Source: Candidatus Omnitrophota bacterium (lineage in GTDB: Bacteria > Omnitrophota > Gorgyraeia > JAFGHF01). Taken from it: DNA of 64,000 nucleotides. The notes beneath the pieces were generated by a model. The model saw only the letters and a list, made by a program, of their open reading frames with translations, had not been told where the DNA came from and made no database searches. The position numbers and the translations under genes were made by a program. This document shows positions 1 through 64,000 of this stretch, one piece after another (position 1 is the first letter of the stretch; every line of letters starts with the position of its first letter). The stretch is from contig JBHPFV010000001.1 in the NCBI GenBank assembly GCA_042571705.1, positions 46,630-110,629 of the forward strand, in the 5' to 3' direction.

Positions 1-13
1 AGATTAAACAAGG

Positions 14-41
14 TTGCCATATCAGCCTTACTGTCTATCAT
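14..41 (+). promoter_or_regulatory. Candidate sigma70-like promoter upstream of GTG 84
   Basis: TTGCCA (14-19), 16-nt spacer, TATCAT (36-41). No convincing SD before GTG 84. This conflicts with the possibility that the ORF continues upstream. Confidence 0.25.
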
Positions 42-83
42 TTTAAACAAAAAGCCAGTATAAAGGGCGCCCAATCTGCTAAT

Positions 84-195
84 GTGCTGGGTATTTTGCC
101 TGTGCTTGGTTTATCTACCCATAGCTTCTATGCCTTGGCGATTATTGGGTTAATTTTATTAGGAGCCGCTATCTATCGTTTGGGGCGTAAGGGCG
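84..195 (+). repeat. Junction J0 (LG..PVLG motif + TM + basic cluster) at the ORF start
   Basis: Peptide VLGILPVLGLSTHSFYALAIIGLILLGAAIYRLGRKG. DNA gtgctgggtat resembles J1-J3 (ctgggtatatc), and PVLG resembles J15/J24. Confidence 0.5.
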
Positions 196-3100
196 TGTTT
201 GCTGAACCTAAGCCTTGGTGGTCAGCGGGATTGGCATTTCTTTTGATGCCCTGGGCCTACCTATTCTCCAAATATCTGATTAATGTGCAGCAGGTGCCGG
301 CGGTGCCATTCATCTGCGCCTTGTATCTGGCTGCCTACCTTACGCTTTGGCTGGTGCACCAGAAGCTGTTTGGTTTTTATGCGCCGGAAAAGAAGCCTGT
401 CTCTGAGAAGCTTGCTTCTCATGCGTCAGCTCGTCGGCCCTGGGCATTGGAGCGCGCCACATGGAAACAGTTAAATCGAGAACAAAAGAAACAGATTTTT
501 TTGAGCGCGATTTTAGCCCATGTAATTCCACCTCTAGTCATTTATTATAGTTTTCAGGCTACCTCTGTTTTAGTTACGCTTACCCTGTTAACGTTAGGTA
601 CAGTCTTTTCGGTATGGATCAATCGCAAGGCCACAGACAATGTCAAGTGGCCAGAGGGACCGACACAGGAAGAAAGGGATGCTCACCAGGGCAAGCCGGT
701 TTATACTTACTCTGTAAATAATTGGGAGCTGGGCACAGCGGAAAGGGCAGCTAGTTATGAGCAGAAGCCAAAAGCTAAGCAAATAGCCAGGCGCAGGCGA
801 ATATTGAAGCGACTTTTAGATGAGGAAAAGGGATTCCGCGAGCATGCTCCACCTCAAGTAAGAGCGCGCATTGAGAATCGTCTGCAAAGATTCACTATAA
901 TCGTTGATCCCACCATTAAGACCTACGCTGAATGTAATATTCGCAGAAGAGAAATCTATCTGCATCCCGCCTTCTTTGATCTGGACTACTCAAGAGAAGT
1001 CGAAATTTTCTACCATGAAGCCGTTTCCCATATTGCCAAGCAAATTAAGAACGAACAAAAGGCCTTAGAGGACACCTTGTTCCTGTTCCGGATAAGTGTA
1101 GCTGAGACCAATGAGATTATGGGCGCAGCCGCCGCCTGGAAGATTGCCTGGGACATCAAGCAAGCCATAGCCGAAAGGGGAAGGGCGATAGTGCTCTGGG
1201 CCTCAGCGCCTTCGCAGCACACTACCTGGGATGCCCTAATCCCATTATTCAAACAATTTAACATCGATGCGACAAAAATTATCTGCTTCCATATGGATGA
1301 GTATGTAGGCCTAAAGCAGGATGCGCCGCAATTGTTCGGCAAGGTTTTGAGTGAGAGGTTATTTAGCCAGCTAGGTATTCCTAGACGAAATATCTATTAT
1401 TTCGATAGCCAGATAGGATATAAAACCGCGGTTCAATTAAGAAAAACCAGGGCAAAGGGCCAGATAAAGCGATTAACCAACCAATTAAAGCAGGAAATCC
1501 AACCACATCTTGACTATATCGTTGCTCAATTCCAAAAACACGGTGGCAGATTCGATACGGTAGTAGGAGGCATTGGCATCCATCCGCATGTAGCCTTTAA
1601 CGACTACCCCGGTGCCGACTTCAATGATCCCAAGATAGTTAAGCTGGTCAGGATTACTGATACCTCACGCTGGCAGCAGGTCAGGGATAAAGAATTTGAG
1701 AAAATTGAGGATGTGCCCACACATGCCTTTACCTTTACGCTGCCACCGATGTTTAACTCCCGAAGCATCCACATCATCGTGCCCAAGCCCTTTAAGGCTC
1801 AAGGGCTGAAGAAGACCCTGGATGGAAGGATCTGGATTAAGAGTCCGGCCTCGGGCCTGCGAAAGCAACATATCCTGCCCCGGGTCTGGTTCTATTTTGA
1901 CCGCGAGGCGGCCGCTAAATCAAAGGTAGCCCAAAGGATACTCGGCCTGAAAGGTTACGCCAGACCAAATTCTTATCCTTTAGCCATTCCGGAGAGGCCG
2001 GCACTGTTTTCTAACGATACAAGCTTAGATAAGCTACCTGTATGCAGAAATCCTCTGCCGCGGGCGCAGAAGATACTGGTCATCGAAAGCGCTAAGGCTG
2101 AGGCCCAGCTCTACGCCGGCAATCCAATTAATGATTTGCGGGTAGAGAATGAAGTACGCACCCTGACTGCAAAATCCGAAAAATATATTACCAGCTACAT
2201 CAAAAGATATCAGCCGCAAATAATTATTTTCCCGCATAAGATGCAATTGGAGATAGACCGGGCTTTACGAAAAGCCAAGCAGCGGCCTATTCTTGCGGAA
2301 TATCACACTCTCGAATTGCGCCCAGGCATGCTCTTTGTGGGTTACGGCCGGAAGATTTGGCAAGAAATCAAGAGTAAAGCCATTGGGGCGCATGCTTCCC
2401 AGATAAAAAGAATTGGCTTAATCCCGCTGGCAAAATACACGGATACGGCCGCGGCCCAGTTTGCCAAAAGTAAGGACGTTGCTCAATATAAAGGAGAGAT
2501 GGCCGAGATCTTTGTCACCAGGACAATTAAGGCCGGTGAGCTTTCAATAGATAAAGATGCGCCCAGTTTAAGCGTAAAAGATGTTCCTAAAAACGCGCTG
2601 GTGGTATGTAGCTCTGCCCATCCTGATGACATTGAAATTGCTTGCTCGGCATATTTGAATTATCTGAAGCGAAAAGCCGCCTACATTGCCAACATAGTGT
2701 TTACTTCCGGGCACCGAGTGGATATTCCGCATATTAACAACGATCCCAGCTTGAGCGGGCCGCAAAAGAAGGCGGCCAAGATAGACTTGAGGGAAAATGA
2801 GCTACAGGCCTCTGCGCGGGTTTTAAGGCTGGACCAGTATCATTTCCTTAAACTCGGATTTTATGACTGTACCGATGATCAGGGAAATAGAATAATTAAC
2901 AATATTGATAGAGACAAGGTGCGTAGATGTTTTATACGTTATATTCACCAATTCCAAAATGAAGGCCGCAGCCAATTTATTGTGTTTCTCAACTACAAGA
3001 TCGACTCCCACCCGGACCATGTCGCCACTAATGCTTTAACTAAAGAAGTCCTGAAAGAGCTTTCTATTGAATACGGAATCGAATTTAAACTGAAATTATA

Positions 3101-6100
3101 TATGGCCCCTTGGGCCGGCCCGGAAAACCTCTACCACTATTCCAGAAGCTTCCCTCTAGAAATGAAATCAGCCAAAACGCCCAGACAAAGGCTACTCTTG
3201 CAGGCAGCCATGAATCAGGCCCAGGCCTTAAGTGGAGTCAGCGGTGAGCTGGTTGGCACATTAGCCGCCACTCCGGTGAGTAAAGATAAACTTGGCGGTG
3301 TTTTTGTGCAGCGGCTTGCAGTGCAGCCCCGGGTGGTAGCAGCCTGCCCGGTTTTCGTTAGTGGAGGCGAAATGCTGGCTGCGGCCATTGTTATTCTGAC
3401 TTTAGCATTTGCTGTTAGGGTGATTTTGCAGCATTCAAGAGAGCGAAATGCGAACTGGAAAGATAAATTACCGTTTCCCTGGCAGCTGATGTGCTGGCTA
3501 GGGGCAGCAGTCAGCGGAATGGCCATAGCCATTCTCTGCGGCAAGTATTTGAATAGGCAAAAGGCATCAATGGAGAAGAAGGCACTCATCCGGTCGGATC
3601 AAAATCAGGAAAAAACAGTTCACTGTGCCGCAGGGGTGTTGGGCTTAGCCGCGCTGTTGGCGAATGTCCAGCCCGATAGCGCCGGCCTGACAACCTGGGT
3701 AATTGCTATTTTACTGACAGTAGGTTTGTTAGTTTACTTTGGCGCCTGGGCAACTATGCGCAAAATAGATAACTCTATTAAAGATTGGATAGAAGAGTTA
3801 GGGCAAAAACACAGTACCTTATACAAGAGTTCTGCTTTGAGAAAAAAGATGATTGTCTCAGCGTGTAAGGTTGATTTAGCAGGGCTAAAGAATGCCCTTA
3901 GAGCAATGATGCGGGATCCAGAAGATGAGCAAGTCAAAAGCGCTATCAAGGTAAATATAGTTGATTTTATACATCAGCAAGGATATAAGGCTGATGACCA
4001 TGAAAAGTATTTAAGCAATAGCTTAGAAATAGCCGCAGAAATAGAAACGAAGCTCAAACACTCTTCTTATAGAGCAAAACGTACTATCAGGAAAACGTGC
4101 GAATCACTGATCCAAATTTGTCAGGATATTATAGGTTGTTTAGAACCTCTGCAAGAAAGATCAGCAGATGATGCAATCAAGCTAAAGGGGGCAATGAGCT
4201 TTAATCTAGGTCTAAAAGATAGCGATGCAGACCTGTCGCAATTAATTCAACGATTTACTGTGATTGCTAAACAGGCTAAGGAAAGAAAAGCCGCGTTTGA
4301 GCAGATACTTAAGCAGTGTACGCAAAGAAAAGCAATGAATGAGCCGGGGCTGCGGCCCACAGATGCGCTTTGGTGGTTTGCCGGGCTGTTGATTATGGCC
4401 TTAATTGGCGTAGTGTATTTTGATCGAGTGTTGATGTTTGGGGGTCTTCCTTTTGCTTGGATAGTAATGAAATATGACTTAATCTACTGCTATTCATTTG
4501 ATCAAAAGCCGGATAACACCTTGCCCATAGCCATACCTGCGATTGATTATGAAGATCAGCATTTTAATGACTTGGTTGCTGAATATCGCTCTCTTGGCCA
4601 AAATGCCCAGAAAGCACAATTGAGCGTTAAAATGAGATTGCTTGAGCATCTTACCCGGGGTGGGCTAAGCAGACCAGCGGCTAAGACATTTGTGGGATTG
4701 CTGATTTCGCAAAAGCTCATAGAAAGAAAAATTGCTGACTGGATTATGACCTATGCTAAGGTGGCCCGGCAGTTTAGGTTCCTGGGCCGATTTGCCCATG
4801 CTCTGGGCATGCTGGGCATATTGGCTGGCTTTGGCTGGATTATCAGGGCCATGAGTTTTATGATTAAGCTGATCACTCTAAGGCAGCTGAAGAAAAATGA
4901 GCAGAGGAAGTTACAAGAAATGCTCTGTCAAAATTTTATGTTTAATCAGAGTACCTGGCTCTCCGGATTGAGCGAAGAAACCCTGGTTGAGCTGGAGCGG
5001 GTGTTTAAACAACTTAAACAGCCTTGCTCCCGTTCTGGCCTTAGCCTGGCTGCGCGGATATATCTCAGGTTTGAGTTATTGGAAGATGTAATGACAGGTG
5101 ATGGCAGGATTCTTCAGCCGCGGATTAATCAGTATAAGGATGAGATTATTCCGGCTGTTAAAGCGCTGGAAGATCTTACTGCGGGACATCCTACTCAAAG
5201 CGTAGGCTTGTTTATAAAAGTTAAACTTCCTAATCAACTTAAGGTTGAGCAAGTCTTTCGAGAAGCAGATCAGAACTTAAACCAAAATTTAAGTGATTTT
5301 TCACTGATGCTGATCCGTTATCTGGCCAGAATCAGATTAGCGAGCAGGTGCAGCATTATTCAGGAAGGAGGCAGCAAACTTATTCTATTTCCCCCTGCCA
5401 CTTATCCAGTTACGGTGCTGCTAATGCGTAAATTTATACATCTATATTGTTTGTATCTAGATCAATGGCTGCCGCGCTACGAAAATGATTTTAAGGACGT
5501 CATCAAAATCAAAAGAAGAGATTGCCTGGGATTGGTAAAAGATGCAGCGCTTTCAGGCCGGATAGAGGATAACAGGTTACATGATATAAGCTTGCGCTGC
5601 GAGCGCGCAGGTGGCAAATTGAGCGATATAGATGATTACCTATTCCCAGGCGCAATGAAGCGTGTAGTAGAGTTAGCAGAAAGGGGTAATCTTTTAGCCA
5701 TATGTCAGACGCTTAAAGATATCTGCATAAAAAGAGACAGAGATCTCGCGGTCAGACATCGGGCCCTAACGCTGCTCAGAGCGGCCTACCCAGCCGAGTA
5801 TAAACCAATTGCCGTTGCGGAAAAGGCATATTTTGAGTGGGAATTTAGGCGGCAATCACGCGGTGTGCTGCGCTTTTTAGGATTTAGCCCCTTTGACTTG
5901 GGCAAGGTAGAGTCCTGCCAAGCCGAAGAGCCGGATAAATCAGGATTGGTTAAGCATACCTTAGCGGTGCGTGGCCATGAGCCAATTAGTTTTTGGGCTC
6001 GAGAATTCAAGCGAGGCAAAGACCTTAAACAGGCCTTAAACAGAGAGATCAAAATAAACAACAGGGCTTTTAAACATGACTTAGCCTCACGGGCAAAATT

Positions 6101-9100
6101 GATTAAGCTCCATAGGGGTGGGGCTAAGCTGATTTTTAGACTGCAGGGCGTGCCTTTAAGAAATTTTGACTGGGCTGAGATTTCTGCGGATGAGGCTAAA
6201 GAGGTAGTCAGGACAATCGGCCTGGCCTTAGACAAGCTACACGCCTGCGGCATTGTCCACAATAGTCTTTGGGATATTGAAATAATAGAAAACAACATCC
6301 GAATTATAGAGGAGCAAGGTACGATTAAAGTACATTTTGCTAATTTTGCCTTTGCCGAAACCGCCATTCATTGGTTGCGGTTTACCCATGAGCGGGATAC
6401 CCTGATTAGTCTGCTGACAGAAAAACTAGATTCAACATATGCAGATGGCCAATTTGACTGTGCAGAATTTACTGCCTGCTATGAAAATTGGCCCTTGGGC
6501 AAGCAGAGGCATCCGCCAACAGCGATGATTGGCTGGATCTGGGAGCGTTGGATCGGTGAGGGCAGGGGCAAAATCTCAAGAAAAACCGCAGCCAGGATAT
6601 CGTTTACGCTTGAGGAAGGCTTTTTTGCCGGAATCTTACTTAATTTTCTGCCGTGGCTGTTTGCGAAAATTGGTTCCTTGGACCCCGGTGTTATGTTCGT
6701 GGTGTTGTTTTATCTCAGCATCGTCTGTTATGCCACATCCCACACCCGGATCTATCGCTGGCAGCAAGGTAAAGTTGAGGACGAAGAGGCCAATGTGCGT
6801 CATCTGTTCTGGTTTGCGCTCATAGGCTTCCTCTTCCGCATTGGTTACATTATTCCCGGTGTGCCGGGATGGTCGAGCCTGCTTCTAGCCTTAGCATTAC
6901 ACGCCCTGTATAACAATGTCGTTGTGCCACTTGTACCAAGGCTGCCTTTAGCGATGGCGGCGGATAAAGTAACTCCGGCAAAAGCGAAGCTATCTCGCCT
7001 GCAAAACTTTGCCCGGGATTTTAAGTATATGAAAAATATAACATATCGCATTATTAAGTTCAGATATAATGGCGCGCGCTTGGAAAACGGCAAATGTTAC
7101 ATTGTCAGAGCAAATAAGCCTGATGTACGTGCAGTTGAAGAAGCAAAGGTGCTTTTGGATATAAATCCGGAAAATGCCGTTCAGTCTTTGCCTAGCTTGA
7201 TAGGTTTTGTTAAGCCTGAAAGCGTTCAACAGGCCATGGAACATACTTTTAGCTGGTTTGATGATTTTTCTGATGCGATAGTGGTTGAATTTATTGATGG
7301 TCAGAAATTAGAAGATTATTTTGCCCGTGTTTTAACTCATGAAAAGAAAAGCCTGGGTGAACCTATCCTTTTTGAGTTGGTTTTGAAGATCCTGCGAGCT
7401 TATAAAGAAATTTACGCGGATAAAGGATATGTAGCTTGTGATTTGGATCCTTTTGGAATTATTGTGCAGGCAAAATATAATGGGATTGAAAGAGTTGTGT
7501 TTGTAGATAATGATGCCACGGCAAGGATCGATGACTTAAGTTCCGCAGCCATCTATAATAAACTTTCACACAAAGATGACTTCATAAGTGCAGATAGAAG
7601 AGCGAGGATTAACAAATATATCTTTTGCAAGGATGCCCTTGGGCTAAAACACGAGCGAGTTATTTCCTTGTCTAGAATGCTTTGTTTACCCAGAGACGAT
7701 GTTTACGCTTTATGCGCGACTTTATTACAATGTATTCATTATATTCCTCAAGCATGGTTTGATCAACCTAATCAAGGGAAGGCTAAGGCCAAGATTGCTC
7801 AATTAAAGCACTTGCTGTCAAAGTATAAACGCTTATCCTGCCGCGCGCGCAAACACGACCCAGCGTCAATAGATAATTTTATCCAAGATGTAGAGGCAAT
7901 AGCTGGGACCAAGCAGGCCAAAACAACACCCGCTACGGCGATGATCGGTCATTTCTGGAACTGGTTATACCAGAAAGATATAATATCCTTGGAGACCGCG
8001 GCCAGGATTGCCGGCTTAGAGGAGCTGGTGTTTGCTGGACTTTTACTTAATTTTATGCCTTGGTTTTTGGCAAAATGTGGATTCTTGGATCCTGCAATTT
8101 TTCAATTACTCTTTGTAATCAGCGTCATCTCCTTTGCTCTTCTTCACGATGCCTTCTATTTTTGGGAAGGCGATAAAGTTAATTTAGATTCTTTAATTGA
8201 TACCGAAACTGATAAAGTCTCATTTGCGCTCCTGGGCCTTGCCTTTAGATTAACTTATCTTATTCCCCAAATCAACCCCTGGCTTAGTTTAGCCATCGCC
8301 CTGGTTTTCCATACTCTCTACAACAATTTCATTGCTTGGAAGTGGTCTGATGATCTACCCATAGCCATGGCCAGTCAAAAGGCGAAAAGAGGAACAATGA
8401 AAAGAGCAATTTTCTCTGGTACTCGGGAGTACTCATTCACTAAGGATGATTTAACTACGAGGGTTCCTTGTTGGAGAAGATCTGTCGGAAGAGACAGAGG
8501 AAACAGAAGAAGAAGAGGATACTTTTCAATGGCAAAACAGGAACAAACCAACAAGACCGCGCTGGGTATATCTTTTGCGCCCATTCTAATGATCGCTGGG
8601 CTGGGGTTGATGTTGGGGCTGGTTGTGGTGTTTACCTTAGTGTTGTTGGGTTGGATGAGGAAAAAGGCGGGCAAAACACTATTATTTATAGCTGATAAAG
8701 GAGTTCCAATCTATCTCTATGTCTTGGAGAATCTTTTTAAGCAGCCCTTTAGAGATATCCTCTCCTTTATGAAAAGGCACTACCGTACATTTTCCATCAG
8801 GATGTTTAAAATAGATGTGGCTTCCACGCTGTCTAATTGGCTCAAAACCAAGTTGTTTAAGAATTTTGATGACCAGAGAGGATTTGAGAGGAATGAGTCT
8901 CATTTGGCCAGCGAAGATACGATTAAAGAGTGGGTCAAGGCCCAAGTTGCTGCCGGTGCCGATGTATTAGATCTTCATGTAGCAATTAAGGGAAGAGATG
9001 AGGCCGAAGATTTACTCTGGGTGATCGGATTGGCAAGAGAATGTACCACCCTGCCGATAAGTATTGACAGTGTTGATCCGCAAGTCGTTACCCAGGTGCT

Positions 9101-12100
9101 TCGGGCAACAGAGAATAGGACTGCCGACCCTAACGATAAAGATTATCTTTATGGTGGTCCGGTAGTGATTAATTCCATCAATGAGCAAAATGTGGCTGCT
9201 TTTACAGAAATCCTCACTGAGCAGAGTCTGCGGGATATTTCGGTGATTGTCCAGCCTCATCCCGGGCTAATATCTAAATACCTAGAGTGGGAAAAGTTAA
9301 CGGCGGCACAACTTGACAGCATTAAGCATTGCGTAGTAGCGCTCAAGGGATTAATTCCTGAAAGAGATATTTACATCGATCCGGGCATCCAACCAGTTGG
9401 GATGTATGGATCAGGATACGGGGTAATTGCCCTAACTCTGTTAAGAAAGATTAAGTCTGATCCTAAACTGGCGAATGTAAAAACCACGGGTGGATTCAGT
9501 AATGTAGGTAACAAATTAGAATTGTATAAAGATGTGAAGGAAAAATTTGAATCGGTCAAGCATATGAAATCTAAGCTGGCGCAGGCAAGTGTGATTATGG
9601 CTATGCTTTATCGGTCTTTAGACGCCGCCTTAATCGACCCAACAGACAGCGAGCTAATGGAGAGTATCAATATGGCTGGCCAAATCAATAAGGTCTGGGA
9701 GCAGTTGGAAGTTGAGGTTAGCAATCAGGAATTTCCTCTTGCTGACGAGAAATTGAGCGAGATCATTGATAAATATAATATCAGTATTGACGAAGAAAAG
9801 AAAGACCTGATCAATCAGGTTTGCATGCTGATGCTTATCGCCTCCAAGGCAGATCAGACTGATAAGTCTATGCTTGAGCCTGATTGGCAGCCTGAATGGG
9901 AGCCAAAGGTAAGCGCAGAAGACAGCGCTGCTAAGGCCCAACGCACGCTGCGGGCGGCCAGGGTAGCCCTGCTCAAGTCGGAGTACGGCGTGCGTAATCT
10001 ACTGGATGAATTTATCTTCGCCGAGCCAGTCATTGCTGAGCCGGAAGAGGATTCCGAAACCGAACAAGCGCTGGGCGTATCCGCTTTACCTATTCTAGCA
10101 TTCACCGACCCGCTATCAGTAGCTTTAGTTGTTTTCTTTTTGGTTTATGTAACATGGATATTTGTGGACTGGGCGTATTTCGAAGGTATGCGGCAGTTTG
10201 CCAGCTTTGAGCCGGTTGAATGGAAGGATATGCAGCCAGCGGTTCTATTTGTCAGACTGTCGAGTGGTTTGGAAGAATACCACAGGCTGGATGCTTTACG
10301 CGGTTATAATACCTTCGGCGCGCTGGCCAGCGCCTTAAGAAGTAAACAATTTTTACAAAAATTTGCTCACGCTAATAGATTAAACAGTCCCGAGTTTGTC
10401 TTTGAAAGTGAGGATGACTACCCTGATTTTGATGTGCATCTGGCCGATCTTTCCCGAAAGCCAGAGCAGGCTTCTATAGAAGAGTATTTAAATAATTTCC
10501 TCAGTGAGAAAAATATCCAACCATTTATGGTCTGCGTATCAGCCACCAGCACTGAACTTGACGAGGCCAAGGAAGTAGCTAGAGTTTCGGCTGAGATTAT
10601 GCCTGAGGCTAAGCGAGTGATCGGCGGGGCACATGTTTCAGTAGCACCTAATGGCTATTTACGCAAGACAGCATACCAGATTGCCTGTATCGGCGAAGGG
10701 GTAGAAACCCTGACCGAATTAGCTTTTGAGTTGAATGTTCAAGGCCGGCGCAGGCCGAAACTATCTAAAATTTCAGGCATTGCTTACAAAACCGCAAAAT
10801 TTTGGATACGCTTAACTCCGGATAGGATGCCTCAACTTAAGCTTAATGATTATCCTTATCCCTCAAATAGCTTAGATTTGTTTGTTGATAATTGGGAAAG
10901 CGTTGAGGAAAATAAGAAGTGCGTAATTCCGATATATGCCGGTTCAGGCTGTCGATACAATTGCGCCTTTTGCGCTCAAAAGGCAATCTACAAAGGAAGA
11001 ATCAGAGAGCGCAGCGCAGTTAGCATCTTTTCCGAGTTAAAGAAGTTACACAAAAAAGGTTTTAGAATGTTTAGGATGCTTCAAGAAAGCTTTCTCAATA
11101 ACAAGGACAGGAACAAGGGCAGGGTCGAACGATTTTTAGAGTTAATAGAGGCAGAAAAAGCCAAAAATGCAGATTTTAAGTTTAAATGGCAAGCAGAAGC
11201 CAGGGCCGACCAATTTGATGATTATAATTTATTGCGCAGGATGAGAGACAATGGATTATGGGGTATTGCGATAGGCTTAGAAACAGGCGACCAGGCGCTC
11301 CTTGACTCCTTAGACAAAAAAATCAAGCTTGAACAGGTGTCGCGGTTAATCGAATGGTGTGATGAGCTTGGTATCGATATAGTGGCTTACTTAATGGTTG
11401 GCCTGCCTAATCAAGATTGGCAGAGTGCGTTAAAGACAGTCATCTTCTTCAAAAGGAATCTGCCGCGTATTATTTATATTAAAATTAATCCATTTATTGC
11501 TGCTGCCTATCTAGGTACTAGACTCAGCAGAGACGGCTCAATAAGAATTATTAGAAAAGCAAAGAACAGCCTTGATTTACCTGTAAGCACTGAAACCGAT
11601 GCGAAGACTTCTGAAGAAATAACCGAAGCATGGGAACTCCTGAGTAAGTTCAATGTCGCCTTTGAAGCAATAACTAGAGTTGTTGTAGTAGACGGAACAG
11701 ACCTTTACGAAGTGCCTTTAGATAAGCCAACCACTTTAATAATTAGAAGGACTATGCGAGATCTTGTTATCCGGGCCCAGCCCAAACTTACGGCCAAGAA
11801 ACGCAAGCAGGCATATCAACAAATAGTTAAGCACGATGTAGCCGCAGATGTGGATATTGGTTTTGAGCGCGAACAACTGGCCACAAGGCTGTTTACCGAT
11901 TTTATTCTGGATATAAATTTTGCCAATGGATTTAAGGCAATGCGGCATTTCACTGTCGTCAACCGGATCAAATGGATGCTCCTCTGCGCCGCTATCTGGG
12001 GATTAAAGAATAGTGAATTTGATACTATAGAATTTACACAAGACGAAGATACGTTAGGACAAAAGCTCAACAACTCATTAGAGGTAGTTAGCCTTAAGGA

Positions 12101-15100
12101 GCTGAATGGATTGGTAAGCGCAGTTGATCAAGAGGAAACAGCAGTTCCGGATATAGCGCAACACCTCCAAGAGTTTACCGCTCAGCTAGATCTTGATTTT
12201 ACTTTCGACAAAAGCGCCGGAAGGCTAATTTTGGCCAAAGCTGAAAAAAGCGAACAAGCAGTGCTGGGTATATCGATTCTACAGATTATGATTCCTGTTG
12301 GCCCAATAGCATTAGCTCTATTTATCGCCTTAATCTTAACCTGGCTGTATTTTAAGACCGTTTCTCAAACCAATCGGAGAAGCCTGCCCGCCAGGTATAC
12401 TCTTGGGCAGGCGGGTGTCCTAAAACCAATCCCCGCCTGCCTGACAAGAAGCAGGGCGGGCAGGGGAAAAGTGTACCCTGGGCAAAATCGTAAGCATCCG
12501 ATGCAGTCTCTGCTTGGTGGCGGCATAGTCCGGGCCAGTGTATCATCCGGTTCAAAAAATACGGAAACAGAAACCGCTCGGTCTAAAAGTCGTCGGAAGC
12601 GCATTGAGGCAATACGAGAAATGGTGAAAGACAAGCCAGATCATTCTGTTGAGTACGATGAGATAGTGCGATACTTACATAACCTATTTGATGATACTAG
12701 CGTAAAAAAACTCACAGTCGTACAAGATTTTAGAATTGAGCCAACCTTAAAACCTCTGAAAATAAAAATTAAAATAAAACATGAGACTTTTCCAGACACG
12801 CCGGCGCATAGAGATGCAATAGTTAAACTGATGGAAGATTTGCCAAGAGGCACCAAGTTGACTTACGAAGAAATAGCAGAAAAGATGAAAAAACAAGGTT
12901 TTGATAGTTCCTTCAGGAGAGTCATGCGCGAATTTGGCAGCAATGATGCACGTCTTAAAAAATTGCGTCAAAGAATTAAAAGCGAAAGAATTGAGAGAGC
13001 AATAGAAGCCAAAAGACGCAGAGGCGAAACAGAGGCCTATTTGAAACCGTTGCCGCCAAGGTCGATTACCTATGAGCAGTTAATAAAGATACTTATCGAC
13101 AAAAAAAATTGTGTAGGACTGAGACTCAAGCAGGTGCAATCAGACTTTGATCATGAGCCGCGCCTGCAGAAGCTACGCAATAGAATCAGGCTGGTTCATG
13201 TCGGAAGGAGCCTTAAGCCGCTAGGACGATTTAAATTTGATTTCATTGGCCTGAAAGCAAGAGGAATACTGCCTAGATTTTTAGTGTTATCAATGAACAA
13301 TTGGGACAATGAGAAGGCAGCTAAGCATTTTGGTGTTGGTTTTGAGACATTTATAGGGCAATGCGTAACGCTCAAAATTAACGAGATGCGCAATCCTGAA
13401 CAGGGGCGCAACAAGATTAACCTTGAGCAGTGGCAGATAGAGCAGCTCAAAGATAGGCAGGCTACGGCACTTGCCTATCATCAGGCCTGGGAGCTGGCCA
13501 ATGGCGATAAGAAACAAATGGCCAAATTACTGGGTATCAGTCGTAGTTGGGTGAGCAACCGGATGGGAAGGCTCGGCAAAAATTTCGAAAAAAGCCTTGG
13601 CCCGAATATTGAGCTGCGTATAGCAAAGGAAATCGGGATTCTTAATGTCTGCAAAAACCAAATTACACCTTCTGAATTGGCGGCTAAGTTACATGAGAAG
13701 CCTGTTTACAATAACATTCCTTTGGCCCAACTGGAAAAATTGGTCTGGCAGGATGCCTTGGGCTTCAAAGATATTTGCGCCCACCGCAACTTCATCTTTG
13801 CTGAATGGGTGCCGGTTGAGATTAAAAAACCGAAACTAGGTGGCGCTAAAGGCCAAGTAAGCCCTCTAAGGAAACCCCTAGACCCAAAAGAGGAAAAGTT
13901 AGCGAAAAGGGTAAATAATGCCAGAGCGCTTTTATCCAGCTTAGAGCGTTTTTATCAACACTATTTAATTCCGAAACAAATTGGCATCCAGAATGATAAG
14001 CAAAACATCACCTGTTTGTTGATGATCGAGACCATGTTAGGTTGCTTAAAAGACATTATCCAGGATCATATTATTAAAGAACCAACAATCAAGCAACTGG
14101 GTCAGGATCTAAATGTAGACACTGTGGGCCTGGAAAAAAGAGCAAAAATAGCAAGTAAGGAAATTAGAAAGGGGCCTACAGGTAGCATGAAGACATTAAG
14201 CAGGCGTAAACAAGAAATATGGGATGAGATTAAATCTGCTGATGAACTCGATGAAGGCCATCTTAAGTGTGAAGACGCAAAACCAATAGTGCCGCCCATA
14301 TTTTGGATTCCTTATGTGGAGAGATTGCGAAAAATACACAAAATATGGAAATCGCTTCATGCTCAAGAGGAAGGAGAAAAAGAAGCTCACTGGGAAAAAG
14401 CGCTTGCACCCGGTCGCGCTGCCGCGTCCGGCTTTATAAAGCCCGACTTTTTGCCTGAGGAAGACGTGCCATACAAAAGATCAAATTATAAGAAAGACTT
14501 AGAGCGAGCGCAGAAAGCTGTTGCGGAAGGATTAAAGTCAGCGCAGAAAGCTGCGGCTGAGCCCCGGAAGGCTGAAGATACTGTTGAGGGATTAATGCAA
14601 AAAGCTCAGCAGGAGTTAGGAAAACTCAAGTCTTTAGCGGCAAAAGGCGTCGGTGGTATGGAATGGTTTGAGAGCGTTAGTAGAATAGAAAACATGCTCG
14701 ATCGACTTGATGCGGTAGCTCATCAGCTTAGTAAAGAAAGTGATATTGTTTTTCTTTGTTACTGGAAATCAAATCAGCGGGTAAGACTGGAAGAACTGGC
14801 TGAGAGGCAAGAGAAACCAAAGCGACACTCAGAGGATGATGAACAGTTTACTGCTCAATTAGCGGCCTATGAAGGAATGACATATCCAGTGATGTTAGAA
14901 ACCAGCTTAGCGGAAGGAAAAATTAATTTTGCGGTTACCCTGGTCGCAAAAATCGAAGTTCGCGGATGGGCGGATACTATTCCCGGCTGGGGTGAGCTTA
15001 AGGCTCGTGTAGTACGGGAGGCAAAGAACTATCAGGCCTCTGCTAAAAAATCCGCCCCAGACACAAAGTGCCTCTTATTGCCGCTGGCCTGGATTGCCGC

Positions 15101-18100
15101 ACCCGGCCTGCAGCCTGCCACCTGGCAGCTAATTCTTTTCACCTTGTGTCTATTCCTCATCCTTTGGACCGTTTCTCAACTTGACCCTGCGCTTAAAGGA
15201 ATTGCGCAGGCTAGGCCCAAAAGCCTGTCCTTTAGGAGCTACCCTTGTGGGTTAAATCGGGAAGTTGAGCTGATTTCAAAGCGGAACCTCTCTCCTGACA
15301 CGGGAGAAGCAAAAAATTGGCTGCACCAAATGACCAGGGCTAATTCAGGTAGTTTGCCAGGAACAACAACTCCAGATGTCCAGGGAGAAGTCCTTAAAGT
15401 TGATAAATCGAGGTTTGACTTGGGAGAGGCTATTGATCAGGTTGTTCAGTCAAAGACCACAAAAGGACGCAAGCAAAGGGTTGTGGAAGTGCGCGGCGAT
15501 ACAGTCCAATTGCAATATCAGCAAGCAATAATTTCCGATATCTTAACTACACTATTAGGAATTATGTTCACGGTTATAAGAGTTAGCGATAAGCTAGCCA
15601 TTTATGTCAGGAGCGGAGAGGAGAAAGTCCTGATTAGATTATTCAGCACTTCCCGCAAGGTGAGTAGACGAAGATTAGAAAGTGAAATTGAGCAATCTGG
15701 CATTCAAGACAAATTGGATGATATCTATGGCCGGCTTTATCCGGAGATATTTAGAAAAGCAGGCCATGATTCCGCAACAGAGATTGTGCTAACGCTTACT
15801 TTGCCGATGAGCGATCCCAAAGCTTTAGTCAGGGCTGGCGCCCGCCACGGCATGATTATTGCTGATCAGGACATACCAGATCCAAGAATTAAGAAGTTTA
15901 TGGACATTATCCGTCAGCACGGTGCAGAAAACCACTACATAGTCTTTGGCGGGCATGGCCGCAATATGTTTTCCGGCCGCAAGGGTGTTCCAGCTGATTT
16001 CGATGTATTAGTTAGAATTAATGCAAGCGAAGTTGATTTATTAAGCGCAGGTTGTGAAGTTAGTACTTTATTGAAACAAGGATATGTGACAGCAGAAGAT
16101 TTACAGTTACTAGGCGCCAACGAAGCAACAGTGCTAAAAGCAAGATTAGAACAATTAGAGAATGAATTAGTTGGTGTGTCTAAGAAAGGCAGTACTTATG
16201 CTCGTCTGCGTGCAGCTTTTGAAAGACATTACGGAGATCGAAAGAGTTTTAGAGGCGAAGAGATGCAGACTCGCAGGATAGTCAGATATCTAGCACATTT
16301 AGAGATAGTCAGGCGTTATGTCTTGCCTATGACCGAAAGGCTTGAGAAAATTTTCGATGTGGAAAACGGGGCTATTTCAGATTATATTAGTCGGGATAAC
16401 CGACTTGTTTGTTTATACGCCCGGACCAAGCATTGCCATATTGATGGCGGCTGCCTGGATTATGCGGGATTTGTTACTTCAGATGGACTATTTCATCAAG
16501 CCCGTGGGCGATTTCAAATAATTGATGGCAATCAACCCCGCGCAGATCAACTAGGTATATGTTGCAATGGGGTGGTTTACGATCCCCTCGGAGCCTTAGA
16601 AGACTATCGGCAAAGAACTATAAAGCTAGAATCCAAATTAAGCGAAAAGGACAAAATTAGAATAAGGCAAGTATTGCGTTGTTTTAGAATTAAACATTTA
16701 AATTTATTTAATCCAGATGATGAAGCGAAAACTGCAATGTATGATTTTTGTTCTAACGCTTCAGGCGTTTTCTTCAATTCAGCTTCTTGGCGAGCATTTA
16801 CTCAAAGGCATGCTTTATTAGATGAGGGAGTGAGGCAATTAGAGGGGCTGATATTAAAAAAGAGAATGATTGTCCGTGAGTTACACTTCGAAGAGGAACA
16901 ACATATTCAACGAGAAATAAACCAACAGATTAGGGCACTGCTTCAATATATAAAAGAAAAATCATCTGCCTGGCGTCTGGCCAATCAATTCTTAAGAGAA
17001 GATTTTGCCGCACTTGTTTTACGGCAGAATAACGCACCCAAAAATAGCTACTTAAAGGAAGAAGCCGAAAGAAAACTTATGCTTGGTTTAGAAAAATACC
17101 TTTATATTCCTTCTAATGCCGGGGCCCTCTTCTCTTATGCAGGGGTGTATCGATGGGTTCAGGATGTAAAGAGAGACCCGGTATTTGTAGCTTGGTATTT
17201 AGGTAAGATTTACCGGGCAGCGCTTCGGCCGGAGGATGTAAAAGAAGATTTAAGGCAAGCAGAATTTTTGCCTTTATTTGAAGCCCTTGGTATCAGTATT
17301 GACAATATGGAAGAAGAGGCGATTGATTATAGACTGGCCAGCCTGCAGGAGCCTATTACTTTGGAAGAGGAAATTAGACTTGCCGAATATATGCTGGCAC
17401 AAGGCCGCTGTCCTGAAAAGTGGCTTTACGTGCTCAGATATGCTTATCGACAAAGAGCAGTCCTGGATAGAGAAGAAGGCCGGCCTATAGCCGCTAGCCA
17501 GAATTTCAACAGGGCCATTGATTGTAGGATTACTTTAGCCGGATTACAGACGAAAGATAGACCACAGGATGCCGCGGAGCATTACTTAAGCGCCGGCAGT
17601 ATTTGCGAAGAGATTGCCGATTACAACAAGGCCAAAGTGCTTTATCTTGCCGCCTTAAGGATTCTGCAATGGGAGAGCGCTAAATCAGAAGACTTACCCG
17701 ATCTTCAATCTTATGCTACATGGAATCTCTTAAAAGAGACATTTGAGAAGTTATCGGCATTAGAATGTAAATACGGTAAGATGCATTTAGGTACCGAACA
17801 TCAAAAGAATGCTAATTTGGCCGCAATCGAGGCAGACAATGCTGTTCTTGCCCCAATCAGAGCAGAGCTTAAGGCTGCCGGCAGCTCTTTAAGCCCGCAA
17901 CAGCACTTAGTTAATATTATCATGAAAGATGCGGTCCTGAAAGAAGGCTTGGCAGCAGTTGGGCTCCTAAGACAACTCTCAGGTAAGGCTGCTCAATTTG
18001 GCCTGAGAGTGGCCAAGAGAACACTAATGCGCAGAACTACCAATCTGGACGCACCGCAAATAATCGGCGTAGACTCAAGGAAAGGTCGGCACGCGGATAA

Positions 18101-21100
18101 CTCGTGCCTCTTATTGCCGCTGGCCTGGATTGCCGCACCCGGCCTGCAGCCTGCCACCTGGCAGCTAATTCTTTTCACCTTGTGTCTATTCCTCCTCCTT
18201 AGGACCAGGTCCGGAAGCAATAAGGAAGTCCTGCCCGCCATGTTAAATCGGTGGCAGGCGGGTGAGCCAGAACCAATCGGGAAGGTGTCCCCTAAGCAAA
18301 ATCGCAAGCATCCGATGCGGTCGCTGTTTGGTGACCGAATAGTTCGGGCCAGGTTATCCGGAGCGGAAGACCAGGGCAATCGGGCAGAAGAATTGAGTCC
18401 CAGCCAGGTGCATTTTATTGCAGAAAGCGGTTTAGTAGGCAGAAGCCAAATTGATAATTTAATAGCGCGTGTTTCTATTTCTCAACCGGAAGGTGATCTT
18501 AACAGTTGGCCGGAATCAGTGTTCTCACATTTTACGCAGGAAGGATTGTTTGCCAGGCGTGCCCAAGCAGTGCTTGAGGCAGTTGAGTATTTGCCTGAAT
18601 CTGATTTGACTAAAGATATTTTCTTGGCACTAAGCGGGATGGGAGAAGCGGGTAGAATGAAATTGGAGATTACAGCAAGTAGGTTAGGAAAAAGCACTAA
18701 TTACTGCAAGCGACGTTACCAATGGAGTAAGCAGGTAGTTCTTATGATAGTAAGGAAACGGGATAGGGAAAAATTAAAAGAATTGTTTGAACAGCAGAGG
18801 GACTATCTTACTACTCCCAAGTATCGGAAACAGTGTGAAGAAGCAATTGAGGAATTGGACCGGGCATATTTTCAGTTGTTTAGAAAAAACTTAAGCCAGG
18901 CCAGTGAAAGATATGTCGGCATTGCTTCTTTATCTCAAGTCAAGTTTATGATTGATGAAGGTTACTTTACAGATGCTGAGCTTAAACAAATCCAGTCTGA
19001 CCGTGATTTTGTACATCTTTCTTTTGACGTTATACGGAAGTGGCAACTTGAGGCCATGGGCAGGCATTTGAAGGTTATTGAAAAAAGGACGAAAATTATT
19101 GCCGCAATTGCTTTTCTTCCCTCTCAAGATAAAACAAGAGACATTTTTAAATACTGTAATGGTTTTACTGATGAAGGCGTTGCCGTGAAACGTGAACAGG
19201 TAGCTCAATTATTGGGGAAATCCACAGAGTACCTTGATAGCAGGAACCAATTGGCTAAGCAAGTAGTTAAGGATATTGTTTTTGAGCGTAAAAAAGAGGC
19301 GGCGGGAAGGTTAATCAGTTTAAGAGATGGTGTTTATATGGCCCGGCAGAACCGCAATAAAAGAGAATATCAGGAAGCAGCCCTGGAAGTAACTGAAGCG
19401 ATAAAGGAACTGCATAGCGGGCTTGCGGGTGAGCTGCCTAGCTTGACAAGGGATTCCTCAACTGTACTTTCTGAACAAAAAGTAAGGTTTTTGCTGGTTA
19501 ATCGTTTAATTACAAGAAATCGGCTTAACCAGATTATGGAGGATACCGGTTTTATAGAGTATCCGGTAAGAGATGTTGTCACAGTATGTTTTCTGGACGG
19601 CTACTTATCAGAAGAAGCGCAACAGAAACTCGTAATAAAAGATAGCGGTGAGCGTGTGTTTAGTTCTGCCAGAGGAGTTACGCGCGCGATTAAACGATGG
19701 GTTAACGGCCTAGCTTGGCATAAGCTTGTTATTCAACAGGCAGAAGAAGTAGAAAGTTATGCCCGGAGATTTATGCCGCAGGCTGAAGGCGTGAGAAACT
19801 ATTTTCTTGAATTTAACGCTGCAAAATTACCTACGCCGCTATATGCGCAAGCGATAGAAGTTATGCGCGATTTTATTATTAAAGGTGAAGCAACGGGAGT
19901 AAGGAGCCTTATTGATTTTCGTCATTGGCTGGTCTATCAAGATCCACTGCGGAGGCCAAAATGGCGGGGATTAGTAAAAGAATTGGATGGTATTATTGCC
20001 GGGTTTGATAAGTTAATTTATAGCGAAAAGTCGCAACTGTCTGTTAACCCTGGTGAGTTCGTCTCTTACCACTGCGCAAGGTTTCTTCTGGAGAACGGTT
20101 TTGTTTTAAAAAGGGATTGGGATTCTTTAATGCAGGACCCGGTATTTTCTCGGAAGGCCGAGTTTGACGTAATACACAGGCTCTACTTTAGAGGCCAGGA
20201 CGCAACACAAATAATGGCCTGGGCTAAAGGTAGAGAAATCTTCGCGGGTATTACTTCTCAGCAGGATTGGGATGACTTAATTGCAACTTGTATCGGAAGG
20301 ATTGGCCAGCACCCGGTGATCAGAGGAGTAAGAGAGAGAGTCTTGAAGGTATGTGAATATTTACCGTTAAGCGATGACAGCCGGCCAATATTTATCGCTC
20401 TTAATGGGTTAAGTGGCGAGGGTATTCCCGTGGTTAGAAAAGTTTATGCCCGGGAAATCAAGCGGCATACAGCGTATTTATTGAAACGCAATGAAATATG
20501 TACAGCTGTAGTAAAAAGTGTTTTTTATGGAGATAAAAATAGTGCCAGGTGTAAGTTATTAAAAATTCATTCCTGGCTAGACCAGGACTTTTCCCGCAGT
20601 AGGGCACAGTCTCAAGCAAGCCAGCTTGAAATTAAACGCATCCTTTCGACTTTAGTGACGGCCTCTTTGCCTACTGTAAGACCGGAATTTATCCCTCAAG
20701 GCCTGCCAGCGGGAGCTAGGAGGGTGTTTTCTGTAGAGAGTGAGGTAAAAGACAAACCGGTTGTCGAAGTCTCTTTGCCCTTGGCCCCATCCGGCCGGAA
20801 AAAGCCGTTAGAGCAGGATAGCCCGAAAGTGCCAGAAGAAAAGTTAGCGTTACTCCATACGGAAATTTCCAGTATGTTACAGCAGCTGGATGCTATAGTT
20901 TATTCAGTTAGTGATGAGGAAGTTAAAACTTTATCAAACTGGCGCGCAGTTGATGAAAGAATAGCGTCTTTACCCGAGCCGGATAAATTTGAATATACCG
21001 ACCAAAGAGATAAACTTTTAGAGACGCGGCTTCATCTTTTTGAAAATTTAGCTTATACCTTAGCTTCAGCAAGGCCAGACGATATGAGAGATAAAAGGTT

Positions 21101-24100
21101 AAGCAAGATGCCAATGAAGGGAGGCCCTTATCGGCATACGCCCGTTAATCAGAGGCCTAATATCGCAACAATTCTCAGTAAGTCCGGTGGTCCGGTCAAG
21201 GGAGAGATAAAAAGAATGTTAAGGCAGCGAGAGCAACAGTTAGCGCCGTCCGCTCCAGACGACCAATCCGCTTTCGGGCTGCTGCCGGTTATGTTTGGTC
21301 CGTGGTCTTTGATGCTGGGCTGGGGCCTGGTGAAAATCCAGCCGTGGATGTGGGTAGTGTTGCTAGTAGTGGCAATGGCAAGTGTTCTCTGGAAGAGCTT
21401 AGTCAGGCATAGACAGCTGGCGGCAATTAGACTTAGCGGCAGACAGGTTAAGGTTACAGATGGGTTGGAGGCTGAAGATAGGCCGGACAAAGAACTTGTG
21501 CGCCGACTCAGCAGACCAAAACAGAACAGATCGCAGCTGCCCCCTGCAGAGGGCAGGCACGAGACACCGAAGGAATCATCCGGCCTGCGTTTAAACAGCA
21601 GCAATATCAAGAAGATTCGTGTGGCCGGTTTCACTGGTCCAGGCGGCCGGAGATTGGATTTTGTGTCTCTTGGATGGAGGCATAGTTTAGCTTTTAACCT
21701 TACATTATGGCATACTGGTTGGCATTTTCCCTGGCAACATGAACAAGCCCATAAAATTTTAAATGTAACAAAGAGTTATATACAGACAAAAATACAAAGT
21801 TATTTTGATCCTTCGCTCACCACTCAACAAAAAACCACACTGCAGACCATCGCATTCACCGATCAGCAGAAAAAAGCCCTGGCGCAAGATGTAGTCCAGG
21901 AGCTAGCTTGCGCGCAAGCTTATGCCCTAACCGATAGTCACAAACAGGCTATGTGTAAACTGTTAGGTGTTAGCACTACGCTGATAGATAATTGGATTAA
22001 AAGGAATGAGAGAAACTTAAAAAGGATATTAAAAAGTAATGTTTGGCAGCGTCTGTACAAAGAAATAGCTATTTTAGATGCGGCAGATGGTGGGATGACC
22101 ATTTTTGAATTGTACAATAGACTGCGAGCAGAACCAGAGTTCAAATATGTGAAGCAGGACTTAGTATTGCTCGATGTTTTAGGATGTAAGAATCTTCTTG
22201 GTCATGAAAATCTCATTATAGCCAGATGGCATGAAGAGAAAAACATTATAGAGATAAATCAACAAGCCCTAAAAGCGCTACAAGCCGAGTATATTTTTAA
22301 CAATCCGAAATCTATGTTGAAAATAGAAATATATAGAGCAGGCATCTGCAATCTACTTAAACAACTGGAAGGGGTAGAGGATTTTGTGCAAAGATATTTC
22401 AACTCGGATGCAACTCACGATCAGACTAGTGCACAACGCCGAGATTGTTTACTCATTAGCTGGACCTGTGTACAACTTATAAGGACAATTTTTGACAATA
22501 TCTTAACTCGGCTAGTGAAACTTAACGGCCAAGAATATACGCCCTTAGGTAAATTAATCGGCGTTCAAGCAGCAAACAAAGCGGACCAAATATATGATCA
22601 TTTATCAGCTTTGGCGGAAATATTGCCCAGGCCAGCTAGAACGGCGAAACCTGGCTTCTCTTCAGTTGGTATGGATAGAGCTATAACATGCCCCTCACTT
22701 TGGGAGGCATGGCAAAAAATTAACGCCAGGTTAGATGAGCAAAAAACAGCAAAACCGGTCTCTGTAGTTAGGCAGACAAGGTTTCCAGGAGCAGATGCAA
22801 AACCCGCCCCTGCCGCCAAAATACCGCAACCTCCTGCAGAAAGACTAAAGGAGGCCATAATAAGAAGGCTGAATGGTTTTAAAGAGACGCAATTTACAAC
22901 AGTTGAGTCTTTAGAAAAGGCCTATTGTAAGTTCGAGAGTACTTTGGAAACCCTGTCAGGTAGAAAACGAAAGTTACGCTTAACTCGCTTTATTACAGGG
23001 CAAAAGGAAGAACTATTGAAGGAATATAGCAACAAGCTGGAAGCGTTAAGAAAGGAAGAGAGAACCGCAGGCGAGACGTTAAGTCAACCAGGTGGTGGCA
23101 TAGGGGCCGAGGAGACAGGAGCCTGTGGCTTGGGGATTTATCAGGGTGGCAAAGTGGCGCCGGATGTACGGAAGGCAGCCGATGAGAAGATAAAAGAATA
23201 TGCCCGGGAAGAGAGGCTGAATGATTACAGAGATGCTCCGGTGGCAGGATATTTGGGTGAGGGCGGAAAAGATATTTGCCAAGTGATAGAAAAGGCTTGG
23301 CCGGTTCAATTGAATGTTCAAGTGGTCATGCCTAAGGGGACGATTTCTGCAGAAAGCTTGTTAGCTAATTCATTTATCTGGCAGGACGCTGAAACACAAA
23401 ATAGATTTGTGCTTAGCTATCTCAAAGGAGGAATTCTCTACCTGCCTTTAGGTCTGTTCATTCTGCTGGGTAAATATCAGCGCATTGATTTGTTAAGGGC
23501 AATATTGAAATTTGAGAAGGGCAATATCGGTAAAACCGATCAGGATAAGGAGGACAAGAAGGAAGCAGAGCGCCTGGCAAAAGAGGTCTGGAAGTTATAT
23601 GAATTAGAGGCGCACAAGATCAATGGCCAGGTTATCCATTCCGGTGAGCTTAAGATTACGGTTCCGGCTGACTTTTCACAATTGCCGATTGATGTTGAGG
23701 TCAGCCAGCCTGAAAATACAAAGCTGGTTTTAAGCCCGTCATGGAGTTTGGGTATATTGCATGCCATGAATGCCGGGGTGCTGGCTTTGGACAGCAGGCG
23801 GCTTTTATTCGTGCGGGTGGTTAAGCCGAATTCCGGTGATTGCGACTTTGATTTGCGGCGATCTGAAATCTGGCTGTTTGAGCATATTCCCGCTGCTAAT
23901 AATGATCAGAAGGATGAAGTTAAGCTGATTAAAGCGGGGATGCTGATGCCGGATGATGAACAACTTGTTCCTGAAGGAGCGAGCCTTGAGGCCCTGGAGG
24001 ATGCCAGGGTCATTACCAGAGAGACTGACTTCCAGCGCCACAAGGTTTTTGTATACTTGACCGCGGTGTCTAAAGACGGTAACTGGCATTCAGCGTTGAC

Positions 24101-27100
24101 TGCGCATGATACGGCAGAGTTTATCAATATGATTGAAGGAAATGGACCTAGTGCTGATTGGTCGGCTTTAAAGAAATTGATTAATGGCGGCCCTTGCGCT
24201 GATGAGAACATCAAGAACTTTACCCCGCTTGGCAATCCCGCAAACGGAAAGTGGAACGCCTTATACCGGCCGGAAGTAGCCGAGCGGACTACGATTAGAA
24301 GGGCAATATTTAAGCAGGGCTTGGCTGGACCCTGGAACGATGCCGGGATATTCATGTCAATGGATATGCAGGATGGCTGGTTTGGGCCTTCGGCCTACGT
24401 TGCGGGAATGCCGGAAAGAGACGAGAAGCCTTGTTATGACTTTACACTTTTCCATACTGCACGGATCAGAGACAAAAATAAGGAGTTGCCTGAGAACGAC
24501 AACAAGCAGTACGACATACGTTTGCTGATCACCGATAGAAGTGATCCGCGTAGGCTCTATTTGACCGGTCCTATCCTGACTTCGGAAGATGTCGGTCCAT
24601 ATGGCCAATATGGCTGGGTGCCGGGGACGATTTACAGCTGCGGAGCGATTCTAACCGATTACGACATGGATACCGGAAAATATACATTTGACATATATTA
24701 CAGCGGCTCCGACTCCTTGGTAATGTGCTCCACTGTTACCATCAACATCAAGACGGGTGAGCAAAGCTCAAACAGGGAAGTGTCCCCTGGCCATATTCTG
24801 TGCGCCATTGAACCGGTTTCGCCGTTGATGCTGGGCCTGCCTCTTGCGCAAATACAGCCGTGGATGTGGGCAGCTTTGATGTTAGTGGCGGCAATTTTAT
24901 TCAAAGCAGTGCTGGTTATCAAGGAGGTTAGGTCAGGGGAGCTCAAAGAACTGCAAAAGGCGGAAAGTAAGTGTCTAACATACCGACTATGCTATATTTT
25001 ATCATATTCGATTTACATTGTAGCTCTACTTGCGTTATTGGGCGGGATAATGCCTTATTCAGATGTAGAAATTTTCTCTAATCAGTTAGTCGCTTTTATT
25101 GGGACGTGCCTACTATTCCTGGCATTAGGTCTAGCTGTCATCAGTGCTATCAATCTATTATTACTCCAAGGTGAAGAAAGGGAACTGTTAGTTACTAAAG
25201 GCTTATATAGGTTCATCAGGCATCCTATCTATCTCTCGATAAGAATGGTGTCATTGGCTTACTTTATGCGGGAACCCTCAATAGGCAATGCGCTGGGAAT
25301 AGTAATTTTATATTTAATGACTGAAATTGTAGCCAGGACAGAGGAAAAGGTTCTGGAAGCAGAGCACGGAGAAGAACAAAGAGTATACAAGCAACGGACA
25401 CCCAGATGGCTGCCTCGTAAATCTAGGAACAGGTCCCAAAGTAATCAGGAGCCTGTCCCAGGCGCAATCGGAAGCGTGTCCCGGATTCAAACGGAAGCGT
25501 GTCCCCTATCGGCTGATGTAGGCAATAGCACTTTATCCGTCTTAGGACTGGTAGGGGGCTTGGGGATGATGGCCAATGGCCAATTTGATCTGTCCTTAGC
25601 GATGGTGGCTATATTTGGTTTGGCGATGGTGGGGATGGTGAAAGCTGCGGATAAGAATCGACTGCAGCAGGCGAAAACGGTAAAAGAGCTAGCTCGGGCC
25701 TGGGATGCTCTTTGTGATTCAGGAGGCGACCGAGACGAATTAAATAACATTTTGCTTAGCCGGATTATCGAATTGAGCAAGCATAAAGGAGAGCATATCC
25801 ATATTTTTGATGTCCAGCATTACTATAAAAAGCTGGTTGTTTTGGTGCGGCATAAGGAAGAACTGATCATGCCTGAGCCTATCGCCAGCATGTCCACCGG
25901 CAGACTTATCAAGAGTGTTAAAAGGGACCCCGAGCGCCCTCTAATAACTCCAAAGGCCGGGCAGAAATATGTGCTTAATCCTGGGGTAGTAGAGATCGAT
26001 GGTAAACATTATCTGTTTACCAGGATTTATACGGAAGATGAATTCTCTCAAATCGGGATGGAAGTGTTCGATGCGAATGGGAGGAGATTAGAATCTTACC
26101 CCTGCGCGCTTGATCCTTCAGAGCACCTGGCGCCTTTTAGAGGAAATAAGCTATATCGCCTGGAAGATGTCCGGGCCACCCGCATTGGTCAGCGCGTTTA
26201 CTGCTGCGCCACTATGGTGGAGATGACGCCTTTACCTGGGCCGGAACAAAGAGCGAAAAAAGACTGGGACGACACTTGGAGGCGACAATGGCATTGGCGA
26301 ACAGTCACCACCAGCATTTCCGTAAACGACCTGAAAAAGATGAACTTTAATTGGCAATATCATAAAAATGGCATATTGGTTCCGGAATGGAAAGACGAAA
26401 AAGATCAGTTGTTTAGTAAAGACGGCCTGTTATGGCCTGAGCGCATAGAACTAGGCCAGGGTCAAGCCAAATATCTGGCCTATTGTCGCCGTTCAACTAA
26501 ATCAAATCTGGGTAGAGTGCATAATTTCCCTGTTGATTATGCTGTTTCTGATAAAGTGACCGGTCCTTACAGAGTTTTAAAGAGGGCGTTTGGCCCCAGA
26601 AGACCTCAAGGGGAGCTGACCGGACTGGCTTTTGATACGGCATTTGTGGGCACGACCGGTCCGCCAGTCAAGACCGAAATTGGCTATATAGACCTTTACC
26701 ACGCTGTTTCATTCACTGCCGAAGGAAGGGTATACAGGCTGGGAATTAAAATCCACGACCTGAAGGACCCGACCAAGATTATTTATCGCTCCTGGCTGCC
26801 GATCTTGATTCCTGAGAGGGAATTCGAATTGGCCGGCTGGGAGGATAACATAGTCTACAGCTGTGGCTTTATTCCGGAACTTGAGCGTAATCGCTTGATT
26901 GTTTATTATGGCGCAGCCGATACATGTACTGGCAGAGTGGTAGCGTACCTTGCTGATAACTGGCGTGAACTTAGGCCAAATGACCTTGCCGAAATGGAAA
27001 GCCAAGAACTTAGACAACTCAGCACCATAAAAGATATTTTAGAGCACAGATTAGGGACAGGCCCCAAAGCAATCGGAAGTGTGTCCCCTAAGAGTGCTGT

Positions 27101-30100
27101 CCAGGCCATCAACCCAATTCCACTTTTTATGCTGACCTTTATCGCGGGGGATCTCTCCCCGCCATTAGCATCGGCAAGTGTTACGTTTACAGTTTTAACC
27201 CTTCTGGCAGTTTTTGTAACGTTACTTTATTCCCGCCAAATCCTTCAAATCATCCAAAAAATCATCCAGTCCAACCCGCGGCGGCACCGAAAAGACATCC
27301 GCGGCCGGACAATTGCGCTATTGTTGTTATTGCCGGCGCTGATAGCGATGTCACTAACTTTAGTAGCCGGCGCCATTTTCTTGCATTGGTCCAGGGTCGG
27401 AGGCGTGCTTAAGCCCCTGGAGCGGATCGGCTTTGTAAGCGGTGAGCAATGTAAGGTCACGATCTGGAAATTTAAAACCATGTTAGATGAACCAGGGCCT
27501 GGATTTGCTCGGTCAAAAGATCCTCGGATCAACACTTTGTTTGGAAGAGTAATACGGAAATTAGGCTTAGATGAAATCCCTCAAATCATACAGGTTCTTT
27601 TGGGACAAATAGCCCTGATTGGCATTCGCGCAAAAAGTGACGATTGTGAAGATGATGGCCGTTTTTCCGACTGGGTGGAACAATGCAGGAAGAGTAAAGC
27701 CAATACAGCTATGTTTGCCATAGCCAGGAAGCTGCCATTTGGTCCGATACTGCACAATAATGTTAAGACCCATGAAGACCTCTACGAGTTGCAATTCGAT
27801 ATAGAAGCCCTGCAAAAATTTCCGCATTCGAACGCCATCTATGTGATCTGGAGGCATTTGCTCTACGCCCCCATTCATTTCTCATATGCAGTGCACTACA
27901 AATTGACCAGCCCAAAAGCATCGAAAAGTGAAAGAAATAAGAGTGCCCTGACCCTGCGAAGCACCTACGATACATTCAGTTGGATTCCGTGGAAGAGATT
28001 TATTGAGATTGTGGTGGCGCCGTCCTGGGAACTATTTAAGACCTTCAGGCGTGATTATTTTAGCCGGCACGAATTTAACGAAGATGAGCAGATAGCTATG
28101 ATGCAAAGACGCCTGCGGCTACAGGGTATTCAAGCAATACAGGAGATGACAATTTTCGGATTGGTCTTTGGTTTGTTGGGGGCTGCGACCGCCTCCTGCT
28201 TACTTTGGCCTTCCGTTGCACCCTGGATAAAAGTATTTGCAACATTAGCACTTTCTTTAGTCACTGCCGCTTTGTTCAACATCATCACCCACATGATACA
28301 TAATATTCGTTATCCTCGGGCAGTGTTGACAACTAGAGAAAAGCACTCAGGCCACTTTATTGCTAAACTGATAGTTAGCGATGAAGATATTCGTAGAGTA
28401 GGCAATGAATTAGCAGCGGTTTATGAAAAGGCAAGCCCGGACTACCTTTCACGAATCTTTCCGGCATTGCTTAGCAAGGTACAAGACATTGAGCGTAGAG
28501 AAGAATGGATTAGCCAGCTTAAGGCAGCGGATAACGATTTCAGGAAACTATTATTTATTATGAGAAAAAGACATCCAACTAAATCATTAGCAGCGCTGAT
28601 CCGTAGTTTATCAGGGCTTGTGCAGGGCATGAAAGATATAAAAATGCTTCCTGTTTGCAAAGAGTTAATGAGTGCTTTTGTTGCCAATAGGCCAAAAGGA
28701 GATTTATGCTCGTTCATTAATTGGCCTCTTAGTAAGTTAGTACGGGAAATAAAGGACCCGGAGTTGTTTCTGGCGAAGGTTTTCTATGTTCCGGTAAAAT
28801 TGGGTTTATGGAGGGAGGGAACGAACCGGAGAGCCTTGGATAGGGAAGCAAAAGAAGGTCGAATAGTCAAGATAGGGCGTAAGTATTGGTTTCCTATTAA
28901 AAATCCGTTGAGACCTTGGAATATTATTCACAACCGAACTTTAATATTTTCCGGGCCCAAGCGCCAGTTTGTATATAAAGGCTCAGGCCACTCAGTAATG
29001 GCCACACCTTTTTCTTTAGATAATGATAGGAAACTAGGGATTATGTCCAGTTTTCGAAAAGGTAAAAACATACAACTTTTAACAGGTGGTCTTAGTCAGA
29101 GTGATTCCTCTATGGATGTAGCTATATTATTAAGAGCGGTATATGAGCGCTTAAGAAAAAGAAAAGATCCGGTATTCCAAATGGCTCGAAAGTATGGTGC
29201 TAAAATAGATATGTTTTTAAACCCTATTGTCGTGGTAACTTTAGAAGCCTTGCCAGTAATATTAATGCAGGAAGAGTCAACGTTGCCCAGTGAGACTAAA
29301 AAGCTGCTTACATACTCTATTGCTGATGAATCAATCCCTGAGTCTATAGCATTACCTCAGAGAGTGAAATTAATTCGTACGAAAAAATTTCTTGATTTTA
29401 TTAACATACCCGAGGTTCAAAATGGAAAACCAGTAGAAGAAAGAGATCCGGTAGAATATGTATATAGCGTTCCGGTTAATTTAAGAATGGAGGAAATGGG
29501 TTGCATAAAAGACATTGACCCCATGTTTAGGCATTATGGGTACAAAGTAGAGTATAAGAAAAATGGCTCTGTCGAAGATGTGCCTGCAAGAGGTAGCGGA
29601 GATATCCGGGATGGATATGGAATAAGGTTCAAAAAAGATTATGCTATTGAAAAAGTGTTTAGGAATGGTAAAGAGGTAAACTTTAAACGGGCAGCCGATG
29701 AGGTAGTATTTTCCTTTGCTGCCCGCTGCGCTTTGTTTATCCATATATTGCATGATGAGCTTAATGCTCGCGCGCATAGCGAAGATGGAGGAATATTTAG
29801 GCAGCATAATTGTAACCCGATCACCTTCTTTGACTATGACACAATAAGATACAACTTAAACAGTCTACAAAGAAGAGAAGCAGACTTTAAAGATGTAAGT
29901 GATGCTAAAGACCAGATTATAACCTTGGCCAAAAATTTAGGTGTGCATAAAGACCGCGCCATAGAAGTGTTTAATGAAGTACTAACAGCTGGATCAAAAA
30001 AAGCTAAAAAACCAACAGAACCACATACTAGAGACAGGTTATCAAACCAATCGCAACTGCGTTCCCAATCCGTCAATCTATCCGCCTTTTGGTTTGGTGG

Positions 30101-33100
30101 CTTGGGGATGGGGATGATTGATGCGGTAGAGGTTTTTTCATTTTGCGTTACAGTCCTCAAGGTTATAGGGATTGTGCTGTTACAGGTTTTTGTTGTGGGT
30201 CTCCTTATGTTCTACTTGGTTGTTCCCATAATATTTTTGATTATTGTAAAACGGGATAGAGCGCGATCAGCCAAGCTTAGAGCGAAAAAAGGCCGAGCAC
30301 AAAATGGGTATCCGAAAGTAAAGGGATTCAACGTTGAACACGCCAAAGAAAGTTTGCCTTATGAGAAACTAACTACTCTCGATGAGTATAAAGGAATTAC
30401 GTTTGATGGCAGGGAATTATTTGGTTTTAATTTGCGCCCCAAAGCCTACAGTCTAAATACCGTTTTAACTCATACCTGGTTAATGTTGCGAAAACCTGGG
30501 TTTTTTGTATCGAGGCACGCATTATATGGAGCTATATTACAATCTGCAGAAAAGCATGAGCAGCTTTCGATAGAAGTAGCCAGCAAACTTGCTCAGCCTG
30601 CTTGTTTGTATAAAGTGGGTGGGCAGGTCCGCTTGGTCTTTGATCAAGATTTTATCGAGAGCACAATAAAGTTTTACCACATTAGGCGTGGCTGGAAGAA
30701 CCCTATCGAGACTTCTTTTAGAGAAAAAATACAAGCCTGGCGAATGCGCAAGATAGACCGCGATAGCATATTATGGCCGTTAGTTCAGGTATTAAGTCAT
30801 GAGTTTTGTCATACAAGAAGTTTTGGAGAAAAACACCAAGAGCTGCGGGAAGAAATCAGGTGTGTGGTCAGAGATTCTGAGTTGGTGAGATACGTTTTGT
30901 TTAATGAAAAGAGAAGACGATTCAGGAAAGACGTTGACAAATATAGGAAACTGCTCAAGGATCGTTTCGGTTGTGATTCCTACAACGACTTCTTGTACAG
31001 CCTTGCCGAGGAGGCAGAAAAAGAGATCGGCGCAAAAATTAAAACTTATGTTGATTCTTATTACGATGAATTTAAATTTGTCCCCGGAGTAAAGCCCTTC
31101 CCGGCAGAAGGAAACCATGCACCGTGGTATGTACCGGAAAGATATTCACTAAGAATGGGAAAACGCCGTACTTTAATTCCGGTTTATAGCGAGGACGATT
31201 ATATTGCTAGTGCTATGCGCGTACCTCTTTTATACGAAAATGTTATTAAATATTATAGAGCAGTTTCCCCTTTAAGCGTGTTTCCATATTTGGATTGCCT
31301 TGATGGAAAATGGGAGTTTAATTTTGATCATCCTTTAATAGGCGCCCTAAGGACATTAATTAGGCGAGGGGAAGAGCCTTTAATTTGCGTAGATGCGGGT
31401 GGAGGCTATAGCCTGGCCATGCGGCAGGCCAACAAGATATTTGGATCAGAAATTGACACTTATGTTGTTGACCCTGTCGATTGGCGGGAGGAGCTAAGGC
31501 AGAATCAAAAGATCTTGGCAAGACTACTGGGCTCAGAGCACGGAGACATTCTGTTAGAACAATATGAGCCGACATTTAAAATCGAGCCGATGGAAGAAGC
31601 TAGGCTGCCAAAAGGCGTAAAATTCATTACAGCGATAGATTCCCTGAAATATTGTCGCGACCCATTAAAGGCGATTCAGAATTTATACAACCAGTTGGAG
31701 GTGGGGGGCTTTTTAATCTTTAATATAGGTAGCTCAATACACAAAAGCATTATGATTCAAATTGCGGCTTCAGACAGACCAAAGGAATTCTTGCCTCTGT
31801 TCAGTAACGAAATTAGCAAATTTACTAAGAATCCTCAGTATTGGGAAAGAGCCTGGAAGGTGTTTGTTCCCCTTGGTCCTGGTAGCTATAAAGAAGGAGT
31901 AATGGTAGTTGCCTATAAACAGAAAGACGAGGTATTGCAATTTAACGCTGAACTTGCTAAAGACGGAGCTCATCAACTGATAGCTGGGCTTGCCCTAACT
32001 TTTTATGTGCGGAAGGATCAGCAAGCCCCACTACTACAGTTCTCTTTGAGAAATCGTAGCGGAAACTGTTCTCGAGACGGCACAGCCCTATCCGCCACAT
32101 GGTTTGTTGGCTTGGGGATGGGCAATATTGGTATCTTGGGTTTTATTGGTTTAGTATTGTTTATCTATGCGCTGGTTGTAATCTTGCTCAAGCCGGCCAG
32201 GGAAAAGAAGTTATCTACAAGAGCCCAGAGGCGCCGCTCCAAAAGGCAGAATTTCTCTACCAGAAGAAGAATAAATAAATCTATAGCCTATTTGCTGGCG
32301 ACAGCGGGCATAGCCGCATTGATTGGCGACTTATTTGGCGTTGAGCCGATGTCCAATGACAGTTTTGACATTATCTTTGAGCGCCACCGCAAGAAAGATG
32401 ATTTTGCCAATCACAAAAAATACCTTAGCAGACGAATCGCATCCGCAAAGAAGGCAGACAAGAATGTCAAATGCATATTGGAATGGTCGGATCCGGAGAT
32501 TAGTACTCCGGAAGGCAGAGGAATTTTAAGTGCTTATAATAGCGGGAATCGCCCTTTGGCGCAGAAGCTCCTTAACAATAACCGAAGCAGCGCAGAATTA
32601 TATTTTAATCAAGTCATAGAAGGGCGGGAGCCAATAGAAGAGCTGATAGCACAGCTTAAAGGAACAGATGGCGGCGAATTTAAGATTGAACTGATCAAGT
32701 TCTTGAAGAGTAATAAAGTGGGAGTGGTTTTGGAAAAGCTGAGCCTGGAATCCTGGAAGGAAGATATTCTCAGCTGGGTTAAAGAAGAGCAGGCTCTTCA
32801 GGCATATACAGTTAACAATCTTGATTTATTCAATGAATTAGCTGCTTTGGTAGTTGAGCATAAAAGAAAATCTATAAGCTTGCGCGATTCTGATTTAAGA
32901 ACTCAGGTAAAGCGGCTGATGCGCAACAAAGATGTTTATCTTTTCGGTTTTAGAGGAATTTCTCATACCGGTACAGAAAAAGGGCTGTTGAATGAGCAGT
33001 TTACTGTAACTGCACGCCCCAGCAGGCATAGTAGAGCAGATGAATTGGAGTATGGATTCTGGGAGATTTTACTCAAAGGGGCCTTAAACAAAACTTTTGC

Positions 33101-36100
33101 CCCTTCAGAAATTGCGGAACTTATGTTTAAACACCCCGCCTGTACTTTACTTTATAGGTATTTTGTTAATCAGCAATCTATGGATAGGGCCAAGGCCACT
33201 GCCATGGCGCGGAAGATTATATATCGAGATACGATCAAAATGGCCCAGCTTTATCAGCTAGCCGAATATCTTTCTGGACTAAGTGATAGAAGCGATCAAA
33301 ACTTAGAACGAGAAACCTACCAGTGGTTCAAACAGCCCGGTTCCGAAGCCAATCGGGAAAATAGGGACAGCGACCGATTTCCGGAAACCCTCTCCGTCTT
33401 TGGGAAGGAAGGGGATGGTTCACCGATTGGCTCTGGCTCAACTTTCCGATTAGATAGGGAGCAGGCCCGACAGTACGAACGGAGAAAGATAGAACGGGCC
33501 GCAACATTTACTAGGGAAATATTAGCAGATGATGAAAATAGAAGAGCAGATGTATGGGAGGCGCATCTCTGTCAAATACATTCGCTTTTGTTGGATTATC
33601 TTCTCAACGTAATTGGAATCGAAACGGATATTGTTGCAATACTTTGGAAACCGCTCAATGAAAATTACGCCCATGTTCATTATTGCGGTAAAACAGCAAC
33701 AGGTGTATACGCCGACGCTTTACCGGAAAGAAACGGTCTTAATTTGGATGTCAAAGATCAGGGTTTAGTTCTTTATCCGGGTGATGATGGATATAGCGAA
33801 TACCTGAAAAGTGAAAAAAGAGCCATGTCACTTTATCTTAGAGATCATTTCCAACGAACACCAAAGGTTGTTTTGTTAGGTAATGGGTATTTCCTAGGGA
33901 AATTCATACAAATAATGACCGCATACAAAGGGCAAATCGTAAAATTTACACTGTCCTGTTTATCTGTAGAAGCGGCGAGTGGAGAAAGTGTTCGTTCTGA
34001 TCGGGCCAATGTCTCAGATAATGCAACCCTATCCGTCTTGGGGCTGGGGGGCTTGGGCCTGATGGGTGGCTGGGATATCGTGGGCTTGGGGATTGGCGTG
34101 GTGCTGTGGAAGCTATTACGAAAATCACCATCAGTTCATAAGCTAATAAAGCCAGCCTGTTTAGTAGGGGTATTAGGCATCGCAGCTATATTACTTATTC
34201 CGGAGCTGATTGCGGCGGCAGGAGAGCTTAAGCCTTTGCTTCCGCTAGGTGGTGTAGGTTTGGCTATGGGGGCAGTGTTGGGGGGAATAAAAGGCACCAA
34301 TGATAAAGGTAGCTGTGTTGCGTGTTATAGCGGAGGAAAAGAAAGTATCCTTGCTATACAACTAGCAGCAAAGCAGGGCCTTATTGTTTCTCATCTCCTA
34401 GAGTGGGGGGTAATCGCCGAGCCTGAAGATCGATCAACCTTAGATGGTAGATGTGCCAGTTTAACCCGAGCACAGGCAGATATCTTAGGGATTCCCCTAA
34501 TACAGAAAAGAGAGCCTAAAGAAATACAAGCACAAGTTTGTCGAACTGTGGTTGAAACACTTTCAGAACAGGGCAATGATATCAGCGGAATAGTTGCCGG
34601 AGATATGCTTCCTAGGGAATTTGATAAGCTGGATACACTTTGCAATGAAACCGGTCTTAAGTTATTTGCGCCATTGAGAGAAAAGACCTCTGAGCAAATC
34701 TGGTCAGAACTTAAAAAGGCCGATATTAAAGCAGTAATTACTAACGGTATTTCTAATTTTATCGGAAGAAATATGATTGGCCGTCAGTTAGACGATTCAA
34801 TTATTGAAGAGTTAAGAAGAAAGAAAGTTGATATTATAGGTAGAAATGGTGAGTATCATACGCTAGTAATTGATTCGCGTTTATTCCCAGAGAAGATTGA
34901 AATAGTAAAAGCAGAAATTGTTAAGGCTAGTATATTTTGGTGGATATGGGATATTCATGAATATAGAAGGGTTCCCAAAAATAGCGACAGACGCCAATCT
35001 CCGGAAACCCTATCCGCCTTTGGATTTGGCGGATTGGGAATGCTGTTGGGCAAAGCGAATTGGATTAATGCTGCTCTGTGGGTTGCGGCGGCTATAGTTA
35101 CTGGCATTATCATTTATGTCGCAAGAAAATCAGAATTGTCTCAACAGGGGCTGGAACTGGAGAAGATAAGAAGTATAACAGAAGATAAAGACTTTTTAGA
35201 GGCTTGTAAGTATTTTAATTCTCAAGTGTTGCCAGCGCCAATTTCACTTGGAGACTATCCCCATACGGACAGCGGCCATTATCGCCTAAGGTGGTTCTTG
35301 ATGAATTATTTATTAATCAATAATGGATACACAGCGTTTTATTTTGAGAAACAGGAACTCCCTTTACTTCGCCATCGGCCTGAGTATCAAAACCCCGCGC
35401 TTTTAGTTGAACTGATAAAGGAACGCAGCGGTCCCAGAATAGACACCTGTAAAACAGATTCTATTTACGCTGGCAAGGATGATTTGGTAGGGGCAGAGGA
35501 AAAATCTGCAGAAAACAAGATCAAGGTTTTGGTAATAAGCGATGAAACTATATCCTGGCTGATAGAGAGGCTAAAGAAGATAGATGATTCTCTATGTGTT
35601 GAGAGTGCATCTGCTGATATGGTAAGTGCCCTGCAAAAGGTGAAGCGGGAAAGGAGCGGATTTGACATAGTAATTATTGGCGGGAGTACGCCAAAGATGA
35701 ATATCCTGCAGTTTGTGAAAGAAGTAAGGGAAAAATCTGCTGATACATTCTTTATTGTTCAGAGCTCTTTAGCTGTAGGAAGATTGGAACAAAGCCTGGT
35801 AGAAATAATCGATATGTTTGTCAGCCGGACTGACTTTACAACAGAGCATATTATGGGCCCTGTGGTTGAGCAGGCCAGGCAGGTGGCCGTACTCACCAGC
35901 AATTGCCTGGTTGAGGCAATTGCCTTAAGAGATAACAGATCTAAGAGGGAATTGGCTAAGAGATTTGCCAAGTATTTTACTTCTGAAAAAATAAAGAATA
36001 AAGAAATATCATTTGAGAAGGCTTTAATGATTATGAACAAGGAAAATATTTCTGATAGTGATCTATATGTTCAGAGGCGAGTAGAGCATCTCTGGCACGT

Positions 36101-39100
36101 AGTCTTTGGGGCCAAGGGAGGCTATCAGGAGTTCTCAAAAGTAACAGAAAGATTACGGAAAGAGCCTGAAGAATTAAAACAGGCCAAGCTGGGCAACGAT
36201 AGGCAGAGCAGCCAATTACCAGGGATAATTAACTTGGCGCTGGCAGAAGATATAGCTCAGGGTGATCCTACCAGCGAACTGGTCTTTTCAGAAACAGCAA
36301 CTGCTAATGCTAAAATCATAACCAGGGAAGCTGGCATAGTCTGTGGTTTGGAGGCAGCAAGATTAGCTTTTCAAGCTGTAGATGACAAGATTAGCTTTCA
36401 GACTAAGCTCAGAGACGGGCAGGAAGTTGAGCAAGGCCAAATTCTTATTGAGTTAGAAGGCAATGCGCGAAATATTTTGATGGCGGAAAGAGCGGCTTTG
36501 AACTTTTTAGGCCGTCTTTCCGGGATTGCCAGTTTGACCAGCAAGCTTGTCAATAGAATTAAACCATCGAAGGTCAAAATTATGCCTTATGAAACGACCT
36601 GTGGGCTGAAGGAGCTCGAAGAAGGTGCTGTTCTTTGCGGAGGTGGGTTTATCCGTCCGGGGAAAGAGGTGCCGGTTGTAACTATGGATAATCTGCGCAA
36701 AATTGTTGCCAGCGGCGTAGCTAAGATTGCAGTGCGAGAGTTGACTCTTTCAACAAAAATACTAGACGTGGCTTTAGATTTGTGCGTATCCGAACCAAAT
36801 GATCGAAGCCGGGTCTGGACGGGTGATAATGAATCAGGCCAAGCCACATTTGCCTTTGCCTTTTTTGGCTTGGGCCTGCCCGCCTTCGGCGAGACTTTGC
36901 CGGTCCTGGGGATGGTTGCGGCGCCGTTGGTGTGGGTGGCGGTTGTGGCTGTGCTGGCTGTGGCGGCAGACTTTGAGCCTTTACTTGGGATGAGCGGTGT
37001 AGGTCTGGCTATGGGGGTAGTGGCAGGATTAGGTGACAGATGGGGAGAATCGAAAGTTTTTCATGCTAAAACTGTAATAAAGCGCCTCTTAAATGCAGAC
37101 CGAAATATAAGAACACCGGCTGCCTTGTTTGAAAGTCTAAGGACTGAGGCCCCCGATGTATTGGCGGCAATACCACCAGTTCGCGAAGATGGAACATTTA
37201 ACTATACGGTTCAAGAAAGGCGAGAAAAATTGCAAAACCTGGTATCTCTGGCTGCCGAGGAATTACGGGTAAGAATTAATTTAATTGTGGCGAGTTACAA
37301 AAGAAATATTGCTGAAGCAGCTTCTGGGGAAGAATTGAAGAATCTTTATAGGAATTTAGGTAAAGTCCTACATCCTGACTTTAATCTTGGTAATGAAAAA
37401 ATGGCCATTGCTGCCTTCATAGAGCTTGCAAGTGCTGTGGAGAGACGCTTAGCAAGCGACTTACCAGAATTTACTAGTGATATTAGAGCTTTAGCGAAGA
37501 AATGGTCAAAATTCATTACTTTTCTTGGTTGTGGTGAAAGCATGCCTTTAATGGAGGGACCAATTGGAGAGCTCTTAAAGAGCGAGGGAAGTGTAGTAGA
37601 AGAAGCAAAAAGGCTTTCTTCTTTAGCTGTGGGTAATATTGCCTATATAAGCTTACCGAAACAGGAAAATTCAAAAAGCCTTTCATTAGTGGTCTTACCA
37701 AATATGATGATTAGGCGAATACTCGTCTTAGGCCAGTTGACTGCCGAAACCCCATTGCCATATATCAGCATAGAGCCTCCTGTAATCGGATCTACGTTAA
37801 CTACTGAGGGCATGCCGACCGATAGCTGGTATATTCCCTACTTCTCCGTGGCAAGTATGCTTAATCCGCCTGTGGAACATATCGCATTGGAGGATCTCAG
37901 GCAACACAGGATAAAGGCTGTAAAAGAGCCTCTTTATACTGTAAGAGGCACTTTTGGCACTCCTTTCGTAGCCAGAATTGGTGAGCTGTTTGAATGTAAT
38001 TACGAAGACGGCGGTTTCACCACTTTAAAAAATAAGAAAACACTTACCAGTGTAACGGTAATAAGCTTGAAAAGAGGAAATTTGTACAGGCGCCTTACGC
38101 TTTTTCCTTACGGTGAGGGCTCAATTGATTCGTATCATTTAATGCTTCATCCTAGTGAAAGAAAAGTCCAAGGTCAAATAATTAATGTAAGTGTGAAGAC
38201 AGTACAAAAAGGTGTAGAGGGGGGATATATCAAGATTAGAAGAAAAGTCTTGCCTTCCAAACAAACCCACATAGTTGTAGAGGGCGGCAAAACCAATCTG
38301 AGAAGTGTACCCGGCTTAGATGACGAAGCCATCAAAACAGACAATAGTGCCCTCTCTGTCTTCGGGTTGGGGGGCTTGGGCCTGTTTGGTGGCTGGTGGG
38401 GTGTTGTTGGTGTGGCGGCTGTGGTTGTGGGTGTGCTAATTATGGATGCTCAACGTGAAAGGATGGTTTCAACCTTCTTCTCAAGGGTGGCAATACGTTT
38501 CTCTAAGGCTTGGAAGTCTTGCTTGCGCAGCATATCTGATAAGGCTTTGATGGCTAGAGAGTTGTCCGCCACCATCTGGGCAAGTTTTTCTATGTCGGTT
38601 TTTACATTCTTTAAATCAGCGCGAATACCAGCTATTTCTCGCTGTATTTCTTTATTGGACACTTTAATTATGGTAATATCTTCAAAATTTCGTCCTACTT
38701 GTTCCCGAGTACCCCTAACTTCTTCTTTGAGTTCTCCTACATCTGCTCGGACGAATTCTAAGCCTTCACCAAAAGTACGAAATTGCGACGACAAATCCTC
38801 TAATATTACACCAAACTCTCGATCTTTACTGAGATCTTTACCTTTCTTGGCCACGCTATTCTCCTTATTTGAATTTGGAAATTATGCAACACAAATCATA
38901 TCACCAAGCCCTGTCTCTGTCAAGGGTAAATTTGGAAGTCAGGATACCCTATCCGTCTTAGGGCTGGGGGGCTTGGGGTTGATGAGTGTTGACTGGGTTA
39001 GTGCTGGTTTGTTTTTTGGGGTAATGTTAGTGTGGTGGCGGAGAACTAATAGTGAGTCTTTACCGGTAGGCTTCGCGGCGATGACGGACACGAAACACGA

Positions 39101-42100
39101 TAACTTCTTTAGACGTATCGCTAATCGTATAAATAACGCGATAACTGCCCTTACGCAGTCGATATTGGTTGGCCGTGCCGGTAAGTTTCTTACAATTTCC
39201 AGGCCGGGGATTTCCAGCAAGAGAACGAATGGCAGTTATAATAGCAGGAATTTGTTTCTTGGGCAGGGAGCGAATCTGTTTTTGCGCAGAGGCAATGAGG
39301 AAGAGCTTATACAACCTTCTCTCCCTGGAGTTGCTCAGCGAATTTATCAAAGGAAATCCGCTTTTCCTTACGGTGAGACTTTATGTATTGGCTGTCGGCC
39401 AAATCCTCCACCAGTTCAAGGAGCTTCCGGTAGTCCTTTATACTCAGTATCACCGCAGAGCACTTTCCGTGTTCGTCTACTACAAACTCTTCGTGCAATT
39501 TTATCATCGTTTACCCCCAATTTATCCTCTGATTCCAACAACTCTACCGATAAATATAACCCATTTTCCCATAGAAGTCAAGCTGTAAGAGGCCAAACCG
39601 CTGTGGTGGGGTGGTTGGGGTTGGTGGGGGTGGTTGTGCTGGCTGTGGCGGCGGACTTTGAGCCTTTGCTGGGGGTAGGCGGTGTAGGCGCAGGTCTGTT
39701 TTTGGCCGCAATGATGATGGGTGGGATATATGACGCAAGCAGAAAAAAAGAGTCTGCGCATAATATTAATGCAAAAAAACAATTGATAACAGCTGACCAG
39801 ATAAAAATGACCGGATATAACCCTACTAATCAGCGAGATAGAGTAATAATTACTTATCAGAATCAACCAAAATTTCCTGTCATAGCAGAAAGCAATGTAT
39901 TGGCGATGTTTGAGTTCAAGAGATTGGCAGAGTTTGTGGATATAGAAAAGATACAGGTTGCAATAAGCACGGGTTTGCCAAGCCTTGGGTTCTGTATAAA
40001 ATCTACTGATCCTACGCTTCCGGGATATAACGAAAAAGCACAAGAAGCACTGCTAGTTAGAATAAATGTTTTTATCGATTACTGTTATCCGAATGACTTT
40101 AAAGCCTGGGAAAATGGTGAAATAATTAATGCTGCTAGGCTGACCGGGTTACACACAAACCCTGCCATAAAAGGTGAGGTTTTTCTCCATAATCTATTTG
40201 AAAATCATTTGAAACCGATGATCAAGAATGCGGGATTTGAATGCATTAATGCCTGGGCATTTGAGATTCCTGGTAAAACGTGGCTTCATCGTCACGGTTT
40301 TGTAGATATGAAAGTTGGTGATGGTTCAACTATATTTACTTTAAATTTACAAGATTACAGTCCTGTTGGTACGCAGTGGCATGGTTGGCGGGGGAAAGCA
40401 GGAGAATCAGAACCGGCCCAAGAATCTAATATCTTGCTACCTGATGAGTTGAGATGGTCTTCATACAGACTGCCTGATTATTTTATAGTAGATAGAATGA
40501 AAGACGATAATGATTTTCGTGAACGAGTATTCAATGAAGGAATTTTGCCTGTAGGGGTAAAAGGAATTATAGATAATCCTGAATTAGCAGATTGGATGAG
40601 GACATTTGACCCGCGAATGGTCGCTAAAATCAAGGCTTTTCTGTATAATTCCTACAAAGATCACAAGCGATTAGAGCTGATTGGAATAAAAGGGACCCAT
40701 CATTGCTCTACTTGCGCTGATGAAATATGGGAAGTAATACCCGGGACTCTATTCCATTGGGCGGCTTGGAATCGAGTTGGTTTAGACCCAGAAAATGGCC
40801 TCGGCAAACGTTTGGCCGATATATATCCTTACATAGAAAACCCGTGGATCAAGGGAATGGGCCAGGTGAAATGCAGAGAATATACTGGTGATATTGTGGA
40901 AGGGTTTTTACAAAAGCTAAAAGCAGAATCTGAACTTATGCCTGTTGTTTTGCAATTATGCGAGACTTCTAATGAAATCGTATTAGACGATTATTGGTAC
41001 CGCGCCAGCATTACAAATGCATTATATGGACTGGGCGACCATCATGAATATGATATTTCTCCTTTCGGATTGTTCTTTATAACAAATCTATCCATCCTGT
41101 TATTTAAAGAAGGCTTAATAACGCAAGAAGATTACAGGAAACTTGAAATAGCGACAACAAGGGTAGAGTTTCCCTATGGCGGTATTGGGCGTTTCTTGCC
41201 GTATAACTTATTTAGAGAGGTATCGGCGTCTAAGGATTTTGATTATAAGCAAGCGGTAAAAAGATTTTTTGAGAGTTGTACTCGCAATGATTATTGTTTA
41301 TCTGACCAATGGTATGCAGATCAGTTGTATGCTGCACTTTCTGCTGCAAAATCTCAAGGTATAAGTGTTGCTGATGATATTTGGCAAGAGTTTTGCAGAA
41401 TGTTTCGTCAAAAAAATAGGGACAGCGAGCAATCTCCGAACTCCCTATCCGCCTTCGGGCTGGGGGGCTTGGAGTTGCCTGTTATCGTGGGCTTGGTGGC
41501 TGTTGGGGCTGTGGCTGTGTTGTGGAAGCTGTTGCGAAAACTGGGAAAAAGTCAAAATCCAAGACCTGGCCCCATCGACGTTAGCTTGCTTCGGCCGATA
41601 GTAATTTTAGCCGGTGTTTTAGCCTATTCTTTTTTCTCTCCGGGAGCAATGGAAGGAATACTTAGTTTTCACTTGTTGATTTGTCTTATAGTGGCGATCA
41701 GCGTAGCACTCGTTTGCTATGTTGGGCACATATTCAACAGGGATAGAAATCTAGAAGGACAAAAATCTCAAGTCAAAAAAGATGGAATCACTCCCGAAGA
41801 GAAAGAGAAAGTTTTTTGGGATATTGTCAAGATACTAGCCGTGTTGTTCTTGATATGGGTTGTTTTCGGACCAGTAAACACTGCCGCAGGCGGGACATTG
41901 GCATTGCCAGCTGCAACCACTACAACTGTGGCACCGGCTGCAGTTCCGTCAACACTGCCGACACTTACGCAAATGCTATTAACTATTTTAGCAATAGCGG
42001 TTGGGGTCTATTGTTTGCTGAGACCCAATCTCAATCGGTTTAAGACTCTCTTAAACAGAAATTTGCTTTGGCCGATAGCATTTTTATTAGTCGGTGCTGG

Positions 42101-45100
42101 TGTTTTAGCAGCATATTTTTTCCTCCCTCCCGAAGCAACAACCCAAGCCATGGCTCAGCTTTTCGGCACAGGAGGCAGCGCAGCAGGAGTTAAGTCCTTA
42201 CTCCCGGCAGGCGGCATGGCTCTGGCCATGGCGGGGGTGACAGGAAGCGCAGGCGCAGGAGAAAGATCTGAACGAGAATTTAAGCAACCTTCAAGGAATC
42301 TTGTTAATAAAGATGGCCCAAAGGCTGGCTTCGGCGCACCGTGGAGAATTGATGTGGCCAATGTGCCTACGCTTGCTTTTACTCAGGTTGCGGCAGCAGA
42401 ACCCGAAGATTCGATGTTTGCATTGAATATCTATCTGCGCTATCTCTCGGTCGCAGCCAAAAAAGAAATTATGAATAGAATTAGGCGTGCACGTAAGTTT
42501 ATTGAGAAGCTAGAGTCAATGTATCCCGATGCATTAACTTTTGTGCTGTTTGGAAGCTATCCTTATGGTTTTATGAATGAGATACCACGCGACATAGATG
42601 TTCACATTACGGAAAGCAAGAACGAAAATATTACGCAGCTAACAAATCTTGCTGACCTTTTTGATAGGTATAGTCGCACGCCGGAAACCGTGAAAGGCGT
42701 AGTTTTTACCGAAAAAGATTTCTTAGGGTCATTATCTCAAAATAACGCAGGTTTGATATTGCCTTACGTTCTAGAGGCATTGACCGGTATTACCGTTAAG
42801 GGGAAATTTTATTACGATGTCAATAATCCACCTTCGCTCAGGTATATTTTCTACCTTTTAGATTTTACTCAAGAAACCATAGATGAATCGATGGAAATAT
42901 TAGATTTGCCTTACTCGAGTGAAAGTCTTCAAGAGTACAGGCATTATAAGGCACACCAAGTGCATAGAGATAAAATTCGCTTTGCTCAAGACACCATAGA
43001 CGCGTTTGAAAGAAGAGAAAAAGGCAGAGCTGCCATGCACATGAGAGCTATAAGACTTGTATGCCAAAGTCAACTTGTTATGAAGTTGATCTGCGATCTA
43101 TATGGAGTAGATAGCACAGAAGTCCTGCCGCCAACATCCAATAACCCTTATATTAACGAACAAGCGATCAAGACATTGAGTACATATATAACAGAAGGTG
43201 CTCCCCATATGTCGTTCATCATGGACGGCGTACATAATACTGACGACTTTACTTTAGTCTATGATGCCTGTCGTCAGCTATGCGAGGCATTAACGAGTTT
43301 GGATGAAAGAGTGGAGAAGTTGCGGCAGCGTACCCAAGACAAAGATCCCGATGCTGCCTCCGGCTCAGACGGTACAGCCCTCTCCATCTTCGGACTTTGT
43401 GGGTTGGGGATGGGTGGTGTGCCTTTACTGGCTGTTGGGGCAGTGGTTGTGCTGTGTTTTAGCCGTATGTTTAGGTCGGGCTTAAACAGGTGGGGTTGGG
43501 GCATTGCAGCTGCATTATTACTTATCCCAGCGCTATTTGGCCAGTCAACAGAGCTGTTTGCGGTCGCAGGAGGTTTTAAGCCTTTGCTTGGCGGGGCAGG
43601 CGGCATGGCTCTGGCTATGGTCGCCATGATGGGTGGGATGACAGACGTTGGCGATGGGTCGCATAAAGATAAAAATAGGTCTGACCCCTTTTCTCCACAA
43701 CCTTCTTCGGAAAAAGCAAAGAAGGTAAAAGAAATTTTTGGTGAAAACGCGATAAAAGACGAGCTCGATTTAAATTATGATTTTCAGCAGCTTGTAGAAG
43801 GACATAGGAGAGAGAGGTTTGAAGAAGGGAACGAAGGTGGGGCGAAAGGGGAAACAAAGTGGTTTCCTTTAAGAATAGCTTTAATGCCGCTTTTTAGATG
43901 TGTAGCCAATTGTCTGTATTGTTTCTTTGGAAATAGCGTACATAAAAAAGACGAGATGTCCATAGAGAATATGGCTCATATATTCGATACCCAAGAATTA
44001 CTTATAAAAAATATTTTCTCACATCTAAGCGGAGGAGAGATTTTCCTGAGGGATGATGTGTTGGAAATGATTGAGAAATTTCCAATCGTTTCATTAGTTA
44101 CTAACGCGGCAACCATGACTTCTTTAGAAAAAGCTAAGGATTCCATTATAGCGTTAAAGAAAGTATATGAAAAAAGAATAGAATCCGGACAGATGGAGAT
44201 TTTAAAGCCAGATAGTTTTGGGCAAGTTGATAGATATCAGAGATCCTGGTTGTGTTATTTATGGATGAGAGAGAAACTAATAGAGTTAACCCGAAATGAG
44301 CCTTTTCATATAGGTATTTCCTTAGATGACATTTGTTTAGCGGAACACTCTATTTCTGTGGGAAAAATAGCAAATTTAATAGTCGCTTGTGTTAATCATT
44401 ATCCTAAATTGGGCCTGGGATTTATAGCAATTGATGGAAAATGGAAAGAAGAAGCATACCCTGCCCTGAAGAAAGAACTTGAGAGGCATGGTTTAGCTTT
44501 AAAATTCAATGAAAAAAATAATAATTTTCTTTTGACAAGGCACGGTGGATTTAGAAAACTAATCAATTTAAAAGAAAATTCTATTGAAAAAGTGGGCGGC
44601 GCTTTTGCTAATTTGTCCGGTGAAAATTTTGGCAAAGCTATTTTACCCAAACAAAGGTCTTATTTTGGATTCTATAAAGATTATTATGGACTAGCTATAA
44701 TTGATTATAGTGGCAACATGAGTATTTCAGACGGTTTCTTGGCTGAGCATGCACCTCTTATATTTGGAAATGTACTTGAGGAAGGCTGGAGTAAAATACT
44801 TAAGAGGGTAGACAAAGATCCACTATTTAGAGCGCTAGTTACCTCAACGCAAAAAATTATTTCAATAGCAAAGGAATATGATCCTGATATTGTAAAAAAT
44901 ATACAAGAGGGCAAGCCCGGTGGGACTATTGCACTATTTTACTGGCTTCTCTCCAACCCCGAGCGAAAACTCTACGTAACCTATCGGCTTCTGCAAGACT
45001 ATTACGAAGAGGGCGTGTTAAAAGGCAAAAATCCGTTCAAGGACCTGGAGCCACATGAGATAAAGGCTTTAGTTGAGAAAGAGGTTGGAGAATTAAGAGA

Positions 45101-48100
45101 TGAATTCAGAGAAAGACCAGGTAAAGCCACAGATGATGGAGGCAGTCACGAATCTCCTGAAACTCTATCCGCCTTTTGGTTTGGTGGGTTGGGACTGATT
45201 GGAGCCGAGCACTGGGTAGTGCTGGCTGTGGGTCTAGGTATTATGTTTGGGGGGACACTTCTCCGATTGGCTCGAGAAACGGTCTCCGATTGGCTGGAGA
45301 ACCGGTCTCCGTTTGGGCTGAGACCTGGTCTTATCAATGTGCGATTAGTAGGCTGTTTGGTATTGGGGATATTAGGCATCGCGGCTCTATGGCTATGGGG
45401 CGGCCCAGGTACAGGGCTGGCTGTGGCGGCGGACTTTGAGCCTTTGCTTGGTGTAGGCGGTGGCGTAAGTTTAGCTATGGCGGGGGTGGGGGTGATTTAT
45501 GCAAGCTTAAATGATAAAGAGGGGCAGATCATAAGTGCTGTTGAGAAATTTTATAATGAACATGGAGAGAATGTTTATAGAAACACTGCAGGAGGAATAG
45601 GGGGGAGATATAAACCATTGCCATCAAAAAAGGCGATGGAAGATTTATGGTTACTGTGTAAACAGTTAAGAATACGAAAAGGAGACAAATTTTATGATTT
45701 TGGATTTGGGGATGGTAGAATTGCTGTTATGATGAGAGCGCTTGGTCTCCAAGCGTATGGCGACGAAATAGATGTTAATTTAGCCAAGAAAGCAAAGGTT
45801 TTATTAGGGAAAAATCTTAAGAAGTATTCATTTTTAAGTAGCCTTGTAAACGAAGACAATGTACATCTACAACACGGTGATTCCTTCAATCGAGATTTAT
45901 CTGAATTTGATATTGTCTTTTTCTATTATACGTTTCCTATTCCAGATTGGACCGGAGGAAATCAAGATTTGGCTAGAGAAGTGTTTAAACAAAGAGTATG
46001 GGCAAAGCTGATTGGCAATATAGACGGAAAAGGCCTTAAGTCTGGGGCACAATTTATTACTTTCTGTCCTCCCGAGAGCAAATATTGGTTAGATGACTTT
46101 GATGAATTTAATGTTATGCATTGTGGTAATTTCGGGATATATGAGCTGAAACCGCAGGTTGGGGATGGAGACTTTGGTGGCTGGATGACTGATCCAATGT
46201 CTGGATTTGTTGGTATGCATCAGGCGGGTTGGCGTAAGAAAGCAGAGGAATCGCAACCGCCCCCAGAAGATATTTATTCTATAGCAAAAATAACCGTACC
46301 GAAAACTGCACATAGGCAAAAAGGAATACACCACAGGCCTTCGCTAGCTCTTGTTGATACTTGTGGAAAAATATATAAGCTATTTTCTGAAAATATTATA
46401 ATTAAATTTTCAAGGGGTGAGGAAAGTAGTGGCGATGAGGCTACTTATCGTCATGGAGGCATTGCAGAGTTTGTTTTTAAAATAGGATCCTCAGGTGGAT
46501 ATACAGGGCCATATATAATTACTATCGAAGGGCCTTTTAAGCAAGACCTGCTTGAAGAGGCAGCCAAGATTCTTGCTACCGTTCTAGGGGACGAAAGATT
46601 TAAATATGGTTTTCATTCAGACCTGCCACTGAGAGAGGAAATAGATGAAAAGATTAGACAACTCAGAACATCCATTGCCAAAAATAGGGGTGACGACCAA
46701 TCTTCAGAAGCCCTATCCGCTTTGGGGCTGGGGGGCTTGGGGTTGATGGGTGGCTGGAATGTTGCTATTTTGGCTGTGGTGACTGTAGTGGTTATGGCTA
46801 TTTTTAGCTTACGGCAGAAACGAAGGGGTGATTATCGTGACAATGAGGTTACTTTAGCCTCAAGAGTAGATATGCGTTTTTCCAGGGCTTGGAGTTCTTG
46901 GCGGTCAACTTTAGTTTTGGCGAGATTATCAATGCTTTGGGTAAGTGTCTCAATTTTAGCGGCCATATTCTGGATTGCCGCTTCTAGAAGGGTAATCTTT
47001 TCGGTATTCTTGCCAACTTGCTCATACGTAGCATCAAGCTTAGAAACCATTTCTTCTTGTCGTTCGCCAAATGCCTTGAATTCACTGCGAAATTGGTCAA
47101 TTAGCGTACCTACTTCCGTGGGGCTAAATTTAGCTTTGGCAGGTTTGCTTGTTCTGATGGGTTTTTTCATGGTGAGGTATATAATAAGCCTGCCGAGCGC
47201 AAAAGTCAAGCGAAAAATAATGCCGCTAACCGTTAAAGGTGAGCTAAATGTACAATTACTTGAAAGGTTGGTTGATCAGGCTGGCAGAAACGCCGGATTT
47301 GTGCTTGATGTAGGGATTATAGCCAGGATTGTTGGCGGAATGAGAGTTCTAAGGTCAGGAAAACGCAAAGATATAGATATTGCTCTTATTTTGCAACATC
47401 CTTTTCAAGGTGGTGAATGCAGCAAGTTTATTGAACAGTTTAAACAAATAGTAGAGAAACATCAAGGTGTAGAGTTAAAGAAAAGAGAAGTGAGTGCAAA
47501 GGAAGGGAGGCATTTTCCGTTTCATTATCTTAAAATTACTTCTTCTTTAGCAGGACAAGTAAAAGAGATAGAAGTTAGGGATATATTTCTTATACTTGAC
47601 TCAAGATTGATTTTATCTGCCCTTGCTCCACCTTCACAGGTTCTATCAGACCAGACGCTCGAATCCCTATCCCATTTATCTTTCAAGAATCTTATTACTT
47701 TAGAATATTATCTTGGTGATTTAGAAATATACACTAAGATGTTGGAAGAATTCAAGAGTAAAGTTCAAGATGGCGGCGATGTGATCGTTGACTTCGATAA
47801 GCATCCTTCTTATGCTGAAAGGGCAAGGACGCATATAGCGGAAGCCAAAAGATTAATGGAATGCAGTGAAAGGGAGTTGGCTCAGGATGAAAAATTTCGT
47901 CAGGTTCATACCCGTTATACCTGTTTTATCTTTAATGTAGAAAAAAGGGTCAGACGTCAATCTCCGAGACCGACGAACTGGCGGGGGCATCAGATGTTAC
48001 CGTCGGGAGTGGTGATGACACAAGAGATGCTGCAGAACAACGGATATGCGCAGGGGTGGCAGCAAGGCAGAGCTGCTCGAGCAGCCAATGCATGGTTTGG

Positions 48101-51100
48101 CTTAGATGGTGCCGATTCTTTTACAGATCCGCTCATACCCAACATAGCCGGTGCGTTTCGGCAGGGGGTGAATCGGGGGAATGAGTCTGAGTCCATTGGA
48201 GAAAGTCAAAATTCAAGACCTGACCCCATTTCTGGTAGAGGGGACGGCAGGAGAGGAAGAAGTGAACCCGTCCCCAATACTACTGCAGACAATAAGGGGA
48301 AATCTTTTCTTGCTTTTTGGAGTGGCGGTAAAGATAGCTACTTTGCCGTTAAGTGGGCATTAGAACAGGAGTTGAGGGTTGCTTATTTATTTAATGTTTG
48401 CTATCGCAAGCCGCCGAATGGCAAATTGATGTCTTTATGCACTCTTCCTGTCGACTTAATATATTTACAGTCCAGAGCTTTGGGTATTCCTTTGATTACA
48501 AGCATTATAAATGTAAATGATATGGCATATCCAGGAGTGGGCTATGTGCAACTTTCTACCAATACTTTAAAGAGGTTTGTTAAGAGTTCAAAGAGTAATG
48601 TCGATGGCATAATTGCCGGAGACATGTTGCAGGACAACAAAGATGAATTAGAAAGAATTTGTGCCAGCTTGGGCATTAAACTTATAATGCCACTTGAACA
48701 TCAAACTCAATCGGAAATCTTATTAGAAGCCGTAAAGTCCGAAAATAGGATAGTTATTTCTTCAGTTCAAAAATCATCTATGGAATTGTCTGAGTTCTTT
48801 AGGGGTGGATTCGACAGGCGTTATATTGATTATTTGAGACGGCATCATAGTGATGTCTTAGGTAGTAACGGCGAATATCATACTATAGTGCTCAAGGGGA
48901 GTAAGTATGTCAATGGCTGGATAGAAATAATAAATGAAACATTTGAGATCCACAGAGATTGGTGGGTACGCAGCTTTAATGAATATCGTTTTGTTCCCAA
49001 AGCGACGAGAGCTGAGGACAAAACACTCAATTCCGCCCAAAAAAATGATTTACCCGATTCTGAAAGTAGTGCCCTATCCGTCTTGGGGCTGGTTGGAGTC
49101 GGATACTGGGTAGTGGCGGCTGTGGCGGCGTTAATTTTTGTCATCATCGCCAAAAGGGACACTTTCCCGTTTGGATCTGGCCCAGCTTCCCGATTGAATC
49201 CAGACCTGGTCCTACCGATAGGGGTGGGGGTTGGGGTGGCGTTGGTCTTCATGGCGCAAGAGGGGGCGCTTATTGGCGGGATGTTCCTGACCGCAATGAT
49301 GGGTGGGATATATGACATTGGTGGGAAAAAAGTGTCTGTTCCTAATTTACTAATGTTAAAACAACGTTTGGATACGCTAGCCACAATTAAAGACAAAAGG
49401 AAAGCCGTAGAATTCGCTCGTAGTTTTGGGTTGGATTTAAGGCCCAGTATTTATGGAATGTTGCATCCGCTTCATATCGGTCATTCAAGGGCAGTCCATC
49501 GGCAGATTTCTGACAATGACGACACAGAAGCTAAAATAGCTGTCGATGGAGCCGGAAGTGTGGACCTGACAACAATTGTACATTGTACCGGAGCGCGTGA
49601 AATTTATAAGATAGATCATCAGAGTACCTACACTATTGAACATTGGCTTGGAAGCTGGGATTCTTTTGGGACTCCAAGAGACCCATTACTGAATCGTTAC
49701 ACTGATCCGTATGCGGGATATAAATTTATCAATGGGTACGGCGAATCTGGAGAATATGGGACCTTTTATAATCTAGCACAATTAGTTGCTGAACTAAAAG
49801 CATTGGGTGTTGAAAGAAGAGATATTGATACAGTAACAGAAACAGTGCAAAATGATGCATGGAAATGGTACGACGATAAAAAGGGCGAGAGGACATTTTT
49901 AAGAGAATTAAAATTTTTGTGGAGTCCAACAAGCAATGAATACGACAAGCAGCCTCACACTGTACATTTTATAAAAGGAGACATTACCGATCCGAGCACC
50001 TATTTAAGCAAGATCGAACATTTAAAAAGTAAAGTTGATTTTTACTACCAAAGAGCAGGATTTTCCGCAGCTCGATATTATGGGAACTATATACCCAAAA
50101 TATTAGAGTTGCTTAAACCCGGAGCTTTTATAATTACAGATGATTATTATTTAAGAGATGACGGAGAAGTCTTGGTAGTAGAACCGGTGGATTTGTCCCT
50201 TGTTTTGCAGGAAAAGAAACTAGATTGTTATAAAGTACCTTTATCGCCTAAAGTTGAGGCCTGGCGGAAAGCTATCTTGAAATTTTTAAAACAGACTATT
50301 GTCAATAGGTTATTGAAAGGCGAAGTTGGATACGGGTGCGACTTAAAAATTTACCAAAGGACTGCAAATATTGGACCAACCCAATCAACCTCTGCCATCT
50401 TTGTTCCCGGCCTGTTCGCCTTTGGCGAAACTATGCCGGTCCTGGGGATGGGTGTGGGGGGCTGGATGGTGCTGGCTGTGGGTCTAGGTATTTTGCTCTG
50501 GAGGGACACCTTCCCGTTTAGATCTGGCCCAGCTTCCCGATTGAATCCGGACCTGGTCCTACCGATAGGGGTGGGGGTTGGGGTGGTGGCGTTGTTCTTG
50601 GTGGCGCCAGAGGGAGGTTTTCTGGGCGGGATGTTCCTGGCCGCAATGATGGGTGGGATTAATGACGTTAGTGGAAAAAAAGAGTCTGTGCCTAATATTT
50701 TGAGTGAATTGCAGGGCATGATTCGACAGGCAGATAGAGAGGATGAATGGGAGTTAATTGTTTCCTGTACCGGGTTAAGAAAAAATATTGTTGCATTTGT
50801 ACTTAAAAGAGAAATTCCACTTCAAGCTGTGCCTTCGGTTGCCCAAGCTATAGCGCGTTGCGGCTTTTCAAAAACAGAAGAAGCCCTGAAATTGGTTAAT
50901 CCAGAAGCCGCGGTTTCAGCTGCTATTGCTATTCAATATGTTGGAAGGCCCAAAGTAAAGCAGCTTATGCGGCGTAATATTCCACAGGAAAAACTCGGTG
51001 CAGTTGCTGATCTGATAAAATATTATGGCCAAAATGCAGAAAGATTATTTAATCCAGCTTACAGAAAAGAAAGTTTTGTTACTGCACATGCATATGAGAC

Positions 51101-52988: not shown

Positions 52989-53003
52989 ACGGACAAGTAA
53001 AAA

Positions 53004-53345
53004 CTATTCTCTGATGCGGAAGCCGTCTTTTTCTAAGATAATCAATTTCTTATCTAAATCTTTCTGGGAGAATTTATTGAACAAGTCTTCTAAGCCGACT
53101 AAGATAGTGGAGATAATCGGTGGGCGGGCTTTGATTCTAATAATGCCGTGGAAATTTTTAGGTGGAAAGGTAAGCAAATTAGCAAAATCTTTGTCTTGGG
53201 TAAGGATAATGCGATTTTGCCGTTTGGCCAGAATAGCGATATCTGTATCTTTAGTTCCTGAAGTAGGCGTGGTAACATCGTGTCCCTTATCCCGCAGGAT
53301 GTCTACTAGTTCATCAGGGATGTTCTCGTCAACCAGTAGCTTCAA
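53004..53345 (-). CDS. DUF5615-family PIN-like putative toxin
   Basis: MKLLVDENIPDELVDILRDKGHDVT..TDIAILAKRQNRIILTQDKDFANL matches the DUF5615 N-terminal pattern. It is convergent with the giant ORF stop, separated by a 15-nt gap. Confidence 0.7.
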   Translation of the reverse strand: MKLLVDENIPDELVDILRDKGHDVTTPTSGTKDTDIAILAKRQNRIILTQDKDFANLLTFPPKNFHGIIRIKARPPIISTILVGLEDLFNKFSQKDLDKKLIILEKDGFRIRE

Positions 53346-53346
53346 C

Positions 53347-53601
53347 TTAAGCCACCTTAGTAAAGGGAACCGACTCTCCGGTCCTCATAAGCTCAGCCGC
53401 ATAATGGAGCGCCGCCTGAATGTGTTTTTTGGTAAGCTTTCGATAATACCTTCTAATTATTTCGTCTTCATCTACTCCGGACTCAAGGAGCTCAAGAACA
53501 AGATAGACCATGATGCGACTTCCTTTAAAACAAGGCTGGCCATGGCAGATTTTAGGGTCAACTGTGATATAATCTTCGATTTTGGTGATTCTCTTCAACA
53601 T
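53347..53601 (-). CDS. DUF433-family putative antitoxin
   Basis: ITVDPKICHGQPCFKGSRIMVYLVLELLESGVDEDEIIRRY..LTKKHIQAALHYA is a typical DUF433 pattern. It lies 1 nt upstream of the DUF5615 gene, with AAGGAG 7 nt before the ATG. Confidence 0.7.
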   Translation of the reverse strand: MLKRITKIEDYITVDPKICHGQPCFKGSRIMVYLVLELLESGVDEDEIIRRYYRKLTKKHIQAALHYAAELMRTGESVPFTKVA

Positions 53602-53654
53602 ATTTTCTCCTTAATTAATTTTTTAGTTCGTTTACGGAATAGCTTCTTTATGAA

Positions 53655-53683
53655 TTTATACCATAATTTTGAGCGTAAGTCAA
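53655..53683 (-). promoter_or_regulatory. Sigma70-type promoter for the DUF433/DUF5615 operon
   Basis: The minus strand reads TTGACT (53683-53678), a 17-nt spacer ending in TGG, then TATAAA (53660-53655). Confidence 0.6.
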
Positions 53684-53770
53684 TCAGGTTTTGTGAAGAG
53701 ATAAGGACAAGTCGGAGCAAGGATGGAATTAGGTTCAACCACCAGCCCGTGGCGCCTGGTTCCTTTTCCC

Positions 53771-53797
53771 GCCTGTTGGGGACCGCCCCCAACAGGC
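53771..53797. other. GC-rich 11-bp stem-loop in the TA/PilZ intergenic region
   Basis: gcctgttgggg (53771-81), loop accgc, ccccaacaggc (53787-97), perfectly complementary. No U-tract on either strand. Confidence 0.6.
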
Positions 53798-53847
53798 TTC
53801 CGGCTTGTCCGCTAACCATGACCTTACATTCAAAGGGGTTGGTTTAA

Positions 53848-54192
53848 ATGGAGGAGAGGAGAGGTTCTCCCAGGTGGAGGATAGAGCGGCCGATTCTGAT
53901 TAAGGCAGAAGAGGAACAGGCCGATTTATCCCAGGCGGTTTTAGAGGACATCAATCTCAACGGAGCCAAAGTCAATTTAGAGGTGCCCCTGGCTGTGCGC
54001 ACCAGACTGAAATTGGTGATTGATGTTGCCGAGGATGCGGCTCCAATCTTTAATGAAGGGGAGGTGATTTGGCAGAAAACTTTGGGCAATCAATTTTCCA
54101 CGGGCATTCGTTTCACCCTGTTTAGGCCCGCCGACAAAGAGCGATTCCTAAGCTGCTTTGACCAGCAGATTAGGCAGAGTTGGTGGCGCTGA
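53848..54192 (+). CDS. PilZ domain protein (1 of 3)
   Basis: ERRGSPRWR (RxxxR) and DINLNGAKV (D/NxSxxG-like), 114 aa. Confidence 0.7.
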   Translation: MEERRGSPRWRIERPILIKAEEEQADLSQAVLEDINLNGAKVNLEVPLAVRTRLKLVIDVAEDAAPIFNEGEVIWQKTLGNQFSTGIRFTLFRPADKERFLSCFDQQIRQSWWR

Positions 54193-54210
54193 AATTAGGG
54201 TTGACGGGAG

Positions 54211-54564
54211 GTGGAGAAGATGTTACAAAGTAATAGTGTAACGGAAGAACGCCGGGCTGATGAGCGTTTGCTGGTCCGCTGCCCGATAAAATTTCGGACA
54301 GAACAAGATGAGGGCTTAAGAGAGGCCTCAGCCAAGGACTTCAGTGACAGAGGAATCGGGTTTTTTACCCATTCCAGGATAGCGCCCAATACGCAACTTG
54401 AGCTGTGGGTTAATCTGCTGCCAGAGGCTAGGCACTTGCACGTCACCGGACGAGTAGTCTGGACCAAGCGCGGCCTGCCACGACTTTGGCGCGCGGGTGT
54501 ACGCCTTGAAGAAAGGGCGTTTACGAAAATAATGAGAATGTTATTAAACAGGAAAGAGAGGTGA
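54211..54564 (+). CDS. PilZ domain protein (2 of 3)
   Basis: EERRADERL and DFSDRGIGFF, 117 aa. Confidence 0.75.
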   Translation: MEKMLQSNSVTEERRADERLLVRCPIKFRTEQDEGLREASAKDFSDRGIGFFTHSRIAPNTQLELWVNLLPEARHLHVTGRVVWTKRGLPRLWRAGVRLEERAFTKIMRMLLNRKER

Positions 54565-54567
54565 AAA

Positions 54568-54897
54568 ATGAAGAAGAAAGATCGCAGAATATTTGAGCGG
54601 TTTGATGTTGACTTTTCGGCCAAGCTTAAGCAGGCTGAGATCAGGAAACAAAGCCCGGCCAATTGTTTCGATGTCAGCGCCACCGGTATTGGGGTACTTA
54701 CTGAGGAGAAACTGATTCCGACTCCGAAACTGGAAGTATCGGTAGATATCCCGGATGGATATACGCCCTTGCGCAGTGGAGTGCGGCTGATTTGGACCAG
54801 GAAGGTCCGGGAGGATAAATGGCGTTCGGGATTGGAGTTTAAAGGTATCAGTTTAATGGCCTTAAGGAGGGTGCTGGATAAGCAAATAAAGAAGTGA
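54568..54897 (+). CDS. PilZ domain protein (3 of 3)
   Basis: KDRRIFERF and DVSATGIGVL, 109 aa. Confidence 0.75.
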   Translation: MKKKDRRIFERFDVDFSAKLKQAEIRKQSPANCFDVSATGIGVLTEEKLIPTPKLEVSVDIPDGYTPLRSGVRLIWTRKVREDKWRSGLEFKGISLMALRRVLDKQIKK

Positions 54898-54903
54898 TCG
54901 CTC

Positions 54904-54933
54904 TTGACAAGAAATAGGGTGTTATGATACCAT
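54904..54933 (+). promoter_or_regulatory. Candidate promoter for the sugar-metabolism operon
   Basis: TTGACA (54904-09), an 18-nt spacer, then TACCAT (54928-33). It lies in the 92-nt gap before the TTG start at 54990. Confidence 0.35.
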
Positions 54934-54989
54934 AAGTCTTTACATTTGAGAGTTTTTTAAGTTCTTAACAAAGATCTAAGGAAGAGACA

Positions 54990-56015
54990 TTGGGATTCAA
55001 AATAGGTCTAGTTGGTTGCGGCAGCATCTTTCCGATGCATGCCCAATCGTTAATTAATACACCTGGCGTAAAAATAGTGGCTGTCTGCGATCTGCGCAAG
55101 TCGCGAGCTCAAAAAGTGGCCCGGAAGTATAATTGCCGTGGTTATTTAGATTATACAAAGATGTTGGAGCAAGAACAGCTTGACGCGGTGCATATTCTGA
55201 CTCCCCATTATTTACACCCGCCAATGGCTATCCAGGCCCTAAATAAAAAGATCAATGTGCTCACTGAGAAGCCGATCGCGATTAATCCCCGCGACGGGGA
55301 AAAAATGATTAAAATCGCCAAGAAAAATAAGGTCAAGCTGGGGGTAATTTCCCAGAACAGATATAATCCCGGCTCACAATTGGTGAAGAAATATCTAGAG
55401 AATAAAAAACTAGGCAAGGTTAAGGCGGTCAAGCTGATTGTTACTTATTATAAGCCTGACTATTATTATAGTAAGAGTGACTGGAAGGGCCGGCTGGATA
55501 AAGAAGGCGGCGGGGTGTTGATTGACCAGGCCAGCCACTTTATCGACATCTTAAGGTGGCTGATTAATGACCGGGTCGAATATGTCGAGGCCCATACCGC
55601 CCGCAGGATGCATAAGAATATTGAAGTCGAGGATTTGGCTGAAGGGTTGATTAAGTTTAAGCGGGGCAGCTACATTTGTTTTTATTTGATAAATTTCTAC
55701 AGTTTTGACGCTTTTCCGGAAATTGAGATCGATTGCCAGAACGGCCGGGTGAAAATCATTAAGGATTCAGCGCGGATCGATTTATATAACGGCCAGAAAC
55801 TAAAGGCCGCGCCAAAACCAGGCGAATATATTGATTATGGGGACAACCACAAGGATTATTGGGGGTTTTGCCACTGGATCCAGATTAAGCAATTTTACCG
55901 GGCGCTGAAAAAAGGCGAGCAGCCGGAGATAGATGGTGGAGAAGGACTGAAGACCCAAAGAATTATCTGGAATATCTATAAATCAGCACGAGAAAACAGG
56001 AGAATCAGGTTGTGA
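54990..56015 (+). CDS. Gfo/Idh/MocA-family NAD(P)-dependent oxidoreductase
   Basis: N-terminal Rossmann IGLVGCGSIF and EKPIA, with typical family length. TTG start with AAGGAAGAG upstream. Confidence 0.8.
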   Translation: MGFKIGLVGCGSIFPMHAQSLINTPGVKIVAVCDLRKSRAQKVARKYNCRGYLDYTKMLEQEQLDAVHILTPHYLHPPMAIQALNKKINVLTEKPIAINPRDGEKMIKIAKKNKVKLGVISQNRYNPGSQLVKKYLENKKLGKVKAVKLIVTYYKPDYYYSKSDWKGRLDKEGGGVLIDQASHFIDILRWLINDRVEYVEAHTARRMHKNIEVEDLAEGLIKFKRGSYICFYLINFYSFDAFPEIEIDCQNGRVKIIKDSARIDLYNGQKLKAAPKPGEYIDYGDNHKDYWGFCHWIQIKQFYRALKKGEQPEIDGGEGLKTQRIIWNIYKSARENRRIRL

Positions 56016-57043
56016 TCAGAGTTGGGATAATTGGTTGTGGGAAGATTACGGAGCGGGCCAGTCTGCCCAATTTGGTAAATTATAAGCGTAAGGCCAAAGT
56101 CGTGGCCCTGTGTGATATTAAGCCGGAGCGGGCCAGGGGCTTAGCCAAACAATTTAAGTTAAAGGATGTGGATATTCTTGAAGACTATAGGGCGTTGGTC
56201 AAGAGAAATGATATCGACGCTGTATTCGTAAATACCCCCAATTACTTACATGAGAGAATGGCTGTGGCCGCGGCCAGAAATAAAAAACATATCCTGGTGG
56301 AGAAACCAATCACCATTTCTTTAAAAGCCGCCGACAACATGATTAAGGCCGCCAAAAAGGCGAAGGTTTCGCTAATGGTCGAGCAGACTCAGAGATTTGA
56401 CCCGGTGCATCAGGCCGCCAAGCGAGTGCTTGATTCCGGTGTATTAGGTAAGATTCATAATATCCGCGGCCGGATCGGCCACGCCGGACCGGAATACTGG
56501 TCGCAGGGAAAAAGCGATTGGTATTATAAGAAGGCTGAATCCGGCGGTGGCTGCATGGTGGATATCGGCGTGCATATCGCTGATTTAGTGCGCTGGTTTA
56601 AGGTCAAGAAGGTGGCGGCGGTGTTTGCCCGGATTCAGACCTTGGAAAAAAAATTTCCAGTCGATGATAACGCTACAGTACTGCTAAAATTTGCCGATGG
56701 GTCCAAGGGCGAATTTGAATGCAGCTGGACTACCCGGCCCTATGAAGTAATGACAAATGTTTATGGCCAGAAAGGAAAATTGATTACCAGTATCGGCACC
56801 AAGCAGCCGGTACGCTTAACACTGGCTACTACCGGTAAGGGCCGTGACCCGAATTGCGTTCGGAAAGAGGAATTTCCTCAGACCGGCCGCGGAGACGGAT
56901 GGGAGAACGCGGTGCATTATTTCATTGATTGCGTGCAGAACAGGCGTAGACCGTTTGTTTCCGGAGAAGAAGGCAAGGAGACTTTGAAAGTAATCCTAGC
57001 CGCTTACGAATCGAACAGAGTCGGAAAGTGGGTGAAAGTTTAA
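56012..57043 (+). CDS. Gfo/Idh/MocA-family oxidoreductase (second)
   Basis: VGIIGCGKIT, VEKPIT and GGGCMVDIGVH. Overlaps the upstream gene by 4 nt. Confidence 0.8.
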   Translation: MIRVGIIGCGKITERASLPNLVNYKRKAKVVALCDIKPERARGLAKQFKLKDVDILEDYRALVKRNDIDAVFVNTPNYLHERMAVAAARNKKHILVEKPITISLKAADNMIKAAKKAKVSLMVEQTQRFDPVHQAAKRVLDSGVLGKIHNIRGRIGHAGPEYWSQGKSDWYYKKAESGGGCMVDIGVHIADLVRWFKVKKVAAVFARIQTLEKKFPVDDNATVLLKFADGSKGEFECSWTTRPYEVMTNVYGQKGKLITSIGTKQPVRLTLATTGKGRDPNCVRKEEFPQTGRGDGWENAVHYFIDCVQNRRRPFVSGEEGKETLKVILAAYESNRVGKWVKV

Positions 57044-57849
57044 TGAAACTGGGGTTATGTAGTTGGTCGGCGCATAAGTCATTAGAGTCGGGAAAGTTAA
57101 ATTTTGAGGGTTTGCTTGAGTTTTGCGCCAAGACACTTAAAGTAGGCGGGATCGATATCATCGCCGATCATTTACCTCAGACAGATAAACAATCTTTAAT
57201 CGATTATAAGAAAATGGCTACCGATTTACAGCTGACTATTGCCTGTTTGTCGCCGGGAAATAATTTCGGCAAAGCTAAGCAGGAAGAGCGCGACCAGGAG
57301 GTCGAGGCAGTCAAGCAATGGATCGAGGCCGCTTATATTTTGGGCGCGCCGGTGTTAAGGATATTTTCCGGATGGCCCGAACCAAATGAAGACAAAGATA
57401 AACTTTGGCCGGCAATGGTAGACTGCATCAAGGCCTGTGAGCCGGAGGCAAAGGCGGCCGGAGTAACTATGGCCATTGAGCCGCATAATGACGGCGGTTT
57501 TTTACCTACGGCCGTGGATACATTAAGATTAATCAAAGAAATCAACTCCGAGTGGGTCAAGATCAACCTAGATACCGGAAATTATCATGATCCGGATAGT
57601 TACCAGGCGATCAAAGATACTATCGGTTACGCCCCGCATGTCCACGCTAAGGTCCACCATATTAGCGATCAGAACCAGGCCCTGGAATTTGATTATGATA
57701 AGATCTTCAGCATTTTGAAACAGGCCGATTATCGGGGTTTCCTTTCTTTGGAATTTGAAGGCCAGGATATGCACCAGCAGGATGAGTTGGCCTCAATTCC
57801 TAAGGCGATGAGCATGTTAAAGGTTTACGCCAGGAAGTATGGACTCTAA
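57043..57849 (+). CDS. Sugar phosphate isomerase/epimerase (xylose isomerase-like TIM barrel)
   Basis: MAIEPHN, INLDTGNY and LSLEFEG blocks. ATG 57043 overlaps the upstream TAA (TAATG). The track start GTG 57028 is also possible. Confidence 0.7.
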   Translation: MKLGLCSWSAHKSLESGKLNFEGLLEFCAKTLKVGGIDIIADHLPQTDKQSLIDYKKMATDLQLTIACLSPGNNFGKAKQEERDQEVEAVKQWIEAAYILGAPVLRIFSGWPEPNEDKDKLWPAMVDCIKACEPEAKAAGVTMAIEPHNDGGFLPTAVDTLRLIKEINSEWVKINLDTGNYHDPDSYQAIKDTIGYAPHVHAKVHHISDQNQALEFDYDKIFSILKQADYRGFLSLEFEGQDMHQQDELASIPKAMSMLKVYARKYGL

Positions 57850-58753
57850 ACCGAATTTTTTCCAGGAAATATTTCGCCAGAGGGTTTCTTACCTGTTTAT
57901 CGCCCCGGCGGTAATCTTGTTTTCGGTGTTTGTGTTAATTCCGGTAGTGACCTCGCTGTTTTTAAGTTTTACCGAATACAATATCCTCAGTGCCCCGCGC
58001 TGGGTGGGTTTGGGTAATTACCGTGAAATCTTCCTGCATGACGCGCGGTTCTGGAAGGCCCTGGGCAATACCGCGATTTATGTAATTGGCGTGGTGCCGA
58101 TTAGCATCGGGATCGCACTGCTTTTGGCTGTAGCCATTGACCAGAAGATCCGGTTTAAGAATTTCTATAAGACGATGTTCTTTATGCCGGTAATTACTTC
58201 GGTAGTGGCTTATTCGGTGATCTGGAAATGGCTTTTCGCCGGAGAGAAATACGGCCTGATTAATCACTGGCTGATAAAAATTGGCCTTCAGCCGATAGAG
58301 TGGTTGATCAGCCCGACCTGGACCTTGCCGGCGATTATAATTATGTCGATCTGGGCCGGCTTGGGCTACAATATGATTTTGCTGCTGGTCGGCCTGCAGA
58401 CTATCCCCAATACCTTTTATGAGGCCGCGGAAGTTGACGGGGCCAATGCCTGGTATAAATTCTGGCGGATTACAGTGCCATTGTTGCGGCCGACTTTGCT
58501 TTTTGTCTCGATTATGTCGGTGATTAATTCGTTCCAGGTCTTTGAGCAGGTGTATATCGTTACCGGCGGGACCGGTGAGGGGGTCGGCGGGGTGTTGGAT
58601 AGCGCTCTGAGCCTGGTGGCCTATCTTTACGAACGGGGTTTTCAGCGGTTTGAGATGGGTTATGCCTCGGCGATTGCCTATATTTTGTTTGGCCTGATTT
58701 TGATCGCGACCTTGCTTAACCTTAAGTTTGGCCGCCCGAGATTCGAATATTGA
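57839..58753 (+). CDS. Carbohydrate ABC transporter permease (MalF/UgpA-like)
   Basis: Six hydrophobic helices plus the EAA loop YEAAEVDGANAWYKFWRITVPLLRP. Confidence 0.85.
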   Translation: MDSKPNFFQEIFRQRVSYLFIAPAVILFSVFVLIPVVTSLFLSFTEYNILSAPRWVGLGNYREIFLHDARFWKALGNTAIYVIGVVPISIGIALLLAVAIDQKIRFKNFYKTMFFMPVITSVVAYSVIWKWLFAGEKYGLINHWLIKIGLQPIEWLISPTWTLPAIIIMSIWAGLGYNMILLLVGLQTIPNTFYEAAEVDGANAWYKFWRITVPLLRPTLLFVSIMSVINSFQVFEQVYIVTGGTGEGVGGVLDSALSLVAYLYERGFQRFEMGYASAIAYILFGLILIATLLNLKFGRPRFEY

Positions 58754-58764
58754 TAAGATGAAAG

Positions 58765-59607
58765 ATGATGAATAACGCGATTGATAAAAAATTAAACAGC
58801 AAGACCATCTTGGTTTATGTATTTCTGACGCTGGGCGTGTTAAGCATGGCCGTGCCCTATGTCTGGATGATCGTGACCTCAATCAAGCCGATCGCGGAAG
58901 TCCAGACTTATCCGCCGTCATTCCTGGTCAAGAATCCTACCTCGGAGCCCTATCGTGAGCTGTTTTCTTTGCTGCCGATGGGCAAGTATTTATTTAACAG
59001 CCTGTTTGTGGCTTTAATAGTTACCGTCTGCAATGTCTTTTTCTGCTCTTTAGCCGGCTATGCCTTTGCCAAACATAAATTCTGGGGCCGGGATAAGATC
59101 TTTATCCTGCTCTTAAGCGCGATCATGATTCCCTACCAGGTCAACCTGATCCCCAGTTTTATCATTATCAGCAAACTAAATTGGCTGAACTCTTTCTACG
59201 CGCTTATAATCCCCAATATGGCCCTGGCCTTTGGGGTGTTTTTGTGCCGGCAGTTTATTTTGGCTATCCCCAATGACCTGCTGGATTCGGCCAAGATCGA
59301 CGGATGCAGTGAATTTGCTATTTACCGGCTGGTTGTTTTGCCGCTGATTAAGCCGGCCCTGGCTACGCTGGCCATCTTTACATTTTTATCACAGTGGAAT
59401 TCATTTGTCTGGCCGTTGATTGTGATTCATAGCAGTAAAATGCGCACCGTGCCCCTGGCCCTATCGGTATTGAACAGCCAATTCGGCGCCAATTTCGCGA
59501 TGGTCATGTCCGGGGCCACAGTAGCCACTCTGCCGGTTTTGATAGTATTTTTGTTCCTGCAAAAATATATCATTCAAGGCATAACCATGACCGGATTGAA
59601 AGGATAG
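58765..59607 (+). CDS. Carbohydrate ABC transporter permease (MalG/UgpE-like)
   Basis: EAA loop LLDSAKIDGCSEFAIYRLVVLPLIKPAL on a multi-TM background. Confidence 0.85.
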   Translation: MMNNAIDKKLNSKTILVYVFLTLGVLSMAVPYVWMIVTSIKPIAEVQTYPPSFLVKNPTSEPYRELFSLLPMGKYLFNSLFVALIVTVCNVFFCSLAGYAFAKHKFWGRDKIFILLLSAIMIPYQVNLIPSFIIISKLNWLNSFYALIIPNMALAFGVFLCRQFILAIPNDLLDSAKIDGCSEFAIYRLVVLPLIKPALATLAIFTFLSQWNSFVWPLIVIHSSKMRTVPLALSVLNSQFGANFAMVMSGATVATLPVLIVFLFLQKYIIQGITMTGLKG

Positions 59608-59618
59608 TAGGTAGATTG

Positions 59619-61283
59619 ATGAAAAGATTAATGCTGACGATGTTAATTTTGTGTGTTGCGGTGAATGTGACGTCTTGTGCCAAGCAGGATGTTGAGCAAA
59701 AGGCCGTGGTCAAAATGGAGCAGGCTGTTGAGCAGTTGGCCGCGGTCAAAGCGCAACTGCGTGAGGTAGAAAAAGAGCTGGCTGCTAAAGATTCGGCTCA
59801 AACAGAGGCCCTGGTTTATCTGAATGTGGCCGAGGTTTCAGTTTCTTCTTTTGACAGCACCCCGGACTGGGCCCCGCCGCCGGAACCAGAGGCGGTCATC
59901 GACGGCAGCTTACTCAGCCGATGGTCATCTGACTATAAGGACAACCAGTGGGTCCGCCTGGATTTCGGTAAACCTAAAGTTTTATCTAAGCTGACCATAT
60001 TCTGGGAAGCGGCCTATGCCGTTGACTATGATGTTTTGACCTCTGAGGATGGCGCGAATTGGCAGCCGGTTTTATCTTTGAGCAATCAGGACGGAGGAAC
60101 TGACGAATTAGAGTTTGCCCCGACTCACTTAAGATACCTCAAAGTCCTGGTCAAGACCAGAGTGAACCCGCAATGGGGAGTTTCGGTCTGGGAGTTATTA
60201 TGTTTTGGCCCGCCGGAAGAAAACCCCACAGACAAATCGTTAGCCATTGTCTTTCCGCAATTAGCTAATCGTTTAAAAGGGGAAGAGGTCACCCAGATTA
60301 AATTGGACATCGAGACCCCGCAAGCTTCGCCGGGCGCGATATCGTTCGATGAATTTCAAAAAGGAGTAGTCTATACTTCCTGGAGCAATACCGAGTTAGG
60401 CACGGAGGCCTCGGATCGAACCTTGGAATACTTAAAAGAAATCGGCGTGACCTATTTGGGGATTATGGTGGTCTGGTATCAGGATGACATTGATTCCCAG
60501 ATTATCTTTCCTGATCCTAAAGATACACCGGAGGATCAGGCCTTAGTCCACGCGATTAATAAAGCCCATTCCCTGGGGATCAAGGTGATGCTTAAACCTC
60601 ACGTTGATGTTAAGACCGATCAATGGCGGGGAGACATTATTCCTTCCGCGGAATGGTTTGCCAGTTATAAGATGTTTATGACGCATTATGTGCGTCTGGC
60701 CGCTCAATATAATGTCGAGCTTTTCTCCGTCGGCACAGAGTTAGTCAATGTGACCATGCCCAAATGGCTTGGTCAGTGGGAGGCATTGATTGATGAGATC
60801 AAAGGGCTCTACTCGGGACTTTTGGTTTATTCGGCCAACTGGGATGAGTATCAGGATGTAGGTTTTTGGCACAAGCTGGATTTTATCGGCATTGACGCCT
60901 ATTTTCCGCTGACCGAAAAGAAAGACCCGACCAAGGATGAGCTGATTGCCAGCTGGCATAGCCACGCCCAAGGCATCGAGCAGTGGCTAAAACAGAAAAA
61001 AATTAATAAGCCGATAATATTTACGGAGGTCGGTTATTGCAGCGCTGATGGAACTAACACTCAGCCCTGGGCGGTACTGAGTAATCTCTCCGAGGCCTTT
61101 ATTGACCAGGAAGAACAAGCCAGTTGTCTGGACGCAATGTTAATGGCCGGCAGAAAATATCCCTGGTTCAAGGGTTTCTATTGGTGGAACTTCTTTCCGC
61201 AGCGCAGGTGGTCACCGCTGGGATACACCATCCGCGGCAAAGAAGCTGAAGTCGTGTTTGTCAACTGGATGAAGAAATTGTAA
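59619..61283 (+). CDS. Lipoprotein with an F5/8 type C (discoidin) domain and a TIM-barrel glycoside-hydrolase-like domain
   Basis: Signal/lipobox MKRLMLTMLILCVAVNVTSC. Discoidin-like DGSLLSRWSS..WVRLDFG..LKVLV. C-terminal KPHVDV..WRGDI, VGTELV, ANWDE, GIDAYFPL and FTEVGYCS. GH family not assignable by eye. Confidence 0.65.
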   Translation: MKRLMLTMLILCVAVNVTSCAKQDVEQKAVVKMEQAVEQLAAVKAQLREVEKELAAKDSAQTEALVYLNVAEVSVSSFDSTPDWAPPPEPEAVIDGSLLSRWSSDYKDNQWVRLDFGKPKVLSKLTIFWEAAYAVDYDVLTSEDGANWQPVLSLSNQDGGTDELEFAPTHLRYLKVLVKTRVNPQWGVSVWELLCFGPPEENPTDKSLAIVFPQLANRLKGEEVTQIKLDIETPQASPGAISFDEFQKGVVYTSWSNTELGTEASDRTLEYLKEIGVTYLGIMVVWYQDDIDSQIIFPDPKDTPEDQALVHAINKAHSLGIKVMLKPHVDVKTDQWRGDIIPSAEWFASYKMFMTHYVRLAAQYNVELFSVGTELVNVTMPKWLGQWEALIDEIKGLYSGLLVYSANWDEYQDVGFWHKLDFIGIDAYFPLTEKKDPTKDELIASWHSHAQGIEQWLKQKKINKPIIFTEVGYCSADGTNTQPWAVLSNLSEAFIDQEEQASCLDAMLMAGRKYPWFKGFYWWNFFPQRRWSPLGYTIRGKEAEVVFVNWMKKL

Positions 61284-61304
61284 AAAGGAGGCAGAAGAAT
61301 AGCG

Positions 61305-62051
61305 ATGAAGAAGAATTTACCTTATTTCCTAGTGATCGCGGCCTTGATTTTTTTGATCGCCGCGGTGTTGCTTTCGGGAGAAAAAGAGGGCCACTCAATT
61401 ATGGAGGAGTTTGATGTCATAGCCAGCGAACAGACCCCCGACCTGGTTGAGGCCTACAATTTTGCGCAGGTGAAGGCAGAAACTCAAGCTACCGAGGTGC
61501 TCGAACAAGCGGTGATTAAACAAAAGCAGCGGGAGAAGAAAATCCTGTTCGGCTTTGAGGATAAGGCTGATATGTGGGAGATCCCAGATTGGGCTTATGA
61601 GAAGGATGATTATGTCGGGGACAACATCACCATTTCGGACAAATTCGCCAAAGAAGGCCAATCTTCTTTAGAATTATTGACTGATTTCCCCGGAGCCAAA
61701 TGGACCGCGGCCTATTTAGAGACCCAGGCCTATTTTGACTGGACGCCGCATCAAACTGTTTCCGCGGATGTGTTTCTACCCGCCGATGCCCCGTTTGGCT
61801 TAAAGGCCAAAATAATCCTGACCGTAGGTGAGGAATGGAAATGGACCGAGATGAGCCGGTTTGTGAAATTAGTTCCCGGAGAGTGGGTAACGATCACCGC
61901 CAGCCTTTATCCCGGAACCACTGATTGGCGCAAGACCGAAGTTACTGATGAATTTCGCGGCGATGTGCGCAAGATGGGCATCCGGATCGCCTCCAACATG
62001 CAGCCCAAATACAGGGGTCCGATTTATATTGACAATGTAACTCTCGAATAA
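61305..62051 (+). CDS. Secreted/anchored carbohydrate-binding-module-like beta-sandwich protein
   Basis: N-terminal anchor LPYFLVIAALIFLIAAVLL. C-terminus ...MGIRIASN..GPIYIDNVTLE is typical of CBM-like domains. Confidence 0.4.
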   Translation: MKKNLPYFLVIAALIFLIAAVLLSGEKEGHSIMEEFDVIASEQTPDLVEAYNFAQVKAETQATEVLEQAVIKQKQREKKILFGFEDKADMWEIPDWAYEKDDYVGDNITISDKFAKEGQSSLELLTDFPGAKWTAAYLETQAYFDWTPHQTVSADVFLPADAPFGLKAKIILTVGEEWKWTEMSRFVKLVPGEWVTITASLYPGTTDWRKTEVTDEFRGDVRKMGIRIASNMQPKYRGPIYIDNVTLE

Positions 62052-62079
62052 AGTTAAAAACATCTTTTAAGGAGCTGTA

Positions 62080-63279
62080 ATGAAAAAGCAGAGTCTGTAT
62101 ATTATTATTGGAATAGTTATTATTTTTGCTTTGGGTATATTAGTAGGAAAGATAGATTTTGAGCGGCCGGTTAAGCAGCTGGCAACTGTGCCGGTTCAGT
62201 CAGCGGTTGAAACCGCGCCAGTTGCGCAAGTTGCGCCTGTGGCCGAGCCCGAAGCTGTTGAGCCCGAAGCTGTCCAGCCGGTTCAGGCGCCGCCAGTAAC
62301 TAAGACTGTTGAGGTTCAGAAAGGGATTTGCTATATTGCCTGGACGGAAAAAGGCTACAGCAATGTCAATTCTGCCAAGTCGATGGAGCAACTCAGCGGC
62401 TTAGGCGTGAACTGGGTTTCTTTAAGCCCGCTTTGGTTTCAGAACGCCTACGATTCTACGGACATCTATCCGCTGAAGCAGAAGACCGCCTCTGATGAGA
62501 GCCTGATCTTCGCGATAGAAAAATTCCATAGTTTAAATATCAAGGTGATGCTGAAGCCGCATCTGGACGTTATTGATGTCGATGGCGGCAGATGGCGGGG
62601 AGATATCTCGTTTCCTAATCAGGCCGACTGGCAGGCCTGGTTTGAGAATTACACCGAGTTTATACTGCATTATGCCCGCTTGGCCCAACAACGCGGCGTG
62701 CAGATGTTTTGTGTGGGTACAGAATTGAGCAATGCCAGCGTTAATCAACCCCAACTGTGGCGTGAGCTGATTAAGCAGGTCCGAGAGGTATATAAAGGTT
62801 GTTTGACTTATGCCGCCAACTGGCACGAAGAATTTGATTATATTGAATTTTGGGATCAGCTGGATTATGCCGCTATCGATCCCTATTTTCCTTTAGTCAG
62901 TTCGGACAAACCTACTAAGGAACAATTAGTCGAGGTCTGGAAAGGCTGGTTTCAGATGGTTGAGAACTGGCAAAAACAGATCGATAAACCGGTAATCTTT
63001 GCTGAAGCGGGGTACAAGAGCGCGGTCGGGGCCACTGATGAACCCTGGAAACATTCTCCGCCCGGGCCGGTAGATTTGCAGTTGCAGGCCGATTGTTATC
63101 AGGCGTTATTGGAAACATTCTATGAGCAGCCCTGGTTTTATGGCGTCTATTGGTGGTATTGGGGCGTCAACCCCAAAATGGGCGGTGAACTTCACCGCGG
63201 GTTTACTCCGCAAAATAAACCGGCCCAGGAAGTGATCAGGCAGTGGTATAGCAAGCCGGTTGGAGAGAAACAATATTAG
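62080..63279 (+). CDS. TIM-barrel glycoside-hydrolase-like protein (paralog of the 59619..61283 C-terminal domain)
   Basis: KPHLDV..WRGDI, VGTELS, ANWHEE, AIDPYFPL and FAEAGYKS are colinear with the upstream paralog. N-terminal signal anchor present. Confidence 0.65.
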   Translation: MKKQSLYIIIGIVIIFALGILVGKIDFERPVKQLATVPVQSAVETAPVAQVAPVAEPEAVEPEAVQPVQAPPVTKTVEVQKGICYIAWTEKGYSNVNSAKSMEQLSGLGVNWVSLSPLWFQNAYDSTDIYPLKQKTASDESLIFAIEKFHSLNIKVMLKPHLDVIDVDGGRWRGDISFPNQADWQAWFENYTEFILHYARLAQQRGVQMFCVGTELSNASVNQPQLWRELIKQVREVYKGCLTYAANWHEEFDYIEFWDQLDYAAIDPYFPLVSSDKPTKEQLVEVWKGWFQMVENWQKQIDKPVIFAEAGYKSAVGATDEPWKHSPPGPVDLQLQADCYQALLETFYEQPWFYGVYWWYWGVNPKMGGELHRGFTPQNKPAQEVIRQWYSKPVGEKQY

Positions 63280-63319
63280 GAGCTTTTTGTTGAGGTTTTG
63301 GCTACGGTTGTAGCTATAA

Positions 63320-63366
63320 CTGGGAACAGTTCCCAGATTGGGTGAATAATCTGGAGGAACAGTTCC
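63320..63366. promoter_or_regulatory. Pair of GGAACAGTTCC palindromes (candidate operator) upstream of the GH94 gene
   Basis: ctgggaacagttcccag (63320-36, a 17-nt palindrome) and ggaacagttcc (63356-66), with centres 33 bp apart, in the 109-nt gap before GTG 63389. Confidence 0.45.
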
Positions 63367-63388
63367 GCAGGCAGAGGTGGTAGATGAA

Positions 63389-64000
63389 GTGAAGTACGGA
63401 TATTTTGATGAACAGAATAAAGAATATGTGATCACCCGGCCGGATACTCCTTCACCGTGGATTAACTATTTAGGCTTGGATGAATATTGCGCGATGATCT
63501 CTAATACCGCCGGGGGCTATAGCTTCCATAAGGACCCCCGCGATAAACGGATCCTGCGCTATCGTTACAACAATCTGCCGGCGGACCGCCCGGGAAGATA
63601 TCTCTATCTGCGCGATAATAAAGATAAGGATTTCTGGTCTTGTTCCTGGCAGCCGGTGGGTAAGCCGCTTTCTAAGTTTCAATACCAATGCCGTCATGGC
63701 TTAGGTTACACTAAGATTAGCGCTGAGTATAAAGCTGTCAAAAGCGAAGTGACCTATTTTGTGCCGGAGAAGGAACACCTGGAGATTTGGATCTTAAGCT
63801 TGCAAAATTTAGGCAAGAAAACAAAGGACTTATCGCTGTTTTCATATATCGAATTCTGTCTTTGGCAGGCGGTAGCCGACTCGCATGACTTTCAATATAC
63901 CTTAAATATCGCTAATGCCCGCTGCGAACAGGGGATCATCTATCATTTAACTAATTATTACCCCAAGGCAGGTTTGGATTCTTTGGCTTATTTTGGCGCC
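63389..64000 (+). CDS. GH94 cellobiose/cellodextrin/chitobiose phosphorylase-like, 5' partial (runs off the window)
   Basis: (M)KYGYFDEQNKEYVITRPDTPSPWINYLG..YCAMISNTAGGYSF..RYRYNNLPADRPGRYLYLRD matches the GH94 N-terminus. GTG start with GAGGTG 9 nt upstream. Not in the ORF track because no stop falls within the window. Confidence 0.75.
   Translation, partial: MKYGYFDEQNKEYVITRPDTPSPWINYLGLDEYCAMISNTAGGYSFHKDPRDKRILRYRYNNLPADRPGRYLYLRDNKDKDFWSCSWQPVGKPLSKFQYQCRHGLGYTKISAEYKAVKSEVTYFVPEKEHLEIWILSLQNLGKKTKDLSLFSYIEFCLWQAVADSHDFQYTLNIANARCEQGIIYHLTNYYPKAGLDSLAYFGA

Follow-up and report, generated by a model that had tools for sequence, protein, structure and literature searches.

The DNA analysed here (hereafter, the window: 64,000 nt, positions 46,630-110,629 of JBHPFV010000001.1, forward strand) carries what we consider, with reasonably good confidence, a genuine giant gene of Omnitrophota, belonging to a known class of proteins with many transmembrane (TM) helices and many enzymes. 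According to this reading, its product would be a membrane-tethered array of enzymes, the gene would be rebuilt linker by linker, and genes inserted on the opposite strand would be tolerated within it. All positions, including those of Table 1, are given in window coordinates.

Extent and coding status of the giant frame

One plus-strand frame is devoid of TAA, TAG and TGA from nt 3 to the stop codon that ends at nt 52988 (17,661 codons), and from its first start codon it predicts a single protein of 17,634 aa, above 10,000 aa, a length that has to be read as a lower bound. The preliminary description had located a 52.9-kb stop-free open reading frame (ORF) beginning at nt 84. Although the absence of stops was confirmed, nt 84 is merely the first start-type codon, and the frame is open to the left edge of the window. 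As the frame is open leftwards and nt 84 falls within a conserved boundary motif, the gene probably extends upstream, with its 5′ end outside the window and 52.9 kb as a minimum. The next-longest ORF (59616-61283) measures 1.67 kb, which agrees with the 1.7 kb previously estimated for the next-longest credible gene. An alternative genetic code was ruled out, as the flanking genes terminate with TAA, TGA and TAG, and the standard code is consequently considered to apply. Neither RNA genes, tRNAs nor long tandem repeats were found within the giant ORF.

Several observations bear on whether this frame is coding, as had been claimed. In 344 out of 350 segments of 450 nt it ranks first among the frames by coding signal, while about 22-100 stops per 3 kb are observed in the other five frames. 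When compared with its relative in the metagenome contig L001, nucleotide identity is 0.71 at the first codon position, 0.76 at the second and 0.44 at the third (amino acid identity is about 58-59%), and this pattern of conservation extends to the stretches between domains; judging from it, the giant frame is under purifying selection. The claim must nevertheless be qualified for nt 38334-39700 and 46734-47334, where the giant frame is open but the coding signal comes from the opposite strand.

It could be argued that former genes were merged by the loss of their stops, and that the whole is an unselected, decaying fusion whose open frame has no function. Partial GH130, sugar phosphotransferase (PGT) and NadC modules, the two stretches that code better on the opposite strand and the fact that most of the sequence lacks relatives could be taken in this sense. 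By contrast, the complete absence of stops in 17,661 codons (stop density is 6-9% in the other sense frames), the intact catalytic motifs, the conservation with L001, which includes inter-domain stretches, and a frame that stays open over antisense genes (P about 1e-8, see below) indicate that continuous translation is still being selected for. Consequently, we find a decaying fusion extremely improbable and, on these sequence comparisons, the evidence indicates that the giant gene is translated as one continuous frame.

Table 1. Features of the giant gene and of the genes embedded in it (window coordinates).
Feature	Position	Strand	Details
Giant stop-free frame	3..52988	+	First start-type codon GTG at 84; stop TAA at 52986-52988
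First multi-helix membrane module	123..623	+	aa 13-184; about 4 TM
GlcN-6-P deaminase / 6-phosphogluconolactonase-like module	1104..1931	+	aa 341-616; Pfam 7e-6 (just below cutoff); NCBIfam nagB-like 5e-23 to 3e-22; PDB NagB 4e-10
PIG-L / BshB1-like N-acetylglucosaminyl deacetylase module	2613..3050	+	aa 844-989; Pfam 3.8e-17
Pterin-binding, methyl-THF:corrinoid methyltransferase-like module	8901..9536	+	aa 2940-3151; Pfam 4.5e-9; NCBIfam 1e-22
B12-binding + radical-SAM module, class B methylase-like	10428..11438	+	aa 3449-3785; Pfam 3.9e-11 and 3.1e-18; HpnJ/BchE-like 2e-31
Weak sigma-70 r4 / HTH-like module	13179..14108	+	aa 4366-4675; HTH_8 3e-4; sigma70-ECF 1.7e-5
Isoprenylcysteine carboxyl-methyltransferase-like (ICMT) membrane module	24903..25418	+	aa 8274-8445; Pfam weak; NCBIfam 3e-11
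GH130 beta-mannoside phosphorylase-like module	26418..26939	+	aa 8779-8952; Pfam 2.6e-19; NCBIfam 1.8e-26
Polyprenyl-phosphate sugar phosphotransferase (PglC/WbaP-like) module	27267..27644	+	aa 9062-9187; 3.9e-16
3′-type linker core array	30078..46757	+	'..(S)PE-T-LS-x-FGLGGLG', then Gly-rich helix, then basic cluster
PP-loop ATP pyrophosphatase (Dph6-like) module 1	34314..34967	+	aa 11411-11628; SGGKES; Pfam 7e-28
NadC (quinolinate phosphoribosyltransferase) N-terminal half	36228..36656	+	aa 12049-12191; Pfam 8e-20; NCBIfam 5.8e-38
Coiled-coil ORF CC-A	38450..38854	-	134 aa; better antisense coding score
ParE-family toxin gene	39060..39350	-	PF05016, 1.4e-11, 45.2 bits (cutoff 23)
RelB-like antitoxin gene	39307..39507	-	PF18506, 4.1e-11, 43 bits (cutoff 27)
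Segment 100% identical to JBHPHE010000087.1 (GCA_042569555.1)	41443..45360	+	3918 nt, no mismatches
Second radical-SAM core, MoaA-like N-terminal part	43869..44126	+	aa 14596-14681; Pfam weak; NCBIfam 7e-8
Coiled-coil ORF CC-B	46832..47209	-	Likely ATG at 47170
PP-loop ATP pyrophosphatase (Dph6-like) module 2	48309..48977	+	aa 16076-16298; SGGKDS; Pfam 3e-21

Domain content

The preliminary description counted about 30 unrelated domains. Although hydrophobic helices delimit 27 soluble segments that reach 200 aa or more, HMM searches recovered 12 significant domain instances from about 10 families, several of them paralogous, and 5 further weak ones, so the initial count was too high for what is recognisable. 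No significant family is present in more than two copies and none dominates. The significant matches (Pfam, NCBIfam and PDB) span nt 1104-48977, all in the giant frame, as was expected from the signatures described between nt ~1100 and ~50000. Judging from their families, the recognised modules are mostly cytoplasmic or membrane-face enzyme types, in accordance with the initial impression of cytoplasmic-type folds strung between membrane linkers. Likewise, the giant frame has no Pfam or NCBIfam match to NRPS, PKS, Ig, cadherin or RTX, all of which had been judged absent; condensation, adenylation, KS or AT modules and tandem adhesin repeats were not found either (Pfam, NCBIfam and a repeat scan).

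Some modules are paralogous within the gene. There are two Dph6-like modules (30% identity), two radical-SAM modules, two sigma/HTH-like modules (aa 4366-4675 and aa 7173-7484, the latter at nt 21600-22535; 26% identity, 5e-17) and others. The catalytic motifs of the recognisable modules are intact, for instance AHPDD and HPDH in the PIG-L module and CxxxCxxC in both radical-SAM modules (at aa 3623 and aa 14606), with the exception of the PglC/WbaP-like module, which keeps the DE dyad but has lost the PRP motif, its match being restricted to the N-terminal half. Other modules are also partial: only a C-terminal portion, between a third and a half of the fold, can be recognised in the GH130 module (profile positions 215-305 of 320), and the NadC half corresponds to residues 22-204 of 287 in the PDB chain and to positions 2-141 of 269 in the NCBIfam profile. 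Judging from these matches, the GH130, PGT and NadC modules could be degenerate.

Family matches cover 13.5% of the residues, about 86% matching none, and a search of 5.8 billion proteins gave no relative of aa 4060-9059 at E <= 1e-5; consequently, any interpretation of the protein's function draws on a minority of its modules. Single-sequence structure predictions of two dark modules, aa 7800-8245 and 5230-5720, gave mean pLDDT values of 34 and 40 and were unusable.

Membrane helices and topology

About 64 hydrophobic helices were found (19-mers that pass a home-made hydropathy and charge filter, not DeepTMHMM), a density of about 1 per 275 aa, with one to six helices between neighbouring soluble modules of 0.2-1 kaa. 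A K/R-rich flank lies on the C-terminal side of 43 helices and on the N-terminal side of 17 (p = 0.001, by a crude charge count), and eight consecutive lone helices, TM15-TM22, all have the same polarity. Because of this skew and of the TM15-TM22 run, placing all modules in the cytoplasm requires re-entrant anchors, missed helices or cleavage.

With regard to function, the giant protein would be an enzyme array tethered to the inner membrane of a very small cell. Such an array would hold amino-sugar and mannoside enzymes (a deacetylase and a deaminase-like module, GH130 and a polyprenyl-phosphate sugar transferase), methyl-transfer enzymes (the MeTr-like and B12-radical-SAM modules, ICMT and other methyltransferases) and ATP-dependent enzymes (the two PP-loop modules).

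Repeated linkers

In the 3′ part of the gene, module boundaries share a linker that is present about 12 times and is repeated at both the protein and the DNA level. Its core starts at nt 30078, 32088, 34015, 34996, 38338, 38935, 41431, 43366, 45151 and 46699; related tail repeats (AADFEPLLGVGGVG) are located at 36917, 39602 and 45380, and variant linkers at 36853, 49155, 50389 and 50502. Searched as a profile against 1.84 billion representatives, the linker matched nothing but a fragment of the giant gene itself; judging from this result, it is no widely distributed signal but a lineage-specific element used by the 3′ third of the gene.

The linker has the same layout, a motif followed by a hydrophobic helix and a basic cluster, as the PEP-CTERM/exosortase, LPXTG/sortase and GlyGly-CTERM/rhombosortase signals. 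However, sorting signals are single and C-terminal, whereas the linker is internal and has about 12 copies and no HMM match. When ten linker 56-mers were compared with NCBIfam and Pfam at E <= 10, the PEP-CTERM, LPXTG, GlyGly-CTERM and other sorting-signal models were unmatched, the sole near-match being LPXTG_anchor in one copy (E = 1.8). Moreover, sorting signals have a cognate enzyme, while the window holds no such enzyme gene: sortase, exosortase, rhomboid and peptidase domains were found neither in the giant gene nor in its downstream flank. With curated models unmatched and all copies internal, a known sorting signal is not supported and the likeness is, by analogy, one of form only.

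These boundaries also bear on whether the product stays in one piece. It might be a polyprotein, either through cleavage at the linkers or through internal initiation of modules, which would yield separate enzymes with N-out/C-in anchors and cytoplasmic bodies. Each 3′ boundary is built as in sorting or stop-transfer signals, and the 43:17 excess of basic C-terminal flanks, together with runs of one polarity that cannot be threaded as an alternating chain, would fit cleaved N-terminal anchors; self-cleavage of giant proteins has also been raised by West-Roberts et al. (bioRxiv 10.1101/2023.11.21.568195). Against this possibility stand the unmatched signal models and the lack of any of the above processing domains in the gene or flank, and the topology derives from a home-made count and not from a trained predictor. 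Additionally, internal initiation alone would not demand an open frame over the antisense genes described below. On balance, we regard a polyprotein as rather unlikely and prefer a continuous, membrane-tethered chain.

Origin, relatives and an independent assembly

The nearest relatives support the taxonomic placement that had been proposed for this locus. Almost 4 kb of it (Table 1) is identical to a contig of GCA_042569555.1, a metagenome-assembled genome (MAG) labelled ‘Candidatus Omnitrophota bacterium’ at NCBI, although that contig is 4.9 kb long and its origin rests on its binning. Apart from this, protein relatives are limited to partial proteins of ‘Candidatus Omnitrophica’ MAGs, which share 57-60% identity with the module at nt 1104-1931, and contig L001. 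Considered together with the literature on this class (see below), the MAG identity and these relatives favour the initial proposal of a genuine giant multi-TM gene of Omnitrophota type. In L001, a 335-kb contig, the whole 24.4-kb locus is one open frame that includes a collinear block of 900 aa (50-68% identity) beside a rearranged module, and the homologue of the first membrane module lies at an internal, rearranged position. A second candidate, L002, was discarded as a further giant gene, as it is a NagB/Pgl-like gene of ordinary size.

The identity with JBHPHE010000087.1 begins inside a linker core, upstream of which that contig has an unrelated module, and the contig ends 20 nt short of another linker repeat. 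As far as the two contigs show, the same population, assembled independently, has a different upstream module, the change falling exactly at one linker, although the variant junction could be a misassembly in one of the contigs. Conserved in-frame linkers would be the sites at which the gene has been put together, and rearranged, one module at a time. DNA-conserved linkers and a module switch at one of them offer a concrete model of how giant genes grow and vary.

The same observations could be read as an assembly artefact, in which chimeric joins at repeated in-frame linkers would keep the frame open while the true gene, or genes, would be shorter or differently ordered. In addition to the discordance upstream of nt 41443 and the break 20 nt before a linker repeat, this explanation could invoke a 91-nt exact repeat at 15068 and 18104 and the drift of GC3 along the ORF, from 0.51 to 0.35. 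However, this drift is gradual and not stepwise, and, as the longest exact repeat among the 3′ linkers is 37 nt, short for modern assembly k-mers, a misjoin driven by repeats is less likely. Moreover, there is perfect agreement with the independent contig over 3918 nt, L001 is independently stop-free over more than 24 kb, and genes of this kind have been verified in their thousands in complete genomes obtained from long reads. In any case, the modular nature of the giant gene would survive some wrong joins, and we judge an artefact to be quite improbable.

Antisense genes inside the giant frame

The two stretches in which the coding signal lies on the opposite strand contain four genes, which sit in linker loops. 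The first stretch includes coiled-coil ORF CC-A and a RelB/ParE pair, and the second CC-B, a paralogue of CC-A (44% amino acid identity). A comparison between the two paralogues indicates a substitution pattern that fits selection on the minus strand. RelB (39507-39307) precedes ParE (39350-39060) on the minus strand, so the antitoxin comes first and the genes are adjacent or overlapping, as in type II toxin-antitoxin (TA) systems; as both proteins also exceed curated cutoffs, the pair is, by sequence, intact. All three antisense units have a promoter-like site directly upstream: TTGACA-17-TATGAT for CC-A (11/12, with TG; 38923-38895), TTGACT-17-TATATT for RelB/ParE (10/12; 39581-39553) and TTGACT-17-TATTAT for CC-B (10/12; 47209-47181). 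No antisense islands were found over 24 kb of L001.

Over these islands, the giant frame is free of stops where the other sense frames contain 19 and 31, and 18 and 10, while ordinary flank genes have 2-30 stops in each of their antisense frames. When synonymous codons were resampled, the probability of an open giant frame over the antisense genes was 0.0037, 0.0048, 0.067 and 0.0075, with a product of about 9e-9. Resampling thus indicates that selection keeps the giant frame open across the antisense genes (chance about 1e-8). Foreign inserts are tolerated in linker loops when they are stop-free in the giant frame. As single-chain translation is still largely unproven for this class, an open frame over four antisense genes provides an argument for ribosome read-through that comes from sequence only.

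It may also be speculated that an embedded addiction module protects a recombination-prone and costly gene from deletion, a role that is inferred from one locus; the coiled-coil genes would perhaps stabilise the giant gene alongside RelB/ParE. A broader proposal, which we put forward tentatively and consider doubtful, is that the gene is a translated cassette array, with gain, loss and exchange of modules through recombination at linkers, with linker loops as landing sites for autonomous antisense genes (admitted only when stop-free in the host frame) and with stabilisation by TA genes, and that this applies to Omnitrophota in general. If true, it would represent a general and hitherto unnoticed principle for building the giant genes of this phylum. 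If general, embedded TA genes would tie addiction modules to the upkeep of very large genes, and embedded genes would be a warning for annotators, as gene callers hide real genes beneath giant ORFs.

Flanking genes

Downstream of the giant gene there is a sugar locus that includes two GFO/IDH/MocA genes, a xylose-isomerase-like TIM barrel, two ABC permeases, two GH113 genes, a mannanase GBD and GH94. It had been suggested that this locus fits the context of the giant gene. Although the permeases and the GH113 and GH94 genes are indeed downstream, a TA pair and three PilZ genes stand in between and the sugar locus has its own promoter-like site; it appears, from this arrangement, to be a separate transcription unit. 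A 288-aa plus-strand ORF (52981-53847) was considered as a partner of the giant gene but was not accepted as a normal gene: it has no family match and an odd codon-position GC, and it overlies a minus-strand DUF5615/DUF433 pair.

The sugar locus is also relevant to the published hypothesis for this class, with its CAZyme and carbohydrate neighbours, according to which the protein is a surface-exposed weapon of a predator or episymbiont. Its modules would be mostly extracellular and would serve in prey adhesion and in wall or glycan digestion. A GH130-like module lies within the gene, GH113, GH94 and ABC sugar permeases are located downstream, and the lone helices, if they are true N-out/C-in stop-transfer anchors, could place much of the chain outside. 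By contrast, the best-supported modules need cytoplasmic cofactors (SAM, reduced Fe-S, B12, ATP and, for NadC, PRPP), and adhesin, dockerin, TSP3, lectin and peptidoglycan-hydrolase domains are absent from the visible protein (Pfam). Within the 11 kb that can be seen downstream, type II secretion or pilus genes are also lacking (the sequence upstream lies outside the window), and the sugar locus is seemingly transcribed separately. Consequently, we deem a surface weapon distinctly unlikely, and favour an array of enzymes tethered to the inner membrane.

Comparison with known systems

Giant multi-TM proteins of Omnitrophota, including a class of ‘multi-enzyme metabolic clusters’, have been described together with their carbohydrate and CAZyme neighbours (West-Roberts 2023, bioRxiv 10.1101/2023.11.21.568195; Nielsen and Lui 2026, bioRxiv 10.64898/2026.06.07.730766), so the precedent mentioned in the preliminary description was correct. 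The giant gene shares with class 1 of Nielsen and Lui 2026 its Omnitrophota origin (from the 3918-nt identity and the Omnitrophica relatives), a length above 10 kaa and many Pfam families (about 10), none of them dominant. It also shares a content of radical-SAM, methyltransferase and sugar-metabolism domains, many TM helices (64 hydrophobic 19-mers by our home-made filter) and no obvious signal peptide. Additionally, both are unique in sequence while conserved in style of architecture, and both have GH genes nearby. By contrast, the helix density of the giant gene is higher than that of the catalogue, where proteins of >= 10 kaa have a mean of 22 helices (Nielsen and Lui 2026, bioRxiv 10.64898/2026.06.07.730766), and neither type II secretion nor pilus genes are seen in its flank. 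With thousands of genes catalogued in the class, the giant ORF alone is one more example and confirmatory. However, the DNA-conserved linker, the variant junction at a linker site and the embedded antisense TA and coiled-coil genes are found in neither West-Roberts 2023 nor Nielsen and Lui 2026.

The archaeovorin-type giants, whose type sequence comes from Velamenicoccus archaeovorus, are a set defined on genes > 90 kb, and most full-length giants have been reported to have SecA-DEAD-like and C39/S8 peptidase domains, the latter N-terminal and close to a signal peptide (bioRxiv 10.1101/2023.11.21.568195). They also belong to Omnitrophota and have numerous TM regions, along with divergent glycosyl hydrolase/transferase, methyltransferase and SAM-dependent domains; from this domain set, GH130, the polyprenyl-phosphate sugar transferase, ICMT, other methyltransferases and radical SAM are present in the giant gene. 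Archaeovorin genes have type II secretion and/or carbohydrate import genes as neighbours, of which the window shows two ABC sugar permeases, with two GH113 genes and a GH94, downstream of the giant gene. By contrast, the giant gene has 53 kb visible, with a frame running off the left edge, and the SecA-DEAD-like, C39/S8 peptidase and NUDIX domains of archaeovorins were not detected in its visible part (for SecA, at E <= 0.01 in Pfam or E <= 0.001 in NCBIfam), the upstream part, probably including the true N-terminus, lying outside the window. Moreover, extracellular, prey-directed functions are favoured for archaeovorins by West-Roberts et al. (bioRxiv 10.1101/2023.11.21.568195), whereas the recognised modules of the giant gene are cofactor-dependent cytoplasmic types.

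The embedded genes may be compared with the antisense overlapping genes of E. coli, in which a novel short ORF lies inside an established gene (PMC5960689, PMC9927249). In both cases a protein-coding ORF is wholly inside, and antisense to, a longer one. However, the embedded genes described here include established families (RelB and ParE) with their own promoter-like sites, and it is the giant frame that crosses them, encoding low-complexity loops there.

A different parallel is offered by the superintegrons of Vibrio, large chromosomal arrays of integron cassettes that are stabilised by toxin-antitoxin cassettes. Unlike them, the giant array is a single translated ORF, its antisense cassettes are stop-free in the host frame and there is no integrase or attC. 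Nevertheless, both have addiction modules within a long array of units with repeated, recombination-prone boundaries, where a deletion would remove the antitoxin. By analogy, the TA genes may have a superintegron-like stabilising role in the giant gene.

An open frame under purifying selection

One frame of the window is free of stop codons from nt 3 to nt 52988 (17,661 codons), a length that cannot be produced by chance; per 3 kb, stops number about 58-100 in the two remaining sense frames and about 22-78 in the three on the antisense strand. The flanking genes terminate with TAA, TGA and TAG, so the standard genetic code is in use. In a codon-usage log-likelihood scan of 350 windows (450 nt each), this giant frame ranks top among all six in 344. 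Additionally, the giant protein shares a collinear block of 900 residues with a metagenome relative (Ga0315279_10000025, hereafter L001) at 59% amino-acid identity, and the nucleotide identities of this block at codon positions 1, 2 and 3 (0.71, 0.76 and 0.44, and likewise in the inter-domain stretches) mark the giant protein as being under purifying selection. The single 52.9-kb stop-free ORF of the preliminary description is, thus, real by stop scan, coding scan and selection, although its length (17,634 aa, listed as 84..52988) is a lower bound.

GC3 declines gradually along the ORF, starting at 0.51 (5′) and reaching 0.35 (3′; 0.53-0.64 in the flank genes), and the codon-usage correlation with the flank falls from 0.82 to about 0.5. 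A relative (L001) is known for the 5′ block alone. The 3′ third, with its linkers conserved at the DNA level, may be a younger expansion. Tandem repeats of 23 nt are found at 25443-25505 and 45260-45331 (2.7 and 3.1 copies) inside the ORF; as this period is not divisible by three, their copies are translated in differing phases.

The GTG at nt 84 is the earliest start-type codon of the frame, which is still open at the left window edge. A true start of the gene near this position would agree with the AT-rich character of nt 1-83 (GC 0.37) and with the sigma-70-like site that they contain (TTGCCA-16-TATCAT at 14-41; one found, 0.5 expected by chance). By contrast, the putative start codon falls inside a conserved boundary motif. 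Read on into the first residues, the 27 in-frame codons preceding nt 84 give ‘..KGAQSA-N-VLGILPVLGLS..’, after which come a helix and RLGRKG, and this motif aligns with internal module boundaries of the giant gene (‘QAVLGISILQ’, ‘QALGVSALPIL’, ‘KTALGISFAPIL’) and of L001 (‘QSALGIFPLPW’, ‘PVLGLS’), where the first membrane module also occupies an internal position. From these alignments, we consider it quite probable that the giant gene extends upstream of the window.

Origin and relatives

A C-terminal query matched a sole protein, ‘hypothetical protein ACFL2I_07890, partial [Candidatus Omnitrophota bacterium]’ (P0003), from contig JBHPHE010000087.1 of GCA_042569555.1 (hereafter L003), which has 4899 nt and is open in one frame throughout. 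Since nt 982-4899 of this contig equal window 41443-45360 (3918 nt) with zero mismatches, the window comes from the same population as this NCBI Omnitrophota MAG. With the N-terminal query, the matches were limited to a pair of partial ‘Candidatus Omnitrophica’ proteins that each span a short contig, have the deaminase-like module alone in common (57-60% identity) and differ on both neighbouring sides. The L001 locus (24,458 nt, fetched from a contig of 335 kb) has one frame that lacks stops over its entire length (at least 8152 aa, with neither end closed) and encodes DUF218, the same pair of deaminase-like and PIG-L modules, two RpiB, sigma-70 (r2) and HTH (HTH_26). The first membrane module of the window, located directly upstream of the shared PIG-L block, lies about 400 aa downstream of it in L001; therefore, module order is not conserved. 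In a search of 5.8 billion proteins, aa 4060-9059 had no relative at E <= 1e-5.

Enzymatic modules

The ORF was divided into 20 tiles, with boundaries at hydrophobic clusters, that were compared with Pfam, PDB sequences and NCBIfam. This HMM search on tiles, proposed in the preliminary description, returned significant family matches (Table), together with weak matches to sigma-70 r4 or HTH (two paralogous modules), two methyltransferases, DnaJ and one nucleotidyltransferase. Intact catalytic motifs are found in these modular enzymes (CxxxCxxC and SGGK[ED]S, twice each; AHPDD and HPDH of PIG-L; the DE dyad of the sugar transferase), and two neighbour pairs make functional sense, namely the deacetylase with the deaminase-like module and the methyltransferase-like module with the B12-radical SAM. 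Three modules, which could be diverged past recognition or genuinely truncated, match over only part of the fold: GH130 in its C-terminal part, NadC in its N-terminal half and the PglC-like transferase also in its N-terminal half, where the PRP motif is lost. A second GH130-like C-terminal motif, ‘YYSGSDS’, is located near aa 8215. All NCBIfam scores were far under the equivalog cutoffs and, consequently, no module is orthologous to any named enzyme.

Filtering by hydropathy and charge gave 64 candidate membrane helices, with 27 soluble segments of 200 aa or longer, and 13.5% of the residues lie inside any family match. The ‘about 30 unrelated domains’ initially proposed are, thus, adequate as a count of modules (27 soluble segments), whereas the domains recognised number 12 (solid) and 5 (weak), and ‘unrelated’ does not hold for several modules, which are paralogues. 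As had been stated, NRPS, PKS and adhesin-repeat signatures were not found in the giant ORF by Pfam scan and repeat search.

Table. Features of the giant ORF and its surroundings (aa numbered from the GTG at nt 84; other coordinates are window nt)
Feature	Position	Strand	Remarks
GlcN-6-P-deaminase / 6-phosphogluconolactonase-like module	aa 341-616		significant
PIG-L / BshB1-like deacetylase module	aa 844-989		significant
Pterin-binding module, methyl-THF:corrinoid methyltransferase-like	aa 2940-3151		significant
B12-binding domain and class-B radical SAM	aa 3449-3785		significant
Isoprenylcysteine carboxyl-methyltransferase-like membrane module	aa 8274-8445		significant
GH130 mannoside-phosphorylase-like module	aa 8779-8952 (26418-26939)		significant
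PglC/WbaP-like polyprenyl-phosphate sugar transferase	aa 9062-9187 (27267-27644)		significant
Dph6-like PP-loop ATP pyrophosphatases (n=2)	aa 11411-11628; aa 16076-16298		significant
NadC, N-terminal half	aa 12049-12191 (36228-36656)		significant
Second radical-SAM core	aa 14596-14681		significant
CC-A coiled-coil ORF	38450-38854	minus	134 aa
ParE toxin	39060-39350	minus	PF05016, 45 bits (cutoff 23)
RelB-like antitoxin	39307-39507	minus	PF18506, 43 bits (cutoff 27)
CC-B coiled-coil ORF	46832-47209	minus	125 aa, CC-A paralogue
DUF5615/DUF433 toxin-antitoxin pair	53004-53601	minus	
Three tandem small PilZ genes	53848-54897		114, 117, 109 aa; between giant gene and sugar locus
Promoter-like site of sugar locus	54904-54933		
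Sugar locus	54904-64000		two GFO/IDH/MocA oxidoreductases, xylose-isomerase-like TIM barrel, two ABC permeases, GH113 with F5/8 type C domain, mannanase galactose-binding-domain (GBD) protein, second GH113, GH94 (N-terminal supersandwich domain present, cut by window end)

Linkers and assembly

In the 3′ third (nt 30,078-50,700), module boundaries share an element in which ‘(S)PE-T-LS-x-FGLGGLG’ precedes a Gly-rich helix and then a basic cluster; in many cases, another helix and a ‘AADFEPLLGVGGVG...MMGGIYD’ tail come next. About 12 copies are detectable even at the DNA level. This three-part form is reminiscent of sortase, exosortase and rhombosortase signals, and the copies gave no match to curated signal models, even at E <= 10, apart from LPXTG_anchor at E = 1.8 for one copy. 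A profile of ten copies retrieved P0003, a fragment of the same gene, alone among 1.84 billion representative proteins and, thus, the linker is lineage-specific and has expanded within the gene.

The identity between L003 and the window begins exactly within one linker core (nt 41443), and L003 ends 20 nt short of another linker repeat. Upstream of the shared linker, L003 (nt 1-981) encodes an unrelated 314-aa module, found nowhere in the window or L001, which must come from 5′ sequence of this gene beyond the window, from another giant gene or from a variant present in a different strain. A repeat-driven misjoin could produce such divergence, but the exact repeats common to the 3′ linkers do not exceed 37 nt and the longest exact repeat of the ORF has 91 nt; recombination between linkers, or a second gene with a very recent shared segment of 3.9 kb, fits better. 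That longest repeat is direct (15068-15158 and 18104-18194, 3036 nt apart; 103 nt at 98% identity), encodes the boundary ‘LLLPLAWIAAPGLQPATWQLILFTLCLFL’ and is the most likely site of assembly collapse or expansion in the ORF. As joins at in-frame linkers would keep the frame open, stop-free length alone is no certificate of the assembly. Two caveats are of value: the gene is probably cut by the window, and the assembly departs from an independent contig at one linker.

Membrane topology

Hydrophobic anchors are abundant and their polarity is biased, with the K/R-rich flank on the C-terminal side in 43 of the 64 helices and on the N-terminal side in 17 (binomial p = 0.001). For instance, TM15-TM22, a run of eight lone helices that each lie between large soluble modules, are all K/R-rich on the C-terminal side, and the pterin-binding and B12-radical-SAM modules are separated by one helix only. 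With this bias, a single side-alternating chain cannot keep the SAM-, ATP- and PRPP-dependent modules cytoplasmic. Helices may have been overlooked by the crude hydropathy/charge predictor, the chain may be cleaved into N-terminally anchored modules, or the anchors may be re-entrant, as suggested by the hydrophobic stretch between ‘LS’ and the basic cluster, which measures 27-34 residues and is interrupted by a Gly/Pro or polar break. The L001 helices have no such asymmetry (11 vs 8).

Antisense genes inside the ORF

In the codon-usage scan, the giant frame is not top-scoring in six windows (nt 38334-39084, nt 39234 and nt 46734-47334), and a minus-strand frame scores best in five of them (the exception being nt 39234). 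Two antisense-coding regions, islands A and B, contain a RelB-like/ParE pair and two paralogous coiled-coil ORFs, CC-A and CC-B. Directly upstream of each of these three units there is a near-consensus sigma-70-like site on the minus strand, scoring 11/12 with an extended -10 for CC-A and 10/12 for the other two. CC-A and CC-B are 44% identical, with nucleotide identities of 0.52, 0.68 and 0.35 at minus-strand codon positions 1, 2 and 3, the order usual for a selected protein.

Across the islands the giant frame has no stops, while those in the two remaining sense frames number 19 and 31 in island A and 18 and 10 in island B. When the synonymous codons of the four minus-strand proteins were redrawn with this genome’s codon usage, the giant frame was open with P = 0.0037, 0.0048, 0.067 and 0.0075 (product ~9e-9); as a control, ordinary flank genes carry 2-30 stops in each antisense frame. 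Consequently, both strands are constrained, and translatability of the giant frame is being maintained across genuine antisense genes. The cassettes are flanked on one side by a linker core and its first helix and on the other by the following core or a linker tail; they therefore lie within linker loops, where they appear in the giant protein as Ser/Arg-rich, probably loop, sequence. No antisense island was found in the 24 kb of L001.

Downstream surroundings

A plus-strand ORF of 288 aa (52981-53847) overlaps the giant-gene stop codon and is open across the whole minus-strand DUF5615/DUF433 pair (P ~1e-3). Its frame is shifted from that of the giant ORF by one base, within an A4 run (52972-52975), and the loss of one A from this run would lengthen the giant ORF to 53847; a recent frameshift, an error in sequencing or mere coincidence could each explain the offset. 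The three PilZ proteins are putative c-di-GMP receptors. Beyond them, the sugar locus mentioned in the preliminary description is present, with its GFO/IDH/MocA, ABC permease, GH113 and GH94 genes, and corresponds to a mannan and sugar utilisation locus; neither a solute-binding protein nor an ATPase was seen in it within the window. The giant protein itself holds a GH130 mannoside-phosphorylase-like module.

Proposed function and comparison with known giants

The product would be an array of enzymes, most of them on the cytoplasmic face, that is tethered to the inner membrane and probably acts on amino sugars, mannosides and polyprenyl-linked sugars and in the transfer of methyl groups. Its gene may evolve through module exchange at linkers, and inserts in the linker loops would persist only when stop-free. 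Prey-wall degradation, a published hypothesis, would find room in the 86% of the chain without annotation, but we do not favour it for this protein, as the recognisable modules require cytoplasmic cofactors and adhesin and wall-hydrolase domains are absent from the recognised content. Chromosomal integron arrays contain toxin-antitoxin cassettes and, by analogy, it might be speculated that the embedded RelB/ParE pair guards the giant gene against deletion.

Published Omnitrophota giants are multi-TM and sequence-unique, include a ‘multi-enzyme metabolic cluster’ class and are often found near CAZyme or carbohydrate genes (West-Roberts 2023, bioRxiv 10.1101/2023.11.21.568195; Nielsen and Lui 2026, bioRxiv 10.64898/2026.06.07.730766). 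The giant gene, multi-TM, sequence-unique and multi-enzyme, with carbohydrate neighbours, fits this picture. Its initial reading as an Omnitrophota-type giant multi-TM gene, supported by the identity with the NCBI MAG, the relatives and the literature, was essentially right, and the gene is a genuine further example of an already described class. Antisense or nested genes, linkers and recombination are unmentioned in both preprints. Thus, the contributions beyond the known class are the evidence, drawn from sequence only, that this giant frame is kept translatable across embedded antisense genes and, secondly, a lineage-specific, probably recombining linker.

Follow-up and report, generated by a model that had tools for sequence, protein, structure and literature searches.

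Small antisense genes read through by a giant open reading frame of an Omnitrophota bacterium

A single 53-kb open reading frame (ORF) of an uncultured Candidatus Omnitrophota bacterium runs without one stop codon across five small genes on the opposite strand, and the codon choices of these small genes support the view that the giant frame is kept open by selection. The analyzed sequence (the window) is a stretch of 64,000 nucleotides, positions 46,630 to 110,629 of contig JBHPFV010000001.1 (GCA_042571705.1). The five intact minus-strand genes are a hicA toxin gene, a relB–parE toxin–antitoxin pair, and two members of a conserved small coiled-coil family (cc1 and cc2). The coordinates are summarized in Table 1. 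The observation had been made in a sequence-only reading of the window, and it is confirmed here: the positions of the cassettes, the absence of stops, and the phases of the small genes relative to the giant frame (hicA and parE, 0; relB, 1; cc1 and cc2, 2) are as described there. Its interpretation, that the antisense ORFs are genuine genes and that the open frame requires selection, is supported, with the corrections given below.

Table 1. Features of the window within and around the antisense cassettes
Position	Strand	Feature	Description
84..52988	+	Giant ORF	GTG start; 17,634 codons (aa); chain of enzyme-like modules separated by about 30 clusters of hydrophobic helices; modules include Glucosamine_iso, PIG-L, Pterin_bind, B12-binding plus Radical_SAM, ICMT/PEMT, GH130, Bac_transf, Methyltransf_23, two Diphthami_syn_2, and QRPTase
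8592..8648	+	Linker membrane helix	Immediately before the hicA cassette
8682..8903	-	hicA toxin gene	73 aa; ATG start, abutting the Pterin_bind domain of the giant frame; phase 0 (codon-aligned)
37254..37267	+	14-nt segment	CCGAGGAATTACGG; absent from the otherwise near-identical NCBI contig
38338..38441	+	Linker part A copy	..ALSVFGLGGLGLFGGWW plus a membrane helix; precedes cc1
38450..38854	-	cc1, coiled-coil family gene	134 aa; GTG start; phase 2; identical to NCBI protein ACFL2I_08115
38895..38923	-	Promoter-like site for cc1	TTGACA-17-TATGAT with a TG extension; 11 of 12 matches; an AAGGAG ribosome-binding site lies 8 nt before the GTG start
38935..39050	+	Second linker part A copy	TLSVLGLGGLGLM plus a helix plus WWRR; precedes the parE–relB cassette
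39060..39314	-	parE/relE-superfamily toxin gene	84 aa; TTG start inside the TTGTATAA overlap with the relB stop; phase 0
39307..39507	-	relB-like antitoxin gene	66 aa; phase 1; stop overlaps the parE start
39553..39581	-	Promoter-like site for relB–parE	TTGACT-17-TATATT; 10 of 12 matches
39597..39770	+	Linker part B	..VLAVAADFEPLLGVGGVG..MMGGIYD..KKES
46699..46810	+	Linker part A copy	Precedes cc2
46832..47170	-	cc2, coiled-coil family gene	112 aa; ATG start; phase 2; keeps the conserved N- and C-terminal motifs of the family
47181..47209	-	Promoter-like site for cc2	TTGACT-17-TATTAT; 10 of 12 matches; ends 10 nt before the ATG

The giant ORF is a string of about 25 unrelated enzyme-like modules joined by repeated hydrophobic linkers. 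In one frame, at least 15 Pfam families, each present in at most two copies, were found both upstream and downstream of every cassette. A Kyte–Doolittle scan, rather than a topology predictor, detected 72 hydrophobic 19-mers in 30 clusters along the whole length. The architecture matches the class 1 "multi-enzyme metabolic clusters" of Omnitrophota (Nielsen & Lui 2026, bioRxiv 10.64898/2026.06.07.730766), and the ORF also resembles the "Archaeovorins" of West-Roberts et al. (2023, bioRxiv 10.1101/2023.11.21.568195) in exceeding 10,000 aa, in its many different enzyme families including Radical_SAM and methyltransferases, and in its scattered membrane helices. Carbohydrate-import and GH113 genes lie downstream, as West-Roberts et al. 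report for giant genes, and the only module homologues found were labeled Omnitrophica. The SecA DEAD-like domain, present in most giants according to West-Roberts et al. but not presented as obligatory in these papers, was not found in the Pfam searches, nor were HEAT or dockerin domains. The linker repeat family had no detectable relatives, and no close relatives of the linkers or of the antisense filler were found in the collections searched. The protein-level constraint on the linker core is only modest (pN/pS of 0.70). Neither paper mentions genes on the opposite strand inside the giant ORFs.

The antisense ORFs are genuine genes by several criteria. The hicA product matched Pfam HicA_toxin (PF07927, E 6.3e-21, profile positions 4–58 of 58) and contains RGSHIYF with the conserved Gly-Ser-His motif. 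The parE product matched ParE_toxin (PF05016, E 1.4e-11, profile positions 6–89 of 89) when scored on the 96-aa ORF at 39060–39350, and the relB product matched the RelB-like family (PF18506, E 4.1e-11). The antitoxin gene lies immediately upstream of the toxin gene with overlapping stop and start codons, and the pair keeps the operon architecture. "RelE," as the toxin was called in the sequence-only reading, is better named a ParE/RelE-superfamily toxin. The coiled-coil family has 12 homologues with profile hits down to E 1e-27. The cc2 protein, 44% identical to cc1, has both the N-terminal (TEVGTLIE.F..EFKVFGE / DATYEQVG.NTE.I) and the C-terminal (KVDREEF..LEKRISTLE.KV) motifs, whereas cc1 has diverged versions shared with P0013. 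Promoter-like TTGAC[AT]-17-TAT... sites, which are consensus matches only, lie directly upstream of cc1, relB, and cc2. A codon-usage scan independently flagged cc1, parE, relB, and cc2 as minus-strand coding; the giant frame scored -7 to -17 at these genes (about -2 at parE), against a mean of +5. In contrast, hicA is an orphan. No HicB-like ORF was seen in any minus frame within about 430 nt on either side, as judged by eye on translations and not by an HMM, and no promoter-like or ribosome-binding site was visible. The hicA gene may therefore be a relic. The cc genes are not foreign, although they had been described as such, because their homologues sit next to very large genes in every long contig examined.

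Every cassette follows a linker helix. The relB–parE cassette splits a bipartite linker (A...B) that is uninterrupted elsewhere and thus lies in the loop between the two halves of one linker. The giant frame across the four cassettes, promoters included, spans 563 codons (about 550 in the sequence-only reading). As noted there, it is rich in Ser (14.4% against 6.1% overall), Arg (8.7% against 6.6%), and Phe (6.7% against 4.5%).

The probability of an open frame was analyzed by synonymous shuffling that preserves each small protein and uses host codon usage, a test that had been set beforehand. The expected numbers of stops in the phase of the giant frame were 3.9 (hicA), 1.8 (cc1), 3.2 (parE), 3.2 (relB), and 2.6 (cc2), and none was observed. 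The probabilities of an open frame were 0.009, 0.068, 0.024, 0.0085, and 0.029, respectively, with a product of 3.6e-9. The 88 codons that are noncoding for the small genes add a factor of 0.0034, giving an overall figure of about 1e-11. The rough earlier estimate of e^-28 (7e-13), which assumed 5–6% stops among random codons, was about one order of magnitude too small, but the conclusion stands. The observed stops in + phases 0, 1, and 2 were 0, 11, and 3 for hicA; 8, 6, and 0 for cc1; 0, 8, and 4 for parE; 0, 0, and 2 for relB; and 4, 12, and 0 for cc2. Stops are missing only in the phase of the giant frame and are at or above expectation in the other two + phases, with the one exception of relB, which is also stop-free in phase 0. 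Phase 2 is intrinsically the most stop-poor antisense phase, and most long antisense ORFs in the window are in this phase; the cc cases alone would be weak evidence. Four of five stand-alone cc homologues tested, however, do carry antisense stops in phase 2. In the codon-aligned genes hicA and parE, 0 of 27 Leu/Ser codons are TTA, CTA, or TCA, although hicA is AT-rich (GC3 of 0.37), whereas the phase-2 genes cc1 and cc2 use 8 and 4 of these codons. A "very recent origin," the alternative to selection that had been offered, cannot explain the pattern because the antisense of an ordinary gene carries stops from the first day.

A 2.4-kb contig from a different assembly of a Candidatus Omnitrophota bacterium (GCA_042569555.1, JBHPHE010000101.1) matches the window almost exactly. 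It is identical across linker–cc1–linker–parE and has the same open antisense frame. However, this contig lacks the 14 nt listed in Table 1, 1.2 kb upstream of cc1, and without them the giant frame shifts and stops, which would split the ORF at about aa 12,390. Either continuity is not universal in the population, and may not be required in every cell, or that assembly carries an error. In another MAG, a 3,542-aa ORF with SF1-helicase domains reads through a cc homologue (phase 2) and a DUF7718 gene (Pfam E 5e-29, phase 0) in the same way, and the DUF7718 gene has no TTA, CTA, or TCA codons.

Other arrangements of genes or repeats within genes share part of these features. Antisense overlapping protein-coding genes have been claimed for a handful of short genes in E. 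coli, Pseudomonas, and Streptomyces; as in those cases, two ORFs on opposite strands fully overlap and the codon choice of one frame is constrained by the other. Coding on the minus strand is supported here by homology, and that on the + strand by flanking domains in the same frame and by the phase-specific stop depletion. In this window, the embedded genes belong to old, homology-supported families with their own promoter-like sites, and the overlapping frame is the newcomer that reads them as filler. Five such genes lie in one host ORF in three phases, and the statistical signature is stop avoidance only, not conservation of a second protein. In sedentary chromosomal integrons such as the Vibrio superintegron, relBE/parDE/hicAB-type loci with their own promoters sit inside a long, repeat-punctuated, same-orientation array of unrelated modules, and a role in stabilizing a deletion-prone array is conceivable here as well. 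No integrase or other recombinase domain was found among the window ORFs scanned, and no attC-like short-range inverted repeats were seen at the cassette borders in a repeat analysis without a dedicated attC model. The array here is one continuous ORF, and the cassettes are read through. Rickettsia palindromic elements and similar repeats are inserted in frame into ORFs as multiples of 3 nt and are translated as neutral insert peptides. Three 33-nt GC-rich hairpins and an invertible linker piece behave this way in the window, but the inserts of interest here are whole genes with promoter-like sites, not short repeats.

Several alternatives to ongoing selection on the frame were considered, and all appear unlikely. 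Mobile cassettes may have hit the giant gene often, with only those that happened to be stop-free in the right frame being tolerated and nothing adjusted since. The per-gene probabilities of 1–7% are not vanishingly small, the repeated linkers look recombinogenic, and one of the five stand-alone cc homologues is stop-free in phase 2 by chance. However, the relB–parE cassette needs two genes in two different phases to be open, a joint chance of about 2e-4 before its promoter region is counted, and AT-rich hicA avoids TTA completely. In addition, cc1 and cc2 fall with different subfamily members, so the frame has stayed open through long divergence. It is similarly doubtful that the small genes are dead, recently captured fragments that now evolve only as spacer sequence and whose intact ORFs merely reflect youth. 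The state of hicA is in line with this reading, but all five ORFs are intact, relB–parE keeps its overlap and promoter-like site, cc2 retains nearly all family-invariant residues despite its divergence from cc1, promoter-like sites with strong consensus matches sit in the expected position for three units, and codon usage still favors the minus strand at four of the genes.

Even less likely is that the giant ORF comprises several adjacent genes and that the open frame is a by-product of composition or chance. The NCBI annotation of the short contig calls ParE and cc1 and not the long antisense frame, and the 14-nt deletion variant would split the ORF. On the other hand, the joint chance is about 1e-11, the depletion is specific to one phase per gene in three different phases and is not explained by donor GC content, and only translation reads codon phase. 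An assembly or polishing artifact is the least probable; the 14-nt difference and the repeated linkers, which make assembly difficult, leave room for it, but the public contig reproduces the cc1–parE region, and the effect rests on codon choices inside well-conserved small genes, not on indels.

Here, we propose, with moderate confidence, that the 53-kb ORF is a genuine multi-enzyme giant gene encoding a chain of cytoplasmic-type enzyme modules tethered by repeated membrane-helix linkers, and that small independent genes lie on the opposite strand inside the loops that follow a linker helix. Homology-supported coding sequence on both strands, stop depletion specific to the phase of the giant frame, and recurrence of the arrangement in a second genome are established by the analysis, whereas expression of both strands, translation of the giant frame as one polypeptide, neutralization of the toxin by the antitoxin, the route of origin, and the reason why continuity matters are inferred. 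The small genes would either have been inserted into permissive linker loops or have been ordinary neighbors engulfed when adjacent large genes fused by read-through. In this view, ribosomes must traverse the whole ORF for the downstream modules to be made, and any stop in the giant frame is selected against; only stop-free arrangements would have survived, and remaining stops would have been removed by synonymous changes in the small genes. Continuity may matter because it avoids transcriptional polarity on a 53-kb message that has no internal restart. The giant protein would carry Ser/Arg/Phe-rich spacers of 74–181 residues with no sequence-level function of their own, while the small genes keep coding on the other strand.

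The + strand of the window carries one ORF of 17,634 codons, which has a GTG start and no in-frame stop, and it is followed by normal-sized genes. Translated in its single frame, the giant ORF contains many unrelated Pfam families, namely Glucosamine_iso, PIG-L, Pterin_bind, B12-binding plus Radical_SAM, HTH_8, ICMT/PEMT, GH130, Bac_transf, Methyltransf_23, Diphthami_syn_2 (twice), and QRPTase, with weaker DnaJ, NTP_transf_2, and second Radical_SAM matches. About 30 clusters of hydrophobic helices lie between the modules. In the 3' half, these form a repeated bipartite linker, in which part A reads ..(P)ETLSxFGLGGLG followed by a helix and then basic residues, and part B reads ..LAVAADFEPLLGVGGVGLAMG..MMGGIYD..KKES. 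The downstream genes form a mannan or carbohydrate utilisation cluster, consisting of two GFO/IDH/MocA oxidoreductases, a xylose-isomerase-like protein (AP_endonuc_2 TIM barrel), two ABC permeases, and two GH113 glycosidases with galactose-binding domains. No Rfam family and no tRNA was found in the window.

Coordinates of the features in the window and of the coiled-coil (cc) and DUF7718 loci in other contigs
Feature	Coordinates	Strand	Description
Giant ORF	84-52988	+	17,634 codons
Weak extra region	8343-8652		flagged by the codon-usage scan
Linker helix	8592-8648		precedes hicA
hicA	8682-8903	-	HicA_toxin E 6.3e-21, full-length match; start codon abuts the Pterin_bind domain of the giant frame
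Inverted linker piece	12355-12389	inverted	GGGACACCTTCCCGATTGG...TCCAGACCTGGTCCTA
Hairpin element	12383-12415	+	33 nt, GC-rich
Hairpin element	12432-12464	-	33 nt, GC-rich
Direct repeat pair	15068-15170 and 18104-18206		98% identical
Weak extra region	15822-16014		flagged by the codon-usage scan
Inverted linker piece	18200-18291	inverted	GGGACACCTTCCCGATTGG...TCCAGACCTGGTCCTA
Hairpin element	18230-18262	+	33 nt, GC-rich
Linker part A core copies (examples)	34027-34047, 38947-38967, 41443-41463, 46711-46731, 49072-49092		CCCTATCCGYCTT
Region shared with JBHPHE010000101.1	36997-39443		contig of 2,433 nt (L001)
14-nt indel	37254-37267		absent from L001 (at L001 2176/2177)
Linker part A	from 38338		precedes cc1
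cc1	38450-38854	-	coiled-coil family
Linker part A, second copy	from 38935		precedes parE-relB
parE	39060-39314	-	ParE_toxin E 1.4e-11
relB	39307-39507	-	RelB-like E 4.1e-11
Linker part B	from 39597		follows parE-relB
Weak extra region	41820-42078		flagged by the codon-usage scan
Linker piece	45251-45308, 49155-49214, 50502-50561	+	GGGACACCTTCCCGATTGG...TCCAGACCTGGTCCTA
Linker part A	from 46699		precedes cc2
cc2	46832-47170	-	44% identical to cc1
Direct repeat pair	49155-49346 and 50502-50696		about 88-91% identical
Carbohydrate cluster	52981-63279		downstream of the giant gene
First downstream gene	52981-53847		no family; overlaps the giant ORF's stop by 8 nt
L002 cc homologue	10001-10384		co-directional, just after an 1,860-aa multi-enzyme gene
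L004 cc homologue	10001-10528		convergent, 21 nt from the stop of a 2,337-aa gene
L015 cc homologue	9508-10026		divergent, 59 nt from the start of a gene of at least 3,149 aa
L008 host ORF	2470-13098	-	3,542 aa
L008 cc homologue	9941-10300		antisense to the host ORF, phase 2
L008 DUF7718 gene	10480-10800	+	Pfam E 5e-29; antisense to the host ORF, phase 0

A search with the N-terminal module found only two partial proteins (P0001 and P0002), both labelled Candidatus Omnitrophica. They are 57-60% identical over the Glucosamine_iso module, but in that other Omnitrophica giant ORF the module sits between different neighbours (PPDK_N or methyltransferase); modules are therefore shuffled between giant genes. 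The cc1 product is 100% identical to NCBI protein ACFL2I_08115 of GCA_042569555.1, "Candidatus Omnitrophota bacterium". The architecture matches the "multi-enzyme metabolic cluster" class of Omnitrophota giant proteins (Nielsen & Lui 2026, bioRxiv 10.64898/2026.06.07.730766) and the scattered membrane helices described for them, and the neighboring carbohydrate-uptake genes fit as well (West-Roberts et al. 2023, bioRxiv 10.1101/2023.11.21.568195). The giant gene itself is therefore of an established type, but neither paper mentions genes on the opposite strand.

The antisense genes are supported as genuine by homology. The relB stop overlaps the TTG start of parE (TTGTATAA), as is typical of type II operons. 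A profile built from cc1 and cc2 found 12 proteins with E-values down to 1e-27, which share conserved N- and C-terminal motifs. As to the function of the cc family, PDB, NCBIfam, and Pfam gave only generic coiled-coil noise. Promoter-like sites, recognized only as consensus matches, lie directly upstream of cc1 (TTGACA-17-TATGAT with a TG extension, plus an AAGGAG ribosome-binding site), relB (TTGACT-17-TATATT), and cc2 (TTGACT-17-TATTAT). hicA is an orphan with no promoter-like site or ribosome-binding site, and no hicB was seen in any minus frame near it. Exact-protein look-ups of relB, hicA, and three downstream genes returned nothing, and only cc1 was on record. A codon-usage scan trained on Pfam-supported modules independently marked cc1, parE, relB, and cc2 as better coding on the minus strand, each in its correct phase. 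In those places, the giant frame scores between about -2 (parE) and -17 (cc1), against a window mean of +5 with SD 4.8. The same scan flagged only three weak extra regions, which look like linker composition effects.

We next asked whether the open frame could be due to chance. Each small gene was resampled with host codon usage while its protein was kept unchanged, and the stops in each + phase were counted. The sequence-only reading had reported that the giant frame stays open through these genes, with the two toxin genes codon-aligned, the antitoxin gene shifted one way, and both coiled-coil genes shifted the other way. This observation holds, phases included.

Stops in the three + phases across the nested genes, and the chance that the giant's phase is open under protein-preserving synonymous resampling
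Gene	Giant's phase	Observed stops in phases 0, 1, 2	Expected stops in giant's phase	P(open)
hicA	0	0, 11, 3	3.9	0.009
cc1	2	8, 6, 0	1.8	0.068
parE	0	0, 8, 4	3.2	0.024
relB	1	0, 0, 2	3.2	0.0085
cc2	2	4, 12, 0	2.6	0.029

The product of the five P(open) values is 3.6e-9. The 88 promoter and spacer codons add a factor of 0.0034 at 6.2% stops per random codon, and the overall chance is therefore about 1e-11. The depletion is confined to the giant's phase; in the other phases, stops are at or above expectation, except that relB is also stop-free in phase 0. A large majority of the 107 long (at least 70 codons) stop-free antisense stretches on the minus strand within the giant ORF are in phase 2, which is intrinsically stop-poor, and this explains why all three nested cc genes sit in that phase. 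The codon evidence is the sharpest. In the two codon-aligned genes, hicA and parE, none of the 27 Leu/Ser codons is TTA, CTA, or TCA, which are the reverse complements of the stop codons, although the host uses these codons for 38% of Leu and 17% of Ser and hicA is AT-rich (GC3 0.37). In phase 2, where these codons are harmless, cc1 and cc2 use 8 and 4 of them, respectively. Neither a GC-rich donor, which is ruled out by the GC3 of hicA, nor a single codon-bias quirk can produce this pattern. Only translation reads codon phase, so the signal points to selection on translation of the giant frame, and of the two interpretations given in the sequence-only reading, selection for an open frame or very recent origin, selection is supported.

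Every cassette starts a few codons after a linker helix. Elsewhere, parts A and B are separated by roughly 15-70 residues, and the relB-parE cassette therefore looks like an insertion into the loop of one linker. cc1 and relB-parE share a single inter-module region. We looked for relatives of the linkers and of the filler segments read by the giant frame (for example SRVAIRFSKAWK or FLTISRPGISSK) in four ways. A word-indexed protein search gave no hit, a full-library HMMER search gave one weak 166-aa hit on the antisense-parE stretch, and a linker DNA pattern was found neither in the genome contigs nor in the metagenome contigs searched, leaving no orthologous loci to compare. The idea that part A is a PEP-CTERM-like sorting signal received no NCBIfam match. 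The part A core (CCCTATCCGYCTT) shows almost no synonymous variation (CTA-TCC in 10 of 12 copies) although the flanks vary, and its pN/pS is 0.70 in the giant frame, against 1.18 and 1.64 in the shifted frames; this could be gene conversion or a DNA/RNA-level role. Another linker piece (GGGACACCTTCCCGATTGG...TCCAGACCTGGTCCTA, encoding ..RDTFPFGSGPASRLNPDLVLP..) occurs in both orientations, and the giant frame is open through it either way, which suggests a DNA-level element or past inversions between linkers. The three hairpin elements (CCTGCCCGCC-N13-GGCAGGCGGG) lie inside inter-module linkers, where each is a multiple of 3 nt and is read through in frame, reminiscent of palindromic repeats inserted in ORFs; none was expected in 100 shuffles. 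Near-identical direct repeats link distant linkers, indicating recent duplication or conversion, and are a substrate for deleting or shuffling modules.

Independent support comes from the NCBI contig JBHPHE010000101.1, which equals the corresponding part of the window apart from one mismatch and a 14-nt deletion. It has the same open antisense frame across cc1, parE, and part of relB, although NCBI annotated ParE and cc1 on it and not the long frame. The deletion would shift the giant frame into a TAA, and the downstream frame reopens about 110 nt earlier. This is either a strain allele that splits the ORF or a local assembly error, and errors of this kind truncating giant ORFs were reported by West-Roberts et al. 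It remains the main caveat. Profile scans of genomes and metagenomes for further cc genes returned eight loci, of which only one (L008, in a groundwater MAG labelled Chlamydiae) was nested. In every longer contig examined (L002, L004, and L015), a cc homologue sits directly beside very large genes, which hints at a functional tie to giant proteins. Four of five stand-alone homologues carry 2-4 antisense stops in phase 2. In L008, the host ORF has SF1-helicase domains downstream of the nested cc homologue, and the DUF7718 gene beside it has no TTA, CTA, or TCA codons; P(open) is 0.06 for the cc homologue and 0.05 for the DUF7718 gene. The phenomenon is therefore not unique to this genome.

With moderate confidence, the evidence best fits small genes lying in permissive linker loops of a giant gene, with stops purged from the host frame. 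The homology of the small genes, the phase-specific stop depletion, and the recurrence in a second genome are shown by the analysis, whereas expression of both strands, translation of the giant frame as one polypeptide, the route of origin, and the reason why continuity matters are inferred. As to the origin, insertion is favored by the split linker around relB-parE, whereas engulfment when neighboring large genes fused by read-through is favored by the cc genes, because their convergent and divergent junctions with large genes in relatives are exactly the junctions seen fused in the window. One possibility for the importance of continuity is that a stop in a 53-kb message would uncouple translation from transcription and silence everything downstream.

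Among the alternatives, a filter without later adaptation is doubtful but cannot be dismissed, and the view that the small genes are dead relics is about as unlikely and is plausible for hicA only. That the ORF comprises several separate genes with an accidental open frame is very improbable, and an assembly artefact is still less probable. An integron array was rejected, because no integrase and no attC-like palindromes were found in the window. A farther-reaching reading, possible but unlikely on present evidence, is that Omnitrophota giant genes are "stop-less operons" that grow by fusing neighboring genes and by accepting cassettes in linker loops. In this view, whatever lies between modules would be swallowed, including oppositely oriented genes with active promoters, and would then be forced by selection on uninterrupted translation to become stop-free in one phase, so that the nested genes would be a built-in reporter that the whole 53-kb frame is translated as a unit. 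Two functional ties may also hold: the coiled-coil genes would be dedicated partners whose head-on transcription is coupled to the giant gene, and, as a speculation, the toxin-antitoxin loci would stabilise the repeat-rich gene against deletion, as they do in the superintegrons among chromosomal integrons.

The giant gene, the toxin-antitoxin families, and antisense overlap are each already known. The new element is the combination, in which several homology-supported genes with their own promoter-like sites lie fully nested antisense in one giant ORF, and a phase-specific codon signature shows which frame constrains which. Whether the 10,000 to 150,000-aa ORFs of Omnitrophota are really translated end to end is an open question, for which direct support so far is partial proteomics for one organism. 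Phase-specific stop avoidance inside unrelated antisense genes is evidence from sequence alone that continuity of the frame itself is under selection, and the same test is applicable to hundreds of published giant genes; there are 916 published Omnitrophota ORFs of at least 10,000 aa in Nielsen & Lui and 46 in West-Roberts et al. The locus is also an unusually clean case for the disputed field of bacterial antisense overlapping genes, because both partners are identifiable, with old gene families on one strand and a Pfam-flanked giant frame on the other, and the direction of constraint can be read from codon choice. Finally, it suggests how giant genes grow, by engulfing or accepting cassettes in linker loops, and links a new small coiled-coil family to very large genes.

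Follow-up and report, generated by a model that had tools for sequence, protein, structure and literature searches.

Four complete gene units lie antisense and wholly within a giant open reading frame (ORF) of an Omnitrophota genome; all four are in linker regions between its modules, and the giant frame is free of stops across every one of them. On the basis of the 64-kb window that we analysed (64,000 nucleotides of contig JBHPFV010000001.1), we consider it probable, at roughly 60%, that the units settled secondarily in permissive junction loops of a giant ORF of a known kind and are kept there as dual-coding DNA. A prior description of this arrangement was not found. Term searches of two preprints on giant genes (bioRxiv 10.64898/2026.06.07.730766 and bioRxiv 10.1101/2023.11.21.568195) found no mention of antisense or nested genes or of the opposite strand, and ‘antitoxin’ (2026) and ‘toxin’ (2023) never denote a gene inside a giant ORF there.

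A multi-enzyme giant ORF and its junctions

The host is a multi-enzyme, membrane-anchored giant protein of the kind known from Omnitrophota. Its frame contains no stop between base 3 of the window and the start listed in Table 1, so the ORF probably extends upstream of the window. About 30 enzyme-like, mutually unrelated modules are linked by recurring hydrophobic junctions. At or above curated Pfam cut-offs, we identified PIG-L, Pterin_bind, B12-binding, Radical_SAM, Glyco_hydro_130, PEMT/ICMT, Bac_transf, Diphthami_syn_2 (twice) and QRPTase_N; at least nine families are represented, none dominant and none in more than two copies. A hydropathy scan (Kyte–Doolittle, 19-residue mean of more than 1.7), which is the sole basis for the transmembrane (TM) segments named here, gave dozens of peaks, many of which are overlapping calls of one segment, grouped at the approximately 30 junctions and in membrane modules.

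The passages of the two preprints that deal with Omnitrophota giants distinguish a ‘multi-enzyme metabolic cluster’ class and a TM-only class (bioRxiv 10.64898/2026.06.07.730766; bioRxiv 10.1101/2023.11.21.568195). The ORF described here matches these classes, with its 17,634 codons, many Pfam families and spread-out TM helices in an Omnitrophota genome. In common with the giants of those passages, it is one ORF that exceeds 10,000 amino acids, is tiled by many unrelated Pfam domains, has TM helices at regular intervals, originates from Omnitrophota and is unique in sequence, with modules found piecemeal in other giants. Comparison of giants showed that modules are shuffled among them. Gene-specific repeated junction motifs are present here and are not discussed in those published passages.

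All named relatives found were from Omnitrophota. Positions 36997-39443 match contig JBHPHE010000101.1 of GCA_042569555.1 except for one mismatch and one indel. Exact look-ups of four window proteins returned no match, and tRNA and Rfam scans of the window found nothing. Two stretches resembling CPBP/Rce1-like proteases (aa 2144-2278 and 2616-2748) were rejected as evidence, Pfam support being absent.

A first-pass annotation had divided the junctions into two parts, contiguous in full junctions; this is what we see at aa 11313, 14430, 15025 and 16328. Its order of J16, cassette, J17, cassette and part 2 is as claimed, and its unit coordinates at J1, J16, J17 and J22 all agree on direct reading. 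Part 1 is internal and occurs in at least 12 copies, and the sequence family of J1 differs from that of J16, J17 and J22. The J16 and J17 copies form a 65-nt direct repeat (71% identity) and only cc134 separates them. Part-1 copies vary at synonymous sites, which indicates that they are conserved mainly as protein.

Table 1 Features of the giant ORF, its junctions, the antisense units and the 3′ end, in window positions
Feature	Position	Strand	Details
Giant ORF	84..52988	+	17,634 codons, no internal stop; lower bound, left window edge still open
Junction J1	8556..8675	+	TALGISFAPILMIAGLGL..., TM segment, MRKKAGK; final K 8673-8675
hicA, solo	8682..8903	-	73 aa; ATG at 8903, stop 8682-8684; Pfam HicA_toxin PF07927, 6.3e-21
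Junction J16, part 1	38343..38449	+	NSALSVFGLGGLGLFGGW and TM segment, ending D 38445-38447; own basic tail absent
cc134, coiled-coil gene	38450..38854	-	134 aa; stop 38450-38452; AAGGAG Shine–Dalgarno-like sequence upstream
Promoter-like site of cc134	38895..38923	-	TTGACA-17-TATGAT, 11/12 matches, TG-extended; between gene start and J17
Junction J17, part 1	38940..39050	+	QDTLSVLGLGGLGLMSV, TM segment, WWRRTN; RR 39039-39044
ParE/RelE-family toxin gene	39060..39350	-	Stop 39060-39062; Pfam ParE_toxin PF05016, 1.4e-11; codon-aligned with giant frame
Putative phd/YefM-like antitoxin ORF	39307..39507	-	66 aa; 44-nt overlap with toxin ORF
Promoter-like site of phd-relE	39553..39581	-	TTGACT-17-TATATT; ~15 nt ahead of part 2
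Junction part 2 (J18)	39597..39752	+	TM segment, AADFEPLLGVGGVGAG, MMMGGIYDASRKK
Junction J22, part 1	46704..46829	+	SEALSALGLGGLGLMGGW, TM segment, RQKRRG ending 46829
cc125, coiled-coil gene	46832..47170	-	112 aa; stop 46832-46834; listed 125-aa ORF reaches 47209; paralogue of cc134
Promoter-like site of cc125	47181..47209	-	TTGACT-17-TATTAT; 10 nt from ATG
Second ORF	52981..53847	+	288 codons, +1 frame; 8-nt overlap with giant stop (ATGAATAA)
DUF5615 (PIN-like) gene	53004..53345	-	Pfam 9.4e-21
DUF433 gene, DUF5615 partner	53347..53601	-	Pfam 2.3e-20; TTA, CTA and TCA unused
Antisense-derived linker peptides in giant protein			Examples TLLFIADKGVPIYLYVLENLFK, MVSTFFSRVAIRFSK

Antisense units and the open host frame

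The units comprise a solo hicA, a phd-like/ParE–RelE pair and two paralogous coiled-coil genes (cc134 and cc125). They had been annotated as toxin–antitoxin (TA) genes, but only two of the four are TA-like: hicA, with a match at 6e-21, and the ParE-family gene, which has a phd-like ORF beside it. The two coiled-coil units match no TA family, cc134 matching only generic coiled coils in family searches. The giant ORF contains a further 53 antisense ORFs with lengths of 70 aa or more, none of which has a Pfam match. Two of the nested genes are present in other NCBI records: cc134 has a 100% identical counterpart, ACFL2I_08115, in a metagenome-assembled genome (MAG) of Candidatus Omnitrophota, and relE/parE is likewise called as a gene on JBHPHE010000101.1. 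The 66-aa antitoxin-like ORF scored 15.2 bits against NCBIfam phd_fam (E 0.01), for which the cut-off is 20.8.

Three of the four units are immediately preceded by promoter-like sites near consensus (10-11/12 matches). The exception is hicA, where none was found and where no hicB lies alongside: of the minus-strand ORFs on either side (8375..8674 and 9012..9260), neither has a Pfam match, and both look like the reverse reading of domains in the giant ORF. Without an antitoxin or a promoter-like site, hicA is possibly silent.

All four units end 0-15 nt beyond a junction’s first hydrophobic element; approximately 24 junction tails of 15 nt make up 0.7% of 52.9 kb and hold all four ends. The first-pass annotation had placed these ends at part-1 basic tails. 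Placement at junctions is real and recurs in other giants, but J16 lacks a basic tail, as its apparent ‘QRER’ is the antisense reading of the last codons of cc134. The hicA start adjoins the following module at its Pterin_bind domain, and the module after cc125 starts at 47220; in both cases, the module follows directly with no second motif. The flanks of the units were searched for target-site duplications, terminal inverted repeats and attC-like repeats, and none was found.

Across the units, the giant frame contains no stops and the other two plus-strand frames contain 3-15. When the nested genes were resampled synonymously, the probability of a stop-free host frame was 0.006-0.03 for hicA, 0.002-0.016 for relE/parE, 0.0004-0.009 for the phd-like ORF, 0.06-0.10 for cc134 and 0.019-0.027 for cc125, with a joint probability of ~2-4e-10. 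The empirical chance of an open antisense stretch at unit lengths is 0.3-4.6%. In hicA and relE/parE, the codons of which are in register with the giant frame, TTA, CTA and TCA are all unused; TTA makes up 25-28% of Leu codons. The giant ORF therefore carries whole genes on its opposite strand with both frames constrained, and the best reading of each nested stretch, as judged from codon content, is that it is dual-coding DNA. The giant ORF is probably translated through the units.

Six of seven genes use the frame that is easiest to keep open; for the phd-like ORF, the frame in use is the antisense frame that is hardest to open. Since most genes thus sit in the frame with the highest intrinsic openability, recurrence of a frame is not evidence of shared descent or transfer, and we rejected frame recurrence among genomes as a sign of common descent.

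Nested units in other giants and at the 3′ end

Antisense units recur in other Omnitrophota giants. At the DNA level, CP070797.1, which is an independent chromosome-level assembly, contains a cc125 homologue and a HEPN/MNT pair in nested antisense positions (probabilities of an open host frame of 0.010, 0.0004 and 0.059). At the protein level, a giant protein from ENA (P0007) bears the antisense-frame imprint of hicA (4e-14), DUF5615 (7e-13) and DUF433 (6e-5). The units in both are at or just past the host’s own junction motif, beside non-homologous modules; hicA, DUF5615/DUF433 and coiled-coil units thus recur in giants despite differing junction motifs. Nested units are not universal, as none was found in a further locus with 23 kb of long ORFs (L036).

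An orthologous locus with an empty site was not found in word-index protein searches that used junction-containing and junction-free module queries; such searches consider 8,000 candidates at most and are weak negatives. For the module at aa 12330-12745, there were no related loci in GTDB genomes or in JGI metagenomes.

The end of the giant ORF had been described as having the same geometry as the nested units. A DUF5615/DUF433 pair (neighbouring genes on the same strand, 1-nt gap) does begin 15 nt past the stop, but no part 1 lies ahead of it. The stretch in which the giant ORF ends (52969-52988) is A-rich. The second ORF runs through this pair and the region upstream of it, stopping a single base short of the first PilZ ORF, and its frames relative to DUF5615 and DUF433 are as in the nested imprint in P0007. 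The slot before PilZ is occupied by different TA families in the window and in CP070797.1.

Origin and significance of the units

The reading that we prefer accounts for these observations as follows. Each unit would occupy, on the opposite strand, the short loop that follows a junction’s first hydrophobic element; this site would be permissive because sequence added there leaves the modules unbroken. Only the antisense orientation would allow a gene with its own stop to avoid terminating the host frame. Purifying selection on the synonymous sites of the nested genes would hold that frame open, making each stretch dual-coding, and the sense reading would add a non-conserved linker of 75-180 aa to the giant protein. 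The units may have entered an existing giant gene or may have been shuffled in along with junction repeats. A secondary origin is suggested by the shuffling of modules, the bracketing of units by motif copies, the differing TA families before PilZ and the documented status of TA systems as mobile cargo in an Omnitrophota-rich community. Toxin units may persist as selfish passengers or as stabilizers that counter deletion of a repeat-rich gene, by analogy with the TA cassettes of chromosomal integron arrays; a stabilizing role cannot explain all of the units, because the two coiled-coil genes are not TA genes.

In Vibrio, chromosomal (super)integron arrays carry small TA operons with their own promoters, sometimes inverted, within a long repeat-punctuated array, and these cassettes have been proposed to guard the array against deletion. 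Unlike in such arrays, attC-like repeats were found at none of the units, and the array here is one ORF, probably translated, so its units must be stop-free on the other strand. Complete functional genes opposite a larger ORF are also known from Shigella and enteroaggregative Escherichia coli, in which set1A and set1B lie antisense inside pic/she. The units described here differ from set1A/set1B in that one host gene carries several, all of them confined to linkers, that they recur in several genomes and that their sense reading is a non-conserved linker rather than a functional domain.

It is possible that the junction repeats are themselves the active element, either as a substrate for homologous recombination or as a site of protease or RNA processing, and that units move as blocks of junction, unit and junction. 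If the junction motif were a cleavage site, the non-conserved peptide would be cut from a polyprotein. Motif copies bracket units in three hosts (J16/J17 here, a 21-nt ASPV repeat in CP070797.1 and SGxRxFSGKDV in P0007), although hicA and cc125 lack a second motif before the next module. Each giant that we examined by reading has its own repeated boundary motif. Conservation within a gene extends to DNA, two junction copies (15068 and 18104) being 98% identical over 103 nt and GCCTCGCCGGT being invariant among copies in a genome of 37% GC; the synonymous variation of part-1 copies nevertheless points mainly to protein-level conservation. In the NCBI protein MFC1632459.1, 100% identity to the window begins with the initial residue of LSAFGLGG and an entirely different module lies upstream, a switch exactly at the motif that could also be a short-read assembly chimera at a repeat. 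The modules suspected to be CPBP-like lack Pfam support, and no protease was identified. A broader version, which we consider doubtful, is that Omnitrophota giant genes encode polyproteins that are assembled and remodelled through gene-specific junction repeats, which would serve as both recombination and processing sites, with the peptides of antisense slots excised and TA units acting as anti-deletion locks for a gene otherwise prone to recombinational instability.

The first-pass annotation had favoured a fossil gene array: separate genes, each ending in a part-1 sorting signal and beginning with a part-2 anchor, with convergent TA genes in the spacers, would have fused in frame by loss of stops. 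We consider this unlikely. The homologue search used a contiguous 1,162-aa query, because a junction-only profile (leave-one-out scores of 24-53 bits) was judged too weak for a search of 1.8 billion proteins. Complete stand-alone homologues of two modules do exist (P0006, 532 aa, gene 16-1614 on a 1,820-nt contig; and P0017, 462 aa), which makes a fusion origin of the modules plausible, but neither ends in a TM segment or part-1 signal, and their N-terminal anchors are hydrophobic but unlike part 2. Part 1 resembles tripartite C-terminal sorting signals (PEP-CTERM/exosortase and LPXTG/sortase) in its short conserved motif, TM helix and basic cluster, and differs in being internal, repeated at least 12 times and without a curated-model match: across 10 junctions (E up to 10), an NCBIfam scan gave only LPXTG_anchor at E 1.9, below cut-off. 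All copies are internal, no C-terminal example was found and the giant ORF itself ends ...GENKDE without part 1. A degenerate, hand-made DNA pattern for part 1 gave only 31 single, chance-like matches in JGI metagenomes and no part-1-bearing ORF. From their translations, ORFs downstream in the 64-kb window look PilZ-, oxidoreductase-, ABC permease- and glycosidase-like, and none resembles a sorting enzyme.

The fossil array would explain why the TA pair lies convergent 15 nt past the giant stop and why units of related giants are at junctions rather than at random positions. However, in-frame pairs of a Shine–Dalgarno sequence and ATG/GTG, expected as start remnants after junctions, are not enriched (4/23 compared with ~2 expected), and the tandem part-1 copies of J16 and J17 around one cassette would require the loss of an additional module. 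Each fusion would have had to remove a mean of 2-5 expected stops inside a functional antisense gene, with a benefit only after the last, and the same unit families recur even though junction motifs vary between giants. The alternative that the annotation had mentioned, in which units would have entered an existing giant gene, fits better than relic intergenic spacers; as no orthologous locus was available for an empty-site comparison, the evidence counts against the fossil model but does not refute it.

It is very improbable that the giant ORF is left untranslated across the units, as a decaying or mis-assembled gene that is open there by accident. This reading could draw on a 14-nt deletion at 37254-37267 in the near-identical NCBI contig JBHPHE010000101.1, which would break the frame, and on frame changes in the window (52981-52988) and in CP070797.1 (~17373-17431), but there are 17,634 stop-free codons, the frame is specifically open over all units (joint probability ~1e-10), the same pattern is present in an independent chromosome-level assembly and part-1 copies change synonymously while retaining the protein motif.

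In bacteria, few long antisense genes that are fully nested are known, and such cases are contested. One host ORF with at least five nested protein genes, together with three more genes in a second genome, provides a measurable codon-level signature of dual coding and a clean natural test set. The stop-avoidance signature adds evidence at the level of sequence that selection keeps these ORFs open and hence that they are probably translated from end to end. Gene callers omit the nested genes (in CP070797.1) or the giant fragment (in the ACFL2I MAG), so both the TA and the giant-gene content of Omnitrophota are miscounted. Within giant proteins, structural permissiveness is located at the junctions, which are possibly also the parts that are active in evolution. 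If the polyprotein reading were true, junctions and nested cassettes would be a hitherto unrecognized way to hold the functions of an operon, together with selfish passengers, in a single frame.

Architecture of the giant ORF and its junctions

The giant ORF is a single reading frame of 17,634 codons without a stop. Since no stop interrupts this frame between window base 3 and the listed GTG (84) either, the gene probably extends upstream, past the left edge of the window. Along it, Pfam identifies enzyme families that are unrelated to each other: PIG-L, Pterin_bind, B12-binding plus Radical_SAM, Glyco_hydro_130, PEMT/ICMT, Bac_transf, two copies of Diphthami_syn_2 and QRPTase_N, plus several weaker matches. 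Two preprints (bioRxiv 10.64898/2026.06.07.730766; 10.1101/2023.11.21.568195) describe Omnitrophota giant proteins as many unrelated Pfam domains in a tiled arrangement, with transmembrane (TM) helices as anchors every few hundred residues and largely unique sequences; the host ORF belongs to this kind.

Hydrophobic segments are concentrated at some 30 boundaries, and the boundaries from aa 8480 onward have one motif family in common. Part 1 (at least 12 copies) comprises xxLS[AV][FL]G[LF]GGLG[LM], a TM segment and basic residues; part 2 comprises a TM segment followed by ADFEPLLG / GGVGLAMG / MMGGIxD. The loop between them is 11–25 aa in junctions without a nested unit. Part-1 copies differ at synonymous sites and are thus conserved mainly as protein. 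Boundaries before aa 8480 have other repeated motifs, such as CLLLPLAWIAAPG... and ...IQPWMW... (each twice).

Two junction copies (15068–15170 and 18104–18206; CLLLPLAWIAAPGLQPATWQLILFTLCLF) share 98% identity across 103 nt while lying between differing modules, suggesting that one was duplicated recently or that gene conversion has acted. A degenerate part-1 remnant within a module (RFPETLSVFGKEGDG; 33357–33422, aa about 11095), not followed by a TM segment, resembles a decayed junction. The first residues of the giant frame (..ANVLGILPVLGLSTHSFYALAIIGLILLGAAIYRLGRKG; window 1–84) resemble another junction. An inner linker, GWR[KG]K..ES[EQ]PP, is conserved in three otherwise different modules (40366–40417, 46210–46261 and 52510–52561). 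Junctions at aa 4995, 6007 and 8240 have motifs that open with Cys and aliphatic residues (CLLL, CAIE), in the same ORF as the PEMT/ICMT-like module, a combination reminiscent of CAAX processing, but Pfam gave no support for an Rce1/CPBP-like protease suspected at aa 2144–2278 and 2616–2748. The partial NCBI protein MFC1632459.1 matches the window at 100% identity over 1,305 aa, and the match begins precisely with the part-1 motif LSAFGLGG (41406–41445, aa 13775–13788); upstream it carries a 314-aa HTH-like module that is unrelated and has no counterpart in the window. Either the junction mediated a rearrangement here or the repeat gave rise to a chimera in assembly.

All named relatives recovered belong to Omnitrophota. 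No relatives came from word-index searches or from two scans of DNA with modules as queries; an exhaustive phmmer search with aa 14422–15583 returned 67 proteins, including multi-kaa Omnitrophota proteins with just one or two modules in common with the giant ORF, as well as the stand-alone proteins P0006 and P0017 described below. In each giant protein examined, the boundaries carry a repeated motif particular to that protein: HCxGLLLxAIPxLA..PPW.. (P0005), [ED]R[GS]S[TAS]SG (P0007), LQTSSTRK (P0011), GPTTAS[SP]EW (P0027), RRRSPSG (P0031) and RSE[VMA]R (P0068).

Antisense genes nested at junctions

The first-pass annotation had placed the stop of each nested antisense gene beside the end of a junction's first element, and direct reading confirmed each pair of coordinates. 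The two coiled-coil proteins, cc134 and cc125, are paralogous; their Pfam, NCBIfam and PHROGs matches are to generic coiled coils only, so they are not demonstrably toxin–antitoxin (TA) genes. A phd-like ORF overlaps relE; hicA lacks a hicB partner. Three units have near-consensus sigma-70-like sites immediately upstream (38923..38895, 39581..39553 and 47209..47181); hicA has none. As the other 53 antisense ORFs in the giant ORF (70 aa or longer) have no Pfam match, all recognizable nested genes are located at junctions.

Features of the giant gene locus, with junction ends and nested stops by direct reading; P, probability that the host frame stays open
Feature	Position (strand)	Junction element	Pfam match	P
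Giant ORF	84..52988 (+)			
PEMT/ICMT module (membrane methyltransferase-like)	24990–25400 (+)		PEMT/ICMT	
hicA	stop 8682 (−)	J1 tail end 8675	HicA, 6e-21	0.006–0.03
cc134	38450..38854 (−)	J16 TM end 38447	generic coiled coil	0.06–0.10
relE	stop 39060 (−)	J17 RR 39039–39044	ParE/RelE, 1.4e-11	0.002–0.016
phd-like, 66 aa	overlaps relE (−)			0.0004–0.009
cc125	46832..47170 (−)	J22 tail end 46829	generic coiled coil	0.019–0.027
DUF5615/DUF433 pair	within 52981..53847 (−)		9e-21; 2e-20	
ORF after giant stop	52981..53847 (+)			

The cc134 gene is 100% identical to ACFL2I_08115 from a Candidatus Omnitrophota MAG, and the 2,433-nt contig that bears it (JBHPHE010000101.1) equals window 36997–39443 except for one mismatch and a 14-nt indel. 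The 14 nt missing from that contig (37254–37267) would frameshift the giant ORF there; its PGAP annotation calls the antisense genes alone.

The rule that antisense units sit at module junctions is real and general. In P0007 (ENA, 5,930 aa), peptides match antisense-frame readings of hicA (E = 4e-14), DUF5615 (7e-13) and DUF433 (6e-5) from the window. The DUF5615/DUF433 imprint begins directly after a TM segment and 'MRK' and is bracketed by two SGxRxFSGKDV repeats; that of hicA begins a few residues past the host's own RDSTSG boundary motif. A second locus, CP070797.1, has a cc homologue in antisense (10960..11322) with 21-nt direct repeats encoding NA(T/A)ASPV on both flanks, and past a frame change its ORF reads ASPV, GGDEF-like module, ASPV, antisense HEPN and MNT, ASPV, module. 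In this 37% GC genome the ASPV motif has invariant DNA (GCCTCGCCGGT) in six copies (1841, 3359, 9920, 10886, 11513 and 14057), which suggests DNA- or RNA-level constraint, or homogenization. Not every locus has nested units: 23 kb of long ORFs at a further locus, L036, yielded none.

Dual coding and the 3′ end

Dual coding is the most important signal at the locus. In every unit the giant frame is free of stops; the remaining two + frames have 3–15. When synonymous codons of each nested gene were resampled with local codon usage, the joint probability that the host frame stays open was about 2–4e-10 for the five genes; for the three antisense genes of CP070797.1 the single-gene values were 0.010, 0.0004 and 0.059. 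TTA, CTA and TCA are absent from the codon-aligned genes hicA, relE and DUF433, even though TTA accounts for 25–28% of Leu codons. Empirically, 0.3–4.6% of antisense stretches of unit lengths are open in this sequence. The frame used by nested genes is usually the one intrinsically easiest to keep open; the exception, phd, occupies the hardest frame, fixed by its operon partner, which argues for continued purging over mere lucky insertion.

The + strand ORF at 52981..53847, in the +1 frame, overlaps the giant stop (ATGAATAA) and is open just 4 codons upstream of its own ATG. It runs through the entire antisense DUF5615/DUF433 pair, and its last base directly precedes the first PilZ ORF. In relative frame, this arrangement matches the nested-pair imprint in P0007. 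The region (52969–53847) may owe its layout to a frameshift, to a sequencing error where the DNA is A-rich or to the giant ORF having been truncated recently. Three tandem PilZ-like ORFs, judged by eye from their translations, follow the giant gene (53848–54897), and the CP070797.1 giant gene is likewise followed by an ORF that reads as PilZ-like (about 20000–20400); this may be weak 3′-end synteny.

Origin and possible role of the nested units

We favour the reading that the units are secondary residents of the giant ORF. Much of their geometry is explained by simple constraints: a unit resident in the short loop between parts 1 and 2 has to abut part 1, the 3′ end of an antisense gene necessarily faces the upstream element, and a host-frame stop is avoidable in the antisense orientation only. 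The first-pass annotation had instead read the same geometry as a fossil array of convergent genes fused in frame, and predicted stand-alone homologues ending in part 1. None was found; P0006 (532 aa; gene 16–1614 on a 1,820-nt contig) and P0017 (462 aa), both complete homologues that stand alone, have a hydrophobic anchor at the N terminus and a C-terminal end without a TM or part-1 element. Part 1, proposed as a C-terminal sorting signal, matched no curated sorting-signal model, and Shine–Dalgarno or start remnants were not enriched after junctions. Insertion or junction-repeat recombination fits better with the double part 1 of J16/J17 and with the repeats that bracket units in other hosts. 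As no empty site was available, we put secondary residence at a probability of about 0.6 and regard the fused array as unlikely.

Term searches of the two giant-gene preprints returned no opposite-strand nested genes, and a wider literature search found no other description of genes nested antisense in giant ORFs. Nested antisense genes and giant Omnitrophota genes are each already known. For TA cassettes in integron arrays, a role as anti-deletion stabilizers has been proposed; the units could be selfish passengers or, by that analogy, anti-deletion stabilizers of the giant genes.

What the first reader, a model, noticed from the sequence alone, without database searches (positions are those of the whole stretch)
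15068..18194. A 91-bp perfect direct repeat brackets a 3-kb module
15068-15158 and 18104-18194 are identical base for base, encoding CLLLPLAWIAAPGLQPATWQLILFTLCLFL, a TM junction subtype. They flank the module with the HK-ATPase-like, CCA/PAP-type NTase-like and TPR-like segments. Perfect identity over 91 bp in otherwise diverged surroundings implies very recent duplication or gene conversion. It also provides a substrate for RecA-mediated in-frame deletion or tandem amplification of the whole module. The copy distance, 3036 nt, is a multiple of 3, so module gain or loss would not break the giant frame.
Basis: seen in the sequence. Interest (0 to 1): 0.6.

Follow-up and report, generated by a model that had tools for sequence, protein, structure and literature searches.

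The report
Identical membrane-anchor repeats flank giant-gene module
Two base-for-base identical 91-bp stretches, each encoding a short membrane anchor, sit on either side of a 3-kb enzyme-like module in a 17,634-codon bacterial giant gene; they are the newest sign of recombination between these anchors and could let the gene lose or duplicate that module.

Summary
Window 15068-15158 and 18104-18194 are identical (91 nt, or 103 nt with 2 mismatches). This is the longest exact repeat in the window, and its flanks match only at random level. Both copies lie in frame in one 52.9-kb ORF (84-52988, 17,634 aa). That ORF is a multi-enzyme, many-transmembrane giant protein of the Omnitrophota type. 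Each copy encodes a ~33-aa hydrophobic junction.

Protein constraint does not explain the identity: all 30 degenerate codons match (P about 10^-15). The pair is the extreme of a gene-wide pattern:
- 31 of 35 dispersed nucleotide repeats lie on such junctions.
- Junction pairs share synonymous codons 2-3 times more than expected; paralogous modules do not.
- Junctions resemble their neighbours most.
- Junction units are mosaics with discordant relationships.

Best reading: a recent short-tract recombination (gene conversion) between neighbouring junction copies. Less likely, the junction was duplicated when module B was spliced in; B is a fused homologue of a free-standing Omnitrophota gene. 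The deletion/amplification idea is plausible but untestable here, because no related sequence exists in any collection searched. The "multiple of 3" point is trivial.

Side finding: genuine RelB/ParE toxin-antitoxin genes lie antisense inside the giant ORF.

The parts
84..52988 (+). Giant ORF (17,634 aa, GTG start). A multi-enzyme, many-TM polyprotein in which both repeat copies lie in frame.
   Evidence: ORF list. Pfam families above gathering score: Radical_SAM, B12-binding, PIG-L, Pterin_bind, Glyco_hydro_130, Bac_transf, Diphthami_syn_2 (x2) and QRPTase_N. Hydropathy finds 33 hydrophobic junction regions.
15068..15170 (+). Junction copy J1. 15068-15158 is the exact 91-nt repeat and 15159-15170 is a 12-nt tail with 2 mismatches. 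Encodes CLLLPLAWIAAPGLQPATWQLILFTLCLFL(ILWT), a hydrophobic helix-PG-helix membrane anchor.
18104..18206 (+). Junction copy J2. 18104-18194 is the exact repeat and 18195-18206 is the tail with 2 mismatches.
15159..18103 (+). Module B (981 aa), unique within the giant protein. No Pfam or PDB match. Composition is ordinary for this gene.
   Evidence: No internal paralogue. Pfam, PDB and profile searches all negative. GC 0.436, GC3 0.386, codon-usage distance below the window mean.
15429..17495 (+). Core of module B, homologous (37-39% aa identity) to a free-standing gene of a Candidatus Omnitrophota MAG (P0001; locus L001 9758-11815).
   Evidence: tblastn shows the homology covers B residues 91-779 and starts upstream of the annotated start of P0001.
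18225..18358 (+). Basic linker after J2 (…GKVSPKQNRKHPMRSLFGDRIVRA…). It is paralogous, at about 78-81% nt identity, to the linker after the junction at aa 4068 (12379-12544), and not to the sequence after J1.
   Evidence: D13; z=18.8
12285..12544 (+). Junction at aa 4068 plus its linker, the third member used to show the mosaic. Its 13 nt GACCGTTTCTCAA (12356-12368) are identical to 15167-15179 just after J1. Its linker matches the one after J2.
49155..49346 (+). Second neighbouring junction pair (with 50502-50696): 87.7% over 195 nt with a 98% core, bracketing a ~1.15-kb unrelated module. An older example of the same pattern.
   Evidence: (D5, D7). Third-position identity is 39/45 in the core vs 25/45 in the flanks, Fisher P=0.002.
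50502..50696 (+). Partner of 49155-49346.

Best explanation
The two 91-bp copies are neighbouring members of a family of short hydrophobic membrane-anchor 'junctions'. These junctions separate whole-protein-sized modules in a giant, Omnitrophota-type multi-enzyme polyprotein gene. A recent, short (about 91-103 nt) non-reciprocal homologous recombination event (gene conversion) made them identical. Their neighbouring position fits that, because ectopic exchange is usually more frequent between nearby copies (general knowledge, not tested here).

This is the youngest visible event of a gene-wide process in which junction DNA, but not module DNA, is repeatedly exchanged or copied.

Shown:
- the identity and its sharp edges;
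- the failure of protein constraint to explain it;
- the restriction of nucleotide repeats to junctions;
- the neighbour bias;
- the mosaic structure.

Inferred: that the mechanism is conversion rather than duplication. Also inferred: that the identical pair now serves as a substrate for RecA-type in-frame deletion (giving A-J-C) or tandem duplication of the [junction + module B] unit.
For: 1. Synonymous sites. All 30 of 30 degenerate codons are identical vs 9.0 expected (P=10^-15.4). Paralogous modules in the same gene share codons at chance level (ratio 0.73-1.33). Junction and linker pairs are at 2.3-3.0.
2. Location of repeats. 31 of 35 dispersed nucleotide repeats in the gene have both copies in hydrophobic junction regions, which cover only 27.7% of the protein. 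34 of the 35 are in frame.
3. Mosaic. Three consecutive segments of the junction units TM4068, J1 and J2 give three incompatible groupings. In the core, J1=J2 at 58/60. In the next 13 nt, TM4068=J1 at 13/13, with J2 at 7/13. In the next 62 nt, TM4068~J2 at 44/62, with J1 at random level. One duplication cannot produce this pattern.
4. Tail. The 12-nt tail carries both mismatches while the 91-nt island has none ((12/103)^2 = 0.014). This suggests a tract ending inside older homology.
5. Second neighbouring pair. 49155-49346 / 50502-50696 has a 98% core set in 62-69% flanks, with heterogeneous third-position identity (P=0.002).
6. Distant pairs. Non-adjacent junctions 5-15 kb apart also share 30-50-nt tracts of 90-97% identity. 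Local insertion-duplication cannot explain these.
7. Module B is compositionally native to the gene.
8. No other cause was found. There is no RNA family and no significant fold. There are no inverted repeats and no plasmid or phage match.
Against: - The sequence after J1 shows no significant homology to the linker after J2 (z=-0.7). So 'an identity island laid over older paralogy' rests only on the 12-nt tail and a 13-nt match. The island otherwise abuts non-homologous DNA on both sides, which a duplication would also give.
- The junction pairs used for the codon statistics were ascertained by nucleotide similarity. The protein-ascertained set shows a weaker excess (884 vs 560).
- High nucleotide conservation of the glycine-rich junction motifs could partly reflect constraint.
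- No reads, strains or orthologues were available, so recency, polarity and polymorphism are all inferred.
Confidence: 0.5

Rival explanations
1. Junction duplication at module capture. Module B, a formerly free-standing gene, was recently spliced into a single ancestral junction. The splicing event duplicated the roughly 91-103-nt hydrophobic junction, either by recombination with a junction-bearing intermediate or by a staggered or replicative join. The two copies are therefore the scar of the newest growth step of the giant gene.
For: - The identity island equals the complete hydrophobic unit and abuts non-homologous DNA on both sides.
- B has no paralogue in the gene, and residues 91-779 of its 981 match a free-standing Omnitrophota gene.
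- Junctions resemble their immediate neighbours most, 13/32 vs about 2 expected.
- Antisense toxin-antitoxin and coiled-coil genes sit between junction elements. This shows that foreign genes do get inserted there and are kept only if the frame stays open.
Against: - The 13 nt after J1 match the TM4068 unit exactly, whereas the equivalent stretch after J2 is a diverged version (7/13) followed by the TM4068-like linker. A simple duplication-insertion predicts the opposite arrangement or needs extra steps.
- B is only 39% identical to its nearest known homologue and is compositionally native, so nothing marks it as recent.
- Non-adjacent junctions also share near-identical tracts.
- There are no transposon-like ends.
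Confidence: 0.27
2. Assembly or polishing artefact. The connectivity A-J-B-J-C, or the perfect identity of the two copies, was created by the assembler or by read mis-mapping during polishing.
For: A 91-bp exact repeat exceeds several common maximum k-mer sizes, so a short-read assembler would need paired-read evidence to thread it. No reads were available to check this.
Against: - The four junction edges (A>J, J>B, B>J, J>C) have only one sensible linear solution, the one assembled. The alternative needs an endless-ORF 3,036-bp circle or tandem array, and nothing similar is found among plasmids or phages.
- 91 is not k-1 for the usual k values (my knowledge of assembler defaults).
- The same junction-restricted similarity occurs at many other sites at 72-97% identity, so the pair fits a biological continuum.
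Confidence: 0.08
3. Nucleotide-level functional element. The 91 nt are kept identical by selection on DNA or RNA, for example as a site for a dedicated recombinase that switches module B in and out, or as an RNA signal.
For: - The edges are sharp and both copies are perfectly conserved.
- The repeat contains a small palindrome, CTGCCACCTGGCAG.
- The Salmonella wzy locus uses 113-bp perfect repeats for reversible excision by an unknown mechanism (PMC12074656).
Against: - No Rfam match at E<=1.
- The fold is no better than shuffles, z=-0.37.
- No recombinase gene was seen in the window.
- The peptide pattern of the repeat was not found elsewhere, apart from one likely chance hit in an alphaproteobacterial MAG.
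Confidence: 0.05
4. Protein-level constraint plus codon bias alone keeps two old junction copies identical.
For: The segment is a hydrophobic membrane anchor that is likely under constraint.
Against: Identical codons at all 30 degenerate positions have P=10^-15.4 under this gene's codon usage. Conserved module paralogues show chance-level codon sharing.
Confidence: 0.01

Closest known systems
Omnitrophota giant proteins: 'multi-enzyme metabolic cluster' class (Nielsen & Lui 2026, bioRxiv 10.64898/2026.06.07.730766) and Archaeovorin-type giants (West-Roberts et al. 2023, bioRxiv 10.1101/2023.11.21.568195)
   Same: - A >10,000-aa single ORF with dozens of TM helices at roughly one junction per few hundred residues.
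- Many different enzyme Pfams with none dominating (Radical SAM, glycosyl and sugar enzymes).
- Carbohydrate uptake and degradation genes next door.
- The only homologue of module B found by the word-indexed protein search comes from an Omnitrophota MAG.
   Different: - No SecA_DEAD or peptidase C39/S8 domain was found by Pfam.
- Neither paper's text mentions junction, linker, gene conversion, concerted, fusion or recombination; 'antisense' does not occur in either and 'duplication' occurs once in West-Roberts, about repeat domains. Junction-restricted nucleotide repeats and antisense genes inside the ORF therefore look undescribed.
- The 2026 paper tested only tandem nucleotide repeats.
Direct-repeat-mediated reversible excision of the Salmonella Typhimurium wzy locus (PMC12074656)
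   Same: Two perfect direct repeats of about 100 bp (113 bp there vs 91 bp here) flank about 2.5-3 kb (2558 bp vs 2945 bp unique). The repeat length is at or above the quoted homology thresholds of 23-27 bp (RecBC) and 44-90 bp (RecF).
   Different: There the repeats are intergenic and excision was shown experimentally and in natural isolates. Here the repeats are coding and in frame, so deletion would leave an intact ORF minus one module. No variant has been observed.
Concerted evolution and recombination between repeated segments of modular megasynthase genes (PKS/NRPS) and of repeat-bearing surface proteins such as the streptococcal alpha C/Rib family
   Same: These are long modular genes in which near-identical DNA segments are homogenised by gene conversion. 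The same segments serve as cross-over points for module or repeat gain and loss without breaking the frame.
   Different: In those systems the homogenised units are the catalytic domains or the tandem repeats themselves. Here the homogenised units are about 100-nt membrane-anchor linkers, dispersed between non-homologous modules.

Membership tests
Omnitrophota giant multi-enzyme membrane-anchored protein | Single ORF of at least 10,000 aa | tested here: met
   ORF 84..52988, 17,634 aa, with no stop codon
Omnitrophota giant multi-enzyme membrane-anchored protein | Numerous TM helices spread along the polypeptide | tested here: met
   Kyte-Doolittle scan gives 102 overlapping windows >=1.5 that merge into 33 hydrophobic regions. 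DeepTMHMM was not available.
Omnitrophota giant multi-enzyme membrane-anchored protein | Many distinct enzyme Pfams, none dominating | tested here: met
   8 different families above gathering score; only Diphthami_syn_2 occurs twice
Omnitrophota giant multi-enzyme membrane-anchored protein | Organism belongs to phylum Omnitrophota | tested here: inconclusive
   The only strong homologue of module B is from a Candidatus Omnitrophota MAG at 39% identity. No marker gene or rRNA was identified in the window. The window's own proteins are not in the collections.
Omnitrophota giant multi-enzyme membrane-anchored protein | Divergent SecA DEAD-like domain (present in 'most' giants according to West-Roberts 2023) | tested here: not met
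   No PF07517 hit at E<=0.01 across the whole protein. The papers do not describe this feature as universal.
Intragenic gene conversion / concerted evolution of dispersed repeats | Identity at synonymous sites far above the level in comparable paralogous sequence | tested here: met
   30/30 vs 9.0 expected. Module paralogues have ratio ~1 and junction pairs 2.3-3.0.
Intragenic gene conversion / concerted evolution of dispersed repeats | Mosaic structure: adjacent segments with incompatible relationships among copies | tested here: met
   Three discordant segments among TM4068, J1 and J2. Heterogeneous third-position identity in the pair 49155/50502.
Intragenic gene conversion / concerted evolution of dispersed repeats | Converted tract embedded in older, diverged homology on both sides | tested here: inconclusive
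   Right side: a 12-nt tail at 83% identity, then nothing significant. Left side: no homology.
Intragenic gene conversion / concerted evolution of dispersed repeats | Unconverted state visible in related strains or species | not testable with these tools
   No relative in the genome or metagenome contig scans or in the protein databases
Direct-repeat-mediated excision/amplification locus (wzy-like) | [quoted passage not shown] | tested here: met
   91 nt exact, 3036 nt apart. Thresholds of 23-27 and 44-90 bp are quoted in PMC12074656.
Direct-repeat-mediated excision/amplification locus (wzy-like) | Variants with a single repeat copy and no intervening unit, or tandem duplication, in the population | not testable with these tools
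   No reads and no related contigs are available
Transposable-element insertion with target-site duplication | Terminal inverted repeats or a transposase; short (2-15 bp) duplication | tested here: not met
   No notable inverted repeats at the module ends. No transposase Pfam in the module. The repeat is 91 bp.
CCA-adding / poly(A) polymerase-type nucleotidyltransferase (PF01743), as proposed for module B | Match to the family profile or to a solved structure | tested here: not met
   No Pfam hit at E<=10. No PDB hit by sequence or profile. The AlphaFold model has pLDDT 47.5 and is unusable. Only motif-level resemblance, seen by eye, remains.
PEP-CTERM / GlyGly-CTERM-type sorting signals (considered for the glycine-rich junctions and for J) | Match to the NCBIfam/TIGRFAM signal models | tested here: not met
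   No hit for 10 junction windows even at E<=10, apart from noise

The most novel reading that the evidence does not exclude
Giant Omnitrophota genes may grow by capturing whole genes into the loops of membrane-anchor junctions, with the junction copied at each capture. On this reading J1/J2 is the still-unmutated scar of the most recent capture (module B). The antisense RelB/ParE and coiled-coil genes would be captured passengers, tolerated only because they keep the giant frame open. The identical junctions would then also make the newest module reversibly excisable.
Probability: 0.25. Interest if true: 0.75.

Novelty: new variant of a known kind. Interest (0 to 1): 0.5.

Why it matters
How bacterial giant genes of 10,000 to more than 100,000 codons arise and take in new domains is stated as an open question (West-Roberts et al. 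2023, Conclusions).

In this gene, nucleotide-level homology is confined almost entirely to the short membrane-anchor junctions between otherwise unrelated, whole-protein-sized modules. Those junctions are exchanged or copied on a time-scale much shorter than module divergence. The newest event left a perfect 91-bp repeat around a module whose closest relative is a free-standing gene.

That gives a concrete, testable handle on giant-gene growth and plasticity:
- Look for presence or absence of module B in long-read population data.
- Look for the same junction-restricted repeats in the hundreds of complete Omnitrophota genomes now available.

If the pattern is general, the junctions would be both the structural tethers of the polyprotein and the recombination joints by which it is remodelled.

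Tried and rejected
1. Related DNA. Scans of genome contigs and metagenome contigs with aa 4901-6150 confirmed no relatives. Degenerate J-peptide patterns gave one probable chance hit in an alphaproteobacterial MAG (L007) and none in the metagenomes.
2. Related proteins. Module B alone found one homologue, P0001. The full HMMER scan of 1.84 billion representatives added only P0002 and a weak P0003. A 3,050-aa query spanning A-J-B-J-C found nothing. An artificial A-tail+J+C-head 'deletion product' query also found nothing. An exact look-up of a downstream window gene was not on record. No orthologue or population comparison was therefore possible.
3. Function of module B. Pfam, PDB sequence and PDB profile searches were all negative. 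The AlphaFold2 model from a 3-sequence alignment gave pLDDT 47.5, so no fold search was run.
4. My first argument, that the linker after J1 is an old paralogue of the linkers after J2 and TM4068, failed a shuffle test (z=0.1 and -0.7). I withdrew it. Only the 13-nt exact match and the 12-nt tail remain.
5. RNA element or structure: no Rfam match and fold z=-0.37. Promoter and terminator scans were at background level.
6. Transposon or plasmid origin of J+B: no terminal inverted repeats and no plasmid or phage similarity.
7. Internal sorting or cleavage signals (PEP-CTERM, GlyGly-CTERM and similar) at the junctions: no NCBIfam support.
8. DGR template/variable repeat pair. I rejected this because the copies are identical, the two tail mismatches are A>C and T>A, and no reverse transcriptase appeared in the Pfam hits for the giant ORF, its long antisense stretches or the downstream ORFs that were scanned.
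9. Foreign composition of module B: not seen.
10. Other long antisense stop-free stretches in the giant gene: 23 scanned by Pfam, and none has a Pfam match except the second coiled-coil copy.

Full report
**1. Observation**

Window 15068-15158 and 18104-18194 are identical base for base (91 nt). The match extends to 103 nt with two mismatches. It then falls at once to 21-38% identity on both sides, which is random level. It is the longest exact repeat in the 64-kb window; the next is 37 nt.

Both copies lie in the frame of one enormous ORF, 84..52988 (17,634 aa, GTG start). They encode CLLLPLAWIAAPGLQPATWQLILFTLCLFL at aa 4996-5025 and 6008-6037. The 3036-nt spacing is a multiple of three only because both copies sit in one reading frame. 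It adds no information.

**2. What the gene is**

Pfam finds these families above gathering score, scattered along the ORF:
- Radical_SAM with B12-binding
- PIG-L
- Pterin_bind
- Glyco_hydro_130
- Bac_transf
- QRPTase_N
- two Diphthami_syn_2 domains

A hydropathy scan finds 33 hydrophobic regions that separate soluble stretches of about 300-1000 aa. Downstream lie a DUF5615/PIN-like toxin, three PilZ genes and two GFO/IDH/MocA oxidoreductases. After them come a xylose-isomerase-like TIM-barrel gene, two ORFs that look like ABC sugar permeases (by eye, not profile-tested) and two GH113 glycosidases.

This matches the membrane-anchored 'multi-enzyme metabolic cluster' class of Omnitrophota giant proteins. 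It also matches their association with carbohydrate uptake genes (bioRxiv 10.64898/2026.06.07.730766; bioRxiv 10.1101/2023.11.21.568195). The phylum assignment is an inference. It rests on the best homologue of module B coming from a Candidatus Omnitrophota MAG. No SecA_DEAD or C39/S8 peptidase domain was detected.

**3. The bracketed module**

Module B (15159-18103, 981 aa) has no paralogue elsewhere in the giant protein. It has no Pfam hit even at E<=10 and no PDB hit by sequence or profile.

A word-indexed search of 5.8 billion proteins found one relative. A full HMMER scan of 1.84 billion representatives found three. The best is P0001, a free-standing 717-aa hypothetical protein in ordinary gene neighbourhoods of two Omnitrophota MAGs, at 39% identity. 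tblastn shows the homology covers B residues 91-779 and begins upstream of P0001's annotated start. P0002, a free-standing 432-aa protein, matches only the C-terminal half.

Most of module B is therefore the fused equivalent of a stand-alone gene. About 90 residues of linker precede it and about 200 unmatched residues follow it.

I do see, by eye, a GG-x-x-R-N...D-x-D motif and a DP-x-G-x-x-D motif conserved between B and P0001. These recall class II nucleotidyltransferases, but that is a lead, not a test. The AlphaFold2 model was too poor to use (pLDDT 47.5). B's GC, GC3 and codon usage are typical of the gene.

**4. Why the identity needs a DNA-level event**

All 30 degenerate codons are the same codon, against 9.0 expected from the gene's own usage. 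The probability is 10^-15.4. As a control I took paralogous modules in the same gene: the two diphthamide-synthase-like domains, the module A/D helix-turn-helix regions and the internal repeats of module C. These share codons at aa-identical sites at chance level (ratios 0.73-1.33). Junction and linker pairs reach 2.3-3.0.

**5. The pair is the extreme of a gene-wide pattern**

- A self-blastn finds 35 dispersed nucleotide repeats in the giant gene, and 34 are in frame. In 31 of them both copies lie in the hydrophobic junction regions, which cover 27.7% of the protein. Identities run from 72% to 97% over 30-195 nt. Some pairs are 5-15 kb apart.
- Junction pairs defined purely at protein level still share more codons than expected (884 vs 560).
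- Junction regions resemble their immediate neighbours most. 13 of 32 have a neighbour as best partner, against about 2 by chance (Mann-Whitney P=0.004).
- A second neighbouring pair, 49155-49346 / 50502-50696, brackets an unrelated ~1.15-kb module. It shows a 98%-identical core set in 62-69% flanks. Third-position identity is 39/45 in the core against 25/45 outside (Fisher P=0.002).

**6. Conversion or duplication?**

I compared the junction units at aa 4068, J1 and J2. Three consecutive segments give three incompatible groupings:

| Segment | Grouping |
|---|---|
| Last 60 nt of the hydrophobic core | J1=J2 (58/60); TM4068 at random level |
| Next 13 nt | TM4068=J1 (13/13); J2 7/13 |
| Next 62 nt | TM4068~J2 (44/62; linker homology z=18.8); J1 at random level |

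A single duplication cannot produce this mosaic. Repeated short-tract exchange can. Both mismatches of the 103-nt match fall in its last 12 nt, which has probability (12/103)^2 = 0.014 if they were spread uniformly. This suggests the event ended inside older homology.

On the other side, my initial impression that the linker after J1 is an old paralogue of the other linkers failed a shuffle test. The island therefore abuts non-homologous DNA, as a junction duplication made during insertion of module B would also predict. B being a whole-gene equivalent, and the neighbour bias, fit that rival too.

I rate recent gene conversion between neighbouring junction copies at about 0.5. I rate junction duplication at module capture at about 0.27.

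**7. Other explanations**

- RNA or DNA element. There is no Rfam match at E<=1. The fold is no better than shuffles, z=-0.37. Promoter and terminator scans are at background. No recombinase was found in the window.
- Mobile element. There are no terminal inverted repeats. There is no plasmid or phage similarity.
- Assembly artefact. I could not test this without reads. The four edges around J have only one sensible linear solution, which is the one assembled. The pair also fits a biological continuum of junction similarity.
- Internal sorting or cleavage signals at the junctions. NCBIfam gives no support.

**8. Consequence (inferred)**

Ninety-one perfectly matching base pairs 3 kb apart are at or above the homology thresholds quoted for RecA-dependent recombination: 23-27 bp for RecBC and 44-90 bp for RecF (PMC12074656). 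The geometry is nearly that of the Salmonella wzy locus. There, 113-bp perfect repeats mediate a 2558-bp reversible excision that has been demonstrated experimentally.

Here a cross-over would remove or duplicate [one junction + module B] and leave the ORF intact. Whether the protein would tolerate this depends on the topology of J. Both flanks of both copies are rich in K/R (7 upstream and 4 downstream in 30 residues). That fits a hairpin or monotopic anchor with both ends in the cytoplasm. In that case loss of one unit would not flip the downstream topology. This is a prediction and has not been shown.

**9. Comparative data**

None could be obtained. The organism and its close relatives are absent from the genome, metagenome and protein collections searched. 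Polymorphism, polarity and age therefore remain untested.

**10. Novelty**

Intragenic gene conversion and repeat-mediated module loss are well known, for example in PKS/NRPS genes, repeat-bearing surface proteins and the wzy locus. What seems undescribed is their restriction to about 100-nt membrane-anchor linkers between non-homologous, whole-gene-sized modules of an Omnitrophota giant gene. Neither giant-gene paper's text mentions junctions, linkers, gene conversion or recombination. West-Roberts et al. list the incorporation of new domains as an open question.

I class the finding as a new variant of a known kind, with interest 0.5.

**11. Side finding**

Inside the giant + strand ORF, the minus strand carries:
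- a bona fide RelB-like antitoxin (39307-39507; PF18506, 43 bits);
- a ParE toxin (39060-39350; PF05016, 45 bits);
- two diverged copies of a coiled-coil gene (38450-38854 and 46835-47167).

These are documented. The giant frame crosses all four without a stop. Under synonymous recoding of those genes, the probabilities of that are 0.098, 0.014, 0.0004 and 0.028. This argues for selection, or an insertion filter, acting on ORF continuity. The cassettes sit between junction elements, which is the strongest hint for the gene-capture reading.

Noticed in passing
window 39060-39507 (- strand), inside the giant + ORF: A genuine type II toxin-antitoxin pair is encoded antisense within the giant ORF. 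The RelB-like antitoxin is at 39307-39507 (PF18506, E=4e-11, above cutoff). The ParE toxin is at 39060-39350 (PF05016, E=1.4e-11, above cutoff). The + frame reads through both without a stop and has an odd S/R/L-rich composition there. Under synonymous recoding, P(no stop) is 0.0004 for RelB and 0.014 for ParE.
   Followed up: partly
window 38450-38854 (-) and 46835-47167 (-): Two diverged copies of a ~110-135-aa coiled-coil gene lie antisense in the giant ORF, with a conserved C-terminus QALEKRI.TLE.KV. Each is preceded on the + strand by a glycine-rich junction. The minus-frame alignment scores higher than the plus-frame one (143 vs 89), so the minus strand looks like the evolved coding frame. 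Even so, the giant frame stays open (P=0.098 and 0.028).
   Followed up: partly
window ~38338-39730: The two antisense cassettes appear to sit inside one composite junction, in this order: G-type TM (38338-38440), coiled-coil gene, second G-type TM (38935-39040), RelB/ParE, then the 'ADFEPLLG' TM unit (39590-39730). Elsewhere, for example at 34000-34300, the G-type TM and the FEPLLG unit are separated by only about 15 aa. This suggests insertion into junction loops (read from the translation and the repeat families).
   Followed up: no
window 33357-33422 (aa ~11092): A junction-type motif (…NRDSDRFPETLSVFGKEGDG…) shares 80-83% nt identity with true junctions at 34978 and 41413. It is not followed by a hydrophobic helix and is probably a decayed junction relic.
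   Followed up: no
window 53004-53345 (-), overlapping + ORF 52981-53847: A DUF5615/PIN-like toxin gene (PF18480, E=9e-21) lies on the minus strand 16 nt after the giant ORF's stop. The 288-aa + strand ORF that overlaps it has an antisense-like composition and is probably spurious.
   Followed up: partly
window 12379-12544 vs 18225-18358: The basic linker after the junction at aa 4068 and the linker after J2 are 78-81% identical at nucleotide level over about 130 nt. They share the motif GKV.P.QNRKHPM.SL.G..IVRA and use the same codon at 21/28 positions. The modules that follow them are unrelated. This is another island of young homology, 5.8 kb apart.
   Followed up: partly
locus L001 9758-10000 (GCA_037143495.1, JBAWYO010000002.1): The free-standing homologue of module B (P0001) is probably annotated with too late a start. 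tblastn homology to module B begins about 240 nt upstream of the called start codon.
   Followed up: no
loci L003-L006: P0002, the free-standing homologue of the C-terminal half of module B, sits next to an AbiEii nucleotidyltransferase-toxin gene and an HTH gene in four independent metagenome contigs. This may hint at a defence or toxin-antitoxin-related role for the family.
   Followed up: no

Follow-up and report, generated by a model that had tools for sequence, protein, structure and literature searches.

A palindrome in a giant Omnitrophota gene consists of two inverted copies of a small hairpin unit whose stems recur across bacterial phyla

In this study, we found that the 82-nt palindrome at 12383-12464 of the window, which is the whole 64-kb stretch of DNA that was analysed, consists of two 33-nt units (CCTGCCCGCC-13 nt-GGCAGGCGGG) in opposite orientation, 16 nt apart. 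The units are probably REP-like or GC-cluster-like insertion hairpins tolerated in a weakly constrained linker, with no signal specific to this gene. The palindrome would thus be explained as two small insertion hairpins in a module spacer, rather than as an attC-like site or a gene-specific riboregulator.

The coordinates, the perfect complementarities and the loops of 13, 16 and 13 nt given in the initial annotation were all correct on re-reading. Box A, CCTGCCCGCC (12383-92), is the perfect complement of A', GGCGGGCAGG (12455-64), and box B, GGCAGGCGGG (12406-15), is that of B', CCCGCCTGCC (12432-41); A' and B' occur once each in the window. Box A also pairs with B over 10 bp, one of which is a C.A mismatch and one a G.U pair, and therefore each A-13-B is a self-standing hairpin, worth -17 to -18 kcal/mol as a single 33-nt RNA. 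Between units 1 and 2, the 20 stem bases match without exception, and the 13-nt loops agree at about 4/13 positions only. The window units are flanked by gagaag and tgtcct, and the palindrome is composed as follows:

12383..12415, + strand: hairpin unit 1, with A at 12383-92, a 13-nt loop and B at 12406-15; translation LPARYTLGQAG
12416..12431, + strand: 16-nt spacer forming the apical loop of the palindrome, homologous to 18263-18278 (11/16 identical)
12432..12464, - strand: hairpin unit 2, inverted, with B' at 12432-41, a 13-nt loop and A' at 12455-64; read PACLTRSRAGR

The palindrome lies in a giant ORF in which about 65 segments are hydrophobic and no fewer than 10 distinct Pfam families are represented; it is a multi-enzyme Omnitrophota giant protein of the 'Archaeovorin'-like type (>10,000 aa, many membrane helices and enzyme domains):

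84..52988, + strand: giant ORF (52.9 kb; 17,634 aa), coding for many hydrophobic helices and for enzyme domains unrelated to one another
10215..12134, + strand: module upstream of the palindrome (aa 3378-4017), matching free-standing B12-binding radical SAM proteins from end to end
12285..12341, + strand: hydrophobic (membrane) helix (aa 4068-4086), ending 14 codons before unit 1
18144..18200, + strand: hydrophobic helix (aa 6021-6039), ending about 10 codons before unit 3

The product of a gene neighbouring the giant ORF matches NCBI proteins of a Candidatus Omnitrophota bacterium at 100% identity. The free-standing relatives of the upstream module are about 680-700 aa long, and against P0002 the module showed 43% identity (E 8e-177; residues 15-661 of 701). 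Because the module corresponds to a whole free-standing enzyme, the palindrome sits in an inter-module spacer, at a module boundary. No Pfam match was obtained over the palindrome region, the 500-aa stretch spanning it had no homologue, and the 854 aa downstream had none among 1.84 billion representatives. The window holds three hairpin units, all inside the giant ORF, and none in its 11 kb of ordinary genes and spacers; with only three units, all intragenic, a high copy number in this genome is not established. Both sites are module junctions at which the unit comes 10-14 codons downstream of a membrane helix, which could hint at a positional function and speaks against the insertion reading; as the two sites are paralogous, the helix-junction position counts as one event.

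The second site carries a single unit and shares with the first a linker repeat, here called Y:

18230..18262, + strand: hairpin unit 3, singlet, with A at 18230-39, a 13-nt loop and B at 18253-62; translation LPAMLNRWQAG
12465..12544, + strand: downstream block of linker repeat Y, copy 1, which includes GCATCCGATGC
18263..18358, + strand: repeat Y, copy 2, comprising the homologue of the 16-nt spacer and the downstream block

As had been described, the second copy keeps both 5' stems and the 13-nt A-B spacing with a spacer sequence different from that of unit 1, shares the downstream block, and is translated, like copy 1, in the frame of the giant ORF. The 80-nt downstream blocks (12465-12544 and 18279-18358) are 81% identical, GCATCCGATGC included. 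Copy 1 exceeds copy 2 by exactly 33 nt (11 codons), the block B'-13-A', and the sequences on either side of this block, aaccaatc|gg, are contiguous in copy 2. Since the part missing at 18230 is exactly one 33-nt unit, the second copy, which had been called half-deleted, is better accounted for by an extra unit inserted in copy 1; elsewhere, too, units occur as discrete insertions (in a tRNA fragment, RNase J and IleS). The stems are identical between the copies at 20/20 positions and the remaining repeat is 74% identical, so that, by our own arithmetic, 20 unchanged stem positions have a chance of 0.74^20, or about 0.003. Stems that stay unchanged while their flanks diverge suggest that something preserves them, which a purely neutral passenger would not need. 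The downstream block, caaaatcg...cgggccag, had been regarded as part of the repeated element; however, GCAAAATCGNAAGCATCCGATGC gave 0 matches in the metagenome scan and AAGCATCCGATGC was absent from the 120 genome loci checked, and the block, confined to these two sites, is therefore a local paralogue outside the dispersed element. MITEs, for comparison, are 70-300 bp long, with terminal inverted repeats and a target-site duplication. In repeat Y (135 nt), clear terminal inverted repeats are lacking; a 10-nt direct repeat, AACCAATCGG, brackets unit 1 (12371-80; 12423-31 plus GG) but is degenerate at the second site.

The units belong to a family dispersed far outside the window. The identical 10+10-nt stems with loops of 8-20 nt were found, among the matches listed, in more than 120 genome loci, and 106 of the matches listed fall in loci of at most 58% G+C; by our own arithmetic with equal base frequencies, about 14 chance matches are expected in the whole genome collection. 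The hosts cover at least 10 phyla, for example Bacteroidota, Ignavibacteriota/Chlorobiota, Patescibacteria and Omnitrophota, and further Planctomycetota, Desulfobacterota, Chloroflexota and others, and viral contigs contributed 27 further unit sites. Across the family, units are 28-40 nt long with constant stems and variable loops, and identical whole units, for example with the loop gaacaagttcttt, recur in different phyla with unrelated flanks. In the other genomes most units are extragenic, which agrees with the expectation in the initial annotation that further copies would be mostly intergenic. A clean insertion was seen at locus L087, where a unit stands between ctggata and gagcacc, two segments that are contiguous in an intact tRNA-Arg 330 nt away; this insertion in a tRNA fragment shows no target-site duplication, and the loci checked yielded neither a transposase nor a target-site duplication or end tag for the units. 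A GIY-YIG association prompted by the same locus was dropped, with no other match in 120 loci. Tandem unit arrays occur in loci L028 and L044. The two-stem 82-nt geometry had been viewed as a conserved design. In the family, inverted doublets are rare, with only a few pairs among about 106 units, and in a metagenome scan for B..B' just one of 120 matches was a full A-B-B'-A' doublet (L144), nearly all others being plain perfect hairpins; given this rarity, we do not take the doublet to be the normal form of the family.

Folding bears on the possibility that the hairpin is a functional mRNA element, pausing ribosomes for co-translational helix insertion or marking a place where a 53-kb message is processed or stabilised. 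As RNA, the palindrome folds at -49.8 kcal/mol against -30.1 +/- 3.3 kcal/mol for shuffles (z -5.9; 0/200 shuffles as good), as single-stranded DNA the two strands give -28.6 and -27.0 kcal/mol (z -6.6 and -5.9, respectively), and it is the longest inverted repeat (within 100 nt) in the whole 64 kb. The placing of the units at the two junctions, 14 and about 10 codons downstream of a hydrophobic helix, and stems perfectly kept between copies with diverged flanks, are also what such an element would lead one to expect. However, the second junction has only a singlet of -18 kcal/mol, so the strong structure is not conserved. The earlier prediction that both copies fold better than shuffled controls held for the palindrome on both strands (z about -6) and failed for the whole of 18224-18361 (z -1.35 and -1.8, no better than shuffles), where unit 3 alone (33 nt) stands out from shuffles (z -3.2). 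Moreover, the two sites are paralogous and thus not independent, about 60 other helices in the ORF have no such unit, and the same unit occurs in unrelated contexts, namely a tRNA-fragment loop, RNase J and IleS. The units have no T-tract and no + strand terminator call, their tails being ggaaaagt and tgagccag, and terminator calls in the region (13 against 8.8 +/- 3.1 in shuffles) and the promoter scan were not above shuffle expectation. A function of the hairpin in the message is therefore unlikely.

The junctions of the giant gene are mosaics of DNA-level repeats, as the copies of a repeat here called X show:

15068..15170, + strand: junction repeat X, copy 1, which codes for a helix and is about 98% identical to 18104-18206
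18104..18206, + strand: junction repeat X, copy 2, ending 24 nt upstream of unit 3

Such mosaics would fit hairpins acting as DNA-level recombination hot spots or sites that shuffle, duplicate or delete junction segments and modules, in the manner of yeast GC clusters, which merge and shuffle and have been reported as hot spots of recombination and deletion (PMC8811140). Repeat X (103 nt) at 15068 and 18104, repeat Y at junctions J3 and J5, the segment GACCGTTTCTCAA common to J3 and the junction near 15170, and breakpoints that at both sites precede the A box by 13-24 nt all point in this direction. Against it, other junction repeats (X; LSAFGFGGLG, in four copies) have no hairpin, so that shuffling does not need one, just two junctions take part, no recombinase gene lies close by and attC core sites are absent. 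We regard it as improbable that the hairpins drive the shuffling.

Units also occur within reading frames. Of the '3n' units, whose length is divisible by three, about a third are located in long open frames, and the units internal to open frames of at least 600 nt comprise 17 of this kind against a single one of other length. The two preferred phases are LPA..QAG and RLP..GGQ. Units outside long ORFs are likewise biased to multiples of three (51 vs 37), which the insertion-hairpin reading leaves unexplained. In RNase J, the 14 unit-coded aa form exactly a gap against structure 3zq4, in IleS of cultured Niabella hibiscisoli the 13 unit-coded aa fall in a gap against 8c9d, and for an S9 peptidase (L019) the PDB alignment leaves the N-terminal region uncovered. 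A Planctomycetales MAG with two units (L012) and an Omnitrophota locus (L053) have units in the window's phase, LPA...QAG, in ORFs that are open across the whole 8-kb loci. The stem codons are identical between unrelated phyla.

These data weigh against a protein-level juxtamembrane linker motif (..LPA..QAG..GKV.P.QNRKHPM.SL.G..IVRA), for example a processing or docking site, to which the palindrome would be incidental. That both copies follow a helix in the same frame, that the downstream block alone has a dN/dS of 0.45 (9 non-synonymous and 6 synonymous differences), and that the literature proposes cleavage of giant proteins into pieces would agree with such a motif. However, dN/dS between the two copies over the whole repeat is 0.94, with mismatches spread evenly over codon positions and no third-position bias, so that protein-level constraint is weak; the LPA and QAG parts use the same codons in other phyla and also in non-coding DNA, Pfam match and homologue are both absent, and the inserted unit puts PACLTRSRAGR in the middle of the motif. 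A protein motif is accordingly quite improbable, and the suggestion of a REP/MITE-like structured repeat at the DNA level, rather than a protein domain, was supported by the same results.

To assess chance, three perfect GC-rich hairpin patterns were scanned as controls in the viral contigs. Each gave 18-27 viral sites against 27 for the real pattern, but in contigs of at most 58% G+C there were 1-6 sites per control pattern vs 15 for the real one, the site length was a multiple of three in 21/69 control sites vs 25/27 real ones, and the controls had no loop sub-families in common with the genome matches. A local inverted duplication (template switch) of unit 1, with the outside matches as chance GC-rich hairpins, is very improbable, for although arbitrary perfect hairpins of this kind are about as frequent in the viral contigs, the control sites lie mostly in high-GC contigs, the loops of the units match far less well than their stems, the real pattern is imperfect at its C.A mismatch yet conserved as such, and identical 33-nt units occur in several phyla.

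Among known element classes, REP elements are 20-40 nt imperfect GC-rich palindromes with a 10-bp stem and a 2-20 nt loop (Bertels and Rainey, 2011, PMC3116915; Di Nocera et al., 2013, PMC3733652), and the present units, 33-nt stem-loops with 10-bp stems, one mismatch and one wobble, agree with this description. Both are dispersed, mostly between unidirectional genes and sometimes intragenic, both occur as singles or inverted dimers folding into a larger hairpin, and both lack target duplication. REP families vary in range, some being species-specific and others occurring in distant organisms; the stems of the present units are common to many phyla. Unlike REP elements, about a third of the present '3n' units stand in long open frames, with the length bias noted above, and the GTAG/CGTC end tag is lacking, as at most 2 of 124 units carry either within 7 nt of an end. 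For RAYT, the Y1 HUH transposase with which REP elements are associated, Pfam gave no Y1_Tnp match in the giant ORF or in 9/10 ORFs downstream. Units 1 and 2, inverted, 16 nt apart and folding as one hairpin of -50 kcal/mol (12383-12464), have the geometry of a REPIN, but the predominance and better conservation of doublets in REPINs are not seen in the present family.

Rickettsia palindromic elements (RPE) are about 100-150 bp long and are not known outside Rickettsia, unlike the present units of 28-40 nt, which are found across phyla. The two are alike in being palindromic and inserted in frame, and their sequences are unrelated. RPEs have been described in frame within ORFs whose protein products are probably still functional (PMC3733652). 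GC clusters of yeast mitochondria are short GC-rich palindromes in an AT-richer genome, mostly intergenic, with in-frame insertions in the coding gene var1 and with stems that persist while loops evolve fast (PMC8811140). The present units resemble them in tandem arrays, constant stems and variable loops. GC clusters, on the other hand, are organellar and species-specific, often have AG/TAG terminal repeats read as target duplications, and are in some cases bypassed in translation (PMC8811140).

The analogy with attC rested on a variable centre enclosed by two inverted box pairs and on single-strand folding. The palindrome, flanked by aatcggagaag and ggaaaagtgtacc, has neither the R'' (RYYYAAC) nor the R' (GTTRRRY) core site, and no integrase domain was detected by Pfam in the giant ORF or in 9/10 downstream ORFs, nor was a cassette array present; unlike attC, it also lies inside one ORF, with boxes of 10 nt that are G+C-only save one A or T each. 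The analogy was therefore abandoned. The small dispersed repeats (SDR) of cyanobacteria that Elhai et al. described in 2008 are said to be very small hairpin repeats with precise and nested insertions; they would be like the present units as small precise-insertion hairpins and differ in sequence and host range. The SDR are also cited in the REP literature (PMC3116915). The covariance-model search proposed earlier found nothing relevant in Rfam 15 at E<=1 over 11500-19500, and no Rfam match of gathering score fell on the units in 16 loci. Our literature search returned papers on REP, REPIN and GC clusters and none describing the present unit, and full-text matches of the two 10-mer boxes were to eukaryotic primers and promoters only.

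Considering the above results, we have proposed a plausible course of events for the insertion-hairpin reading. The 33-nt unit would be a member of a widely dispersed family of small insertion hairpins with constant stems and free loops, behaving like REP elements, Rickettsia palindromic elements or mitochondrial GC clusters, and it could be retained within a gene provided that it adds a whole number of codons and that its peptide is harmless. The host linker, weakly constrained and positively charged, follows a membrane helix between two modules, where an intergenic spacer would be, were the modules separate genes. A linker segment of about 135 nt, starting with a single unit on its 5' side, would have been duplicated to the second junction, and one linker copy would later have gained a second, inverted unit, by which the palindrome would have been created. 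We infer that unit 2 was gained rather than lost, and that the units are mobile and have no function specific to this locus.

We further propose, tentatively and with some doubt, that CCTGCCCGCC-N(8-20)-GGCAGGCGGG is an uncatalogued family of mobile GC-rich hairpins of 28-40 nt, a bacterial counterpart of the mitochondrial GC clusters. Such a family would be spread over at least 10 bacterial phyla and their viruses, with the imperfect stem unchanged, varying loops and a strong bias to lengths that are multiples of three. It would insert in frame into essential genes (RNase J and IleS; by eye MurD and PheS) and into giant-gene linkers, and it would move with no target duplication, seemingly preferring the loops of other hairpins. 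In giant Omnitrophota genes, the rearrangements at junctions that bring in new modules could be marked by the units, or even furthered by them. If these findings hold, one imperfect hairpin recurs stem for stem in viral contigs and in distant phyla, where core enzymes carry it in frame, and it would be a concrete, searchable family for research into miniature mobile DNA. The multiple-of-three bias and the preferred phases would give a handle on how selection filters selfish DNA within genes. Furthermore, with a whole-enzyme module and a few families of junction repeats, the assembly of giant genes in Omnitrophota would become testable.

Two other sites in the window were considered as copies of the unit and rejected. 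A degenerate copy near 21516 (PKQNRSQLPPAEG) was dropped, its local alignment being only weak. A third occurrence of CCTGCCCGCC, at 36875, had been a candidate for a decayed unit and fits better as a variant of LSAFGFGGLG / TATCCGCCTTYGG, which is a pre-helix junction motif.

Positions 84-52988 are one uninterrupted reading frame with 17,634 codons. It contains about 65 strongly hydrophobic 19-residue segments and Pfam domains of numerous enzyme families that are unrelated to one another (PIG-L, Pterin_bind, B12-binding with Radical_SAM, GH130, Bac_transf, two Diphthami_syn_2, QRPTase_N and others). These features agree with the Omnitrophota giant proteins that are anchored in the membrane and combine several enzymes (bioRxiv 10.1101/2023.11.21.568195; 10.64898/2026.06.07.730766), a class that both papers describe with no mention of hairpins or palindromes. 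The product of a gene 3 kb downstream shares 100% identity with two NCBI proteins of "Candidatus Omnitrophota bacterium". The palindrome that follows junction J3 of this frame consists of four boxes downstream of an enzyme module.

Features of the module and the 82-nt palindrome at junction J3
10215-12134 (aa 3378-4017): module upstream of the palindrome, matching free-standing B12-binding radical SAM proteins end to end
12383-92: box A, CCTGCCCGCC, perfect complement of A'
12406-15: box B, GGCAGGCGGG, perfect complement of B'
12432-41: box B', CCCGCCTGCC, perfect complement of B
12455-64: box A', GGCGGGCAGG, perfect complement of A

The module matched residues 15-661 of a 701-residue protein (43% identity, E 8e-177), and its relatives have about 680-700 residues; the named best matches were from Desulfobacterales/Deltaproteobacteria MAGs, most matches being listed with no organism. 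Because the module corresponds to a whole free-standing enzyme, the giant frame looks like whole genes fused via helix-containing linkers. A hydrophobic helix (aa 4068-4086) lies about 50 residues after the module, and box A begins fourteen codons past this helix; thus, the palindrome lies in an inter-module linker, which is rich in Arg and Lys and is the place of an intergenic spacer, were the modules separate genes. This junction is one of several at which G+C peaks (≥0.58 in 120-nt windows; mean 0.44). Among 1.84 billion representative proteins, no homologue was detectable for the 854 residues that follow the palindrome (aa 4157-5010, 12552-15113), a complete "dark" module bounded by two junctions. 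No orthologous junction was found in the databases searched.

The initial annotation had described the palindrome exactly, with its complementary boxes separated by 13, 16 and 13 nt, and folding bore out its structured character. The 82 nt were more stable than dinucleotide shuffles both as RNA (-49.8 vs -30.1 +/- 3.3 kcal/mol; z -5.9) and as ssDNA (one strand -28.6 kcal/mol, z -6.6; the other -27.0 kcal/mol, z -5.9). No other equally long inverted repeat within 100 nt was found in the 64-kb window, where A' and B' each occur once. A can also pair almost completely with B (10 bp, including a C.A mismatch and a G.U pair), so that each A-13-B forms its own hairpin, with -17 to -18 kcal/mol as RNA. 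The palindrome is a doublet of two such units, and the site after junction J5 is a singlet. A 10-nt direct repeat, AACCAATCGG, flanks the first unit on both sides (12371-12380 and 12423-12431, with GG at 12465-66); its two copies differ in reading frame (TNR vs PIG), the second is interrupted by the inverted unit, and the upstream counterpart at J5 is degenerate (AGCAATAAGG). Either a target-site duplication or chance may account for this direct repeat.

The J5 site had been regarded as a half-deleted second copy. A copy without B' and A' is present there, with A (18230) and B (18253) at unchanged 13-nt spacing and a different spacer sequence, but the difference from J3 is one exact unit. The J3 copy equals the J5 copy plus a 33-nt (11-codon) block B'-13-A', a unit of the same kind in opposite orientation, whose flanks, aaccaatc and gg, are directly joined at J5. 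Between the sites, the 16-nt spacer is identical at 11/16 positions and the 80-nt downstream block at 81%; this block had no match in 120 genome loci or in the metagenome scan. All 20 stem positions agree, against 74% identity over the remaining 113 aligned positions (0.74^20 ~ 0.003 by our own arithmetic). Mismatches are even across codon positions (5/6/9 and 3/8/3), and dN/dS over the whole repeat is 0.94, against 0.45 when only the downstream block is counted; the similarity is thus one of common descent at the DNA level under little protein-level constraint. Besides common descent, something preserves the stems. That the palindrome acts behind the helix by pausing ribosomes or in RNA processing is unlikely, since strong structure is missing both at the paralogous J5 site and after some 60 further helices.

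Repeats form mosaics at the junctions. A 103-nt direct repeat (15068-15170 and 18104-18206; about 98% identical) encodes one membrane helix in both copies (CLLLPLAWIAAPGLQPATWQLILFTLCLFL), and homologous recombination between them could lose or duplicate the intervening segment while keeping the frame open; start to start, the copies are 3036 nt, or 1012 codons, apart and in frame. The sequence GACCGTTTCTCAA is common to post-helix positions 12358 and 15167. That mosaic breakpoints adjoin box A, 13-24 nt upstream of it at both sites, suggests a recombination hot spot for junction shuffling, but other junction repeats have no hairpins, and we consider this role unlikely. A second family of repeats at junctions, TATCCGCCTTYGG (LSAFGFGGLG), is present at 30080, 35012, 41447 and 45167, directly upstream of hydrophobic helices; a lone third CCTGCCCGCC at 36875 (GLPAFGE), considered as a decayed hairpin unit, looks rather like a variant of this motif.

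Further copies of the unit are widespread outside the window. The pattern CCTGCCCGCC-N(8-20)-GGCAGGCGGG, scanned in one genome per species, matched at least 120 loci, a lower bound on family size, compared with about 14 expected by chance in the entire genome collection (own estimate, equal base frequencies). Among the matches listed, 106 were in loci of G+C ≤58%, and the loci belonged to Bacteroidota (about 36), Ignavibacteriota/Chlorobiota (about 18), Desulfobacterota (about 11), Patescibacteria (about 9), Omnitrophota (4), Planctomycetota, Chloroflexota and others. The loops are variable, and some recur across phyla (gctttgcttt, gaacaagttcttt, agtgccaggca/gat, gcacaaggcttt) within unrelated flanks. 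Viral contigs held 27 further sites. There, three perfect GC-rich control hairpins, two from the same boxes and one scrambled with equal base counts, gave 18-27 sites per pattern, mostly in high-GC contigs. In viral contigs of G+C ≤58%, each control had 1-6 sites vs 15 for the real pattern; lengths were multiples of three in 21/69 control vs 25/27 real sites, and the controls had no loop sub-families in common with the genome matches. The real pattern, with its imperfect stem, therefore defines a specific family rather than a background of GC-rich hairpins in general.

By sequence comparison, the units look like discrete insertions. At one locus outside the window (L087), a 38-nt unit lies exactly between ctggata and gagcacc in a duplicated 5' half of tRNA-Arg, with no target duplication around it, and these flanks are adjacent in an intact tRNA-Arg 330 nt away. 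In a gammaproteobacterial MAG, the unit-coded ARLPAPDRRDGGQG fills an exact 14-residue gap against Bacillus RNase J1 (3zq4), and in IleS of cultured Niabella hibiscisoli, PARRSSGSAQAGG lies within a gap against 8c9d; similar in-frame units were seen by eye in MurD, an RluD-like protein, PheS, aconitase, pirin and an S9 peptidase. By a crude ORF classification, about 28% of units are inside ORFs and the rest mostly between unidirectional genes. Within open frames ≥600 nt, lengths are multiples of three in 17 units and not in 1; among the matches listed, 68/106 units have such lengths overall, and the bias is also seen beyond long ORFs (51 vs 37). It does not come from a few sub-families, as the 16- and 19-nt loops are mostly mutually unrelated. 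The favoured reading phases are LPA...QAG and, on the opposite strand, RLP...GGQ (12/18); the LPA phase is open in 66/68 multiple-of-three units vs 52-60/68 for other frames. Frames open across whole 8-kb loci read units in the window's phase in a Planctomycetales MAG (two units) and in the Omnitrophota bacterium Ca. Taenariivivens baikalensis (PTS-HPr and PEP-utiliser domains). Units use identical codons across phyla, a sign of identity in the DNA rather than of a protein motif; together with the dN/dS value, this opposes a juxtamembrane peptide motif, which is improbable.

The family was compared with known elements. Rfam 15 gave no match at E≤1 in the window region and none at units in 16 loci, and the suggested attC likeness was not borne out, with no core site, integrase or cassette array. 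In contrast to intrinsic terminators, units have no T-tract, and terminator-like sites were not above shuffle expectation. GTAG/CGTC tags define two REP super-families (PMC3733652) and occur in at most 2/124 units. Inverted doublets are the defining form of REPINs (PMC3116915), but are rare here: a few among 106 units (matches listed), and in full in 1 of 120 metagenome B..B' matches (L144, where 5005-5060 is a perfect 24-bp-stem palindrome, A-4-B-12-B'-4-A'). With doublets so scarce, the 82-nt two-stem geometry results from an accident at this locus, where two units happen to adjoin, and a conserved design was rejected. In the J3 doublet, the 13-nt loops are unrelated (about 4/13 matches), yet all 20 stem bases are paired, and a purely local inverted duplication is very improbable.

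In their way of working, we liken the units to REPs, Rickettsia RPEs and yeast mitochondrial GC clusters, the clusters likewise having in-frame gene insertions, fast-evolving loops and recombination activity (PMC8811140). The units are probably small selfish or neutral insertion hairpins of such a kind, tolerated in this window owing to a weakly constrained linker, their 33-nt length and their harmless translation, in which case they would be mobile and have no locus-specific function here. A second junction would have received a duplicate of the unit-bearing linker segment, after which one of the copies would have acquired the second, inverted unit.

At L087, positions 657-1068 hold a partial tRNA-Arg(ACG) 5'-half duplicate, an 85-aa GIY-YIG ORF (759-1013) and the intact tRNA, an arrangement that suggests integration of a small GIY-YIG element into the tRNA gene; the unit is in the D-loop of the leftover fragment. 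At L002, L038 and L117, units are nested at slightly different positions close to the apex of a different hairpin word that is also widespread (gtcattgcgagcga...agcgaagcaatctc), which, with the D-loop case, suggests a preference for insertion into loops of existing hairpins. Whole units form head-to-tail tandem arrays at L028 (78-156) and L044 (4610-4720). In a Dehalococcoidia MAG and two viral contigs (L091, 3076-3150; L127; L142), the unit comes right after the hairpin word ccctcttaaggtaagagggg and directly before GGAGTYATG, just upstream of the ribosome-binding site and start codon.
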